Origin: Amoebophrya sp. A120
Lineage: Eukaryota; Protista; Dinoflagellata
NCBI GenBank assembly: GCA_905178155.1
Contig: CAJINV010000004.1
Location: forward strand, 4,807,996-4,871,995
Reading direction: 5' to 3'
DNA length: 64,000 bases
Part shown: positions 1-64,000 of the stretch, one piece after another
Layout: each line of letters starts with the position of its first letter
Position numbering within the stretch: position 1 is the first letter of the stretch
Made by a program: the position numbers and the translations under genes
The notes under the pieces: generated by a model
The model's database searches: none
What the model saw: the letters and a program-made list of their open reading frames with translations, nothing else
Told to the model about the DNA's origin: nothing

Positions 1-2389
1 GGCCATCGGGGAGATTGGCCCCTTTCAGCTGGACCCCAGCACGAGGCGCAGTCTGGACAACAGCATCGGCGCGGGAGGAAGCCGGTTTCCGGTGACGTTT
101 TACAAGAAGGAGAACGAGCCGAAGCAGAACTACATGCTGCATGTGACCTCGGACGAAATCAAAGTGATTCAGCCAGGGATGACGGAGAGGTGCATAGTAC
201 TAGTAGTAACGGCTCTGGTGCCATAAGGAGCGACGTCTTATTTCTGCTTAGCTTCCATTTCCAACTCCAAGAGCATGGCGCTGAACTTCTTGTGTTTGCC
301 TTGCAGGCCTATATTTTTCAGGGTGCTCACTCCTTGGATTTGTATTGCACAGAACGCCCATACAACATCAGGTTTGACCGCGAAATCTCCATTACCTACT
401 CCGGCGACTACCCGCGGGTGCTGATTCACCCCTTGGATACGCTGAAATTCAAGCTCCTGGTAGACTCCAGCACGGAGATGCATTTCGGCTCCCTGAGTCG
501 CCAGTCCCGGGACTTGATCGCGCTCACCATTCGCTGCTTCCATTCCAGAAGGTATCAAGTCTCTCATGATTGCTGAAGTCAAATCCACCTTCTACGACTG
601 GATCCTCGTCGACGGCATTGATTTATTTCATCTCTTCGTCCTGCTCATCAAGGCGGGACACATCTTCCGAAAAGTTTCAGTGGTTCCCTGTAGTTTCTGC
701 TCATCTTCCAAAAATTTCAGGCACATCGCCACCGCGGCCCTTCTGGAACAGGTTTTTTCGAACCCAATCAACCACGGCGGCATGCTGAACACCGAGGACT
801 ACCAAGCCGCGCAGCTGGATCTCTGTCTCTACACCGACCGGCTGCGGGGCGAGTTAATCCGGCAGCTGGAAACCCGAATAGCCATCGAGAAGCAGTACCA
901 CAAAATTGCCAACGAGAAGACCTTTCTCGACGATCAGCTCCACGACACAATTACCAGTTTCACGGGCATGATACAGGATCTGCAGGATCAGGTAGAAGAA
1001 GAAGAAACCTGTCATGCACGAACAGAGAAAAAAATGCAGGTTGATGAAGTAAGATTAGCCCTCTTCCCCTGAAAAAGTTCGCTATCGGTAGCGGTATGTC
1101 GGTTCTATGGTTTTTGGTCATGTAAGTACTTTTATTTCGTTTGGCCAAGTGCTACTTTCATTCACACCTACAGGTCACCACCAACGAGTCTGCTCAGGGT
1201 GGTCCCGGCGTTCCGACAGACCACACCAGTGCCAGTCGACTGAACCCGGATCCGTTTTTCCATGCCGCGACCAGCGTCCCGCTGAAAAAGTACGAGAACC
1301 TGCAGCAAGAAAACACGCACCTCAAGATTGAGCTGGAGGAGCAAAGGAGACAAATTCTGCAGGAGAAGCACAAGGCCAAGCTCGCCGGGAACCCGTTTGG
1401 GGATATGGGTTTTGGAAGCAACAGCTCTGGTGGCGCCGGAACTTCGAAGATCGAGCAGGAACTGCAAAGGCTGAAAGAAGAAAACCGGCGACTTCTCCGG
1501 AGCCAAGAGCCGTCCAACGCGGAAATGAGGCGGTTGCGCATAGACAACGACCAGATTCTGCAGGAGAGGGAAGAGTTAGTGCGCAGGCTGGAGCGGGCGG
1601 ACCGGGAGAAGGCGGAGCTTAGTAGCAACTTTGTATACGTGAAGGGGGAATATGACAAGTTGCAAAACCGCATGTCATCTCCTTCTGGCGGTGGTAGTGG
1701 GATGAACAATTTCACCGTCGGCGGGTCTGCAAGTTCATCGACCTCACCGTTTGGGGACCCGTTTAGTATTTCCGCGGGTGTTTCACCCGGGCTCGGAGGC
1801 GGGGAGCAGTATTCATTGATATATTTTTTCATGTCGTCGTAATTTTTTCTTGTGGTAGTTGTGCTGAGAAGTAGATCAAGGTAGAAGTAGAATTTTCTGT
1901 GACAAACATGCTGTTCCAAAATGTTCGTGTTTCGACTAGATTGGTCGCACTGAAGATTCTTTTCCACTTTTCAACGAACCACTCCCGCTCAGCTCATCTT
2001 CCGCCGGTGGCCGCAGCTACCGTGCACTGCAAGAGGAGCGCAACCGCCTGGCGCAGCGGGTCGAGCAACTTACCCAGGACGCGGAGAAGGCGAAGACCAG
2101 TCAGGATCAGGGCATGGAGCGGGTCATGACGAGCAACGCGAGACTCTTGGAGGAGAAGGATCGACTGCAGCGGGAGGTGGAGCGCGTGTCGCGACTGTAC
2201 GCTGACGCGGTAAACCACGCCGCAGCCACGTCCGCGGGTATGGGCGGCTACGGGAGCAGTGACGAGTTGCAGCAGCAGGTGCGGACCTTGCAGGTCGACA
2301 GTCTGAAGAAAGACGAAAAAATCCGGGTGCTGGAATCGGAAAACGCGAGCTTGAAAACCAGAATACGCAAGCTGGCGTCAGTCACATGA
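1..2389 (+). CDS. Multi-exon coiled-coil protein with a possible PH-like region (5' end outside window)
   Basis: Coding-like segments (…SRQSRDLIALTIRCF…, …LQEERNRLAQRVEQL…ENASLKTRIRKLASVT*) can be joined through GT-AG introns at about 552-720, 992-1173 and 1809-1992. The first junction (~190-350) could not be resolved. Confidence 0.7.
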
Positions 2390-3132
2390 TGTTCTTGACC
2401 GGGCGGGTTTCATGAAGATGGTTTTCTTCTGATTTAATAGCTCCTGGCTTTTGATCATATTCTGCTACGCCCTGCTTCCATGAGAAGATAGCGCTCATGC
2501 TCATCTGCCACAAGAAGATAGATGATGACGCCGTGGCACCACGATGTTGTCTACAGATGCGGCAAGCGTGTAGCTGATTCTACCCACTGCCACTCAAACA
2601 ACGCCTGCGTCTGGAAAGAATTTACAGCGTCCGGCTGCACAGGAAGCCCTTATTCCGTCTCTGATGTGACAGTGACAAAACAAACATCTATGTCGTTTAA
2701 ACGTATGGTGTGGGCGATGTCGTTTTTCTTGTCTAATATAGCGAGCTGCGATGGGAAGAACGAAGAAGTAAGAGAAAAAGAGCGAATGGTTGGAGAGAGT
2801 TCTAGTACTTGAGACGAGACTCGTAACATCGCTGACTAGCACTCGTAGACCTCACGCAGGAACAATATGGTTACAACGGGTGCGCATTCTGTTTATCTTC
2901 TTCTTGCGCTCGACCAGTTGTATGAATCGAATGTGGGACCGCCACGCACGGTAATCGAATCAAACCGCGTTGCCGCTCGGGAGTCGTGGATGTAGATCTA
3001 CACGAGCACACGACTCATCGCATCAAGCAAGGTATGTTAGACGAGGTGTGTTGAGCAACAAGCCTGTATGATTTAAGTACTCATTTTTCTCATACAACAT
3101 CAAGAAGAAGATAGCAACAGAGACAGAAGACG

Positions 3133-5669
3133 ATGTCATTGTCACGACCCCATCACGGGCGTCCGAGCGGACGACGGCATGCAGCCTTGGGCAGTGGCGC
3201 GGCCACTGGGCTTCGTAGTTCTTGCTGCGGGACAAAATGTGGTAAAAACTCCCGGGGACCGCGCTTCCCCGTCCTTTTCCAGCTCGTCCGCGCAGTCGTG
3301 GCAAGGATCCATGACGCAGCCAGCAACAACCCAGGCAGCGTCGACGTGCTGAGATCCAGTTCATCAACTGCCAGCAGTGCCAGTGTCGAGTTTGAATTGG
3401 ACCCGGACGCAGACACTTCCGAATTTTTTCCCCATGTCGACGTTTTTTCGCCGGGGGCCGCGACAGCGCCACTAGAAGAAGCTACTTCAAGGAGCACAAG
3501 ACGTCGTGGCACTACTGCTCCCCCGGAGGTGGACCTAGACCACCCTGTCTTCCTTGACGATCAGCCTACCACGAGCAGCGCCACGTCGAGAGCTGCGCAA
3601 CCACAGCAGTTGAGATCGGAGCAACGAGGCGGGAGCAGCAGCAGCTCGTCTTCAAGGAAGACAGGACAGGGCACCGAGACGTCGGCCGACCTGCGAGACG
3701 AAAAAAGGGCTGGAAGCCGCCCGGTGCACCGTTCTGCACGTAGCCGGGAGACTAGTAGAAGAAGTTCCATGACGGGGTCAAGCGAAAATGAAGCTGGGTC
3801 TTCGTCGTCCTCTTCTTCGTCCCTCATAGAGCTGAACATTACCGGTCGAGAACACGACCATCCCAATCATCTTGTCCAACAAAGCAGACACCAGCAGCAA
3901 CATCCCGGTTTTTACCACCACGAGGACCTGTCTACCACTTCTGACGAAGTAGCCCGAGTCGCGAACAAGCTCGTGCGGAAAGAGCACGGGGGCGGCAGCA
4001 TGCTGGAGATTGATGGTCGTGCAACTTCTACTCTCGCAGCGATGAAATCCAAATCGTCATGGCAGTCCGGGAGTGCAGCTGCCGGCACCACGCCGAGCAG
4101 CAGCAGCAGCTCATCCTCTGCCCTTGGTGGAGGTACAGGTGGTCCCAGTCCCACCCAGCAGGCGTCTTTCTCGCAGGCGCAAGCCGAGTCTCAATCTTCA
4201 ACGACCACGAAGACGGGAAACACAACGGTCGAGGCCCCAGACATGATTCTCGCTGGAATGTCCTTTGTGGGGGTCGGCCTGGTCGCCGCGGTGTCCTACC
4301 AATTGGGATTTTCTAAAGGAAAACTTGCGGTAAACTTTCTTCACTTGTTGTTCAACTATTACTTTAGATTAAGATTTGCTGATCATGGATTGTACCTCTA
4401 CCTTTATTTCGTAGTCCCGCATCATGATACGCATCATGTTTTTCATCGTGTGAACAATTTTTTTTTTAATGACAGAGTGGCGGCGGCGAGAAGGGTGCTG
4501 CCGACCTTCTCGCCCTTCTTCAAGCCGGCGGCGTCGGAAATCTTGCCAGTATGAGCACCAGCTCCTTCCAAGCGGAGGCGCCAGCTGTTATGCATACTAC
4601 AAAAGTATGATCGTAGTGGTAGAAGTCGACGTACAACGAAAAACAACTCATTGCAGTGAAGCATTACAGATTTGGATTTGCATTTTTGCTAGATCAGCAT
4701 GTTGACAAAACCCTGCACTCTCGTACAAGCATACTTTTCCAAGGCATAGCTCCACCGTCGCCCCCGAGACCACCGAAAGCGAAGGCCCCCGCCGCGAAAG
4801 CGAAGTCCGGCAGCGGCGGGTCGCTCACGATCGCCACTGGGAGCACGGCCTTTGGGAAGTCTTCCACAGACGTGGCTTCCGTCGCGAAAGCTGCCCCGAA
4901 GGCCAAAGCCACTGCAAGTTCGCCGTCTCCCCGTGGTTCTTCCGGAGGTTCACCCAAGAAAGGTGGCCCCGACCGGTCCTCTGGGCAGACGCTGGTTATC
5001 GACGGTCTCGGGGTGAAGAACATCAACTTAAAGGCCAAGGCGGGCAAGCGGATCATCAAAAAAGACGGGGATCCGCCCAGCCCGAAGAAGCATCTGACGT
5101 GGCGAGACGAAACGAGTCCGAAAAACCGGGAGTCGGTGATATGAACTGCAAAAGCATCGTACTCGTATAAATGCATTACAAATTTTCTCAGCATGAAAAA
5201 TAAAATTTGTAATGCGGATTTACCTTAAGACAAAGATTTGTAATGCTAGACTTGCATTTATACGAGTACGATACTTTTGCACGGGATAGGTGAACTTTAT
5301 CAGCGACCGAGGGGAGGACCAGGTATCATCTGTAAAAGTGTCTGGGTCTGGAAGAATGCATGTTTGTCATGCTTGTTTGGCATAACTCTGAAATCTGTCA
5401 TGCACGTTACCCAAGAGCTCCACTTTTCTGTGATGCAGAAACGCAGTTTGTCATGCAGAATAGGCAACACCTAGAAGCTCAGAAACTTGTCATGCTGAGC
5501 CAGCATTTGTGGCTTCATCATGAGACGCCACCCAGCATCACAAGTTTCCAGACCCAGACATTTTTACAATCCATACCAGGCGGCGTTGATGCAGTTTGCA
5601 GCCCAGATGGCGGCCGTGGAAGCAGCGAAGGAAGATCGGGGGGTCGACGACGACGACGGGGAGTACTAG
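3133..5669 (+). CDS. Low-complexity Ser/Ala-rich single-pass membrane protein (hypothetical)
   Basis: ORF 3133 contains the hydrophobic segment MILAGMSFVGVGLVAAVSYQLG. A GT-AG intron 4330-4475 plus three TAT...ATA elements (4589, 5140, 5324) give one frame ending …DRGVDDDDGEY* at 5669. The start codon is uncertain. Confidence 0.65.
4589..4748. mobile_element. Introner-like element, degenerate family A (160 bp)
   Basis: TATG...CATA ends, a decayed AAAAGTATG/CATACTTTT TIR and an imperfect duplication GCTGT/GCTCC. Removal restores the frame (…APAVPSPPRPPK). Confidence 0.65.
5140..5288. mobile_element. Introner-like element, family A (149 bp), TSD GGTGA
   Basis: TAT-gaac-TGCAAAAGCATCGTACTCGTATAAATGCA … TGCATTTATACGAGTACGATACTTTTGCA-cggg-ATA, with GGTGA at 5135-5139 and 5289-5293. 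Confidence 0.92.
5324..5575. mobile_element. Introner-like element, family B1 (252 bp), TSD CCAGG
   Basis: TAT-catc-TGTAAAAGTGTCTGGGTCTGGAA … TTCCAGACCCAGACATTTTTACA-atcc-ATA, with CCAGG at 5319-5323 and 5576-5580. Nearly identical over its whole length to 29814-30066. Confidence 0.95.
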
Positions 5670-6704
5670 TAGGGCGGACGAGAAAAGCAAGGAAGTTGTA
5701 GCATGTCAGTAGAGCAGCTGGTGGAGGTCGTGTGCCAACAACAACGGCGACATCCAACAACAGGAGCTACAGCTATGAAATGGTTTGAAGTACGGAGCTG
5801 AAAATCAGAATGAGCCAGCAACAACGTCGGACCAAGACGAACGACGCACACGACGCACTGTTGAAAATTTTCCAAGAAACAAAAAGCTATCACTTGTACA
5901 ATATCACAGGGCAGAACCCAGCAGCACAGTTTCAACAGTGACAAAAAAAACAGACACGAGGGGACTGCAAACATGTACATGCATCGGAGTCGGTGCTGCT
6001 CTACTAGCTTTGCCATTTTCAAGTTAAGCGGAGTTCTGGCAACCTCAACTAGGTGAAGGCGCGCGCGCGTTGTCGCGTTACCGCGATGTCATCAATTTCT
6101 GGAGGTTCAGGCTCGCTCCTCCTCCTTCGCTCTTTCTTCTAAGTATTTTGTGCGAACACGTGGTCGTCGTGGTTTCTAGCACTATGCATGCCACAATGAG
6201 TGCAAGATCAAGCAGTGAGTCCGAGTCAAAGGTCAGTGTATTGAGTGCACCAGCAGAGGAGGTTACGTAGGCACTTTAGAGAGGGCTGTGGTTTGTTGCG
6301 GCACAAATGATGAATGAGAGACGCAAAGGGCAGCAAACGAAGGCGGCAAAGAGGTCTCACAAAACACGTACGGGGAACAAACTTTTTTCAGCATAATTGT
6401 TTTGGGCGCTTCCACTGGCTTTTGCGCTTGCGGCCACCGCTGCACCTACGCCTACCACGGGAGGTGGACGAAATAATAGCTACTAGCAAGTCTATAGATC
6501 ATATACACTTTTTTTCAGAGAGAGTATCTATTTTGTTCGTTTTTCGCCCTGTGAGCAATTGCAATCCACCCGCCTGCCTCGCTGCGACAAGGGAGGTGCT
6601 GGACGAGATTCTGATTCGCTTCGACACAACATCGACTACATTCATTTTTTTGTTTCATACTTTTTTCAAAAGCAGTATATTCTAGTTGTTAAACAGAGAA
6701 AGAC

Positions 6705-9183
6705 ATGCCAAACGCACTTCAAAGTCTCCGCAGCACCTTATCGGAACTCACCGCGCAGGCTCGGAGACGCTCCTCCTTGCTGAAATCGAAACAGAAACAG
6801 GACAAGGACAAACAAATAAACTCTACCACTACCTCACGACGCCCCAGTGCTGAATCCTTGGCTCAGGCCTCGTCGAATAAGGACCTGGATAAAAAGTCTG
6901 AGGTTGTTCCTTCCACCTTCCTCCAGGACTTCTACGAAACGGGCGACGCAGTTTTGGGCTCTGTGGACGAAGCAGCGTTGCAACAGAACATCATGGAGAC
7001 CATCACCTGCGGCAGCTGTTTCACGAAAAACCGGGTACCGGCCGGTACCGTGCACTTCAAATGCTTCCGCTGCGGGGCATTGGCGAAAGTGGAGCGCAAT
7101 CCGAAAATTGTGGCGGACCGCAACCAGGAAGCGGAGATGCGGAACCGGGAAGACGAGGAACTGATGCAGGCGATAATCGAGAGTGAAGTCTCACACGTAT
7201 TTACCACACAATAATAATTCTACATGCAAAAATCATAAAAATTTGCATTCGAATGATTTTTTTACCGCCTTGCTGCATAAACACATTCTTCACAGCCGTA
7301 CCCTTGATCTCGAAAAATCCCATTCGTCCCCGAAAGAAATGGAAGATGAAATAAAACGAGCAATCTATCACAACAGGGCCGCATGTTAGCCGGGAAAAAC
7401 TCCGTCTCTCCGGACCAAGTCGAACAGGACAGGATAAGAAGCACCAGCACAAGCTCTTCTGGCCTTTTAGACTCAACGCCCCCCGCCAGGCCGCAGCCCG
7501 TGTCTGCGTCTGCTCTGTCGCAGAAGTTGTTCCAGCCTGAGGAACGGGGTAAAACTACGGCGGCGACTACGGGTCCTCGTGGGCTCTTTGACGACAAGAA
7601 CATCTCTACCTCCCTGTTGACCCGCGACAAACAGGAGCAGCAGGAGCAGAGATCCACAGCCGGCGGTAGTAGTGGTGCCTACAACGCCCAGAATTATTCC
7701 CCCTCCCGACCTACCGCTGCATCGCAATCTCAGGCAAGGGAGGCCCGGGGCCTCTTTCCATCGGCCACCACCAGTGCAACTGCAGCGTCGGCAGCTGGAA
7801 CGACAAGGGGGACGCCAGACAGGCAGGATATGCATTGCAAAAGTATCGTACTAGTATAAATTGCATCACAAAAAATTTTGGCAAGAAGAAAAGAGGAATT
7901 TGTAATGCTGTCTCACCTTAGGAAGGAGATTTGTCGTGCATATTTGCAATTAGTACGACTACGATACTTTTGCACAGGATACCGGATACGACACACCAAA
8001 GTAGTTCTGCAACGAGAACGAACGCGAACACAAAGCACATTATCCTGTACAAAAGTATCGCGCGACCCGTTCTCATCGTAATTACCGCATGACAAATGCC
8101 ATTCCTGAGCAAAAGCTGCACGACACGCTCCGTTACCGTTTTCCGTGTTGCAGCAAAAATGAAAGTCTGTCAACATGTAGCACCTAGTTGCAGATAGTAA
8201 CAGGGCGAAATGTTGCGTAGCCCGTGGGAGTATAAGAATTAAGAACATAAGCCTAGCCGCACTGGCGGCAAGCCTCACGTGCACCATCAGAAGTGCAGTA
8301 TTGGCCGTTCTTTGCGGTGTCTCACCATCAGAAGTGCGAGCTGCGAGGAGCGGGGCGCACCGCCTAAAGTTCTAAAAAGTTCCCAACCGCCCGATAGATA
8401 GATAGATAGATAGATAGATTCACGATACTTTTGCAATGCATACGGATGAGCCCGTTACTTCGACCGGAGAATTTGGCCGACGACCGTGTGTACATCGAGG
8501 CTCTGGAACAGAAAATTAAAACATTGGAAGTGAACTCGAAATTTTTGGAAAAAGAACTCGCGCAGCAGGACAAGAATACCGAGGACGTATTTTTTTTTTT
8601 CGGAGCATGTGACTTCGATGTTGTTGTGCAGCATAATTTTTTATGAAAATGCATGCTACGACATCCAGTGACATTGTGAGTCGTGCTATGAGCTTGTGTG
8701 TGAAAAAGAGCGCGCTTATTCCATGTCAAACTTCACCACAGGCCGTCGCCGAACGCGACGTGGCTACGAAAGAGCTGAGCGCGGCCGTTGCGGAGATTGA
8801 GAAGCTGCTGAAGCAGAACCACGAGAAAGACATTGTGATCAAAAAACTGACGAAGCAATTGCAGCAAAACGAAACCGTTTCCGACGCGGAGATCTTGGTC
8901 ACGCAATTGCAGGATCGAGTGGAGGAACTGGAGGCGCAGTATCCAGGAAAATAAAACACCCCTCCCCATCCAATTTGTCATGCAAAACATGCATATTATG
9001 CATGTTTTGCATGACAAATTGCATGTTTTGCATGACAAATCCATTTTTTGCATGACAAACACTGCAGTTTATGCCATAAACTGCAGTGTTTGTCATGCAA
9101 AAAATGGATGGGGGTGGCGTAAGTGTTTTTTCCTGGATACGCAGCTGCAGAGCTTGGGCATCGACCCCGTGGACAAGGACTGA
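6705..9183 (+). CDS. Protein with CxxC..CxxC zinc ribbon, UIM-like motif and C-terminal coiled coil
   Basis: Contains CGSCFTKNRVPAGTVHFKCFRC and EDEELMQAIIES. The frame is continuous via GT-AG introns 7197-7376 and 8587-8741 and elements at 7829, 8041 and 8940, ending …EAQLQSLGIDPVDKD*. Confidence 0.7.
7829..7981. mobile_element. Introner-like element, family A (153 bp)
   Basis: TAT-gcat-TGCAAAAGTATCGTA … TACGATACTTTTGCA-cagg-ATA, with duplication CAGGA/CCGGA (1 mismatch). Removal gives DRQDTTHQSS in frame. Confidence 0.9.
8041..8442. mobile_element. Introner-like element, family A ends with unrelated interior (402 bp)
   Basis: TAT-cctg-TACAAAAGTATCG … CGATACTTTTGCA-atgc-ATA, with duplication CACAT/CGGAT. 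The interior has a (GATA)n tract at ~8393-8419 and a CACCATCAGAAGTGC direct repeat. Removal gives KHMSPLLRPE. Confidence 0.8.
8940..9139. mobile_element. Introner-like element, family C (200 bp), TSD CGCAG, two internal perfect hairpins
   Basis: TATCCAGGAAAA … TTTTCCTGGATA, with CGCAG at 8935-8939 and 9140-9144. Removal gives EAQLQSLG. Confidence 0.92.
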
Positions 9184-9837
9184 CGAGGAAGTTGAACACA
9201 GACGATGTAAGGAAGCGACACATCCTGGGCGTACTAGTCCCTGAAACCTAACGATGTATCCAGCTACTTCTGTAGAATTTCACCTCCCAGTAACTAAAAC
9301 TACCAACCGCGGACCGAAAGCCAATAACTTTTTATCGATTCCATATATAATGTTGAAAAAGTTTCTTTTGAAAATCTTGCCATGATATTTGTCGTGGTCT
9401 ACTTGTAACCATCACCCGACGCTATTCTTGTCGCAGATTTCCGAGTCTTCACATAACAGCTGGATTGTGCCATGTTGAAGAGCTGATCAATTTATCCTCA
9501 TTCCCTTTCTGAACGAGGTTGGGCGTTGAGTTGTACTTATTCGCCTGCTCTTGTGGCAAGAACACCTCTTGTTCTTCACTGCGCGGTACTCAGTCGCGGC
9601 AAAAGACAGCAACATCAAAGAGCGAGCGATAGAGAAAAGGGCACGCAGCAGGCAGATGAAATGGGCTCGTCCCTGCTCCCTTGCAGTTCTTGTATCGGAG
9701 CAAAAAGGCCTAGACCTCTTAGCGCTAATATCGCTTGCTCTTCTAGTGACGAATCTGACGAGTAGAGGATTGAGTTCTACTGTTGCGCTGCCCAGCGAGG
9801 ACTCGTGGTCCCCTACCACCGCCACCGTTCGCAACGA

Positions 9838-12800
9838 TGAGCGAGGACGCCGCAGTACCGCCGCCAGCAGCAGCTGCGGCAATCGCGGATGCGGATATGA
9901 CTCCCCCACAACAAACCGAAGACGAGCCGACCAAACCAAAGCAGTCGATCGACGAACAGATAGCCGCGCAGGTGCCCTTATCCTTTGCGAAAGTATTCTT
10001 TGTACAACTCGAAAACGGACGTCTATACCCTATCTGACATGACAAACTCGTCCGCTTTTGATCTACTTACTTGGTAAAAATTGTGATGCGAAGATTTCTA
10101 ATAGTAGTATGAACAAGATCATACAACTTTTGCAATGCATAGCGCCTGCGGCCGGTGACCGAGATCGCGGCACTGCTCAACATTCCGCACGAGTTATGGA
10201 AGCGTCAGGATTGAAATCGTCAAAGTTGAAATCTTTTCTCATGCATAAACTCCAAGGCATCAAGTGCCTCTCTTGCAGGGACGGCAAGCGAGGCCCACTG
10301 TCAGCCTGTTTGGGGTCTGCGGTAGAGCTGCTACAGAAGCATCACACAAGGCGCCTTCTGTCCCGCAACAGCATGACAAACTGGATTTAGACGGTCCCGA
10401 AATTTGTCATGCACCGCTTGAAAAATGGGGCGGGGGTCCAACTGGTACCGATTTTATGCTTCACAAGTTTTTCAACTTTGTCGATTTCAAACCTGGCACT
10501 CCCATACGAGTTTGTCGATCCGTATGGAAAGTTCAAGGCGAAAATCGATGCGCAGAGGTACTACGCGAGTATTTGGGAAAAGGGGTCTCTGTCCTCCGCT
10601 TCGTCTACTTCTTCCCGATCATCTATCCACAGTAACTAAACTTCCCGCACACGTACAAATGCCGTGTCTGCATGACAAAACTTGGCCCCGATCTTAGTTT
10701 AGCATGACAAGCATCACGACACGCCAAAGAAATTGAAATCTGTGATGCATTTTGTACATGTGCGCGAAATTTGTATTGCATATCATCTTCACGCCTCGTA
10801 CTCGTTACTGGTATGACCCCCACGAAAGCCGGAGAGGGAAAAACCACGACCACGGTGGGGCTGACCGACGCCTTGCGGCTCCTCGGGAAAAAAAGCATCG
10901 CGTGTCTGCGGGAGCCGAGTCTAGGGCCGGTGTTTGGGATGAAAGGAGGGGCTGCGGGGGGAGGTTGGTCGCAGGTATGAAATTACTTATATTTTCTTGT
11001 GGTTGTGCTTGTGTCATCATGAGGCACGACAAAGGAAAACTTCTGTAGTAGTACTTTCCATGCAACACAAGTCTCGCTCCTGCTGTCCTTCACCTACTTC
11101 AACTTCCGCATCATAACATTCAAAACCACTCCCAGACAACATAATTTCAATGCACAACGGCCAGGTAGTCCCGATGGATGAAATAAACCTCCACTTCACG
11201 GGCGATTTCCACGCGATCACGAGCGCGCTATGAGGGTGCGCAACTTCTACTCCCACTCCCTTTCCTTTGCAGGGTACAGACGACGTCCTCGAAAACGATG
11301 TATTACTAGCGTCTGTGTGACAAATCTTCCACGCAAGACGAGTAGTGCTAGAAGATGAGGGCGTGTGTGATTGAGCTGTGCTTTTGCCTGACAAAAGAGA
11401 GGGGGCAGGGGTACGACGAGTTCTTCACTGTTATATGCACACAACCTGCTGTCTGCCATGGTGGACAACCACATCTACTGGAAAAAGCAGCCCGAGATCG
11501 ACGTGCGCCGCATTATATCCCCTGCAAAAGTATCGTACTCGTACTAATCGCATCCATGCATTACATTTTTCTTTCTCAAGTTAAATCCGCATTACTTTTT
11601 TCTTTCTCATGCTGAGGAAATTTGTCATGCGATTTATTTTTATAGGATACTTCTAGTACGATGCTTTTGCATTTCATACATCACTTGGAAGCGCGTGCTC
11701 GACATGAACGACCGGGCACTGCGAAAATTGACGGTTGCACTCGGCGGTCCGGGGAACGGCTACCCGCGCGAGGACGGCTTCGACATCACCGTGGCGTCCG
11801 AGGTCATGGCGATTCTTTGCCTCGCGACCGATTTCCCCGATTTGGAGCGACGGCTGGGCAACATTGTCGTCGGCCACACGCGGAAACGAGACATGGTAAC
11901 CGCCCGGGACTTGAAGGCCCACGGTGCGATGGCGGCCTTGCTAAAGGACGCGTTTAAGCCGAATTTGGTCCAAACCCTCGGCGGCTCCCTATGGCGTTCT
12001 CAAACGTTACATTCTCAACTCGAACTCGAATTTGTATTGCATGAATTTGCAAGGACTTGTATTGCGAGGACAGCAAGAGTGAAGGTGGCAAGCTTGCTGC
12101 TTTTGCATCACAGATTTGGCACAGATTCAGATGTTGGCGGGCCCTTCGGAGATTTGTCATGCGACGTAGCTTGATCATCTGGCGGTTTATGGTAGTTTCG
12201 CATGACAAATCCAGGCAACAGGAGTTGAGAGTGGACCAGTTGAGAGCCCCATACCCCCCTGCGTTGATCCACGGGGGCCCCTTCGCGAACATCGCGCACG
12301 GCTGCAACTCCGTGCAGGCGACCAAACTCGGGTTGGAGCTTGGTGACATCGTCGTGACGGAAGCCGGATTTGGTGCCGACCTCGGGGCGGAAAAGTTCAT
12401 TGACATCAAGTGCCGAGCCGCGGGGTTGATCCCCGACGTTGTGGCGATGGTGGTCTCCTGCCGGGCACTGAAAATGCACGGCGGGGTCGGTGAGAAGGAG
12501 CTGAAAACAGAAAACTTAGCGGCAATCAAAACTGGTTTGGCCAACGTGGAGCGGCACTGCGAAAACCTGGCGAAGTTCGGGCTGCCGATCGTCATTTCGG
12601 TGAACAAGTTCCCAACGGTATCCTGAGCAAAAACGTGGCCGTGGTCCCCGGTCCCCATGTCATTAGTCATATTAGTCTTGATGCACGACAGGATTTTATT
12701 TGCATTAGCTGCTCTTGCTCACGTGTTTCTTATCGATAAAGCTGAAGCTCTGCATGAGAGCCTTGTTAGGCTCTTTTCTGCACTTGGGACGACGTGACTA

Positions 12801-13562
12801 GTTTTTGCACTGGATAAACGGATACGGACGCGGAGTTGAGCCTCGCGTGTGAAACCTGTGCGACTTTTCCGAACGTTCAAGCGGCCTTGGTGGGGGACCA
12901 CTGGGCGCACGGCGGGGCGGGCATTCAGGGCGTGGCGGAAGCGGTTCTCAAGTGCGTGGAGGATAGTGGAACAGGCACAACAACTACGTTGAAAACCCTG
13001 TACCCATCGGACCTGCCGCTGGCACAGAAAATCGAGGCCATCGCGCAGAATATTTATCGGGCAAAGGGTGTCATTTTCGCCGATGAAGCCAGGACCGCGC
13101 TGAAGGGAATGCAGGAGAAGGGGTGAGCGCAGCCATATTTAGAGTAGATGGGTGTTCATCTGTTCATTTCATCGAATACACAAGCTGCATGTTGGACAAT
13201 GATGAATCCTGATGTTGATTAGCTTGATCACGATCAGTAACAGTTGTATCTGCTTTCGCTCCTGCGAACTACACTTCATCGCACCGTTCTACCTTTTATA
13301 CGAGTTCACGCACATCATCAACCTCAGATTTGGCCATCTCCCCGTCTGTATCGCGAAAACCCAGTACAGCTTCAGTGACGACGCGAAGAAGGTAAATGCG
13401 GCAATAGACCACGAGCTGCACGTCTCCGAGGTCAGGCTGAACGCCGGGGCAGAGTTTGTCGTGGCGATCTGCGGCGCCATTATGACGATGCCCGGCTTAC
13501 CGGAAACACCCGCGGCGGAAAACATTGGGCTAGTGGATGGGCAAGTGCACGGGCTGTTCTAG
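9838..13562 (+). CDS. fhs: Formate--tetrahydrofolate ligase (FTHFS), 10 exons
   Basis: Diagnostic motifs [103 protein letters not shown] and IMTMPGLP. Interrupted by 7 TAT...ATA elements and 2 GT-AG introns (10975-11164, 13123-13327). Confidence 0.97.
9979..10141. mobile_element. Introner-like element, degenerate family A (163 bp)
   Basis: TAT-cctt-TGCGAAAGT … ACTTTTGCA-atgc-ATA, with decayed duplication GCCCT/GCGCC. Removal of the element plus 5 nt gives [14 protein letters not shown], which matches the FTHFS N-terminus. Confidence 0.8.
10195..10506. mobile_element. Introner-like element, family D (312 bp), TSD CGAGT
   Basis: TATGGAAGCGTCAGGATTGAAATCGTCAAAGTTGAAA … TTTCAACTTTGTCGATTTCAAACCTGGCACTCCCATA, with CGAGT at 10190-10194 and 10507-10511. 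Removal gives [16 protein letters not shown]. Confidence 0.92.
10624..10782. mobile_element. Introner-like element, family E (159 bp), TSD TCATC
   Basis: TATCCACAG … TTTGTATTGCATA ends shared with 42288-42462, with TCATC at 10619-10623 and 10783-10787. The frame is restored into [11 protein letters not shown]. Confidence 0.88.
11229..11435. mobile_element. Eroded introner-like element / non-canonical intron (207 bp)
   Basis: TATG…ATA ends with duplication CGCGC/TGCAC. The conserved FTHFS motif HAITSA|HNLL forces these boundaries and no GT-AG register exists. The TIR is barely recognisable. Confidence 0.75.
11516..11678. mobile_element. Introner-like element, family A (163 bp)
   Basis: TAT-cccc-TGCAAAAGTATCGTACT … AGTACGATGCTTTTGCA-tttc-ATA, with duplication CATTA/CATCA. 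Removal gives [14 protein letters not shown]. Confidence 0.92.
11990..12253. mobile_element. Introner-like element, family H (264 bp)
   Basis: TATGGCGTTCTCAA … TTGAGAGCCCCATA, with duplication CTCCC/CCCCC. Removal gives [15 protein letters not shown]. The left end matches the reverse complement of the right end of 44295-44543. Confidence 0.9.
12619..12816. mobile_element. Introner-like element (198 bp), TSD AACGG
   Basis: TAT-cctg-AGCAAAAAC … GTTTTTGCA-ctgg-ATA, with AACGG at 12614-12618 and 12817-12821. Removal gives NKFPTDTDAE. Confidence 0.9.
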
Positions 13563-14226
13563 CTGGCATTTCCAAAGTGGTGCGAGGCTGCGAGTCAAAA
13601 ATGCAGACGATTTATGTGTATGAAGGAGAAAGTGGATTTAGAGTTTGTTGTCCATTGATGTGAGCTCCTCACTTTTTGCATTTCTGGACGAAACGAATAC
13701 CCCACTGTGAGCAAGTCGACGCCTCCTGATGTCGATTGTCCGCGCGTCGTGTAAGATAGTGAGACTCGTCACGTCGTCGAAGTAAAACAAATGCACATCA
13801 GTAGTTGTAGTTGAAGACACATGAAATTAAAAACGAAACAAACGCTCCCAGCTGGGCCTGTTTGACATCAGCGCCGACGATAACCACTAACGTTCGGCGT
13901 ACATCTCCTGGTAGTACTCTGACTCTCTTCGGCCGTGGCATTTCGGATTCAGGAGTACCAGAGAAAAAACACTCGTCACGCTGGTGGAGTGAATCGAGCG
14001 AGCTACTAAAAAACTGCAATGAAGAAGACTACGGGGAGATGTTGTAGCCCTGTGCTTGTTTCTGGAGGAACCCCCGGAAGATGAAATAGGCCGCTTCTTA
14101 GCACAGAAAGACCACCGCGGTCACAACGTCAAGAATGCACTTGCTCGTCAAATCCCCCACAGCAACTGGATCGAAAACTAGTAATGTAGTACTACAGTGA
14201 GTCCACAGACCTATCTTTGTCTTTCT

Positions 14227-15961
14227 ATGCTTCACCACAATGCCAAGCCCTCTTCTCTCTCCCCGCCGCGGCGCAACGTCATCCGTTGCCGGTTGTGTGG
14301 CGGTGAGTTTCTCCGGGACGGATTTCCTTTTCACGCGAAGAAATGCGCGAAGAAGTTCTTTGTCGACCTGGATCCGGGCGATCCAACAGCCTGGAAAAAG
14401 TGCGCCGTTCTAGTAAACAACAGCAGCACTGAGACTTTGCCGATCCATCGGCATAGAGGAAGAAATTCTTCTAATGGAGAAGCAGCTGCGTTTTCGCCAA
14501 GTGCGGGTACTAGAGATGGTTGTAGCTTCTCGCCGGAGGTGGAAGAGCATGTTGGTGAAGCAGGGGGTGATGGTGCGCAGCTGCCAGACCTCCTCCAGCA
14601 CCGCCCAGATCTTCATGCCGGCGGTGGACTACAAATTGACTGTCAGGGAGCTGCAACAGCAACTGGTGAATCAAATACCGGTATTGTATCATACGAAAAA
14701 AGTGTTTCACTGTAAGGATTTTGCAAGTTGTGCATCACAAGTTCGTTCTACATCACAGGGAAAATTTGCCATGCGAGATTCCTAAGGGAAAACACAGCTA
14801 AAAATCCACTGTCTTGCATGTGTAGCAAGAGAAACATTTCTCGGATACATTTTCATCTGCATTACAAGTTTACAGTGAAACAGTTTTTTCTTGCGATATA
14901 TTGAACCTCTGGAGCAGTGCAGCATTTGCGGTCGGTCCTTCTTCGCGTCACGATTGAAAAAACACGAGGATATTTGTCGCAGGAATCAAGAAAGGCGGCT
15001 GCATCACCAGAACGAGTCATTGCCTCTGGAATCTTCAGGCAGACGGACGGGAGCAGGACTGCACTTCAATAAAAGTAGAAATTCTGCTGGTACTGCACGA
15101 CCTTCAGCGCAACAGATAAAACATTCGCAAAGTGCGGGAAGCCTGCGGGAAAATGTTGACTCACGGCCACCCGGTGGTGGTGCTCCTGGAAAGGATATAC
15201 ATCAACCGCGCCCAAATAGAGACCAGGACCGCACGCACACGACCCATACTTCGAACAACCAGGACCATCGGGAAGATGCTGGGGGCGGCGCTGGGGTACT
15301 AGAACAAGCCCAACTTCTGTCACTACAAGAAGAACGGAACACGCACCAGGCCGAACCACGGCAAAAAGACCACTTGGAACAACGCCAGCACTTGTCTGCT
15401 TCGAGCTCGTCCACCAGGTCTCTGCATCTGGACTACTACAACCAACTCGCGGAACCACATCAAGTACAACTGCCTACTGCCCGTAGAACCGCTTTCAGCA
15501 CCACCAAATTTGGCGCGTTCAGTCCAACTGCGAAGACAAGTACTAAAAGCCTCAATTTCGTCACACGGAGCAGCGCATCCCTGCACGCCAAAGTGGACTT
15601 CGATGGACGAGCGAGACCAAGACGCAGTATTTTGTCCTCAGGCACCAAGGCGGCGCAGCAGCACGCGGCGGAATGGGGGAGAAACGCAGCGGCAATGCAG
15701 GAGGGACTGGGGGGGCGAGGTGGAGGAAATTATGGGTCCTCGTCCATGCTCGGGGGCCCAGGCGGAGGAGGAGGTACTATGAAGACGGAGAAAAGTAGCT
15801 GGTGGAGCGGGAATCCTGTACAGACGTGTTACAAGACCAATTCCTTTCTCACTCAAGGTGCTAGCTTTTTCGCGGAATCCGCTGCAACGGCGCGTTTGAA
15901 CCAGACGAGTCGTGGCACGATAGCACTGCCGGCACGAGTGCCAAATATGAACAAGTCGTGA
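14227..15961 (+). CDS. Zinc finger C2HC-type (zf-C2HC_2 / ZC2HC1-like) protein
   Basis: Two C2HC fingers (CRLCGGEF…FHAKKC and CSICGRSF…KHEDIC), joined in frame by removing element 14687-14898. Confidence 0.8.
14687..14898. mobile_element. Introner-like element, family F (212 bp), TSD TATTG
   Basis: TATCATACGAAAAAAGTGTTTCACTGTAA … TTACAGTGAAACAGTTTTTTCTTGCGATA, with TATTG at 14682-14686 and 14899-14903. Confidence 0.92.
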
Positions 15962-16814
15962 AGTACTAGTACTAGAAGGTCGATATTGTAATTGCCCTTA
16001 CAACTAGTACGCAGGCGACAACTGCAGGCGCCAAAGAAAGATGTTCTGGCAGATTCGTTCTTCATTCTTCGTCGTGCGGAAAATAAGTCCTCAAGAAAAA
16101 GATCTAGCCATCATCATCGAGGTCTAGCAGACGGAAGCAGCGCCGCGGCTCCCTGTCCCTCCATGTCGTGTCAAATCATGACTATCAAGGAAAGAAAGGT
16201 GTGTCGTATGCGGTTTTGCACCTTTCTGGGCTCACGTCTTGAGCAAAACCAAAAGCGACACAATCAAAGAACGACGAGCGTGCTTAATATCTTGATCTAC
16301 AGAACGCGCTCTCTCCTATACCTTGATCATGCTCCTTAGTGAGGAACTGGCTGCGCGCTTATCTTGCAATCGCGAGAAAAATATACGGGAGTGCTAATCA
16401 ACAAGATCAAAACTCTACTACACCGTAGAAAAACCGCTCCCTTCATGATCATCGATGCACCAGTAGATCGTCCTGGGAGTGGGATCTAACTCTTTCTCAG
16501 AGTCAACCGATTGTGATCCCAGCTGATATCTTTTGATTTGGATCTCCGAGCTGTTCTGTTGGTTTGACGTTATATATTTTTTGTCACAGGAGCGTATATA
16601 TGTTGATAGGCGGCACCATTATATGATTATCGATTTCGCTCGTACAAAATGAAAATATGAGCTTTCGCTTTTATTCTGATACCGATACCCACAAAACCTA
16701 GTTATAGTTTTCGTTCCCACCTCGATCTCAGCCGTAGCAGCCATCAAAAATTTTGCGCACGACCTTTCTATCTTTTGAAGATTTGTTTCATCCAGACTCA
16801 CTATATTTTTCAGC

Positions 16815-19800
16815 ATGGGCAGCAATTCGTCGCCACCTTCAGGTGCCGCGGACGGGGTGTTATCGTCGAAACTCGATGACGCCGTGCCCATGCATTTTCC
16901 GTTGACAAAGACCACCCTCCTCAAGCGGCGCAAGTTCTTTATTTACGCCATCGGCAACACGCGCGCGACCAACATTCTCATACGCCATGCGAACCTGCAG
17001 AAGTGCGCGACCTTTGAAACGGGCGCTTGGTGCACGGGAAAGGACGTCACCAGCGAATCTGAAATCGCAACAACAGGCGTGAACACCCGACTGGACCTGG
17101 ACGTGTTATGCCTCGGCTGCGGGGATCTTCGCAATGTACTGTTCTCGCTGGTTGACGCAGATCCCACCAACACCACCCTACGGCTTACCATTAACGACTT
17201 CGATCCCCACGTTCTGGCACGCAACATCCTCATACTCGATTGCATTTACAACGGCATCAACAGTGCGACTGCGCCTGCGGACGAAAGAACCACCGAAAAG
17301 GAAAACAAGAACAGCAAAACCACAACAAAAATGAAGAGCAGCACGCTGTCGGTCGAAGAGCTGCGTACGATCTTTGCGATATGGTTTTCCTTGGGCCTTA
17401 CAGCGACCCAGCGCCGCGCACTGAACAGCAAACTACGGCACCTCATCAAAGAATGGGAAGCGACGGGCTCCTGCGACCACGAGGCTTCCAAAGTAGTACA
17501 TCCAGAAGGTGCCAAGGAAGGAGAAGGGCCTCGTGATTCGTGTGCAATGCAGGAGGGAGAGCCAGCGCCTAGTCCTTGTGGTGTGAAGACCTCGACCAGT
17601 TCGAGTTTCCGTTGGAAAAGACGGGTTACCGGCGGACGCGATGAGAAGGTGCGCATTGTCGAAATCTGGAAGAAATGGTTGCGCTTTTTCAACTGTTGAA
17701 AAAGCGCAACCATTTCTTCCAGATTTCGACAACGACGAAAAATAACTCAAAACACCAAGGGCGTACACGAAAATAACTCAAACACCAAGGGCGTACACTC
17801 CACGTGGACAAACATTCAACAGATGCGCGAAGCCGCTGTGTTGAAAGGCCTAGGTCGGGTGAATGCGGAAGTCCGTAACTTCGCACACAACGCGCCGCAA
17901 GGCTCAGCCCTGAAAACCTTCTTCCGTGGGCGACCTTCTGGTGGTATGCTCAGCGCCTTCCACGTTTTCTCTCTCTCCTCCGGTCTAAAAAGAGTTACCG
18001 AATCGCTTCTCGACGAAAACACGGACTATTTGTGCACAGGCGTCTTTAACCCAAGTTCACTGATCGAAAAGATCGACACGACCACAACTGCCTGGCACGT
18101 GAACCCGACGCTCTTTTGGCGCGAGAGCGCGTTCGATTTGCACTACGGAACAAACCCGATTGACGCCTTCTCGATGGTGAAGCCTGACGGCCGGAGCCAG
18201 CTCACGCAATGCTTCGACGAGTTCCAGACCTGGGTGACGGCAACGCGGGCTCACCGATTAAACGTTGAATGGACGTTCGACTGCCAGAACGCTGTGAATT
18301 TTTGCAGCAGTGTGGGTTTGAAGCGACTGGAAAATTCAATTTCTCCTGGCAGCAATCTAGGAAGAAATTCTGAAGCGGACTCGAAAGAAGCGGAACTCGC
18401 GGACGAACTAGCAGATGCTCGAAAAATGGAATCAATCCAGCGGGGATCTCTGGTGAAAATTTCTGGGTTGGTTTCCCAGGCTCAACACAATGGTTGCGTC
18501 GGTGTGGTCACCACTGAATTTGACGCTGACAGGGGTCGTATCGGAGTCCGTGTTCTCGAGAAGGATGAACTTTGTGACGCAGCAAACCACGACGCAGGAT
18601 TATATTCTTCAGCTGCCATCGAAGCTGGTAAGAGTAGCACATCGGAGTCCTCCTCTTCCAAAATCAAAACCCGGCTGCTCCTTCGTCCTGTCAATCTTGC
18701 GCCCTTTTTGAATTCTTCTGACCAAGCTGACAAAGATTGCGTGCCTGCTTCTCGTTTCGACGTCATTACGAGCTCGAATCTGGCTGATCACATCGGGTTG
18801 CTCACGGTTGTACTCATGACGCGTCCGCTACTCCGCGACTACGGCGTCTTGCTGACCAGCACCTTCGTGCACCGGAGCCAAGGCATGAGCCAGCCAGTGA
18901 TTGGATCAGGGACCTACAGAGAATTTTTCGATGACATGTTACTGAAGATCGATCCGTGCCACTGGGAGAGCATTTTCGGGTTCCGGGCGGTGGGGTTCGA
19001 GCCCGATGTACTCGCTCCACCCCTAGACAAGACAAATTCCGAGCTGGATGTACCCACCATTACGAGAGGTGTTCAGCCGGAAGAGATGCAGAGTGACAGG
19101 CAGGACGCTCATGTAACGTGGATCGCGTGCCCGCGAGCCAACATTCGACATGCAGTGGCCGCGGAGGGCGGTACTCGTGGAGCAGCACTGACAGACAAGA
19201 TTTTTGGGTGTGAAAGTGACACCCTACTTCACCCGGTGCGAGCCTCGGTCACGGTTTTGCTCTCTGGTCGCTTCGCGCTGGACAAAACGGCACTGGAAGC
19301 TGCTCTGCGCAAAAACCCACACTGCACCGAAGTCAAAACTCTTTTCGGGCTCTTGTCGAATCCGTCTAGCCTCTCGTCCCTGAGCCGTGCAGAAGACAAA
19401 AGCGAGGAAGACGAAGTCGTTTTGTGCAAAGTTGCATTGACCACAACAGAGATGAAGCAACATTTCGGGGAAGATAACATCACTCCAACCTTTGGCGTTC
19501 AACTTGGGACATCCAAGATTTTCGGAACATGGGCAGATACCGACGACTCACAGGTGCCGCTGTCAAACATTTTCTTCTTCGCAAGCCGTAGCGACGTCAA
19601 AAAAGCCGGCGGAAACTGCAAGCTATTTTCGATCGCACAACAGAACTTGCTGTTCTTTTCCTTGTTTGGCCAATCGGGATTTTCTGAGCTTCGCTCCGTA
19701 TCCCGGACCGTAGAAATAATCGGCGCGCCCTCGGAGCGCGATGTAGCCACCCTTCGGAAGCACTACGGTCTAGAACCTACACTGGCGGGCTTGACACCGA

Positions 19801-21455
19801 ATAATTCCTGTACGGCCAGTACTACTCCCGGTCTGTTCACGTTCACCATCGCAGAAGAAACTACGAAAAGCCTCCACTTGCGCTATTGTGCACAATGTCC
19901 GCAGGTCTTTCGCGAGGCCCTTGTCGTAAAAGTAGCAGCACTAAGTTCTACTCGGCTTCAAGTGAAGGTGCGCATTCATCCCACGATGAATGGGGCTGCA
20001 GGTGAAACAGTAGAAGCAGCCGAGATCAACCACGATGTGCAGTTTGCCTGCCCCGTGTCCGCGGACGGTTGGTGGTCGGCCAAGGACGGCACATTTATTG
20101 TGAAGAAGGTTCCGCATTCGTTCTTTTCGTCCGCGCGACGGATCTTTACGGCGAACATGTTTGTCCCCGAAGACGGTAGAGTTTTTTGTGCCTCCATGTT
20201 GCGATGCGTGGGCGGTATGCTGTTCTCGACGACGGAAAGGGCGCAGCGGGAGGACTTCGAACAGCAGCGTACTAGAAGTGCGATAACGAGTCCGCGCAAG
20301 AAAAAGCCGGTTCTGCTGCGCATGAAAGACGTCTGCATGACTTTGCTACAGTTCTCGGACGAAAAGGTCCACGCGATCTTCGACCACGCGGGTTGCGTTT
20401 GCATCGTCTTCCACCACGGCCTCGTGATGAATCGGCAGTCGGGACTGCCCTTTGTCGATGTTTCTGTCTGCATGCTCCGCCAATCCTGGGCTACTGTAGC
20501 AGTTACCGCTGTCCGTCCGGAACTGATGCACGGTTGCCCTCAGCACACACTGTCCGAAGAGGAGTATGCCTTCTTCTGTAACTGGTGTCGGTATTCCATC
20601 GCGTCTTGCACACCTTCCATGGCCGCCGAGCACCCGGAGCTGCGCAGCCTCGTCAGCTGTGGCAAAAAGGCCGCCTGGGTCCGCCAGCGTTGCGTGCGCG
20701 TCCTTCTCGGTCCCCTGTTTCCCTCCATGAACTCAATCGACTCGTCGCGCGACCACCTCGACATGGATGCTCCTCACCGCGAACTTCCACAGGAACAAGA
20801 CGACAGCTTTGCAAAATTCGCGAGCAAGCTGATAGGCAACAGCAAAAAGAAGCCGGCGGACATCAAGGCTGCAGCACCAAGCGGATCCTCTGTGGCCGAT
20901 TTCAAAGCGAAGGGCAACCACTTTTACCAGAAGTCGTACTTCACCGACGCGGCGGACCAGTTTCACGCGGGGGAGGAGTGCTTCTCCAAAATTGCCAATC
21001 CTACCTTTGCGGAGGTCTTCGATGGAGTTGCGTGCTCTGCGAACGCCGCCAGCGCTTACCTCCGGGGCAACGCTTACATCGGGAAGAGCGAAGTGAAGCC
21101 GAGCACCACGACACTGGGAACTACAACCGGATCGGGAACTAAGCCGCCCCCGAGAATGAATATTACGATGTTCGACATGAAGGCCCACACAGCGGCAACC
21201 ACGGCAATCGACACCGCCGACAAGTACTTGAAACTCTGGGCCGCGAACTCGCCAGCGACTTCGCCGGCGCAAAAGGATGTTCTCCGGCTCGAAGCTCTCA
21301 AAATCAAAGCACTGTTCCGCCGAGGGCAGGCGACGCTCGGAATGAAAGAAGCCGTGACCGATTTAACGCTGGCCAATGAGCTTGGGCACGGGGAGGACGC
21401 GAAGGTCCGGGACATGCTCCGGCTCGCCGAAGAAATGCTGGAGGTCAAGAAGTAA
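16815..21455 (+). CDS. DUF4470-like + SH3-like + C-terminal TPR protein, interrupted at ~17650-17820
   Basis: YAIGNT…LCLGCGDLRNVL…INDFDPHVLARNILIL is DUF4470-like, FDVITSSNLADHIGLL follows, and KAKGNHFY…KALFRRGQA is TPR-like. ORFs 16815-17699 and 17823-21455 are in the same frame, separated by a palindrome and a duplication. Confidence 0.75.
17656..17732. repeat. Perfect 38-bp-arm palindrome (fold-back of exon sequence)
   Basis: TTGTCGAAATCTGGAAGAAATGGTTGCGCTTTTTCAAC, a single T, then the exact reverse complement. Confidence 0.95.
17735..17796 (+). repeat. Tandem duplication of ~30-32 bp
   Basis: ACGAAAAATAACTCAAAACACCAAGGGCGTAC followed by ACGAAAATAACTCAAACACCAAGGGCGTAC. Confidence 0.9.
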
Positions 21456-22550
21456 ACGACGCTCACACAGACGCAGACTGCAACGCTCAACACTAATCCC
21501 ACTGGCTCCTGAAGCAACACTTTGCAACTACTTATCAGGAATGGTTCTATCAATCTCAGGTTCATTCAACATTTAGTCAATACCTCCATGATGATCACAT
21601 CATGGAGGATCCATGTACATTCTTTTGGACCGACCCCCATTCGTTTATGATATTTCTTTCGACAAGAGCCGAGCGCCACTTTGCTTCTACCTTCCTATCT
21701 CAGATGCGGAAAAGTACAAGTACGTACCGAATCTACTAATTGTACCTGGCACAACTCATCCTCATTCTCACTAAAAAAGTACGACTCTTCGATAAAACGT
21801 TCAAATTTTTGAGCCTCATTCTCACATTCATCTCATTTTGATATTAAAATTAACAGACCTATTCTGTTTATGGTCGGCATCAAGAATAACACCCTTTCGT
21901 TTCTGCCTCCCGCACTCATTTTTCATAGGGAAAGTACTAGGACATGCAGTATCTACTACCGGGCACAACTGATCATGATGATGATCCTCATTCTTACAAA
22001 AACCGATTTCGAACTGTTCAAATTGTTGAGCCTCATTCTTATATTAGGGAAGGTGGAAATAATGTGGTATTTCAGGAAGATTAAGATACAATTTTCTGTA
22101 ATGACCGAACAACAAGAATGTAGGTCATCTAGTAGCTGTTTTGTCTGTTCTCTTTTGCAACATTAATGTACAGCAAGCGAGTGGTTGTTGCTCCATGACC
22201 ATGTTCCCAAAGGATGGATGAGCAAGATCAATTGCAATGCAAAGCCTATGAGAAATCTTTTGCTGGTTACGAAGAAGTTCTCCTTGTGTCATAGTCATTT
22301 TTGACACCAGCATCGGACCACCGACTGACAGGGGTACCACCTTTGTGCCAGGAGAAATAATTTTACAAGTACAACACAGATGATCATTTATCCAGTAGGT
22401 ACTACCTTTTTACCGGTCATAATCTGTTGCGCATTGTCGTTGTCCTTTTTCGCTACGTTGTTGTCTTTTAGTTATTGGTTGTCCTACAAGCTTCATCTTT
22501 ACTCTGCTTCGTCGTAGCTTCGTCTTTTCTATTTGAAAAGCTTCGATAAA

Positions 22551-25346
22551 ATGGAGGGTTTTTTCCGGCAGAATCCCAAGAAGCGCAAGTCCGCCGCCGC
22601 GGATGTGGAGGCCGTGTTGAAGCAGTTTTGCTGCGAAGAAGTCCAAAAAGAGTACCGCATGTGCAGGAACGAGCTGGAGAAGGAAGCCTTTCGCGAGGGG
22701 TTTCTGGGGTCCCTCGAGGGCTCGCTGACGACGATCATGCCCCAGTTACTGGACGAGGCACGAGTCCACGGAGAGAAGCACATGGGGAAATTGCTGGCCA
22801 AGAGCGAGCAAGTCCTGCAAAGTGACGCGCTGCTCGCGAAGTTATTTCAAGACCGAGGGCTGGCAGACTTGCGGGGTACGCGATTCTGGGAGGAAAAAAT
22901 AAAGCCCGGCGTGGTCCGGTGGGGCCTGTCCAACCTCGGAATGAGTCCCTTGATGGTGCACAATTTCTTTATGCAGCACCAGTTCTTGCCCGGTTTGGAG
23001 CAGCACCGGCCCGACAAGAACGATGGCACGATGTTCGAGTACCAGGCCTCCAGCAGCACGGTCAAGAAGAAGGACGCCGATAACGGTTCGACCGCACTCC
23101 TGGACTGGGTGAGTTTGGAGCCGATGCCAATCAAGGAGCTGCGGCTGTTTCAAACCCACACGGGCTATTTTCTTAACGTGACCATTGTCGGGCAACCGGC
23201 ATTGGAAACGGCCGTGCGCACCGTGATCCAGGACGACGCCGGCGGGCAGGCGACGACGGTGTTCTACAACTGCATGGGTGGTGCCATCACGCCTTCCACC
23301 TCCAAGTGGGACGGACAGAAAATGGTGGAGCAGCGGTTTGCGGTGGGCACGAAGCTCCAGATCGCCAACCCGTTCTACAAGATCGGTGCCGGGGGTGCGC
23401 GGGCCATCCGGGTCGACGACCCCCGGGAGGTGAAGTTCCTCTCCAGTGCCGTGAATCCCTCCTCCATCCGCGTGGACGCCGAGAAAGCGAGAGGAAACGC
23501 CGAGTTCGCGAAGGGCGCCTTTGACGCCGCACGGGAAATCTACCAGAACGCGCTCGCAGCGACGGAGCTGGATCTGCAAGTCAGTCTTCTGAACAACCGG
23601 GCTTTCATGTTTCTCAACGAGCAAAACTTCGGTAACGCGCTACTCGATGCGGCAGCCGTGATGTACCTGCGCCCGGACAACGAGAAGGCGTGGCACCGCT
23701 ACATTTCTGCACTCGAGGGACTGCAGAAGGGGGCGTCGCATCTGGTAGAGCAAGTGACTCTGGCGCGCGACGCGGCCTTCGCGGAAGTCAAGAAACCGAA
23801 GAACGCCGGCGCTCATAAAGAAGCGAAGCAATTCGCTCCTGAAAGTAGGGCGGCCGAGCCAGCAGCTGCGTCGTCTACGTCCGCATCAACTGCCTCTTCG
23901 CACTGCCGTCTCCGGCTTTTCTCGCAAGAGCAGCGCGCGATTTATGAACAGCTTTTGACAGAAGTTGTTGTTCCGGCGCTGCTGAGCAGCACAACTACAT
24001 CAGGTTCAGAGGCTGCAAAAGAGACCGTCACCTTTTCTCTTGATCGTGGAAACAAGTGCAACGAGCAAGGGAAATCGCTCTTCCGTGAGAAGAAGTGGGC
24101 CGCTGCACGAACCATGTTCACCGAAGGCCTACTGGTACTGAACGCTGACGGCTCCTCGCAACCTCTGGCTGCGATTCTCGGCAACTTGACGACTTGCGCA
24201 CTGCGTACGGGCCGCAGCGCAGAGGGTCTCGCGCTTTCGCTCATCACGCTGAGGCTCTTTGGCGCGGCGGCGCACTGTGCTCCGGAGGGCAAGCAGTGCG
24301 CCATACGCAACAAGGCACTGATGCGCGTTGTGTCCTCCCTTGTGAACCTCGGCGAGGAGGAGTGGGTAGCCGCGTTCTGGAGTCAGGTGGAGCCAAACAT
24401 AACCTCCTTTGGCGGAGAGGAGGGGTTCTTGAAGAAGGCCTACCAGGAGGAGACCCAATTCCTCCGCTGTTTGAACACCTTCGATGACCGTCCGCTGGCC
24501 GCGAAGAGACTGACAACCACCGACCTTTTTCCGTATTTCGCAAGCGACGCTTGCAACCTGAACACGGTGCGGACCTGCGACTGGATCCATCCGGACATTG
24601 AGCTGCGTGACACCGGCGGCAGCAAGGGACGAGGGGTGTTCGCGAAGACGACTCTCCAAAGGGGCACGGCCCTCATGGTCTGCAAGCCAGATCCGGGGCT
24701 GCTCGCGGCAGGCGAAAAACTCGCTGTCAACAAGAGCAGAACCGTCGTGATCGAGGCAAAGGGCGACGGGGTCCTGCGGTCCCCAACGCAGAAGCAGATC
24801 CAGCAGCAAATGTTTGCCCGTGTCCAAGATGACTTGGCGCTGGCATGGCGGCTACACCAATTGTACGATGGGTCCAAAAACTTTTACGAGAAACTTCGCG
24901 CCAGCCCCGCTGAAATCGAAACTTCCGAAAATGACGGAGTCAAGGGCGCGGACGGTCTGACCCTCTTTACGCATTGCCTGCCGCCTATCGTTTTTCCAGT
25001 GTTACCCCCGAGCCAAAAGTTCGTCGCGACTTCCGTCCGTGCCACTCTGGCTGGACTTTCCGAAACGCGCTTGGGCGGAATTCTCACCATGAACGAGTTT
25101 GGCAGCCAGGAGAATGGTGCTCACAACAAGATCCTCGAGGGGCACACGGTTCTCCACGTACAAATCTCCATGTTCAACCACTCCCTCGACAAGTTAAATG
25201 TCGGGTTCCTCGACATCGAAGGGAGAAGAAAAACGCCCAACTGCCCAACGGTGATGTACCTCGAACAGGACGTCTCCGCTGGCGACGAACTCTTCATCGC
25301 CTACACGAATGACAGGTCAACGGAGCGAGCGTGGATTGCGGCTTAG
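22551..25346 (+). CDS. TPR + SET domain protein (putative lysine methyltransferase), intronless
   Basis: TPR-like motifs (KARGNAEFAKGAF…LLNNRAFMFL…KAWHR; NEQGKSLFREKKW) and SET motifs KGRGVFAK, SMFNHS and AGDELFIAY. Confidence 0.85.
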   Translation: MEGFFRQNPKKRKSAAADVEAVLKQFCCEEVQKEYRMCRNELEKEAFREGFLGSLEGSLTTIMPQLLDEARVHGEKHMGKLLAKSEQVLQSDALLAKLFQDRGLADLRGTRFWEEKIKPGVVRWGLSNLGMSPLMVHNFFMQHQFLPGLEQHRPDKNDGTMFEYQASSSTVKKKDADNGSTALLDWVSLEPMPIKELRLFQTHTGYFLNVTIVGQPALETAVRTVIQDDAGGQATTVFYNCMGGAITPSTSKWDGQKMVEQRFAVGTKLQIANPFYKIGAGGARAIRVDDPREVKFLSSAVNPSSIRVDAEKARGNAEFAKGAFDAAREIYQNALAATELDLQVSLLNNRAFMFLNEQNFGNALLDAAAVMYLRPDNEKAWHRYISALEGLQKGASHLVEQVTLARDAAFAEVKKPKNAGAHKEAKQFAPESRAAEPAAASSTSASTASSHCRLRLFSQEQRAIYEQLLTEVVVPALLSSTTTSGSEAAKETVTFSLDRGNKCNEQGKSLFREKKWAAARTMFTEGLLVLNADGSSQPLAAILGNLTTCALRTGRSAEGLALSLITLRLFGAAAHCAPEGKQCAIRNKALMRVVSSLVNLGEEEWVAAFWSQVEPNITSFGGEEGFLKKAYQEETQFLRCLNTFDDRPLAAKRLTTTDLFPYFASDACNLNTVRTCDWIHPDIELRDTGGSKGRGVFAKTTLQRGTALMVCKPDPGLLAAGEKLAVNKSRTVVIEAKGDGVLRSPTQKQIQQQMFARVQDDLALAWRLHQLYDGSKNFYEKLRASPAEIETSENDGVKGADGLTLFTHCLPPIVFPVLPPSQKFVATSVRATLAGLSETRLGGILTMNEFGSQENGAHNKILEGHTVLHVQISMFNHSLDKLNVGFLDIEGRRKTPNCPTVMYLEQDVSAGDELFIAYTNDRSTERAWIAA

Positions 25347-26655
25347 GGCCGCAAGACATTTTGGCAAAGAAAAATTACAACGCCATCGTGCGGAAAATAT
25401 GGAATGAATATGAAAAAGATGAACTGACATACATTTACTTACATTGGTCTCAATCCAACAAGCGAACAATGGACCTTGGCACTCGTCGCATCAGAAATTC
25501 CAACGCAGTTGTAGATGTCCAAAGGTAGAAAAAGAAATTCAAATTTGCTGCCGCAGGAACTTTCCTTGTGCGTGCAGAGAACATGAAAAACTACTCCGGC
25601 GAGTTCCTCGATGTATTATTGTATCGCCAGTTGCTGTTCATCTTCTGGTCGTCTTATATGAACTTAGGACGCAAGAACGGTCGGCGTGGTGCAGGAGCAG
25701 GGATATATAATTACCAGGCAGAAAGATAGCCCGAGCCCGGCGCCTCATTCCTATGCCAGTCGTGGCAAGAAAAAATCTGTTGTGGTAGGTACAGCGAATG
25801 ATTCATTAGCATAGTGTCGCGGATGAAATAGGATGTAAAGGTAAACCGTGAAAGTGTTTCTTTTCTCGTATTGTGAGGGCCCGAGGCAGCCTCGGTTTTC
25901 GTGGAGTACATGTCTGCGCCTGCGGGAAACAAATTCGCTGCAGACCATAAATGATCGTGCTTGTACTCATCTGCGGGCGGAAACAAATGAATTGCTTTCG
26001 TGCCCGTGATCTCTTGATCGTTTATGGTAGTGCACGCTTTTTCCTTCGTCGCAATGGTCTTAATACCTCAAGCACAGCTTGTTATTGCCGCGTTCGCTAC
26101 AACTCTTTTGCCTCCACCTTCATCGTTGATCTAACTATTACCGACAAGACTGTAGTACTTAGCTGCACGACTAGAGCTGCCAGGGAAACTCGTGGGTTCG
26201 TGAGGAAACAGCAACACCTCGCTTCAATAACAGGATGGGAGTAGTCGACAACTTTCAGTTCTTCTGTGATCGTCGCTCGTCGCTCCATTTCGCGAAACAA
26301 AGATGAATCTATCGCACTAGAAGGCTCCACACCCCCGCTCGTGCAACAGATAAGTCAAACTCAAAGGCTATTCAACTAAAGTATATTAAACTCGGAATTT
26401 TTCACGACCCTATTTCTAGTCTGGCACTACGATTATGACAGTCATCTACATCTTCAGGATCAAAATGTTGGACGAGGGAGTACTTTTTTTTTTCTATTCT
26501 TTCGGGTGACGCAACCAGTGATGTTGATGTGAAAAGATAGAAAATGGCATGGTCGTACTCGTTTCACTCTAGCCGAGACTAGCTTTGTCCGGTTTTCCGG
26601 AACAACGGGCGTAAAGGTTCCTGGAGCGACGCGGTTGTGAATGTGATTGAACAAG

Positions 26656-28039
26656 ATGCCGAAGAACGTTACCAGATCCAGACTTTCGGTGTCGGCGAAG
26701 CTGCTGGCGTTTACGTTTGGAAACGGTAATTGTATTATTGACTTGATTTCATCGGAAGTTCAAGTTCATATTCATTCACATGACATGTATTGGCTTCTTG
26801 GCTTCCATCGTCTTTGTGTATTTTTGGTGATTTTCATGCATATCAACCGCCCGCACCCGCAGCCGCAGCCGCACGCAAGAACATGCAGGGACATCGTGTG
26901 ATGCGCTACGTGACGCACATGCTGCGCATGCGCTGGTGCAGAAGTAATGTTGTAAATCAATACAACCTAAGATGTCGCGTTCGCGAAGATAAAGATTAAG
27001 ATTAAAAATAACTCTGCACTAAACTTCTACAACGAACAGGCCTAGCTATCGTGGTGGACCGGGACACGAGGAAGCAACTGGAAGAGGTCGAGTCGTTCCA
27101 TGGTTCCGTTGCTGGTGTCGGACCCGATGGAAACGTCGACCAGAAGCAGGAAGGCAACGAGTTGTACTACAGCGACGAGACGGAAGACGCTCCGGCTAGC
27201 GAGAATGATGTTGAACAAGGTGGAGAACCGTCGGTGGGGATGTTGGACAAGGTGGCAGCTGCGTCGGAGATGTACGACAAGCTCATGGCCTGCAGAACAA
27301 CGCGTTGCTGTCGGGCGTTGAACGCGGCCGCAATGAACGGAATGCGGACTTTGTGAAGGGCGCCCGCAAACTCATGCGAGACGGCGAAGGACTCACGAAC
27401 GGGTCTATAAATCCAGGAAAGACAGCGTTCGACAACGTGCATGACGCCACTATGGGCCACTTCCGCGGCAGACTCTACCCCTACAGCTGCTGGTGGAAGG
27501 ACGCATCCAGCTTCCCAGTGCGCATATCGACAGGAAAAACAGCACTGACGCTGTCAATATATTTGATAAGTAGATATATCATAAACATTAAAATGTGGTT
27601 TTGCATGATCTACAGCCGGATGGTGCTGGTGCATGGATGGGTCATGAGCCAGCGACTTTTTTGTCACTTTTCTGTCTGAGTTGGAATAAACAAACATTAA
27701 GAACATGACCTTTCAATTCCATAGAGACCTCCACGGCAAGCGGAGATTGTTCCAGTGCCACAGCCACAAGTCATAAATTTATTGATGCAAATGATCAAGA
27801 ACAAGAATAGTATTCTGTGCAGCGTTTTTCTTTTTCGATTCCGCATCCAGGAGGGTTGCTACTACGCCTTCACTGCGGCTCTGACAGGAGCCTGGCAAAA
27901 TCCGAGGAGAGCGGATCGGGATTGCTGCGAAGAAGTGCCGGGCGAGAAGAAGTGCCGGCGGGTAGAGAACGCGCCTCTGTCCTGCCCGAAGTACGAAGCG
28001 ACACCGGGCCACCCCCTACAGACGGCATGGTTCAGATGA
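26656..28039 (+). pseudogene. Cys-rich small protein family, copy 1 (probable pseudogene)
   Basis: Same exon structure as copies 2 and 3, but lacks 13 nt relative to copy 3 near 27280 (GACAA[cactttcaacagc]GCTCA), which shifts the frame. Confidence 0.55.
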
Positions 28040-29390
28040 GATTCTTCAAGAAACAAGCTAGCTCTAGCTAGTACATGCGTGCGTCGAAGCAGTCACAAAT
28101 AACAGAAGTTGTAAGTGCTCAAGTTCAAAAGCAATAAATACACGGGTCCGATTAACATCAATCATGACCACACCCACACGATGACGATGAGATGTTTAAG
28201 TACTTGCAGCGTCTGATCTATCAATTTCGTCGTGACAGTAAAAAGTTACCGTGTGACACTTGAAGAGAAAAGTCTCCTTAATATCGCGGCCACGTTGTAC
28301 TCACACAATTTGTCGAACACGATGCCTTTTGGATTTGAAATTGCTTCAACACATCGCATATGAATTGAAATCTACGTAACTGTACTTACGAAATTGTGCT
28401 TGTTGAAATTTTGTTTTATTTATATGCATCTTATCAGGCTTGAAAACTAACAGTGGCACAAGAAGCGTATTTTTGTTTGCGTTCTAGGTTGCAGCGATAC
28501 TCGGCTCGACAGACGAGGTGAAGAACACGAAGAGATAGGATTGCGTGTCGCCTTAGGTCTGCCCGGACCCGGCGTCCGAAGCCCTCCATCCAGCAGCTGT
28601 TGCTTCTGCAACTCTACGTCGGCTGCTGTGGTGGAAAAAAGAATTGTCACGAGGTGTTCCAATACCACACACAGCAAAGGCAGAATATCGGAACTTTTTA
28701 ATTTTTGTAAGTAGGTAGTAAGTACTCAAACTTACATATGTACCGGGGTTGTTTGCTTTTCTTTGTAATAAACATCGTATCGTGGTGCTTCCTGTTCTAT
28801 CTTCATCTTCTCGTTTAGTTGACCTCGTCTACCACTTGACTTCGAGCAATGACTATCGTAACTCGCTAGATCAGAAAGACTTCATCGTTGCTTTCTTACC
28901 GACAAGACTGTAGTACAGCTGCACTAGAGCTGCCAGGGAAAATCGTGGGTTCGTGAGGAAACAGCAACACCTTGCTCTGTAGTCGACAACTTTCAGTTCT
29001 TCTGTGAGCATCGGTCGTCGCTCCATTTCGAGAAACAATCTATCGTAGACGTCTCCACTACGCCCCCGCTCGTGCAACAGCGTCAAAGTGAGCTATGCAC
29101 CCAGCAGAGTATTTTTTGCGGATCTAGCTTTAGTCTTGCACGGTGCAGCTGCGTCAATTTCAATGTACGATTACGACAGTCATCAGAAAAATAATAATAA
29201 ACATGGTCGAGGGAGTGATCTACTTGTTTTTTTCTGATTCTTTCGGGTGACCGACGCAACCAGTGATGTTGACGTGAAAAGAACATGGCGTGGTCGTACT
29301 CGTTTCACTCTACTAGCCGAGACTAGCTTAGTCCGGTTTTCCAGAACAAGAGGCGTAACGGTTCCGAAAGCGACGCGGTTGTGATTGAAG

Positions 29391-30850
29391 ATGCCGAAGA
29401 ACGTTACCAGATCCAGACTGTCGGTCTCGGCGAAGCTGCTGGCGTTTACGTTTGGAAACGGTAATATTCATTCGATTTCATCGGAAGAAATTCATATTCA
29501 TTCACATGACATCTATTGGCTTGGCTTCCATCGTCTTTGTGTATTGGTGATTTTCATGCATTATATCAGCCGCCCGCACCCGAATGCAAGAACATGCAGT
29601 GACATCGTGTGATGCGCTACATGAGGCACATGCTGCGCATGCGGTGGTGGAGAATTAACTTGAATGTTGTAAATCAATACAAAGTAAGATTTAGCGATCG
29701 AAGTAGATAGCCAAAGATTAACAAGATTTAATAATTCTTCAGGCCTAGCCGTCGTGGTGGACCGGGACACGAGGAAGCAACTGGAAGAGGTCGAGTCGTT
29801 CCATGGTTCCGTTTATCAAATGCAACAATGTCTGGGTCTGGAAGAGTGGATGTTTGTCATGCTTGTCTGGCATGATGACTCTTAAATCTGTCGTGCACGT
29901 TACCCAAGAGCTCCACTTTTCTGTCATGCAGAAACGCAGTTTGTCATGCAGAATAGGCAAGAACACCTAGAAGCTCACAAACTTGTCATGCTGAGCCAGC
30001 ATTTGTGCTCATGAGACGCCACCCAGCATCACAAGTTTCCAGACCCAGACACTTTTGCATTTGATACCGTTGCTGGTGTCGGACCCGATGGAAACGACCA
30101 GAAGCAGGAGAACAACAACGAGTTGTACTACGGCGACGAGGCAGAGGAGGACGCTCCGGCCAGCGAGATGAATGATGGACAAATTGGAGAACCTTCCGTG
30201 GTGATGTTCAACATCTCGCCCGAGGCCGCGCAGGCGCAAGCAATGGCTGAACACGTGGACGGTGGACAGTCGATCGGGAACGTAATCCCCGGCACTGCCA
30301 CCAGACTGCACTCCTACACCTGCTGGTGGCGGGCAGAAGAAAGGACACTATTCACGAATCAGGTGTGGGTTATATCGATGGGAAAAACAAAAGCAGCAGC
30401 ACCATTGCCGCTGTCCATATGAATAAGAATGATTTGGCTTTGCATCTTTCAGCTTAATGCATTTTTCTAGACTTGCACTTGCATGATCTTTTGGTGCATG
30501 CATGGGTCATGAGCCAACTTTTTCTTTATTGTCCTGCCTGACCAACCGAACTTTATTTTCCTGCCTGAACAACATTAAGGATAAGGACAGGAACAGATGA
30601 TGAGCATTGTCATTCATCAAGAACAGTGGTGCTGCGCGCCGCGTTTTCTTTGTTGATATCGCGAAGCGGGTTGCTACTACGGTTTCACCTATTTTTCGGG
30701 GCGAGCAAAGAGGGGGAAGAGAGCGCATTCGGATTGCTGCGTGGAAGTGGATGACGGGGCGGGAAGGAAAAAATGCCGGCGACAGAACTTGCGCAGATTG
30801 CCTGTGACCTGCCCGGTGTACGAGTCTGGCGAGTTGGCCTCCTGGACAAG
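29391..30850 (+). CDS. Cys-rich small protein family, copy 2 (divergent 3' half; 3' end uncertain)
   Basis: MPKNVTRSRLSVSAKLLAFTFGN|GLAVVVDRDTRKQLEE…SYTCWW…GCYYGF…DCCVE…KCRR…CPVYE. Carries element 29814-30066. Confidence 0.55.
29814..30066. mobile_element. Introner-like element, family B1 (253 bp), TSD CCGTT; empty site in paralogues
   Basis: TAT-caaa-TGCAACAATGTCTGGGTCTGGAAG … TTCCAGACCCAGACACTTTTGCA-tttg-ATA, with CCGTT at 29809-29813 and 30067-30071. The paralogues (~27106, ~32717) have a single CCGTT. Confidence 0.97.
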
Positions 30851-32360
30851 GTAAGCTTCGGGAAGCAGCAGGAGTGCGCCTTCGCTATCACTTCAAAAAA
30901 AATCAAAAACAAATACTAACTTACAAACAAAAGTGTAAACTACTAGAGCAACAGCAAGACTATACGGATATTATGACGCTGCTTACGACCAGAAGTGCCA
31001 CTACTAGTAGACAAAGGAATAGAAGTGAAAAATAGAATGAAGAGAGGAAAAGCATGCACAGCTGTGCGCTGTGCTTGAAGAGTAAAAACGATCGCCACGT
31101 ACTGGAACTCGTAGCGCACGACACTTTTTGGATTTGAAATACAAATAGGCTCTACGAGATCGCCTATTATGAATTCAAAAAGCAAGACGTCCATGTCGAG
31201 GACCAGGCAGCAATTTACTCCAGACGGCCGCAAAGTCGAATATTGTATATTACATACGCAATTTTTGTGCTTGTATAATGTATATTCAATTGCTATTGTA
31301 TAAATGTTGTCAGAGATTTTTGTTTGCACTCTTTTATAGCAATACTCGGCTCGACCACAGACGTCGAAATCACGGAGAACACGAGATACGATTTCGTGTC
31401 GTGTCCGGTTCGTTCTCTCCGGTTCGTTCTCTAAGCGGCGTCCGGAGCTTTCCAAGCTGTTGCTCGTGCAGCTGCACGTCGTGTTCGAACAAGACCACAC
31501 GCGGTGGCAAGGGCGGAATATCGGAACTCCTGGATCATGTCGTGTAGTGTATGTACGTACTCACTCTTCGTCTTCGGTATGGCTATGGTTGGCTGCATTG
31601 CGGAAAATAAGTCTTCGGGTTGGTTGCGGAAAATAAGTCCTCAAGATCTAGTCATCATCTTGGTCGTGATCTCTTGATCTCTTGATCTTTTAATTTTATG
31701 GTGGTGCACGCTTTTTCCTTCGTCGCGATGGTCCACTTAATACCTCAAGTACAACTTGTTATCCCTTCGCTACAACTCTTTTGCCTCCACCTTCTTCGTT
31801 TTCGTTACCTTACCGACAAGACTGTAGTACTTAGCTGCACTAGAGCTGCCAGGGAAAATCGTGGGTTCGTGAGGAAATAACAGCAACAGCTAGCTACACT
31901 AACATGATGGGGGTAGTCGACAACTTTCAGTTCTTCCGTGAGCGTCGCTCGTCGTCGTCGCTCCATGTCGCGCTTCAAAGATGAATCTATCGTAGTAGAA
32001 GGCTCCACGCCCCGGCCCCCGCTCGTGCAACAGATAAGGGAAAGGCTATTCACCTAGAGTATGAAATTGAACAAGCTCAGAATTTTTCACGAGCCTATTT
32101 CTAGTCTGGAACAGTGCATCAATTATTTACGATTACGACAGTCATCTTCAGAATCAAAATGTTGGACGAGGGAGTCTTGTTTTTTTCCTATTCTTTGGGG
32201 TGACGTAACCCGTGATGTTGACGTGAAAAGAACATGGCGTGGTCGTACTCGTTTCCCTCTTCTAGCGGCCGAGACTAGCTTCGTCCGGTTTTCCGGAACA
32301 AGAGGCGTACAGGATAAGGTTCCTGGAGCGACGCTGTTGTGAATGTGATTGAACAACAAG

Positions 32361-33917
32361 ATGCCGAAGAACGTTACCAGATCCAGACTTTCGGTCTCGG
32401 CGAAGCTGCTGGCGTTTACGTTTGGAAACGGTAATAATTGGCTGGGCTTTAATCGTCTTTGTGTATTGGTGATTTTCATGCATGTCAGCCGGCCAAACCC
32501 GCACGCAAGAACATGCAGTGACAACATGTGATGCGCTACATGACGCACATAAAAATGCGCATGCGCTGGTGGAGGAATAACGTTCGTAAATCAATACAAA
32601 CTAAGATGTCGGTGTCTCGAAGATAAGGATCAAGATTAATAATTCTACAGGCCTAGCTGTCGTCCTGGACCGGGACACGAGGAAGCAACTGGAAGAGGGC
32701 GAATCGTTCCATGGTTCCGTTGTTAGTGTCGGACCCGATGAAAACGTCGGCCAGAAGCAGGAGCGCAACGAGTTGTACTACAGCGACGAGGCGGAAGACG
32801 CTCCGGCTAGCGATAATGATGTTGAACAAGGTGGAGAAGAACCTTCCGTGGTGATGTTGGACAAGGTCAAGGTGGCAGCGTCGGAGATCTACGACAACAC
32901 TTTCAACAGCGCTCAGCGCCTGCAGGACAACTCCGTGCTGTCCGACGCGCAACGCAGCCAGATTGAACATGATGAGGAGTTGGTGCAGACCGCCCGCAGC
33001 CTCATGCGCGACAGCGAAGGACTTACGAACGGGTGTCTGCATCCGCCAACGACAGCGTTTGGCAAGTTGCGTGACGCCACGGGCTATCAAATGTAAAAGT
33101 GTCTGGGTCTGGAAGAATTGGAACTTGTGATGCTAGCTTTGGTCTCTAAAAAAATCTGTATTGCATGACCAGCAAGAGGAGTCTAGTTTGTGCTATGCAG
33201 GGAGGGCGTTTGTCATGCGGAGTAGCCATCAGGAAGCCCTCTAAAAATCTGTGATGCTAGGTCGTGCATTACAGACATCCTGGGTCATGCAAAACATGCA
33301 TGACAAGTCTCAGAATCTTCCAGACCCAGACATTTTTACATTTGATACGGGCCACCTTTCCTACAGCTGCTGGTGGAAGGATGCATCCGTCTTCCCCTGG
33401 CGCATATGGACAGGAAAAACAGCACTAGTGACGCATTTTTTTGGTTTTGCATGATCTAGACCAGGATGGTCCTGGTCCATGGAGATGGAGATGGATCGGT
33501 CAGGAGCCAGCGAGTTCTTTGTCATTTTTCTCTCTGAGTAGGAGTAAAAAATAAGAACATGTTGACCTTCCAATTCCATAGAGACCTCCGAGGCAGGCGG
33601 AGATTGTGCCAGTCGTGCCACAGCCACAGCCACAAATTAAAATTATAAACTTGTTGATGCAAATAATCAAGAATAAAGAGAGTATTCTGTGCAGTGTTTT
33701 TCTTTTTTGATTCCGCCGTCAGGGTTGCTACTACGGTATCACCGCGGCTCTGGCAGGAGTCTGTCAGAATCCGAAGAGAGCACATGGGGATTGCTGCGAA
33801 GAAGTGCGAGTGCCGGGACAGAACAACAAGTGCCGGCGGGTAAAAAACGCGCTTTTTTCGTGCCCGAAGTACGAAGCGATACCTGGCTTCTCGTCACAAA
33901 CGGCATGGTTCAGATGA
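32361..33917 (+). CDS. Cys-rich small protein family, copy 3
   Basis: GT-AG intron 32431-32650 and element 33085-33347. The C-terminal exon reads GCYYGITAALAGVCQNPKRAHGDCCEE…KCRRV…CPKYE…WFR*. The last intron's boundaries are unresolved. Confidence 0.6.
33085..33347. mobile_element. Introner-like element, family B2 (263 bp), TSD CGGGC; absent from paralogues
   Basis: TAT-caaa-TGTAAAAGTGTCTGGGTCTGGAAG … CTTCCAGACCCAGACATTTTTACA-tttg-ATA, with CGGGC at 33080-33084 and 33348-33352. The interior is similar to 54489-54760. Confidence 0.96.
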
Positions 33918-34842
33918 AATTCTTTGTAGGAAGCTGGCTGTAGCTACTACCACGTGTGCGTCGGCAGCGGCACAGTCACAAACAGAAGTTGTAAGTGCTC
34001 AAACTCAAAAGCAGATACACGAGTCCGATTAACATCAATCATGACCACATGTTGTTGATGAGATGTTTAGGTTTACGTGCGTCTGATGAATCTCGTCGTG
34101 ACAGTAAAAACTTACCGTGTGACACTTGAAGAGAAAAGTCTCCCTATCGCGGCCACATTGTACTCAAACAATTTGTCGAACGCGATGCCCATGCCTTTTG
34201 GATTTGATTGGCATTGGTTCAACAGATCGCATATGAATTAAAATTTACGTAACTGTACTTACGCAATTGTGCTTGAATTTTTGTTTACTGTATTTATGCA
34301 TCTTATCCGACTTGAAAACTATCAGTGGCACAAACGTATTTTTGTTTGCGTTCTAGGTCGCAGCGATGCTCGGCTCGACAGACGAGATGAGGAACACGAG
34401 ATAAAATTGCGTGTCGCGTCACCAGTTCTGGTGTCCGGCGTCCGGAGCCCTCCATCAAGCAGCTGTTGCTTCTGCAACTCTACGTCCCCCGCTGTGGTGG
34501 AAAAAGAATTATCAGGAGGTGTTCCAAGACATGAGACCACACACAGCAAAGGTAAAATATCGGAACTCCTGGATTTTTGTGAGTAGGCACTGACTCAAAC
34601 TTACGTATGTACCGAGGTTGTTTGGGTTTGCCTTTGTATACTTTCTAGTCTTCCTGTTCTATCTTCATCTAGATCTTCTTGTTCATCTTCTCGTTTATTT
34701 GACCACCCGACGCCGAGCAATGACTATCGTAACTGGCTCGACCTAGATCAGAAAGATCCCCTGAAGATGTATGCTCTTCGCCCCTCTAGTCTTTTCTCTC
34801 GGGTACCCGACTTGCAGCTGCTGCAAGAGTTTTAAATCAAAC

Positions 34843-37465
34843 ATGCCGCGCTCCTCGTTGCCGTTCATTATATTGTGTCCGGCGCTGTTTTCGTCCCTCC
34901 TGCGTGTCGTTTTATGGTGGGGAATCTTTTCTGACGTCTATTTCGTTTCGGTTTCCGCACGACGCCGCGCTGATTCCACCCGCCCATTTGGTTTCTTTCT
35001 CCCATCTCCCCAGCACCAGCGCAGTCCCCGATCTCCGAGTTGTCACTCTGATTCCAGTAGAACAACCACGCCTCGAACAAGCCCTCGACACCCCGCAATC
35101 AGCAGTTCGGCCGACGCACTGCTTTCCCCCCGCACAACCTCCACCAATGACAATCCCCACAAACGCGTGCAGCTGAAGGTGACCACCTACATCCCGCGCG
35201 TGAATTGGCTGGAGGTCCCGGGCGTCGCAACCCCGACCAAGGACCAGGGCTTGGCCAGTGGCTGCGCGGCCTTCGCGCTGGCCGCCGTGCTGGAGAGTCG
35301 GTATGCGATTCACCGGAGAAAAAACGCGGTGCCCGTGTCGACCGCGCAGTTGCTGGAATGCGGGTCCGAATACCTCGGGTGGGACCTCTGTACGGACGGC
35401 GGCCACGATAGTCACCTGCTGCAGTATTTACATTTCGCTAAGGGGGTTGTGTCGGAAGAAGAGTACCCGACAAAAATGTTCGCCACTTTTCTCGGCGGAA
35501 TGCTGCCCGCGGACCACGTCGGACGGAGGTGCAAGTACTCGAAAGAACGACCATCGAAGTCCGGTTTTGATATGGGAACAATTGGCTACTTGAACCTGAC
35601 GGCCTCCTGGACGTTGATGTCGTCTCTGTTTTCCAACACGGCTTCGCGGTCTGCTGAAGTAGACAGTCGGGATTTTCTGGTCGAACAAGATGAAATTGAA
35701 ACGGAGAACGCGAGACGAAATAGTAATATTGTCCCGACATCATCTTCTAGCACTAGCAGAACAAGTAAAAGTAGAACTCTTACACCCGCCAGCATTCAAG
35801 GCAAAACAGCACCAACATCAAAGCGATACATCGACGGTGCTCCGGACCGGGACAAAATCATTCTCCCAACTGACGCCAGCTTCCTGCGCATTTTCCCGCT
35901 GCCCCGCCACGCCTCGAGTCAGTGGACGATGATCCGGGACTATCACGAGAAAAAAGTGTTCGTGTTGCAGTTACTGCATCACAAATTTTCTCTGTGTGGC
36001 AGGGAAAACTTGTAATGCGAAGATCATAAGGGAAAACAGGAAGGAAACGAGGCTCCCAAGCATTTCCTGCATGAGAAAGGGCATCTGTGTTGCCGGTCTT
36101 GCAACACAATGTGTAAATGTAACACTTTTTTCTTGCGATAGGGACCAGGTGTATCTGCTCGGCCCTGTGTTGTCCAGCATCCGGGTACCCAATTCCCTGC
36201 TCGAGTACGGCGGGGCGGGCGCTTTTTGGGTGGACCGAATCCTCCCCTCCGACTGCCCCTGGTCAACAAATAACCACGACGCAATCTCCGAGGCGCAGCG
36301 GGGCCTCTTCACGCAGTCGTCCTACTCGAACCAGCCGAAGGAGTGGCACAGTGTCGCGATTTTCGGCTTCGAGAGCTCCGCGTCGGCAAAGCATCAGCGG
36401 ATGCAAACGGGTGGTTTTGGAGGCGGGGGAAGTAGTACTAGTAGAGCTGGTGCAACTTCATCACATGTTGCAAGTAGTCGGAACAATGACCCTCATCGGA
36501 ATCCTCGTTCAACAGCTCCGAACTACAGCACCTCCTCCCCGCGCGGTTCTGCAGGCAAGAGTAACGATCCACCTGCAGTCGACGACAACAACGGTCCGTT
36601 CTGGATCGTGCGCAATTCCTGGGGACCAATTGCCCACCGCGGCCGGGGTTACTTTCTGGTCCAGGCGGGAAGCAACGTATGCCACATCGAGGCGATGGCG
36701 AAGATCGTGGATTTTGGCGGCTTCGACTGCGAACGGGATTGCATCCCGATTTTGGCGCGAAGAGAGGTGATGAGATCATCCACAGCACCCTCAAGGCCAT
36801 CCTTGCGGCAGTTTGTCAGCGGTGCGACTTCAAGTATGATATCATCGAATCATAATCACACAGCACCAAACACCATCAGAAATCCAAATTCTTCTACGCA
36901 GAGAGGGACGACAAAAAACCGGGTTGTAGCGTTCGCTCTGGGGGGAGATGACGCCGACGACGAGGCGCAACAGACCAAAACCTTCGTACGCCTGTACCAG
37001 CAGCGAGACATCCCTTTGCAGGAATTAGCAATGCGGCAAAACGTCCTCGCGGGGTCTTGGGCAGGGGCGGGCACGAGGAACCCGATAACCGCTTTCCCGG
37101 AGTCCACGGGGGAACCAACAATGAGCTACAGCGAGCGGTGCGGGAGTCGCGGTAGTACAAGGCCAGGAGGTCATGAAGCAGCTGTTGATACAAGAAGGAC
37201 AAGGAGCACCATTGCACCGCAAAACGGGGAACATAGAAAAGAAGAGCCAAGTGCAACTTCCCCACCGGGTCAGGAGGATTGGTGTCGCTTCTACTGCCGC
37301 ATGCACAGCACCGTCGTGAACACCAGCGGCTGGCCGTGGGGCGGGCAGCCGGAAACAAAGCGGACCTGCAAGATGCGCAAAGACTACCGATCGGCGTTTT
37401 TCACAGCTGAGTGGGAAAGTCGAAGACAACAATCGCGGACTCAAAGACCAATTATCAGTCTTTGA
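34843..37465 (+). CDS. Papain-family (C1A) cysteine protease with low-complexity insertions
   Basis: VNW…TPTKDQGLASGCAAF (catalytic Gln/Cys), VSTAQLLEC, WHSVAIFGF (His) and FWIVRNSWG (Asn), with a hydrophobic N-terminus. The ORFs are joined by removing element 35941-36140 (IRD|QVYLLGPV). The start could be 34771. Confidence 0.88.
35941..36140. mobile_element. Introner-like element, family F (200 bp), TSD GGGAC
   Basis: TATCACGAGAAAAAAGTGTT … AACACTTTTTTCTTGCGATA, with GGGAC at 35936-35940 and 36141-36145. Confidence 0.93.
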
Positions 37466-38486
37466 TGTGAGAAGGAGAACATCATCGATAAGTAGGAACT
37501 ACACAAGAAGGACACTTACACTTAGGCATCTATCTCATTCCATAGCTTACACGAGCAGTCATGATTGCGTTTGGATGTTAGCTTGATGCTTGTACAAATA
37601 ACGAGTGACGAGTATGAGCAGAATTTCAATTTGAGAAATACGTCAACGTCTCAATAATCCAGCGCACTCATTGTGATGCATGTGCTTGTGCATGATCCCG
37701 CAATCACCAAGATTGTGGAAAACAAATGAACACCAGATAGTGCTTCTCAATTACAATGAATTATGAAGCTGTATTCACTTGAAGACCATTGTTTTGCCGA
37801 ACCGTAGTTTCAACAAAACCTGAAGTTTGCGAAATGTAAAATTTCCAGAACCACCGACGAAAAAAGCCGTGCCTTTCTTTGAATTTCGAAGATGAACAGG
37901 TGCCTCAAGACGAATTTCCATTTCCGTGCCGCAGCTATACTTTGGAGCCGGGCATATACTCCTCCGGGGGAAAACCGCAAGTGGAGAAGTAGAAGTTACA
38001 CAGCGGTTTTTTTGTTCCAACCGTCTGATGAAATGCCAGTGCGCACTGCTCAAGGAGCATCACGTTTCCCGATCTATTGATAACCATGTAAAAGCTGCCC
38101 GCATGACGATGACCGGATTTGCGGTCCGCAGTGGATGATCACAAGCTCATTCGAGTGAGGAGAAAGACGAGGTGGACTTTGCAGTTGTAATCGATTCTGA
38201 TGCACTGCTGGCTTGGACACCCTTTGGATTTGGTTTACCTTTTTTTACGATTTCGATCTTACGTGATCATAACACGCGAGCTTGATAAAGATGAACGTGA
38301 TCAACGTCAACGCATAAGTAACATGCAGGACCTACATCGGATGAAGTTGAAGATGCCTGCTGCAGGTCCTCGTGGCGGATAGGGATACCCTGTGCTGCTT
38401 TATGTAGCGCTTTCAGCAAAAATCAATTCGGTTTGACAGTTTTCTCGCTCTCGCCGGTTCGCCTTCTTGGCACTGAAAAAACAAAA

Positions 38487-40427
38487 ATGGTTGCACCAGT
38501 CCCCGGCGCGGCGGGCGCTCTGGTCGCATACGACCCGGCGTTACTGCAGCAACTACATTCGCTTTCAGGAGGAACCACAAAGAGCTCTGGCAACACCGCA
38601 CCAGGCTCGTCCTCGGTTGCAAGTGACACAGCAACAAGTCGTGCCGCGATTTCATCCCCCATACTAGCCTCCTTCCCGTCTCTCGTTTCCGACCTGGACG
38701 GTTTCACGGCTCTCCTCGCGGAGACAACACTGGAAAACCAAGGAGAGGCGTACAAACTTTTCTCTTCCGGCAAAGTGTCCCTCATGCCGGTGCAGACCGT
38801 CGGCCAGCAGCCGTACGGGGCGGTGTCCGCCGGGCCCAGCGCGCAGTGTTGCGTGAAGACCGGATACGTGCACAACGGGGACACGTTTGTGATCAAGATC
38901 GCAGCGGGCGGCGCGGTGGGGTATGGGAATACGGGGTTTCTGCTCGTTTTCTCGCAGAAAACGATGCAACTGTGCAAGCAGCTCAACGACAGCGGGATTC
39001 TCACCGAAATCAGGACGGCGGCTGCGACATGTACGATTTCTTCTTGATCTTGGGCAGCTTTTGTGATATTTTTCCATTAAGTCTAGTATGAGTTATGCTT
39101 TGTGGTTTGCGTGCGTGCATTCTGCACTTTCTTCTGCCTTGTTTGGAGAACCAAATACATGATCAACTATTGTCAGGCTACGCATCGCGCCTGATATGGA
39201 AGTACGGTGCCCCACGACCAGAGCAGCCACCAGAAAATAACGCACAAAGCGACAACCAAATCAGCGACATCACTTCCATCGGTATCCTCGGCGCGGGCGT
39301 TCAAGCGTGGTGGCAACTGCGTTTTCTCCAATTGATCACCCCTTGCAGAAACGTCCGCCTCTGGACACGCGATGCGAAAAAGGGAAAAGAATTCGTCGAG
39401 AACTTGAATTCCTCCGCTCACCTTCCGGACCGAGAGTGGGACGTCACCTTCTGCAGCGACGTGGGGGACGTGGGGCAGAACTGCGAGTTAATTCACACAC
39501 TGACCTGTAGCCGAGAAGAATTGTTGATCACAAAGCACTTGTTTTCCACCAGCAACAGCCATCAGAGTCGCAGTAACAGTCGCGGAAACAGTCCGGTGGA
39601 GGAACAGGGATGTTCTGAGCAAGAACTACGAACCGGCGGAGGTGCCTTATCTGCTGCATTAGCAGTAGAACCTCAAGAAGCCACGACCACAGTAGCTCCT
39701 CCTCCGAGCAGCTGCAAGGTGAAGCGTCAGCACATCAGCGCTGTCGGTGCGGACGCGCCGGGAAAACAGGAGCTTGGTGTCGACGTTCTGCTCTCTGCGG
39801 ACTTGCTGGTCTGCGATTCGGTGGCGCAAAGTTTGGAGAGGGGGGAGTTTCAGCGACTTCTGCAGCAGAGCAGCAACAGCCGGACGAACACGTTAGTGGA
39901 GGCAGATCGAATCGTCGAGATCGGAACTCTCGCCATGGAAATGGAGGCTGGTGGAGAGGTATGAAAGCCTCAGAATGGAAAAGCTGAACGTGGAAATAAT
40001 TTGTGATGCATGAAATGCTACGCAAAAAAGACTGTATTGCAGAGGACGCAACGGAGGCCGACTATTGTCCTTCCCCGGGTTAAGAATTGGAGTGCTGATT
40101 AGCACGAGAGAAGGGCACCACTTTGCGTTAATCAGCATGACAGACATACCTTGAGTGCCCGGGAAATTTGTCATGCGCCGCCTAGAAGTGGCGCTTCAAC
40201 TGGAATGCTTTTCTGCATTACAAACCATGTCGATGTCCACTTTGAGGATTTCCAACCTGAGGCTTTCATAAGAGGCAACGAAATTGTCTAGCGGGGGCAC
40301 TGCCACTGGGCTGACAATCTTTGACACCTCAGGCATTGCAGTGCAGGACGTCGCAATTGCCGAAATGGTTGTAAAATTGCTGGAAAAAAAAGAACAAATG
40401 GTAGCTGCAAAAGAAGATGGATTGTGA
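38487..40427 (+). CDS. Ornithine cyclodeaminase / mu-crystallin family protein
   Basis: Motifs LTEIRTAAA, IGILGAGVQA, HISAVGADAPGKQEL and LTIFDTSGIAVQDVAIA. Contains GT-AG intron 39031-39176 and element 39960-40270. Confidence 0.92.
39960..40270. mobile_element. Introner-like element, family D (311 bp), TSD AGAGG
   Basis: Perfect 14-bp TIR TATGAAAGCCTCAG … CTGAGGCTTTCATA, with AGAGG at 39955-39959 and 40271-40275. Confidence 0.93.
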
Positions 40428-40971
40428 TTCATCAGTAAAAGATTGTGTAGCTGCTACCATAGTATCTGAAACCACAACCACGCGATCATCGCTAGTGTTG
40501 AAGCCCCGCGCGAATGCAATCTTCGTTGAACTCAATTATTGACGTTGTCGTTCGAAAAAACCACATATTTTCACTCAGCGTTCTTGCACTTGTCGATTCG
40601 ACGTGAGTGAGGGGACCGATGACAGGGAGAGACGTTGGGATCATATTAGTATTACTCTCGGATGCGGAGATGAGGAAGATGACGATGAGCCGCAAATACA
40701 TATTTTGAAACCGCTTGTCAAACGTGAAGACATGTGCACCACGGATGTACATCTAGGGATGTTACCGAGGGCGGCCGTTGCCGCGCTTGCGCAGAACTTG
40801 AGGAAATCGAAATACGAGCAAAAAGAGAGATTGAGTTGGCCCGAAGATAGACCTTGGTTAGTCGTCGAGCGGCGCCACACGGGAATGCAGAACATTAACA
40901 TTTAAGTTTCATCGTAGATTTCGACATAATCTTAGTCACGTCGTATCGTTTTCACCAGAAACCGTTAAAGA

Positions 40972-43900
40972 ATGTTTTCTCGTCGCGCCAGCCCTTGCAA
41001 GGAGTTCCTTGCACGAACTGTGATCCCTACCATCATCTTCGTCTTCTTGTCGAGCTGCACCACACTTACTTCTGCCCTGGACCATTCGAGTGCCGGTTCT
41101 TTCTTGCGCTCCAGTACTAGTATCGACGGCACAATCTCATCCGCTGCGCAGCACCACCAGTACGACATTGACGAGGACGCAGATCTGTTTACGCCAGGTG
41201 CCGAATTGCTTCTGTCAGAAGAAACCTCCGCGGTCGCCGCAGTCAATGCCCGCACTGGTGGTGTCCCAGGGGCACCAGAGGAGGCTTCTAGCATCGTCGG
41301 CCCAAGTGGCAGCTTCCGCAGTAGTTCAGGACGATGGGGCGGTGGGCGAAGTATTTCCAGTACAGCAACCGGAGCATCAAGCCAGTTTCACCGGTATCGC
41401 GCGTGGATCGACGAGAACGCCGACCGGCTGTTGCAGCTAGTAGCTATGCATTGCAGAAGTATCGTATTTTAGGATAAATTGCATCACAAATTTTCTCAAA
41501 GGAAAAACCGAATTTGTAATGCCGATTCAACTAAAAAAATGATATTTGTCATGCATGATAGCAATTACTACGAGTGCGATACTTCTGCAATCCATAGTAG
41601 CCCAAACAGGTGGACAACGTCTGAACTACGAACAAAAACTACCCGGAACTGCAGCCGCGGCCTTCGCGCAGCATACGCAGGACCGCCTTCGCCGTGCGGG
41701 CGCTAGCACGGTGGCGACGTCGTTTGTGGAAAAATCTCGACGAGGTGTGCTACGTCAGAATCCAACAACACAGGCTCGAGAACTTGTCTTGACAGACTCC
41801 GGAGCTGGTCGAGAAGAAGATAGAAACTTTCTTCTCGCGAACGAAGGAGGAGAAAGCAGTAGCAGCACACATCAAGGAACCAACGAAGCACAAGCAGTTG
41901 CAGTAGATGAGACGCGATCCTCTAGTACTTCCCCTTCATCCCTCACCGAGCTTGTTTTGACGGACCCCTCGGGCAAGAAGCTGGACAGACGACTCTGGGG
42001 CGCGTTCGCAGAGGGCGCTGTGTTTGAAGGAGCGAGGAAAACGAAGAAAGACGAAACAGCCGAAAAAGATAAAGAGAAAGAGCCGAGGTTATTTGAAGAC
42101 TTGGACTTCACTAACAGCACCCGGGTGTCCCAGTACCTGTACCAACCGGCAAAGAATCTCTTCTACCTGTGGCACGACAAAACTGCGGACAAGTGGCGCG
42201 GCGCCTACCTAATTGCCCTTCCGTTGGACAACGACGACATCGAGGATGACGTGATGACAATGGGACTGATAGAATTCGACAAAACCGTATCCACAGGAAA
42301 TTTTCCGTACAACTCCAAATGTGGTTTCTGCATTACAAAGCTATCCTTCGATCTTAGTCAGCATGACAAGTTTTAGACTCTAAGTAGAAGATGGCGAAAT
42401 TTGTCATGCGTTTTGTTGTAGTACGTGAAAGAACGTGCTGTGCGGGAAGTTTGTATTGCATAAACCGCAGCGGGCGACAAAAACGTGAAATTGTCCACGA
42501 AAAACACTACCGACCCCTCCACCGGGGCTGTGCAAGCCACCACAACCGTCCACGAATTCCACGCCAGCCCGGGCGCCGCCTGGAAGGGCCACGCCCAGGA
42601 CCTGCTGTACGACATGGGGCACAGTGTTTTGACAAACGTAAAAATGCAGTTCGACCCCAGCACGGTGACGCTGCACCTTCCCAGCTACCCCGTCGCCCGC
42701 GCGACCAACGCGCAGCGCACGGGGAATCGGGGCCAGGAAGTCGCGGATCTTGAGATCAAGTTTGACAAAAAGTGCACGACGGCCGGACACGCGCGGGGGA
42801 AACAGGCGGAAATGGCGCACAACGCGGTGAAGATTTTCCAGCACTGCTACCAGGCCGGAACTGCGTACGCTAGCGCGGTCACGCAGTCTGTCGTCGCGCT
42901 CAAGTCCAATACGAGTGCGCAGATCCGGGAGGTACTAAAACTCGGCCCCCTGCACTCGCTGTGCGGTATCTACGATAGTGCGGACCAAGGGGGTGGCGCA
43001 GCTCCTGGTGGGGGCGGTAGCTACCAACCCTTTCTTCAAAACAACGTCGGACAAATCACCACACCCGAATTTGTTTCCAATCGGTTCGAGCTGTGGGGCG
43101 CGGACTTGCAGTCGGACTACGGGAATGCAACTGTCCTCGACTACCTCATCCCAGATCTGGACAACACCACGTGGCGGGACGAGGCGATCGCGAGAGGAAA
43201 GAGCACCAATCTCTCCGACTATTCCGACTGGGATCCGATCTGGTACCAGGCGAAAAAGCACAAGGCGACACTATTGGAAGTGTCTTTTGAAAATCCGATG
43301 AAACTGGACAACGCATCCTTTCCTCTGTGGAATGAAAAAGGAAAAGGCCTCCCCAAAGTCATGTACGCCCCGACCAGCGAAACACTCTGGAAGCAGGGCG
43401 GGGTTCTAGTGTGGAGCGTCCCGTGCGTGAGCACGGGGTCCTCGCAGGACTTAACGGCTTCCTGGTGCGATCAAGACACCGGAAAATGCCACTGCGTCAA
43501 CAACAAAACCCTGCGCATGACGCCGCTAATCGGGCAGCTCTGGAGCCGCGCGGCGAGCGGCTTCTTCCAACTCGTGCGCGACGTCTGGACCACGGAAAAG
43601 CCTGAAGTAATCGAGTACACGACACAACTGCGCGACAAGACTTCCGGCCTGTTTGACACGAAGGTCCTCATCGAGCACCAACAGAGCTCCGTCGCGGATC
43701 TGAAGACGTTTCTCTACAAAAATTTTTACCTCGACAAGTCTGCGCAGGCAGTTGCCGACTCTCACTCTCAATTGATCTCCTCGGGCAGTTCGCTCCTCGT
43801 TTCCGACAGTCTCACCGCGAAGAACGGCACAGTGACGGCGCTTGCGGACTACTGGCACGGCTGGACTGCCCAGACGGCCACGGTCGAGCGGAAAAAAGAG

Positions 43901-46434
43901 AGAGCGTGGCAAATCCGGAAAGATTTGCTGTACCTCGAAACGTCGTTTTACGATGTGAAAATCAATTCCGACTACCAGGCGCAGGGAGCTAGTGTGGAGT
44001 TCTGGGTGCAGAACCCGGAAGAGGTTGTTTCTAGTGGCGCGTCGGCCTTGCCCACCTCCTGGCGCCTGCACACGGACCTGAAACTGCTCGGCTGGCGGCC
44101 GAAATCTTTCGCACCGCCGATCGAGTCGAAATTCGACATCGACACCAGCTCCGGAGACGTGAATGACCAGGCGTTTCTGGATTCGATCGCGACTACGTTT
44201 GTCCTCGGCGCGGCGAAGGCGATGGAGGGCAACCCGGGGCTGGATCCCAGTCAGGGCATCGACATCCAGGAGATCAACATCATGGACCCGGTGATATGGA
44301 GTTCTCAATTGTTAGATTCTCAATTATTAACTGAATTTGTAATGCAAGACTGGCAAAAGTGAAAGAAAGGAGGAAGATTGCGCCTTTTGCATTACAAGTT
44401 TGGCGCAGATTTAGGTGCGGCTTAGCCTTTCGCAAATTTTTCATGCGGAACAGCCCGATCGTGAGCATGATGATGGTGTTTTTGCATAACAAACTCATGT
44501 TGTAACAGTTGTAGTTGAGAATGTAACGTTTGAGAACCCCACAGGTGACCGGCGCAAAATCCCCCGTCGTCGAGGAAGTGCCAGAAGGGTGCTTCTTACA
44601 ACAGGATGAAAACAGCACCAACACGAGCTTCTCCTTGTTATCTACTCTGTCGCGGCCGTCAAGCTGGGTTGAAGATGGTGCGACAGAGGACAAGAAAAAG
44701 ATGATGATGCAGCTCAGCGGTCTGAAAAGCCTGCCGTTGTATCTCATCACGGATTCCGGCGATCATGGGGACGGCGTCATGACAGGAACTCCGCCAAGCC
44801 GCCTGCAGTCATCATCGCTGATCCACCACCAGCAGGTGGAGCAGAGGCAGCTGCTGCGGAAAGCAGGCAGAGTGAATGTTCATGATGCGGCCACAGCAAC
44901 AACATCTTCGCTCAAGAAAAACAGTGCGACCATGGGTGTAACCTTCGTGGTGCCGAACTCCCCCGCGTTTGCGGCCATGAACGCGAGTCAGCAGGCCGCA
45001 GTGAACGCCCAGGCGGCAAGTCCGAACACCACCGGGAGCGTCCTATCCAGCTTCCAGGCCGTTGCGGCGGCAAACCCGACTATGGGCGTATCCGTGTCGC
45101 CCCCTACGCCGCCCTCCAACCCACCGACCACCACCACGACCACAACGACCGTAACAACAACATCTGGGCCGACGCCGGGTCCAGCACCACCAGCGGGAGG
45201 TGGTGCGCCAGCCCCCAGTCCAGCAGCTGCGCCACAACCCGCACACACCCCAACGCCAACTTTGCCCCACGGGTGCGCTTGCTCGGCGGAGGACCTCGAG
45301 CCGCGGATCATATGCGGGACGGATGGCGCCCAGTACGGGAGCGTCTGCGAGGCGCTCTGCGCGAACACGGAGATCCACAATTACGGAGTGTGTACGGGCC
45401 CCGGCACGCACCGAGCGGTGCAGAGCCAGCACACGGGCCCGACCACCTACGGAAAGGCGGCGGGGGTGGAACTAAGCGTGGTGGGGAAGATCGGTATCTG
45501 TGCGGGTGCGTTGCTGCTGCTCATCGTGGCTTACTTCTATGTTGCCTACCCGGAGACCGGCGGCTGGATCGCTTTTTTGCGCTCCACGACCCCGCAGCCT
45601 GTCACGAGGGAGCCGGGAAGCGGATCGGAGGGAGGAGGAGGGGATGCAGGTATGGAATGGAATTTTTGCAGGCTTTTTTAAAGTGATTTTCATGACAGCA
45701 CGATGCGATCATCATCATCATGTAGTTTAAGTTTCTGCCTGGTGGTGACAACTACTACACTCAGTGGGCAGTACTACTAGTACGTCGCCCTCGACGTCCC
45801 ATGATCGTCGTCACTACGATCATCGTGCAGCAGCAGTAGCTCTGTGGGTGTGCAGACAACTACACCAAACTAAAATTTCAAAGTCATGTCGTGATTTGAA
45901 CTTACTGTACCACCAGGTGCCGCAGACCGAGACGGAGATGGAGAATCGAAGCAGAACCCCCAGGTTGATGTGGCCGTCGAGGAAGAGGATGCAGTACAAC
46001 AGGAGGAACGAGCGGCGACTGTAGACGAGGCCGCAGGAGCAGAGGAAGAACAGCAGCCGCCACCGCAAACTGCCGCCCCGCCGGCCGCACCCCCAGCACC
46101 ACTCCCCGCCGAGCAATCAACCGGACCACAAGGCTCCACAAGTTTCGCCGCAGCAGGAACAACTTCAGGAGCCGGCGCAGCAGCAGCAGCAGCAGTTCCT
46201 GGAATGGGCTCCGTCAGCTTCGGCGGGGGAGGACCACAAGCAGGGTCTACTGCAGGAGCTCCGCAAGGATCCGTCAGCTTCGCAAACGCAACATCGGGGG
46301 GCAATGCCAATGCGGCCGCAGCGGCTGCAGCACAGGGGTCGATCAGCTTTGCGAAAGCGCCAGGGGGCGATGGCGTGCCTCAGGGGTCTATCAGCTTTGC
46401 CGGGGCCGGTTCGCAAGCGCCCCCTGGGTCATAG
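40972..46434 (+). CDS. Large secreted type-I membrane protein with Pro/Thr stalk and Kazal-type domain
   Basis: Signal-like TVIPTIIFVFLSSCTTLTSA, Kazal-like CACSAEDLEPRIICGTDGAQYGSVCEALC…HNYGVC, and TM segment IGICAGALLLLIVAYFYV. Five ORFs join in one frame via elements 41445, 42288, 44295 and GT-AG intron 45650-45916. Confidence 0.8.
41445..41596. mobile_element. Introner-like element, family A (152 bp), TSD GTAGC
   Basis: TAT-gcat-TGCAGAAGTATCG … CGATACTTCTGCA-atcc-ATA, with GTAGC at 41440-41444 and 41597-41601. Confidence 0.93.
42288..42462. mobile_element. Introner-like element, family E (175 bp), TSD AACCG
   Basis: TATCCACAGG … GTTTGTATTGCATA, with AACCG at 42283-42287 and 42463-42467. 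Removal gives DKTAAGDKNVKL. Confidence 0.9.
44295..44543. mobile_element. Introner-like element, family H (249 bp), TSD GGTGA, right end ACA
   Basis: TATGGAGTTCTCAA … TTGAGAACCCCACA, with GGTGA at 44290-44294 and 44544-44548. Removal gives DPVTGAK. Confidence 0.9.
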
Positions 46435-47211
46435 ATTCATCTTGTGGTGAGGACATTGCTGCTCGATGAATTCGCTCGGCTGTTAGAAATGCACATGGAA
46501 CTCCAAGAGTAGACTGACGCACACACTTGCAGTCTTCTTCTATGTGCTGGCACTGCTACTCTTGAGCGCATTCATATCTTTCTACTAGAGAACAAAAATA
46601 AACTAATATACAAGGAACCAAGAGCTGCCCCTCAGAGGGCGAATTCAAATGAAAATGTCTCGTAGAATGTGCATGAATAAAGCCGCAAGTACGTAGGAGG
46701 ACTGCTTCCACTACTTGTTCGTACGCTACTTCTGTGTACAACTAAGTACTGATTTTCGTGAAACCCCCGGCGCTGTTGTCCGCTATGGAAAGACTTCGAT
46801 ACGCTTAGGTTTCCACACAGTAGCTAACTCGAGCCGAAAAAAGATGAAGAAGATAGGAGATGAGACTGGACATTGAAGAGCCAGCACAAAAACAAAAAAG
46901 CAAGAGTGCACGAGCGGACTTCGACTTCTCAGGGTCGAGGTGGAAGGTGGCAGGCCATCTCGTGAATAAGCCATGATCTATTCGCAGCTCGTCGACTTAG
47001 AGTGGATAAGAATAGAAGAAGAGAGCGAAAAACAACTTCAGTTGGCATGATGCTCCATCAATTGTATGCTTTGGTTTGGAAAAATCTTCATGATCGAGCC
47101 CGCTAGAAAGCTAAATCAGGTCGATTACTCTATTAATCGCAAGAACAAGAAGACAACTCGCCCTTCCTGCTTTAACAGTAAGTACTCTCTCTTGTATTGA
47201 AAAGGAACAAA

Positions 47212-48939
47212 ATGGCAGTCGATGCCTTGATGACCCTGCTCGTGAATACCACGGTCAATGTCACAGGCAATGTCACAGGCAATGTCACAGGCAATTTCAC
47301 GACCAATTCTGCCACGGTCACTGCCGCGTCAGCAACCGGAGACGCAGCCAGTGGAAGCAGCGGCGCCGGCATCAACGCAACTAGTACAGCCGACGCGGTT
47401 AATATATCCTGTGCAAAAGTATCGTACTCGTATAAATCCAACCTTTTTTTTTGGCGCGAAATAGTATAGAAGTTGGTGGGAAGTTGTTGAGAAGTTGGCG
47501 CGGAAGTTGGTGAGAAGTGGGCGCAGAAGTTGGTGAGAAGTGGGCGCAGAAGTTGGCGCGGAAGCCGGTAACAAGTGGCGGGCCGTGTTGGCGCCGTCAT
47601 CGGCTCAGCCGAGTGGCGTGGCACGTCACTCCGCCGCGGCAAGTTCTATCGCCAGCCTTCGCTGCTTGCGGCTGCAGCTGCAAGGGCTTGAGAGAATTGC
47701 GCTGCAGATAAAATATAGAAAGATGACCACTGTCATTCTTTCCATTTATCTGCAGCGCTGCTCGATCAGTTCGCGCGAGGGCCCCACGCGCGAAAACAAA
47801 GATGAGAGGCGGCAAAAGTTGCGTCTGTGATGGCTGCACGCACAGACGCCTTTCTGGTGATTGCGCACGCGCGACGAAGTGGCGCTGCACGGCGCAGGGG
47901 CGCTGATGTTTTTCATTTATGACAAATTGCGGAGCTACGTATAATTAATTAAATTCAATTGATTCCGCAATTAATGATAAATGGGCTGGCGTTTCTTTTG
48001 CCAAAAAATGCATTTTTGCGTGTAGCCTACAGCATTTAAAATGTTTTTTCTTCGCAACTTCTCAACAGCTTCTCAACAACTTCTACATAACTTCTGCACC
48101 AACATCGCGACGAACATCCGACCAACTTGGCGAATTTTTCGAGGCTTCATGCAATTAATTTCCAAGCGAAGGCTTCATGCAAATTAACTGCGTGGCAACT
48201 TCAAAAGATCGCCTGCAGAACCCCGGAAGCTGTCAGCAAGATGAGGCTTTGGAGCTCCCACAGCGCCTGCATTTGCGCGGAGGCGCGACCGAAGTATACC
48301 CAGCCAAACTGCTTCGTGACTGCGCACGCGGCCACGGGAAACTCGTGAAAGAAACACCAGGCGAAGCCTGGTAGAGAAGTTGGCGCGCCTACAGTTCAAA
48401 TCCGCACCAAGCCCCCGAACAAACCCACCCGCAGACTCCCGCCTACTTCTCAACAGCTGGGAAGTTGGTGAAAAGGTTAGGGAGAAGCTGGTGAGAAGTT
48501 GGTGGGAAGTTGTCTAGAAGTACGTGAGAAGTTGTAGAAAGGTTTCATGCATGAAAAGGTCGGATTTATACGAGTACGATACTTTTGCACAGGATATAAT
48601 AACGCTACCAGCAATGCCACCGTTCACGAAACTGTCATGGCCGCAAACCCGGCAAACATCTTTCTCGAGGTACTCGTGGCGCTAGGAACCCTTGCCGTGA
48701 TCATGTTGCTGGGGCTGTTCGTGTCGATACCGGCAACGCCGCCCGGCTGGGACGAGTATGTACTGTCAAAAACGACGGGGAAACACGGAAAGAAAGCAAC
48801 AAAGAAACCTCCTGGAGGTGGCGAACAAGCAGCTGCTGATGCAGCACCAGCACCGGAAGCGGCCGGCGCCGCGGAGCACGAACCTGGAGCAGCAGCTGCA
48901 CCAGAAGGAGGAGGAGAGGAAGCGGCGGCGGCGGGTTGA
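47212..48939 (+). CDS. Small N-glycosylation-site-rich single-pass membrane protein (hypothetical)
   Basis: MAVDALMTLLVNTTVNVTGNVTGNVTGNFT…AVN|NATSNAT…VLVALGTLAVIMLLGLFVSI… joined in frame across element 47405-48596. Confidence 0.75.
47405..48596. mobile_element. Large family A element (1192 bp), TSD TAATA
   Basis: Perfect long TIR TATCCTGTGCAAAAGTATCGTACTCGTATAAATCC … GGATTTATACGAGTACGATACTTTTGCACAGGATA, with TAATA at 47400-47404 and 48597-48601. The interior has AGAAGTTGG arrays. Confidence 0.95.
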
Positions 48940-51900
48940 GGCAGCTGTAGTTCCTGGCTCTAACCTTGTTAAAGTAGTGTGAAGAACACAATGGCTATGG
49001 CGTCGAACGCTATCTAGACACCGCCAACATTAAAATTTGAGTTTCGGATTTTTGTTTCGAAGTGTTGCAGGAGGCGGATGAACGATAGAAAACATTTTCG
49101 AAGAAAACGCAAAAGAAAAATCGATCTCCAGCTGGGTTTTTGTGGTTCTAATACGTGGACCTGTGACGAAGTGCGTCGCAGATGAATGTAGTTTTCAAAA
49201 AATTCGTGAAATAAAAATCGTGTTGTAGTGGCTATTGCTAAATGAGCATTACTTACTTCAGATGAAGAGTTGCGTCGTCGGATTGAACTCGTCCTCGTGT
49301 CTTTGAGTTGCTTCTAGATCCTCTAGAGGTGTGAGATAGTAATGAAAGGCTTTCTGATTCTGTTGAGCGAAGGCTTCCGAGAGCGGAAAAGGAGCGGAAA
49401 CTGAGAACGACAGCAAGCAGAGGCGACATCGCGCGTCGGCGGGAACTACTACTGCCAATGATGAAGTCGCTCGATTCGTGGTGGTCAAAAGCATCGGGAG
49501 TTTTTTCCAGTGGTGCGATCGCGATGAGCATCATTCAAAAATATGCGTGCATTTACTACGTTACATCAGCCAAGAATTGATCGTGTCAACACCATTCTTG
49601 TGTTTCAAGTTGAAAAAAATTGCCACAACTGTAGAACAAAGTTCTTGGTCCTCGTCTTCGTTCTCGTAGCGACTTTGAAGTTGTCCTCGGTAGTAACTAC
49701 ATTTTTTCAAATATAGTAATTTAGTGCACAAATAGAAGTAGTACTATCTACAAAGGCCGGGCCGCTTGTGCAACTTGGTGGTTATCTATCATTGCCAAAC
49801 GGGAACAAGTAGTAGAGCATCGACAAATATGGGTGAAGGCAAGGCCGCGATGGTAAACACCCGGGATTGCCCGGAGCTATTCGGCAAGAAGCAGATCGAC
49901 GCCAAAAAAGCCGGCATTTGTGACGACGATGAAGACGAGTGCAACACGCTATACGATTGTGGGTAATATACTAACTGACTCACTTTTTTTTTGCAAGCAT
50001 TTGACTGTCATGCCTTTATTTTACGTCGTCGGAAAGAGCTGCAAATTTGACATCGTAAGAAAAAATGAAACTATCAGGAACAAGAAGTACACCCTTTCCC
50101 AGCTCTGCGAGATGTTTCCTTTCTGCACCAAGCAGCAGATTGAGTCGTTGATGGCACAGTACGCGGGCGAGGAAGGGATGATAAGGCTCACGAAATACCA
50201 CCAAGGGCAGGAGGCAGCGTATTGATCATCAAGATCAACCTGAACCTGATTTGGTCGTGCATAATTTTGAACAGCGTCCTCATCTACAAACAAAAGCACC
50301 ATGTGAAATGATCAAGCAAATGTCCAATCTTCACAACAAAATCAAAACAACAGAGCGAAACAGCGCGAAGCGTTGGAAGAGGAGAGGACGCGGGAGCCGA
50401 AAAAACAGTTCGAGGGCGTGGGGGAGCGGGCGTTTCCAATATGAGAGCGCACAACGAGGTTTTTTCCATATTTGGAAGACAGCAACAGCAAGAGCTCTTG
50501 GCAAAGCCAAAGATGATTGAGCGGGTTTTGCATCACAATAAATTCACGACGCAGGATGAGGATTATTGTGCTTGTGTTAGTTTGCGCTGTCCTTGGGATC
50601 TTTTATGCACAATAGCAAAGACAAAACCAAAAGCAAGCATATGAATGGTAATAGATTTGGGGTTGCCATGCGAAATGAGTGGAGCAAGTATCAGTTGTGC
50701 ACTGTCATATTGAAAATTGAGCTTGGAAAAGGAATGGGAACTGGTCGACGAGCTGGACGACTGGACGAAAATTGACCCGATGGAGAAGAAGAAAACGTAT
50801 TGAGAATTTTTGAAGATTTACATGTACGAGATTGATTTGCTCAGCATGAATGGAATTTGTCATGGTGACTAGCCTAAGTAACCGTAAAGACGGTTCCTCC
50901 AAATCGAAATTTGTCGATGCGAAAAACTAAAACCTACAGGTGGGCGGAAAGGATAAAGGACCAAGGAAACTGAGAGAAGACGAGAAAAAATGCTTGCAAC
51001 AGCAGCTACTATGATTGAGAAGGAGCAGCTTCAATATACGAAGAAGAAGAACTTCATCTACACATTCATCTCGACGTCGATGTTGGTGCTACCGCAACTA
51101 CAACATCTTCGCCATCCACATTCAAGACCTTCCACCTCTTATCATCACAGTCGGCACGAAGAGTTTCATGGAAAACAACCGAACTTTTTCTTGTACTGCA
51201 ACATCCTTTCTGCTGTCCTTTTTCACCTTCCCCCTGTCGACGGCGTGAAGATACTCCCCAACTACACGCAAGCAGTCGCCATCCAACATCCTCTTGTTCT
51301 TCAGCGGAAACATGTCATCGGCTCCAAACAAACCTACCTGCATTCTTTCTACCCTCACTACATCCTGTAGAACTACTTTGTTATCCGGTTCCGGGGGCAG
51401 CAGCACCGTCGTGCGCGGGTGCATCGATAGCCGCTCGCTGTGAAGATGAAAGCCCGTCGTGGTACTGCACGACTACCACCAGTGGACCGCAGACATGCAC
51501 ATCACGCCAACCTTCTGCAGAAGTGCTACTTCGTGCCCGGCGCTGAGACGTGGTGGAATGCAGTGAAGCGGCAGCACGATCTCAGCCGCCTTCTCTGAAG
51601 TTGCTGCAGAAGGAGTAGACGAGGAGCAAGGAGGCCTAAGGCAGGAAGAACGATTCATCTACAGTCAGCGACAGCGTGCTGTTATTCCATTTCTAGTCCT
51701 CTGTCTGAGACGAAAATTAGCATCAGCAGGATCAGTAGCTGCGCGTTCCTGACTCATCTCCTCTTCGCGAGGGCGGTTCTCTAGCAAGTGCGCCACCAGG
51801 CGTTCAGCATTGCTGCATCGGGACCTCCTTGTACTGTGCTGTAGCCGTACTTCTCGCTGCAGTAGTTTCACCCAAGACATCGCTGACCTCTCGTCTCTGC

Positions 51901-53082
51901 AGCATCGACGAAACGACACAGCTTCAACAATCGTCCGGGGCGTCCAGAAGTGTTGACTCGAGCAGTTCATCTGTGGTCAAGAGGCCGTGCGCGACGTAGT
52001 ACATGTACGACTTATTGTACACGTATCAGATTTAGAAGATACAGATAGGGAAGGCTTCGCGATTAGTAACTTTTGTGACCACCAGTCGCGAGGCAACTTT
52101 TGTGCACAAAAATTGAACACTAGTAGCAATCCCATGTGGTGCAAGAACGTGCACCACCATCGCGTGCTGCACCTGCTGTGCGTGATTGTGAAAGTGATTT
52201 TATTTCGCGTCGAGTTTGTCTACTCGTTACGTAAAAATCTACTTGGAAAAACAGAACATGCGGTCACCTTTTTGATCGCAGCTTCTGCAGGGAAGTGACT
52301 ATGTTTTGCGGTTTTTCTACTTTTTGTACCAGAATTATCGAAGCTGTCTTGCAATTCGCGCTTGTACCTTTGACAGTTCTACCGCTTGTGCATTGCTCGT
52401 CTCTTCTTCAGACTATTCCGTAACGCCAAATGTCTATTTTGCAGAAACGCTGCGGACCTTCGAATAGACCTCAGCGTCAGCCGCACAGCAAGTGCCTGCA
52501 GCTGATGAAGAAGATGCCAACTACGGTGCGAATCTTCCATCCTCTATTGTCACACAATAATGTAGATTTGTTCTGCTTGTTTTCAATTTTCTTTACATGC
52601 GATTTTGTTGTGACCGCAAGTCCACGTGTTGCAGATGAAACCCTACTTGAGGTGTGGTTAGTGAGGGTGAGGGACGAACTGAGAGAAAAAGAGCGGAAGG
52701 AAAAACAATTTTATGTCGTGAATTTTTCATTTGAAATTTAGAATACATGACGAGCAGATATTAAGTTCTTCAAAATGATTTCCATTGGTTGGCGCCTGCA
52801 GACTGACAACAAACAAAGTAAGGAAAAGGACTCGATGATTGGCGACAGATGTTAGCAGCAACGCTCCTAGCTAGCAGCTTCTCCTTTTTGCGCTCCTTGC
52901 CGGTCATGTTCGCAAGCTGCTCGTGTTGATGAGTCATCCTAAGCAAAAAATATATCCTGCCGGTCCTGCTGGTGCGCGTTCATCTTCATCAAGTGTTGTT
53001 GGGCTACTGCAAAGTAACAAGGCAACCACGACGACTGCCAGCGCCATCAATACTGCCACTTGCTTCTGTTGTAACAACAAGA

Positions 53083-56000
53083 ATGCCGGGCCAACATCAG
53101 CAGCCCCCCTCACAAAATAACCCGCCCAGCACGACCAAGATGAAGCTTGATAACAAGCACCATTCGTCGAACAGCGGTTTGATCCGCGATATGCAGCGTA
53201 TTCTGGTGGAAACAAAACGAAAATACGACGAAGTGCTGGTAGACGGCGAACGGAAGGAACAGGAGCTGACCCGGATCCGCGACTCGATTCGCCTGTGGGA
53301 AGCCGCAAAAGAGGAAGAGGAGCGCACCCAACGGTCACTGGGGCTACTACAACCGACTTCTTCGAGCGGGGGTGGAAATAATGCTCCCGCGGCCGGACCC
53401 GGAGCAGGGTCAATTGCAGGAACTACGGGTGGACTAAACAAAGCTTCGTCTGCGTCTTCGAGCTCATACGCAGGTGGTTTTAACAGAAACGGCACCACCG
53501 GAGCTGCAGCGGGAACGAGCGGGGCGGGAGGGAGCAGCTCATCCGACCAGATTCATTCCTCCACTGGCACTTCTGGTGGAGACCAGCAGATCATGCCTCA
53601 TGATCCGAATTATGCCACGAATGCTGCAAATGCGGCAGGAGGTAGTGCAACTATGAGTAGCTCATCCGACCAAGATCTCCTAAGCCAAGACCCGAACGCG
53701 CTACAGATTGAGGACCTCGAGGTGAGCAGGAAAGTCTACAAACACATCCTCGAGCGGTCACGCACCGAACTCGGCGTGCTGCGCCAGCGGCTGTTGAAGT
53801 TAGAAGGATTGTTGGACAAGCGCACCCTGGAAGAGGAGGGCAAGCTCGCACTGTCCCGGAAACTGACGCAGGCGAAACAGCACAAGCAGCACGAGCTGGA
53901 TAAGCTTGAGGTGAGTATATCTGAGCACAACACCTGAAAAAATGTTATCATATATCATTCGTATATTGCAATTGTTGAACTTGATTTGCCTTCCCATGTT
54001 GATCTATCAGGCCGACATCCGTAACGCATCGGAGCGGGAGCAGGAGACGCTCCTGGAATACGAAGGCAAGCTGGAAAGCAAGCGCGAGGCGGTGAAGCGA
54101 CGGACGGATTTTGAGAAGTGGCGGCAGGAGATCGCGGTAGAAGCCGCAACGGAGGCGTTGTTTGCGAGTGCGAGCAGACTGAGGAAAATGTGGGCCATGG
54201 AAAAGTTGACAGGTAGTCCTTTCTTTTGTGCTGCGCGGTATTCTAAGATCCTCATGCTGCAGACGTATTCAAGAACACAGAAGTTGAAGTTGAAGCTGAA
54301 GCTCCTTGTTTTCACGCCAGCATTCGACTTTTGGCTCTTTTATAGTAGGATTTGGATTTCTGTATGACCATCGATATTCACCTCAGTAAAAGGCGTCTCC
54401 GTAACCTCCACAACAAATTGCAGGTAACTGTCTCCAGCGCATTATGTACGAGCAGGTGGAACGCAGTCAAGTGACCGAGGACGGGTTCTACCAAGTGCAA
54501 AAATGTCTGGGTCTGGAAGAATGCAACTTGTGATGCTGCATTTGGATTCCAAAAAAAATCTGTATTGCATGAGTGCCAAGGGGAATGCAATTTTTGCTAC
54601 GCTGAGAACAAGGCATTTGTCATGCGGAAATGGATTATGCATCAAGAAGCCCTCAAAAAATCTGTATTGCTAGGGTATGCATCACAGACATCATGGCTCA
54701 TGCAAAACGTGCATGACAAGTGTCAGAATCTTCCAGACCCAAACACTTTTGCATTTGATAGGTTCCAGCGCATCCGGGAGGTCACCGGCTTAACCGAGGT
54801 TTCCGAAATCGTGCAGAAATTTCTCAATCGCGATGTGGAGCACGAAAGATTGGAAAAGAACGTCGTGGAAAACGAGAAACGGAAGAAGGACTTGGAGCAG
54901 GAAATCACCAATTCAGCCAATTTGCCGACGGCTGGAGCAGGAGGAGGTGCAGCAGTAGCTTCATCATCTATTGGAGAGCATGAACAAGCAGAAGCTCCCT
55001 CGGGCGTGCGCGAAGATCCTGCCGCTGGTGTCATTGCCGGTGTTGAGGACGCATCTTCTTCCACCGCGCCACGAATGTTAACTGACGGCGGGGCTTCCTC
55101 CTCTACCGACGCAGAAGGAGACGGTGCAAATACGGACCTCCTGCGGGAGGACGCGGCTGGAGCAATATTAAAACAAGACCTCGTGACATCAAGTCCTCAG
55201 CAGCAGCAAATAACCACTCTGTCCTCGACCTACCAGCAGGTGGATAAGCTCGAGAACGAGCTGACCAGGGTCAAGCGCGAGTTTTCGGAGTCTCGGGAGC
55301 TGTCGGAGGCGAAAATCATCGAAATGGACAAGTTACGGAAGTGGATGGTGCGTCTGGGAAAAAGTTTATCCTTTTTCGACCAGTACTACACCGAGTTTCT
55401 CAGCTCCACCAGCGATTTGCAAATGCAGCAACAGGGCGGGGGTGGGGATGGAGGGGGGAATAAGCCTGGGGCTGGCGGGGTCTCCTCACCGAATCTGATC
55501 GTGCAACAGGTAAATGTTGATGGGTTTTTGCTCATCATTTTTCGGAAAAAAAAATTCTGGAGATGATGAGATGATGCGCAAGTACAGTTTTTTGGGTTTT
55601 GAATAAAAAGCAAACGCATTCACATTCCCTTGTAGCCAATAGACCAAAGAGAAAGATGCAAAGATCACACTTCTCGTTTTACTGCACAGGAAACCATGCA
55701 GAGCTTTTTTCGCCGGTTACACACCCAGACCGTGCCCCAGTTGATTCAGGAAGTGCGGAACCAGCTTGGAACCGGGCGCCGCGGAGTTTTCTCCAAAGAA
55801 TACCACGAGCAAGCCAGACTGCTCAACGACAAGGAATTCCTGCGGAACAACTGTACTTCAAGAACGTATGGCAATGGCTGTTTCTCAAAAGCAACTGCAT
55901 GATGTCATACGATGATAAAAATTGAAAAAACTGATACTTGCACGACCCTCGCAGCTGTTCCTCACTACAGCAGAAATACAGAATTGACACAAAAAACTAT

Positions 56001-56218
56001 CGTCAGGTCGTGTCACCCTATCGGCAAACAACCAGGGAGGTCTGCCCGGCGGTCTTGTCTCTGCGCCGGGAATCGTCAATGTGCAGCAAAGCAACGAATC
56101 GGCGACCAACGTGGAGGATAACGTGATTTTGCGCGAGAACCGCGAGGCAATGAAAGCCGCGTCGATTGCGAAGGCGCAAGAAGGCTGGAGGGAAAGAAAT
56201 CGGACGAGGCGGAAGTGA
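53083..56218 (+). CDS. Outer dynein arm docking complex-like coiled-coil protein (CCDC151/ODA10- or CCDC114/ODA1-like)
   Basis: Long coiled coil with EDGFQRIREVTGLTEVSEIVQKFLNRDVE, resembling the conserved segment of this family. GT-AG introns at ~53911-54010, 54213-54423, 55510-55689 and 55853-56006, plus element 54489-54760. The start is uncertain. Confidence 0.72.
54489..54760. mobile_element. Introner-like element, family B2 (272 bp), TSD GGTTC, left end TAC
   Basis: TAC-caag-TGCAAAAATGTCTGGGTCTGGAAG … CTTCCAGACCCAAACACTTTTGCA-tttg-ATA, with GGTTC at 54484-54488 and 54761-54765. Confidence 0.94.
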
Positions 56219-57435
56219 AAAGGGGAAGTAGACCTCTAGTGGTCCTCCACAGGTGCGGTTCTTTGACAAATCTAATGAAGCAAAACATGGCGCCACCCGA
56301 AAGGCCCCTGCTTCGTCATCTCCGAGTCGTGGAAGTGAATGAAGAGTCGATGAAACCTTGAAAGACAGTGGATGGACGATAACGATTAACAGGAGTAGGG
56401 ATAGCATGCGGAAAACGTATTTTTGTTCGTTCCTACTTCTTGATAGTCTGTCTTGAACTGCCTACGTGAGTAAATCATACAGATGCACGGCAGATCAGAA
56501 GATAAAGCGTTTTTTTGATGCGCAACGAACTGCGACGACGCTCTACAGCCACAAGTTTCACTGAAGCGAACACAGATGAATATCACAATGCAAAGAACAA
56601 GAACGATATCGATACAAAACTACAATCAAAGGCGGTGGAAAACCATTGTAATCTTGAAAAAAAGAGCCAACAGCTTGGCTCCTTGCTTTTCTGCGAGCTG
56701 ACGTGTCGGGATCGATGCATGCGTCACAAAATCGTGGCACGAGGTGGAGTAAGAATAAGAAAAGTTCAGCTGCGATCCCTCATAGTACAGTGGCTCTGGT
56801 GTGTACGAAGGAAAAGCCTCGTCGCTCCATTTCAACATGTTCACGTGGTCATGCGGAATGGTAATGAGGAAGACGAAGACCACTCGTTGCACTTGCGCTC
56901 AAATGCGTTCTTGTGTGGAAACTCAAAAATGGACAAACAGCCCGGCAGCACTTTTCAACGGAAGTATTAACTTGTTTTGCTACGTAGTCTGAATTTGTAT
57001 GGTACGAAGATAGAAGAACTCGGTGGAATCACGAAAGTAAATATTACTCGAGATCATTGTATGTGGATGTCGAAGTCCTCGTTCTTAGTTTGTCGTTGGA
57101 CAAGCGGTGCGTCTGTATGTGTAGCAGCTGAGCGACGAGGAGATTCGCAAATTCGCTCGTTTTCGATGGTGATATAGTTGGATCGAGAAAAATTGAGCGA
57201 GAGTTGGGCGACTAGCAAACATTGTGAGCTTTGTTGTATTCGAATGTTCGCTGCATTGTCCATGACCTTCTTGCCCGAACGCGGCTAGTGAAAGCAAAAA
57301 GTAAATAGAACTTATAGTAGTTTTGAGCTTAGAACAGAGCGCAACTTCTGATACCACACACCTACTCTTGACACAAGAGTAAGACTAAGAGTCTGAGTCC
57401 ATCTGTTATTCAACATCAAGAAAGATTAAGATAAG

Positions 57436-58860
57436 ATGGTGGACACGGCCGACACTCTATCTCGCCTCCAGTCCGCTGCCTCTTCTACCTACGGGACCTG
57501 GGTTAAACGACGTGCGGAGGATTACTACCTGAAACTCCAGCGCAACATAGAGGACGAGGCCGCATCATCTACAAACTTGCTAAACAGAGAACTGCGAACT
57601 TTGGACCCTGTTCAAATTGAAATCGCCGCGGACATCTTGAGCAGAAACGCGTCCTTGACACAGGAGACGGAGTTGATTGTGAAGGAAACGCTGTTTGTGC
57701 ATTCCTCCTGCGTCGCAGCTGCGAAAAAGGGACATCTGTGTTGCAAGGTCAACGTTGGGGCGCTAAATGCGACGTGCGCGGGCGCAATAGCCGGCCATGG
57801 CACAGCGGTGATGATCTGGGTCCCACCCACAAAAAACAGAATTCCCGTGCCGCGTCTGAACGATCCAAACCTGGCCCAGGTCCGAGCGGAGGACTTTCTT
57901 GAAGATCAAGATGGTGGAGCTGCTGCCGGGCCGAATCTCCAAGACGCGCCGAACCCCGGCCCCGCAATCCGAGATCAAGTCCGGAACAACAATGGAGCCG
58001 CCCCAGCGCCGATCGCAAACCCAAATCAGCTTTGGCCTACCATGATGTATGACGGGCGTGCTCTTGAGGTTTGGGTTCGCGAAAGATCCAGACTGGATAC
58101 TTACCCCAAGGCTGACGCGAAGGAGCTATCCGCGGTGTTTCAGCCGCTTGCGGATTCCGTGGCGCAGGAGCAGACGCGTGCCTGGATGGCCGCGGTACGC
58201 CGTGGGGCGGCAAAAAGGATGCTCGGCGAGGGTGAGCAAAGTGGCCGCCGAAGCAATTTGCCGGACGGAGTCTTTCGCTTGCCGGTCCCGCTCGCGCACC
58301 TGCCCTCTGAGTTGTTCATGCAGATTAAATCTTTCCTGCGCGACCCTGTGACGTCGGTGCTGCTGAACCCGAGCTACCTGGCCCGCCTAGCGCACGAGAG
58401 ACGGCTGCAAGATCTGGAGCAAACCCTCGACGCGGCACTGGCCCGGTACCTGCAAGAACTGCAGCAGACCTCTGCGCGCCTGTTGCCGGGGTACGAGAAC
58501 AAAGTGCGTGGCAAGTTGGTCGTCTCGGAACAGGAGTTTCAGGTACCACTACCAGTACCGGATGACCTCTCCCTGTACACGCTCAGCGTGCAACTCGGTC
58601 GCAACACCTTTTCCTTCGAAGGTCCCAATGTGTGGCCGTGCCGGCTTGAGATGCGACTGATCACGAGTCGAGCCTGGCAAGACAATTGGATCCACGATGC
58701 ACAGCTGCTGAGACACCCCCTAGTGCGGCCGCCTCCGGAAGAGAGGTATGATAACATCATGTCCGTCCTCGCCGTCTATTTTCACGGAAAAGGGTTCGGC
58801 TTCAAACAACATCGCAGGGACCGAAGCACCTTTTCCATCTGGTGGAAGGAACGAAAATAG
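57436..58860 (+). CDS. Hypothetical protein, intronless (474 aa)
   Basis: Long ATG-initiated ORF with coding-like composition on the same strand as its neighbours. No family recognised. Confidence 0.65.
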   Translation: MVDTADTLSRLQSAASSTYGTWVKRRAEDYYLKLQRNIEDEAASSTNLLNRELRTLDPVQIEIAADILSRNASLTQETELIVKETLFVHSSCVAAAKKGHLCCKVNVGALNATCAGAIAGHGTAVMIWVPPTKNRIPVPRLNDPNLAQVRAEDFLEDQDGGAAAGPNLQDAPNPGPAIRDQVRNNNGAAPAPIANPNQLWPTMMYDGRALEVWVRERSRLDTYPKADAKELSAVFQPLADSVAQEQTRAWMAAVRRGAAKRMLGEGEQSGRRSNLPDGVFRLPVPLAHLPSELFMQIKSFLRDPVTSVLLNPSYLARLAHERRLQDLEQTLDAALARYLQELQQTSARLLPGYENKVRGKLVVSEQEFQVPLPVPDDLSLYTLSVQLGRNTFSFEGPNVWPCRLEMRLITSRAWQDNWIHDAQLLRHPLVRPPPEERYDNIMSVLAVYFHGKGFGFKQHRRDRSTFSIWWKERK

Positions 58861-61800
58861 TGCGACCATCTGCAACTGATTTTTGGTTGTTCTATCTCAG
58901 TCATCTGGGACTAGCAGATTGCTTTTGCTGTTTTGCCATTTTTGCTTCGACTATATAGAAATTATTGATATGAGTGGTAAGTCTATGTTTCGAAAAAGCG
59001 CAACAACTCGATCCATCAACACTGAAGACAGACCTAATTCCCACTAATAGAAACTTAAAATTATTCTCTCACCACTATGTATTTTTTTCTGATTTGCTGG
59101 GTCTTGGATCTCAAGTTTCAAAACGAAACATTCACGACCTCTCTTGATGGAACATTTCCAAACACAAATAAACTTAAATAAGTGCGGAAGGAGCTGCGCG
59201 AGTGTAGCAGTATTTAACACAAGCGGAACCTGATTTCCGACCCTCGGTTCCTTTTTTGTTCTGTTCAACTTCATAATTCTGTCGTCGGGTAGCACTCACT
59301 GGTAGTAGTTGTCGTGTCCAGACAAAAAGAAGTCCATCGTCTTTCCAGTGAGAGAAGGCATCGTCGGAACGACCTTCCCCGTAGCGAGTTCCAAGAGAGT
59401 CATCGTCAGAGTGAAGTCACAGCACACAATGTCGTCATCGTTTCAATCGTTCAAGAAAAGTTTCAGTCGTAGAGCAAGTCGTCATTCGTCAGGGGGTCAG
59501 CAGAAGCTCTTCGCAGTCAGCGAGATGAAAAGATCGAAAAACCCAAGTCGCAGTCAGCGAGAGAAAAGATCGCAAAACCAAGTCGCAGTAGCAATTTTTA
59601 GCACAAGTCAGCAGTATCTTTGTTAATCGAAAAAAGCTTCATGTCGCACGTCAGCAGCAACAGTCTCATGTCATCGCAAAAGCGCGATCGTATGAAAGTA
59701 ATTAGTGATGGGGCAGTGTGCCAGTTTGGATGACTTATTCCCTCCGTTGCGCTATGCAATTCCTTGCAACGCAACATTTTGCACCTCGACTTTCTCATTG
59801 ATTTTTCTTCATCACTGACACATCGCACCATCACTAATTAACTTTCATACCTCGTCCTTCTCCGTCTCTCGGCAAGCGGCATTCCGTCGAGCCTCAGTCG
59901 TAGGGTATCGGCTCGCTCCCTCCGTTCCGTCGCAATTGGCAGGAATGCCGCAAGAGAAGAATCAAACGAGAACAAAAATCTTCATGTCAAACCACTTCGA
60001 AAAGTAGTCGCGGCTTCAAATCGGGTTTAGAAGAAAGAGTAGTGGGAGAAGGAAGAGCGGAGCGTCTTCCGTGTCGCGTATCAACAAAAACATCTCACAC
60101 TAGCACAAATAGCATTTTGCATGACAGATTTGCATTCCGCTGTAGCATGCCATCTTATCTTGCTATAAGTGCTCAGTGAGATCTTTTTGTTTTTCATAAG
60201 TCTTTTCGCCACCAGTTCTTGGAGACCGGAAATCAGTAGAGCGGTGTTAAACTCAATCATTCAATGTTCCTGATACCGAGACCCCCATCTCTCGGAAATT
60301 CTTCTTCGATTCTTTCTCCGATCTATCTGTCAAATTATTTATTTCATCGAATGGAATATATCGAATGAATAGATATGAGAAATCATAATCATAAAGAAGA
60401 AGATCTATGATCCGAGAAGATGATGAATATATATGAGAAATATATGGGGGGACAAACTAGGCATGACGAAGTGAGAGTGGTCTTTTTTCGAGCCTTATAT
60501 ATAGCGGGTTTCTGGCGAGTTGTCCATTTTCGGGGAAGCTCAGGCGAGGCCCCCTGTGTCTAGTTTTGGCGCATTAGCAGCAGCCTAATGCGCCACATTG
60601 TCTACCTGAGGTTCGCGTCCACATCGTTTGCATTGTTTCGAAAATGGCATGGTGGTCGCGCTAGAAAACATTTTAATAGAATATCCAAGTAGGGTATTCC
60701 GCCCGCTCGGAATTCTATATCCATGTCGTCTCATCATGGATACATATTAGAGGGGTGGAATGATTTTTTATAAAATGGTTTCCATCGATTATTTAAATGT
60801 GTGTGTCTATGGATGTTTCATTTTTAAATAAATTTTCTCTCCATAGAAGCCACAAAACAAAAGATCTATAATCCGATGAAATGAATCATAATTCTTTTCA
60901 ATCTCCCTGGAATAATATCCTTCATCATGATTTCTTTATGTTTTTTCGTTTCTTTCCGGAATTCATAATATAAATGAATTTGTGATATTATTCGGATTGA
61001 AAATCTGGATTGGAAATATGTTATCGATAGAGAGATTTTATCCGATCGAAATATTTGAACAAATTTGATATTAGGATCGATCGAAATTTAAAAATTTTTA
61101 ATTTTATAATTTTCTCTCCCTATAAAAAAGAATGGATTTCCCCTCATATTGGAGGAGGAAATATGAATGAGGGATCCCAAATCATAATTCCTCGAAAAAA
61201 ATCTATCAGAATAATCATGATTATTCGAAAAGAATCTATCAGAATACAAATCTCATTCGATGGATATCCATTGATATCCATAATCTGAATGATCTTGATG
61301 AAAGATATTGAGTCTCATCCTCCTCCAGGATTGGGTAGATTTTCGCCCTAACGCTTTCAGGCCGGAAAATCCAAAATTTTTTCGAATTTTTTTTTTCTTC
61401 GGCAGATGCCCCATTGTCCGAGAAACCAAAGAAAAGACAAGGTGGTCCCTGAGAATGGTGAGGCGAGAAGCGTCACAGGTGGGAGAGGCAGAGGCAAGAA
61501 TAATTCTGTGAGGGGCGCGCGGCTGCCTGAGCCTCCAGAGGAGGGGCGACAAAATACGCAAGGAAGAAGGGCCACAACCTGCGCGCGAGGTAGTCGACAG
61601 GCATATGGAAAAAGCCGAACGAGCCCTGACTTAAATCCCCGGCGCTGGGCAATGGGGCCCAGGGCTTCATCGATGGACTATTCCCTGCTCAGCCCGGGCG
61701 TGGGGAAAAAGGATGTCGCAAACCCCACGAGCCTGTCTTGAAATTTTCACGAGATTTCCTGCTCGGAAAATTTCAGGAAAATTTCAAACAGGCTCAGGAA

Positions 61801-63814
61801 AATTTCAATTCGGCTCAGGAAAATTTCAACGGACCTCAAAAATGGTCCCGGAAAATTTTGAAAATCGGGCATGTAGCGCAAAATCCCTCACGTTTTTGCA
61901 ATTTGCCCGATTTTTAAAATTTTCCTGAAATTTTCCTTGCGATGGTTTTGGTTTTCTCTTGATTTTCCCCGAAATTTTCCTGAGATTTTCCGCGACCACC
62001 CCCGCGGCAAAATCCCAGGGAAAATCTGTAGCGCAGAAAAGGTTCTCAGAAAACCATTACACATCCACAGAAACCGGCGAAAGGTTGGCGCCCGAGATTT
62101 TTCGCAGACAAAACCTAAGACACACCCACCCGACATTTTGTCGAACATCGGAAAACCCCACACATGAAGAGAAACAACCTCCATCCAACCCACCCCATGC
62201 TGGGTCCACTGAACACAGAGTTGGCCCATAAGACACAGAAAACACGGACGCAACAAGACCCGAAGGAGAAAAGGATACCGGAGAGACACAGGCAACCACC
62301 ATAGAAACCCCGAAGCCCCGGCCATTTGCTGCAAAGCAATAACGGAGAAATTTTTTTTGGATTTTTTTCGGATTTTATTTGCGGGGTTTTTGGATTTTCC
62401 GAAATATTTCCGCTTAGGCACAAAATCCCACCAACCAGGAGAACCAAAATTAAAATATCAATTCATCACATCATTCTCCCATAATTAGATATGGATAAGA
62501 TTTGAAAAATTTTTCATTTTCTATCTCGAATAAATATTTTTGATCTATATTGTCTTTCTTTTTTGTTTTCGAAAATCTCTCAATCATATATGGAATATTT
62601 CTTATTCTGGATGTGATTTTGGTTTTCAAAAAATATCAAAATCTCAATATGCAATCTTCAAGAAAGGATGACCGAAAAAATTAAAATCTATGATGAATCC
62701 CCTCGATTCATGATAAAATTAATTCAGATCATGATTTTCGATTCTGATGGGAGTGAGGAACATCGGGGAGCAAGTAGAAAACAAAAATCTTTAGTCTTGG
62801 CGCTTTTCTTGTCGCGCTGCCTATGATCAACTCAACCACATTAAGCAAAAAAAGAAGCAGGAAATATAAATAAGCGCCTCATTTGGTTCCGCTCGGAAAT
62901 TCAAACTTCGTGTTGACAGGCTTCTGTTTTATTCATTCTACCTCACCTCTACTGCCTAAGCGAAAACAATATCATATGTGATCAAGGAGAGTGGGCTCGT
63001 GATTTTCTGTTTTTCTAATTTCAAGTTGTGGGCGCGACTCAGCCCGGACCCGCTGATACAGCATTGCCAATACCTGGCGCTATTGCGCGACAGACACAAT
63101 TTTGATCCGGTCATGGCATATCATACATTGCTAGAAGAATGCCGCTAATAAATTCAGCAGTGCTCCCGCTTGCGCTTCTTTCTGATTGCTTTCGAGCGCA
63201 ACTCTATTTGTACAGTTTAAGTTTTTATTTGTGTACAGGTAAATTTATGAAAAAATAACCTCCATGATCAAGATATATTTACGTCGGCATCTTGAGCTTC
63301 TATTGCAAACACAAACATCTTCTTCACTTAGGTATCCTCTTCTTCATCCAACCAACGCCAACAGGTGCCTATTTCTAGAATATTTTATATGTATATGTAT
63401 ATTAATATTTCTTGTTTACTACGGTGCTTAGGTTGTAGAACTCATTGGCGCACCCAACGAAAACCGGGCGTCACTTGGGCCGCTGTTTGAGGGGTGGTTC
63501 GTTTTTGTCGTTTTCGTTTTTCTCCTCTGTCGTTCCCCCCGACGCATTCGCACTGCCGCGGCTCGAGCTTCGTGTTATGCGAGAGAAAACAGAACGCAGG
63601 GGCGTAGATGGGCAACGAAAACGTTTGGGGCGCGTGAGGTGGGTCATCTCGCTTGTAACTAAAACCAACCCTCCAACTATCCCTATTCGGGCGGCGGAAA
63701 AGCCAGCGTGCCCCACGAAAAGCCGATCCTGGAGGTCGGCCTATCGTGCCTAAGCGGGGCGGCAAAGAACCAACCACCCAACTGCCCTGGGCCAAGGTTT
63801 TTCGCCCCGGAACC

Positions 63815-64000
63815 TTGCCCCAGGGCAGGTTTTTTCGCCCCTCTAACTTGGGCGCGATAAAAGCTGCCCCAGGGCAGGTTTTTTCGCCCCTCTAACTTGG
63901 GCACGATAAAAGCTGCCCCAGGGCAGGTTTTTTCGCCCCTCTAACTTGGGCACGATAAAAGCTGCCCCAGGGCAGGTTTTTTCGCCCCTCTAACTTGGGC
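63815..64000. repeat. 49-bp tandem satellite (runs off the window end)
   Basis: CTCTAACTTGGGC recurs at 63841, 63890, 63939 and 63988. The unit contains AAAAGCTGCCCCAGGGCAGGTTTTTTCGCCCC, and a degenerate unit lies upstream at ~63780-63815. Confidence 0.93.

Follow-up and report, generated by a model that had tools for sequence, protein, structure and literature searches.

Elements with terminal inverted repeats (TIRs) and flanking 5-bp duplications are removed from transcripts of Amoebophrya sp. A120 in a 64,000-nt window (the whole stretch of DNA analysed here), and we are confident that the cut register is fixed: the intron has the form N|TATS...SATA|NNNN, starting 1 nt before the element and ending 4 nt after it. 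That these are A120 non-autonomous TIR elements and are spliced out is close to certain. The element system itself is already known, having been published as introners in Farhat 2021 (PMC7789003), which describes A120 introners with no GT-AG, proposes unusual splicing, and reports repeats that begin with TAT followed by about seven looser bases and A-runs, as well as direct repeats of 3-5 nt with a 5-bp example in the Fig. S19 legend. The elements here share with that description the TAT-led TIR followed by an A-run, the direct repeat, the families and the non-GT-AG removal, and differ from it in that the 5-bp repeat directly flanks the element and the cut register is single. The original prediction was therefore right to caution that the phenomenon may not be new: Farhat 2021 already has the TAT termini and one instance of a 5-bp repeat, and Dataset S2 of Gozashti 2025 gives '5-bp TSD, TA/TA termini' for one family. 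An A120 locus (P0001) matches the window in nine pieces at 97.5-100%, and the exon protein is 100% identical over 99 aa.

Elements in the window and their removal from transcripts

The window holds 24 TIR elements between 4589 and 54760 (Table 1), 16 with a perfect and eight with an imperfect 5-bp duplication; of the 23 insertions originally predicted (16 perfect, seven imperfect) the perfect count stood, and one imperfect case had been overlooked. Ends of TAT...ATA are the rule, the three predicted exceptions, TAC (54489), ACA (44543) and TATA (11435), were all located, and Pfam matches bear out the FTHFS, papain and OCD host genes. Element length is 145-402 bp in 23/24; the element at 47405..48596 has a longest internal ORF of 115 aa with no Pfam match, and lacks the internal 9-mer considered below. 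When a perfect 5-bp repeat and a TIR of at least 9/15 were required, the window contained 13 TATS..SATA pairs, compared with a mean of 0.37 and a maximum of 2 in 30 order-3 Markov simulations.

Table 1 Elements of the window, their flanking duplications (upstream/downstream where imperfect) and the evidence for removal.
Position	Strand	Element	Duplication	Evidence and remarks
4589..4748	+	Family-A-type ends, 160 bp	GCTGT/GCTCC	Intron 4588-4752; RNA joint 4587->4753, slide zero, in X1, X3, X4; X5 contig unskipped
5140..5288	+	Family A	GGTGA, perfect	RNA skip 154 = 149+5
5324..5575	+	Family B1	CCAGG, perfect	RNA skip 257 = 252+5; GT-AG readable at fixed register
7829..7981	+	Family A	CAGGA/CCGGA	RNA skip 158; register 2-7
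8041..8442	+	Family-A-type ends, 402 bp	CACAT/CGGAT	RNA skip 407; register 3-5
8940..9139	+	No family assignment	CGCAG, perfect	RNA skip 205
9979..10141	+	Family-A-type ends, FTHFS gene	GCCCT/GCGCC	RNA skip 168; register 3-4
10195..10506	+	Family D, FTHFS gene	CGAGT, perfect	RNA skip 317
10624..10782	+	Family F, FTHFS gene, degenerate TIR	TCATC, perfect	RNA skip 164
11229..11435	+	Family H, FTHFS gene, 3' end TATA	CGCGC/TGCAC	RNA skip 212; register 4-5
11516..11678	+	Family A, FTHFS gene	CATTA/CATCA	RNA skip 168; register 4-5; minus-strand match, reverse of 5140 and 7829
11990..12253	+	Family E, FTHFS gene	CTCCC/CCCCC	RNA skip 269; register 2-5
12619..12816	+	No family assignment, FTHFS gene	AACGG, perfect	RNA skip 203
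14687..14898	+	Family C	TATTG, perfect	RNA skip 217
29814..30066	+	Family B1	CCGTT, perfect	Sequence; one copy of triplicated segment
33085..33347	+	Family B2	CGGGC, perfect	Sequence
35941..36140	+	Family C, papain-family gene	GGGAC, perfect	Sequence; Pfam PF00112 on both flanks
39960..40270	+	Family D, OCD/mu-crystallin gene	AGAGG, perfect	Sequence; Pfam PF02423 upstream; GT-AG readable at fixed register
41445..41596	+	Family A	GTAGC, perfect	Sequence
42288..42462	+	Family F	AACCG, perfect	Sequence
44295..44543	+	Family E, 3' end ACA	GGTGA, perfect	Sequence
47405..48596	+	Near-perfect family-A TIR, 1,192 bp	TAATA, perfect	Sequence
50440..50709	+	Family H	TCCAA/TTGAA	Sequence; frame open
54489..54760	+	Family B2, 5' end TAC	GGTTC, perfect	Sequence

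Transcript contigs, which come from two samples of one study and whose RNA label is a guess, skip the element plus 5 nt at 14/14 elements tested (positions 1-15600), and at each of these sites the principal contig is the skipped one. Five GT-AG introns are likewise missing from the contigs that skip the elements; raw-read RNA runs contribute 41 reads (X8) and 4 reads (X9) over the window. The FTHFS reading frame is open only once the elements are removed, and the public FTHFS gene model at this locus has its N-terminal third out of frame. The prediction had been that deleting an element plus 5 nt restores the frame at all 23 sites; the contigs confirm this removed length at the 14 sites, while for the ten elements past 29 kb the support is an open frame across the junction, a weak test made on sequence only. 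Both element orientations are spliced and the same rule holds across families, in line with the predicted GT-AG-independent removal common to them, and at 12 of the 14 RNA-tested elements GT-AG is unreadable at every allowed register. GT-AG had been thought readable in about four cases; sliding yields 5/24, and the true register only 2/24.

A single cut register within the duplications

At the seven sites that combine an imperfect duplication with RNA, the allowed registers overlap at k=4 alone. Since imperfect duplications permit this one register, the cuts lie within the duplications: the 5' cut falls 1 nt before the element and the 3' cut 4 nt beyond it, and the earlier view that the element termini are themselves the boundaries had to be given up. 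Site 4589, which has zero slide, sets the register by itself, and the upper bound depends on two sites, 4589 and 9979. Both sites at which GT-AG is readable in registers 2-5 read it at k=4. The mRNA takes bases 1-4 from the upstream copy of the duplication and base 5 from the downstream one, and the coding sequence is thereby restored at any target.

A single register was not found in print, and the available text of Farhat 2021 calls the cut site variable or unknown; such variability is expected from slidable junctions, which also masked the rule for Euglena nonconventional introns until non-slidable ones were used (PMC12501133). We consider it improbable that the register differs by family, or that GT-AG is used where sliding permits (5140, 44295 and 54489 at register 1). 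Only seven non-slidable sites have RNA, five of them with family-A-type ends, Farhat 2021 places repeats 1-5 nt from splice sites (PMC7789003), and automated calls differ per family in Gozashti Dataset S2 (PMC12130899; 38/58 rows); but families A, H and E are each compatible with register 4, and register-1 GT-AG targets are not enriched (4/164; 2.4 expected; control 4). The Dataset S2 entries for other A120 families, with their differing TSD calls, give no register in those rows, and high AG and AC counts there suggest sliding to familiar dinucleotides, for which reason its splice-site counts carry no weight here.

Copies beyond the window and transposon nature

Further copies (n=404) were taken from another assembly, and orientation was set for 164 of them by a weak model that chose the wrong strand at 5/24 window sites, all with small margins. 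TAT..ATA termini are present in 377/404 copies, with conservation of.99 (T),.99 (A) and.98 (T) at positions 1-3 and of.83-.94 for A at positions 11-14. The copies fall into 28 clusters, 16 of which hold at least two members; within family A the 5-bp repeat is perfect in 89/122 copies, and none shows a repeat of 6-9 bp. No difference in TAT conservation between 5' and 3' ends was seen among the 164 oriented copies, so that transposition alone explains the conservation of TAT. In the same copies 57/64 possible boundary types (N-T/NN) occur and GT-AG boundaries are not enriched (5 seen, 3.8 expected); a frame-preserving length is not favoured either, 130/404 copies being divisible by 3.

Insertion duplicates 5 bp, as is shown by empty paralogous sites: in a triplicated segment the copy at 29814 is filled, while those at 27101 and 32712 are empty and carry a single CCGTT. 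The elements are short and non-coding, and they have TIRs, a TSD and empty related sites, as expected of MITEs. No transposase or autonomous partner was found among seven long candidates (the longest ORFs of four had no Pfam match) or in the roughly 0.47 Mb of related DNA available. A single transposase working in trans, perhaps an integrase-like one, may serve every family by way of the TATS ends and of an internal 9-mer that the families have in common; this 9-mer occurs at 14.6 per kb within elements vs 0.86 per kb outside. A role for the 9-mer in RNA, as a signal or as the branch point, was rejected, both strands being alike (269 vs 235). Family 38 of Gozashti 2025 has 5 members of ~810 bp with integrase-like homology (PMC12130899, Dataset S2). 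A literature search returned no known superfamily with these termini. Ginger2/TDD elements (PMC2836005) also have TIRs, and TDD-4 and TDD-5 also duplicate 5 bp; however, Ginger termini are TGTNR, whereas TGT occurs here in 5/404 copies and at one end only. The Gypsy-integrase-like transposase of Ginger1/Ginger2 was not found in the Pfam search of the long candidates.

Possible routes of removal

Non-standard excision machinery had been predicted; we lean towards removal by a modified U2-type spliceosome that ignores the +1 base and the AG, since intron positions +2..+4 match the canonical donor. The TAT terminus would provide these positions (UAU), as in the canonical donor GTAT, with the +1 base and the terminal AG presumably no longer read; the 3' arm would pair with the donor region, replacing the undetected U1 snRNA, and would position the acceptor by distance. 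GTAT is the host's commonest canonical donor in the window (3/5 RNA-verified and 8/15 located canonical introns), and it starts 24/118 motif-free predicted introns in related loci vs a 3.8% background, according to a noisy predictor that is exact for only 2/5 RNA-verified introns. In Table S4 of Farhat 2021, 9/9 of the commonest A120 non-canonical classes carry T at +2 and 9/9 A25 classes start with TT, A25 repeats starting with TTA (PMC7789003); where the aligner placed the junctions may account for part of these classes. Farhat 2021 also finds nearly all spliceosomal proteins and reports U1 snRNA and snRNP27 as not found; in yeasts, +4U donors go with the loss of SNRNP27K (PMC10581693). Neither the shared 9-mer nor the donor match appears in the available text of Farhat 2021. 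MITE-derived introns of Fritillaria borealis (PMC11282704, PMC13326754), which also combine TIR and TSD with mass intron gain, reportedly use an adapted U2 spliceosome; they prefer AG-AC and AG-AT, whereas the present introns leave three of their four terminal bases unconstrained.

Against a spliceosome, neither G at +1 nor AG is a requirement, GT/GC-AG being present at 2/24 elements in the true register. Standard second-step splicing chemistry relies on a contact between G+1 and G-1. A paired stem would also conceal +2..+4 from U6 and need unwinding. In canonical GTAT donors +5 is not confined to C/G (4/8). No branch-point signal was found; a branch A at -7 (the first A of ATA) was dropped, having no counterpart in predicted canonical acceptors. 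An Rfam search of the window gave no match.

The main competitor, which we think unlikely, is a non-spliceosomal, structure-guided route like that proposed for Euglena, in which a nuclease and a ligase would gauge distances of 1 nt and 4 nt from the foot of the terminal stem, on the same elements and with the same offset, and yield linear or circular intron RNA. In its favour, the present introns require no base identity at +1, -2 or -1, and U1 snRNA went undetected in Farhat 2021 (PMC7789003). Euglena nonconventional introns likewise have no GT-AG, a paired motif near the ends and fixed unequal spacers (3 nt and 5-6 nt; PMC12501133). Their signature is N3-CDG ... CH'G-N5-6|R; the elements here have spacers of 1 and 4, the motif TAT/ATA and no requirement for a purine past the junction; their spacers, unlike those of Euglena, are the target duplication itself. 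The earlier idea that TIR pairing sets the ends is borne out in part. TAT/ATA can pair in 97-99% of the 404 copies and positions 8 onward in 87-99%, and pairing of TAT/ATA is predicted at ≥0.5 at positions 1 or 3 in 19/23 short window elements. However, for positions 4-7 the share that can pair is no more than 41-60%, and either end has C or G at position 4 irrespective of pairing (184/378 S/S copies pair), which points to sequence reading. Three elements (8041, 10624 and 11516) are RNA-confirmed despite predicted terminal pairing <0.2, and shuffled sequences fold just as well as the 4589 element (z 0.06). Also against the Euglena-like route, +2..+4 are identical to the host canonical donor, A25 has the same +2U/+3A though its repeat end differs, and no corresponding enzyme was identified.

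It is very improbable that the skips are not splicing but reverse-transcriptase template switches at hairpins between direct repeats, a known artefact setting (PMC8240250) in data that are entirely cDNA contigs. The 4589 joint shares zero bases and bypasses an available GCT homology, the skipped form is dominant at 14/14, 18/24 window insertions are not multiples of three, and the FTHFS frame needs removal. Ciliate IESs have TA-containing ends and are removed precisely; a similar excision from DNA in transcribing nuclei is scarcely credible here, because in the DNA-like run X5 one contig spans 2900-5168 unskipped and 0/3 joined forms occur (contigs drop rare variants) and a low-depth X3 contig keeps 4573-4743, as a precursor would.

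Since 2021 it has been a question how Amoebophrya removes the roughly 60-65% of its introns that lack GT-AG, one reason being the supposed variability of the junctions. With a single register, tens of thousands of ambiguous introns become a well-defined substrate, N|UAUS ... SAUA|NNNN; all junctions are then predictable from DNA alone, gene models can be repaired, the public FTHFS model among them, and the bases worth mutating and the intermediates to seek are known. The single register also adds a second lineage, beside Euglena, with splice sites placed by distance from a paired motif. Building on the modified spliceosome, we tentatively propose that the transposon may be its own splice signal anywhere, with the 3' arm standing in for U1, UAU at +2..+4 alone being read, and the cuts measured from the stem (1+4 nt, equal to the 5-bp duplication). 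If this is true, exonic insertions would be silent in either orientation, the transposons would be harmless by design, and the intron invasion of this genome would be explained.

Elements and their flanking duplications

Scanning the whole window and reading its sequence throughout revealed 24 elements of 145–1,192 bp between positions 4589 and 54760, which we name by their start coordinates. Each is directly flanked by a 5-bp duplication, which is perfect in 16 cases and imperfect in 8, and both ends carry TAT(C/G), the exceptions being TAC (54489), ACA (44543) and TATA (11435); the 3' ends of elements 4589 (at 4748) and 50440 (at 50709) were set by reading the sequence. This pattern far exceeds chance, with 13 strict hits in the window where 30 Markov simulations averaged 0.37. 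BLAST connects families A, B1, B2 and C, and D, E, F and H are groupings by end similarity. One site in a triplicated window segment is filled and its two empty counterparts have CCGTT just once, which is direct evidence that insertion duplicates 5 bp.

The family-A pattern recovered 151 loci from one public assembly (148 records, ~468 kb unique); the elements are all that matches the window, at 78–88% across the 25 longest hits. The 122 short paired family-A copies include 89 with a perfect 5-bp repeat, two with a 4-bp repeat and none with a 6–9-bp repeat. When no terminal sequence was required, 222 of 244 elements in these loci started with TAT, of which 74 belonged to the family used for selection and 148 to other clusters. 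A homology scan that disregarded the first four bases and required at least four of five matches yielded 404 copies in 28 clusters, 377 of them with TAT..ATA ends. Among the 164 orientable copies 57 of the 64 boundary types are present, and GT-AG occurs at chance level.

Coordinates of individual features (k, number of upstream-duplication bases remaining in the exon)
Position	Feature	Observation
4589	Imperfect duplication	k = 4 (zero slide)
7829	Imperfect duplication	k = 2–7
8041	Imperfect duplication	k = 3–5
9979	Imperfect duplication	k = 3–4
11229, 11516	Imperfect duplications	k = 4–5
11990	Imperfect duplication	k = 2–5
4573–4743	Low-depth contig, run X3	Keeps element 4589 (depth 3.6; spliced form, 37.1), as would fit a precursor or a degree of retention
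8230–8430	Interior of a 402-bp element	Second repeated sequence, high contig depth; GATA microsatellite; 41 reads of run X8 match 8230–8274 at 90–95%
9656–13563	FTHFS model P0001	Initial ~217 aa in a non-FTHFS frame; intron near 10975 joined differently from the transcript contigs
17656–17732	Inverted repeat in coding sequence, not a TAT-type element	38 bp, perfect, 1-nt loop; at the break between long ORFs 16779–17696 and 17700–21452
~26100–34600	Segment of roughly 2.7–3 kb	Three diverged tandem copies; two hold one family-B element each, at differing sites
27440–27465	Paralogue of the target of element 33085	Additional TAT within the target, possibly an excision footprint or chance
47405–48596	Element	Near-perfect 50-bp ends; interior of short tandem and inverted repeats, AGAAGTTGG-like, unmatched among the fetched loci; internal 9-mer absent
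63816–64000	Window end	49-bp tandem repeat, preceded by ~4 kb that is AT-rich and apparently gene-free
L026:6184–6998	815-bp element in a fetched locus	TAT ends, 5-bp duplication; near in size to integrase-like A120 family 38 (PMC12130899, portion covered); no Pfam match in the longest ORF
L007:505–1608	1,104-bp element in a fetched locus	TAT ends, 5-bp duplication

Removal from transcripts and the cut register

Contigs from sequencing runs X1, X3 and X4, made from two samples of a single study and guessed to be RNA, skip all 14 elements in 1–15600, each as exactly the element plus 5 nt, a test that covers 14 of the 24 window elements. Five GT-AG introns are also missing from these contigs, which therefore represent spliced transcripts. 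Element 11516 is oriented opposite to 5140 and 7829, thus both orientations are spliced. The original prediction of excision as element plus 5 nt is borne out at every RNA-tested site, and the FTHFS exons joined at the RNA joints form a 609-aa open frame. In this RNA-defined frame Pfam FTHFS positions 54–114 correspond to 10783–10971, and the Pfam match of P0001, the public A120 FTHFS protein model, starts only at residue 218. P0001, assigned by its source to Amoebophrya sp. A120, matches the window in nine pieces (97.5–100%), and a window exon is 100% identical to it over 99 aa.

The imperfect duplications restrict where the cuts can fall. The only value of k common to all seven such sites in the Table is 4, and therefore the intron is N-TATS...SATA-NNNN (S, C or G). 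By hand arithmetic, the chance that random cuts over six registers all admit k = 4 is ~0.0014, and that for any shared register is <0.01. Within registers 2–5, GT-AG is found only at 5324 and 39960, both at k = 4; three other sites could slide to it at k = 1. Of the boundaries originally predicted, the grammar stood but the placement of the cuts at the element termini did not, as they fall inside the duplications.

Recognition of the introns

The TIRs had also been proposed to set the intron ends by pairing. Pairing is only part of the code: it is possible at positions 1–3 in 97–99% of copies and at positions 4–7 in 41–60%, and three spliced elements lack predicted terminal pairing. From position 8 onward the value is 87–99%, and position 4 is C/G at each end independently.

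With k = 4, the terminus contributes intron positions +2 to +4 as UAU. GTAT starts three of the five RNA-verified canonical introns, 8 of the 15 that were located (17 candidates, two without location) and, by a noisy predictor, 24 of 118 motif-free predicted introns in the loci compared to a background of 3.8%. Table S4 of PMC7789003, in the portion covered, has T at +2 in 9/9 of the commonest A120 classes and TT in 9/9 A25 classes, a pattern to which aligner placement may contribute; the same portion reports that U1 snRNA and snRNP27 were not detected. In yeasts, SNRNP27K loss accompanies +4U donors (PMC10581693, portion covered). Because of the UAU/GTAT match, the Table S4 classes and the association of SNRNP27K loss with +4U, we lean, at little better than even confidence, towards a U2-type spliceosome that would no longer read +1 or AG, with the 3' arm acting in place of U1 and determining the acceptor by distance. 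Against this stand the absence of a branch signal and of a terminal base rule, and a TAT conservation that is the same at both ends. Euglena-like non-spliceosomal removal with fixed spacers fits the geometry equally well, and we regard it as possible but doubtful. A template-switch artefact is very improbable because the 4589 joint passes over available homology, and excision from DNA is hardly credible since contigs of the DNA-like run X5 are unskipped across 2900–5168 and contain none of three joined forms.

Relation to known introners

The window elements are known A120 introners and are MITE-like; their termini are not those of Ginger. The portion of Farhat et al. 2021 covered (PMC7789003) describes A120 introner repeats that start with TAT, with 3–5-nt direct repeats and one 5-bp example, and the part of Gozashti et al. 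2025 Dataset S2 compared (38 of 58 A120 rows; PMC12130899) gives "5-bp TSD, TA/TA termini" for family 38 only. The portions of the literature searched yielded no mention of one fixed register, a result on which figures and the other 20 Dataset S2 rows could bear.

The 9-mer YTGT[ACG]WTGC was chosen by eye from the window elements, and its count there (70 in 6,331 bp of elements vs 9 in the remaining 57,669 bp) is circular. Across the loci its density is 14.6 per kb inside elements compared to 0.86 outside, and it is present in 16/16 multi-copy clusters, equally on both strands; we infer that it is most plausibly a DNA-level site for a shared mobiliser. Three points were not found in the portions of the papers searched, namely the fixed 1/4 register, the donor match and the shared 9-mer; these additions make an open splicing question directly testable.

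What the first reader, a model, noticed from the sequence alone, without database searches (positions are those of the whole stretch)
27095..33352. Empty versus filled sites among tandem paralogues show independent, recent insertions with 5-bp TSD
Seen: copies 1 and 3 read GGTTCCGTTG once (~27102, ~32713), whereas copy 2 has CCGTT-[B1 element 29814-30066]-CCGTT. Copy 3 alone has CGGGC-[B2 element 33085-33347]-CGGGC. The B1 copy is nearly identical to 5324-5575, ~24 kb away in an unrelated gene. This directly supports mobility, the element boundaries and the duplication length. Precise loss from the other copies is less parsimonious but not excluded.
Basis: seen in the sequence. Interest (0 to 1): 0.85.

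Follow-up and report, generated by a model that had tools for sequence, protein, structure and literature searches.

The report
Jumping elements that became clean introns
In the marine parasite Amoebophrya, two short transposon-like elements each sit in only one of three side-by-side gene copies, and sequence data that behave like RNA lack each element plus one 5-base repeat, so they likely jumped in and became harmless introns, a behaviour already described for this organism.

Summary
The B1 observation holds exactly: CCGTT-[29814-30066]-CCGTT in copy 2, and a single CCGTT in copies 1 and 3. B2 (33085-33347) has its CGGGC repeats, but copy 1 is not a clean empty site. B1 is 88% identical to 5324-5575 with gaps (92% without), not near-identical.

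The window is Amoebophrya sp. A120, since two NCBI proteins equal my spliced models of copies 1 and 3. RNA-like contigs skip 258 and 268 bases, each the element plus one 5-bp repeat, which restores the reading frame. In 152 outside loci, 130 of 154 family copies carry an exact 5-bp repeat (123 different sequences). They lie in either orientation and show no GT/AG bias. These are the published A120 introner elements; the TAT ends and 5-bp repeats are already in print.

What this locus adds is paralogous filled and empty sites, plus an older decayed element shared by all three copies. In copy 2 its splice sites are unambiguous: 1 base before the 5' repeat and 4 bases after the 3' repeat. If general, that fixed register would bear on how these non-canonical introns are spliced, but it rests on one intron.

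The parts
29814..30066 (+). B1: 253-bp non-autonomous TAT..ATA TIR element in exon 2 of copy 2, spliced out with one repeat
   Evidence: joint 29808>30067, skips 258
29809..29813 (+). B1 left 5-bp repeat CCGTT (right copy 30067-30071)
33085..33347 (+). B2: 263-bp TAT..ATA TIR element in exon 2 of copy 3, spliced out with one repeat
   Evidence: (joint 33078>33347, skips 268)
33080..33084 (+). B2 left 5-bp repeat CGGGC (right copy 33348-33352)
27106..27110 (+). Empty B1 site in copy 1 (single CCGTT)
32717..32721 (+). Empty B1 site in copy 3 (single CCGTT)
27450..27480 (+). Region of copy 1 matching the B2 site: no element, but indels on both sides
26656..27356 (+). Copy 1 coding sequence (128 aa, cut short by a 13-nt deletion relative to copy 3); GT-AG intron 26726-27039
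   Evidence: P0069 identical to the model
29391..30854 (+). Copy 2 coding sequence (210 aa predicted after removing intron 29461-29742, B1 and the old element)
32361..33917 (+). Copy 3 coding sequence (251 aa after removing intron 32431-32650, B2 and the old element)
   Evidence: P0068 identical to the model
27525..27840 (+). Old decayed TAT..AT(A/T) element, now an intron shared by all three copies (copy 1)
   Evidence: (joint 27520>27842)
30373..30658 (+). Old shared element in copy 2; the RNA joint is unambiguous, intron 30372-30662 (1 base before the 5' TIR, 4 after the 3' TIR)
33405..33712 (+). Old shared element in copy 3
   Evidence: (joint 33400>33714)
5324..5575 (+). E1: B1-subfamily copy with CCAGG repeats, inside another coding frame
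54489..54760 (+). E4: B2-like copy with GGTTC repeats, inside another coding frame

Best explanation
B1 and B2 are short elements with terminal inverted repeats and 5-bp flanking repeats, absent from the sister gene copies and skipped with one repeat in RNA-like contigs, and they likely arose by separate DNA-transposon insertions after the gene was duplicated, surviving because splicing restores the original message. Shown: structure, exact 5-bp repeats, filled and empty paralogous sites (clean for B1), removal of the element plus 5 bases from RNA-like contigs, and frame restoration. Inferred: (1) a DDE transposase supplied from elsewhere, not found here, cuts the target with a 5-base stagger at almost any sequence; (2) the inverted repeats pair in the pre-mRNA and bring the ends together; (3) the cut sites are likely set by position relative to that stem (1 base before, 4 after) rather than by GT/AG, so exactly one repeat copy is removed in either orientation. 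Step 3 is the weakest, about 0.4 on its own.
For: RNA-guess runs X3 and X5 skip 268 bases at B2 (depth 198.8 and 129.2); DNA run X1 shows no such joint. They skip 258 bases at B1 (depth 488.7 and 241.3). That is more than copy 1 alone supplies (255.6 and 167.2) and close to copy 1 plus copy 2 (542 and 321). Copy-2-specific RNA contigs start at 30067, whereas the DNA contig starts inside the TIR at 30041. B1's own base at 29978 has no RNA depth. Retention would stop the proteins at 70 and 171 aa; removal gives 210 and 251 aa. The 251-aa model equals NCBI protein P0068. Two more elements are skipped the same way: 205 = 200+5 and 157 = 152+5. In the FTHFS gene, removing element+5 gives gap-free alignments to homologues at 5 of 5 elements, while +2 or +8 almost never does. 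In outside loci 130 of 154 copies have an exact 5-bp repeat, and 81 of 108 scored sites read best as coding after removing element+5 (1/3 expected). No GT/AG bias: G at repeat position 5 in 24 of 77, AG at positions 3-4 in 8 of 77; orientation 38 same, 29 opposite, 10 unclear. B1 and B2 fold into long terminal stems, z = -4.96 and -9.09.
Against: X3 and X5 are only guessed to be RNA, are one sample, and are assembled contigs. They do behave as spliced RNA: GT-AG joints and zero depth in the GT-AG intron. The contig across the B1 joint lies in a stretch shared with copy 1, so assigning it to copy 2 rests on depth and contig starts, not on one phased read. No transposase was found. B1 and B2 lie 4.0-4.9% and 6.1-8.7% from the majority of their nearest sampled relatives, comparable to half the divergence between paralogous introns (10-15% for intron 1; 12% for the old intron of copies 1 and 3), so their ages do not by themselves prove gain. 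The old shared intron is spliced although its fold as a whole is no better than shuffles (z = -0.06); only a short terminal stem remains.
Confidence: 0.85

Rival explanations
1. B1 or B2 was present before the duplication or gene conversion and was lost precisely from the other copies, for example by conversion with a spliced cDNA; the empty sites would then be secondary.
For: Over most of the unit copies 1 and 3 are sisters (88-91% ungapped identity in non-coding parts, against 69-86% to copy 2), so one B1 loss on their stem is as parsimonious as one gain. Copy 1 and spliced copy 2 share an unbroken identical stretch across the B1 site (62 + 30 bases), which looks like conversion. Element ages are not clearly younger than the paralogue splits. 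Copy 1 carries an extra TAT, the element's first three bases, inside the would-be B2 repeat.
Against: In the tract holding B1, copy 1 is closest to copy 2 (intron 1: 90% against 85-86%; exon start 69 of 71 against 66 of 71). That tract includes the GT-AG intron, so the conversion was at DNA level, and both the sister and the outgroup are empty there. B2 is absent from both other copies, so loss needs two events. The old shared element was kept in all three copies, so cDNA-driven loss did not sweep this gene. B1 and B2 have perfect repeats and 28-29 of 30 TIR matches, against 12-17 of 30 for the shared element.
Confidence: 0.1
2. The elements spread through an RNA intermediate (reverse splicing of the excised intron) or through a Copia-type integrase, not by cut-and-paste DNA transposition.
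For: PMC7789003 (section 16) reports no transposase in A120 and argues for copy-paste gain. PMC12130899 (passages; supplement file 8) finds an A120 TIR family with Copia/Gypsy-like ORFs, noted as '5-bp TSD, TA/TA termini'. The high share of coding sites fits a link to transcription.
Against: Insertions occur in both orientations (38 against 29), which reverse splicing into mRNA would not give. Reverse splicing does not create a 5-bp duplication by itself (general knowledge). The genome is gene-dense, so coding sites are expected anyway.
Confidence: 0.12
3. The three units are mis-assembled haplotypes or an assembly artefact.
For: No single contig in the DNA run spans all three units.
Against: Each unit has its own zero-mismatch DNA contigs at single-copy depth (27-31 against 25-28 in the flanks). 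Each has its own spliced RNA joints. Non-coding divergence is 10-31%.
Confidence: 0.02

Closest known systems
Amoebophrya A120 introner elements (Farhat et al. 2021, PMC7789003)
   Same: Same organism; non-canonical introns with inverted repeats and a direct repeat at the exon border; ends read TAT + 7 bases + AAA as described for A120; 5-bp repeats shown in their Fig. S19 (legend seen); about 240 nt average length; no transposase inside.
   Different: The paper gives repeats of 3-5 nt and calls the splice position relative to the hairpin variable or unknown. Here the repeat is 5 bp in 130 of 154 copies of this family, and one decayed copy fixes the register at 1 base before and 4 after. The passages I read show no filled-versus-empty paralogue.
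A120 TIR introner families in Gozashti et al. 2025 (PMC12130899), including family 38
   Same: TIR DNA elements of about 250-260 bp listed for A120; family 38 is noted as '5-bp TSD, TA/TA termini'.
   Different: Their automatic TSD calls range from 2 to 6 bp and they classify splice sites as carried or co-opted. B1 and B2 have no ORF with TE homology that I tested, and I could not assign them to a numbered family.
MITE-derived introners of Aureococcus and Micromonas, and non-canonical introns of Fritillaria (passages of PMC11282704, PMC9860276, PMC7789003)
   Same: A small TIR element plus one target duplication is removed by splicing, leaving the mRNA unchanged.
   Different: Those use GT/AG or other preferred dinucleotides; here no dinucleotide preference is seen in the target repeat.
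Euglenid nonconventional introns (PMC11282704, passages)
   Same: Non-canonical borders, terminal pairing that brings the ends together, TSD-like repeats, unknown splicing machinery.
   Different: Unrelated lineage; different conserved motif (CAG/CTG near the ends); released as circles, which is untested here.
IS3EU/GingerRoot DNA transposons (PMC10045372, passages)
   Same: TA..TA termini; integrase-like DDE enzymes.
   Different: Their duplication is usually 6 bp; here 0 of 154 copies have an exact 6-bp repeat. No transposase is available to test kinship.

Membership tests
Amoebophrya A120 introner element | Host is Amoebophrya A120 | tested here: met
   Proteins named Amoebophrya sp. A120 by NCBI equal the spliced models of copies 1 and 3
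Amoebophrya A120 introner element | Removed from RNA as an intron without GT-AG borders | tested here: met
   Joints skipping 258 and 268 bases; no slide position gives GT..AG. The runs are RNA by guess and by behaviour.
Amoebophrya A120 introner element | Terminal inverted repeats starting TAT + 7 nt + AAA | tested here: met
   Both ends of B2 and the right end of B1 fit; the left end of B1 reads AAC
Amoebophrya A120 introner element | 3-5 nt direct repeat at the exon border | tested here: met
   Exact 5 bp at 4 of 4 window copies and 130 of 154 outside copies
Amoebophrya A120 introner element | Repeated across the genome | tested here: met
   4 copies in the window; 13,163 DNA contig records laid on 17 kb, piled on the elements; 154 copies in 152 outside loci
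MITE (non-autonomous TIR DNA transposon) | Short, TIR-bounded, target duplication, too small to encode a transposase | tested here: met
   240-305 bp for 149 of 154 copies
MITE (non-autonomous TIR DNA transposon) | Autonomous partner with the same TIRs and a transposase | tested here: inconclusive
   The 5 longer TIR pairs (481-1255 bp) and the 1192-bp window element have no open stretch above 118 aa; only about 0.5 Mb was sampled and no whole genome was held
IS3EU/GingerRoot | TA..TA termini | tested here: met
   143 of 154 start TAT and 148 of 154 end ATA
IS3EU/GingerRoot | 6-bp target duplication | tested here: not met
   0 of 154 exact at 6 bp
IS3EU/GingerRoot | Transposase that groups with IS3EU | not testable with these tools
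   No transposase found

The most novel reading that the evidence does not exclude
Amoebophrya A120 splices its TAT..ATA introns by a ruler rather than by sequence. The 5' cut falls 1 base before the terminal stem and the 3' cut 4 bases after it, which equals the transposase's 5-base duplication, so any insertion, in any target and either orientation, is born as a perfect intron. The invariant ends would then supply a 5' site N-UAU(G/C), like GUAUGU without the G, and a fixed adenosine 5 or 7 bases before an AG-independent 3' site, pointing to a U1-less spliceosome that measures from a branch point inside the TIR.
Probability: 0.35. Interest if true: 0.72.

Novelty: already known. Interest (0 to 1): 0.3.

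Why it matters
The elements belong to a published class, and B2 is already treated as an intron in the deposited protein, so the finding is not new in kind. It is still a clean worked example. An empty paralogous site shows that the direct repeat of Amoebophrya introners is a target-site duplication, and three age layers of intron gain sit in one small gene family. The shared decayed element also shows a way to approach the open question of how these non-canonical introns are spliced: elements whose repeats have decayed reveal the true splice positions, which intact repeats hide.

Tried and rejected
No whole genome was held, so there was no genome-wide count and no transposase search. No RNA holder was listed on record. 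Three raw-read RNA runs gave no test: X9 covered only element pieces and X10 and X11 laid 0 reads on copy 2. No relative of the tandem gene was found in metagenome contigs (0 of 142 pattern matches confirmed), so there is no outgroup or strain survey. The TIR pattern had 0 matches in viral contigs. Rfam gave 0 matches in 25500-35000. Function of the tandem gene: 0 Pfam families for 2 of 2 proteins, no usable Atlas hit, and 2 of 37 candidates passed the homologue search, both copies from this locus; the copy-2 protein was not returned. Two other homologue searches did not name the organism. I tested whether the target repeat supplies GT or AG and rejected it. A test of the -1/+4 register from mutation bias in imperfect repeats was inconclusive: 30 cases, no consistent direction. 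A first frame test by open-codon runs did not separate the removal lengths. A first three-way alignment misplaced copy 2 downstream of B1 and was replaced by pairwise and protein alignments. IS3EU membership was rejected on duplication length. Earlier scan findings: none returned.
Full report
Observation. The region 26.0-34.8 kb holds three tandem units of about 2.8 kb. Copy 2 carries a 253-bp element (B1, 29814-30066) between two CCGTT repeats, and copies 1 and 3 have CCGTT once. Copy 3 carries a 263-bp element (B2, 33085-33347) between two CGGGC repeats. Two more family members lie at 5324-5575 (CCAGG repeats) and 54489-54760 (GGTTC repeats). All 4 have an exact repeat of 5 bases and of no other length from 2 to 11. 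B1 and 5324-5575 agree at 228 of 247 ungapped columns, 88% with gaps; B1 and B2 agree at 183 of 238. The B1 empty site is clean: copy 1 is identical to copy 2 for 62 bases left and 30 right of it. The B2 site is not: copy 1 has 3 extra bases inside the would-be repeat and 15 extra just after it, and copy 2 is not alignable there but lacks the element.

Organism and genes. Each unit holds a three-exon gene that starts MPKNVTRSRL. My spliced models give 128, 210 and 251 aa. A homologue search returned 2 of 37 candidates, named by NCBI as Amoebophrya sp. A120, and they equal the models of copies 3 and 1 letter for letter. The deposited model therefore already treats B2 as an intron; it probably rests on transcript data like those below and is not independent support. 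The protein has no Pfam family and no usable Atlas hit. By eye it has a hydrophobic N-terminal stretch and a Cys-rich C-terminus, so it may be secreted (inference). Copy 1 is cut short by a 13-base deletion relative to copy 3. The units are paralogues, not haplotypes: DNA run X1 gives zero-mismatch contigs at depth 27-31 over each, like the flanks at 25-28.

The elements are introns. Runs X3 and X5 (RNA by guess, one sample, contigs) show GT-AG joints and no depth inside the GT-AG intron, so they behave as spliced RNA. They skip 268 bases at B2 (263+5), which DNA run X1 does not, and 258 bases at B1 (253+5). The B1 joint lies in a stretch shared with copy 1, but three things assign part of it to copy 2. 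Its depth (488.7, 241.3) exceeds copy 1 alone (255.6, 167.2) and approaches copies 1 and 2 together (542, 321). The copy-2 RNA contigs start at 30067, whereas the DNA contig starts in the TIR at 30041. B1's own base at 29978 has no RNA depth. Retention would truncate the proteins at 70 and 171 aa. Two further TAT..ATA elements are skipped with +5. In the FTHFS gene, 5 of 5 elements give gap-free alignments to homologues when element+5 is removed (130 of 132 spanning hits at one site), whereas +2 or +8 gives at most 2 gap-free hits at any site.

Family-wide test. A TIR pattern found 153 stretches in the scanned quarter of the metagenome collection; 152 loci (505,685 bases) reached the script box. 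None overlaps the window outside the elements. They hold 154 distinct two-ended copies: 130 have an exact 5-bp repeat, 2 a 4-bp one and 0 a 6-bp one; the control rate is 0.11%, and the 130 repeats have 123 different sequences. Of the 130, 108 had enough flank to score, and 81 of 108 read best as coding sequence when element+5 is removed. In the 77 sites that could be oriented, G at repeat position 5 (24 of 77) and AG at positions 3-4 (8 of 77) are at background, and the element lies in either orientation (38, 29, 10 unclear). Across all TAT..ATA families, 218 of 391 candidates have an exact 5-bp repeat, against 0 in three shuffles. The repeat therefore behaves as a target-site duplication with little sequence preference.

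Gain or loss. The genealogy is mosaic. Copies 1 and 3 are closest upstream, after the B1 site, in the old intron (88% against 69-71%) and downstream. Copies 1 and 2 are closest in intron 1 (90% against 85-86%) and up to the B1 site (69 of 71 against 66 of 71). On the overall tree, B1 gain and loss cost one event each; on the local tree gain wins. B2 needs one gain or two events. B1 and B2 have intact ends (28 and 29 of 30), against 12-17 of 30 for an older element shared by all three copies. Against a very recent date, their nearest sampled relatives differ by 5.7%, and they lie 4.0-4.9% and 6.1-8.7% from the local majority. The sample is small, so these are upper bounds.

Splice register. With intact repeats the joint can slide by 5-7 bases. 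The old shared element has decayed repeats. In copy 2 the joint cannot slide: the intron begins 1 base before TAT and ends 4 bases after ATA (30372-30662). Copies 1 and 3 allow the same register, and the intronic parts of the old repeat (A before, YCGC after) are kept in 3 of 3 copies while the exonic parts changed in copy 2. At the FTHFS element 11990, keeping at least two left-repeat bases gives Ser, seen in 7 of 116 homologues with the motif, whereas the alternative gives Pro, seen in 0 of 116; this is weak but compatible. A mutation-bias test on 30 imperfect repeats was inconclusive. B1 and B2 fold into strong terminal stems; the old intron folds no better than shuffles overall and keeps only a short terminal stem. 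The ruler reading thus rests on one independent intron. The likeness of N-UAU(G/C) to the GUAUGU donor, and the idea of a branch point at a fixed distance, are from my own knowledge and untested.

Comparison with print. PMC7789003 (passages, sections 11 and 16, supplement legends) describes A120 introner elements with TAT + 7 + AAA ends, 3-5 nt direct repeats, a 5-bp example in Fig. S19, 29,850 copies, no transposase, an undetected U1 snRNA, and an unknown splice position relative to the hairpin. PMC12130899 (passages; 40 of 58 A120 rows of supplement file 8; files 13 and 14 not searched) lists A120 TIR families and notes '5-bp TSD, TA/TA termini' for family 38. PMC11282704, PMC9860276, PMC12005148, PMC10045372 and PMC12730594 were read as passages. 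I found no statement of a fixed register or of a filled-versus-empty paralogue for Amoebophrya in searches. However, Figs. S19-S23 are pictures I could not see and may show the register, and subscription papers are not covered.

Verdict. A real and well-supported example of a known kind: two introner insertions in a tandem gene family of Amoebophrya A120. Interest 0.3. The lead worth following is the fixed splice register.

Noticed in passing
window 27525-27840, 30373-30658, 33405-33712: An old decayed TAT..ATA element shared by all three copies is still spliced; copy 2 fixes the splice sites at 1 base before and 4 bases after the TIRs.
   Followed up: partly
window 27280-27356: Copy 1 has a 13-nt deletion relative to copy 3 that ends its protein at 128 aa, yet it is transcribed and spliced, and the Cys-rich part stays open in another frame.
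   Followed up: partly
window 26726-27135 versus 29461-30096: Likely DNA-level conversion tract: copy 1 is closest to copy 2 here and to copy 3 elsewhere.
   Followed up: partly
window 27450-27457: Copy 1 has an extra TAT, the element's first three bases, inside the would-be B2 target repeat; probably chance, but an odd relic is not excluded.
   Followed up: no
window 9979-12816: The formate-tetrahydrofolate ligase gene is interrupted by at least five TAT..ATA elements of different families; removing each with 5 bases restores the alignment to homologues.
   Followed up: yes
window 47405-48596: A 1192-bp TAT..ATA element with TAATA repeats, internal tandem repeats and no long ORF sits in a coding frame; its TIR matches the 150-bp family at 5140, 7829, 11516 and 41445.
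   Followed up: partly
window 29391-30854: The 210-aa protein predicted for copy 2 was not returned by the homologue search, though the gene is well covered in RNA-like contigs; it may be missing or differently modelled in the annotation.
   Followed up: no
window 33314-33347: Raw-read run X9 has about 96 reads from one other transcript that retains a family TIR, with the same flank as a contig in X3: an element end kept in an abundant RNA.
   Followed up: no
window 17656-17732: A perfect 38-bp inverted repeat (77-bp palindrome) lies at the border of two long open frames, 16779-17699 and 17700-21455.
   Followed up: no
window 63816-64000: A 49-bp tandem repeat array runs off the end of the window.
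   Followed up: no
L042:3862-4492, L069:4792-5763, L041:571-1051, L066:2317-2820: Longer family copies (481-972 bp) with exact 5-bp repeats and no open stretch above 118 aa; possible internal-deletion forms of an autonomous element.
   Followed up: partly
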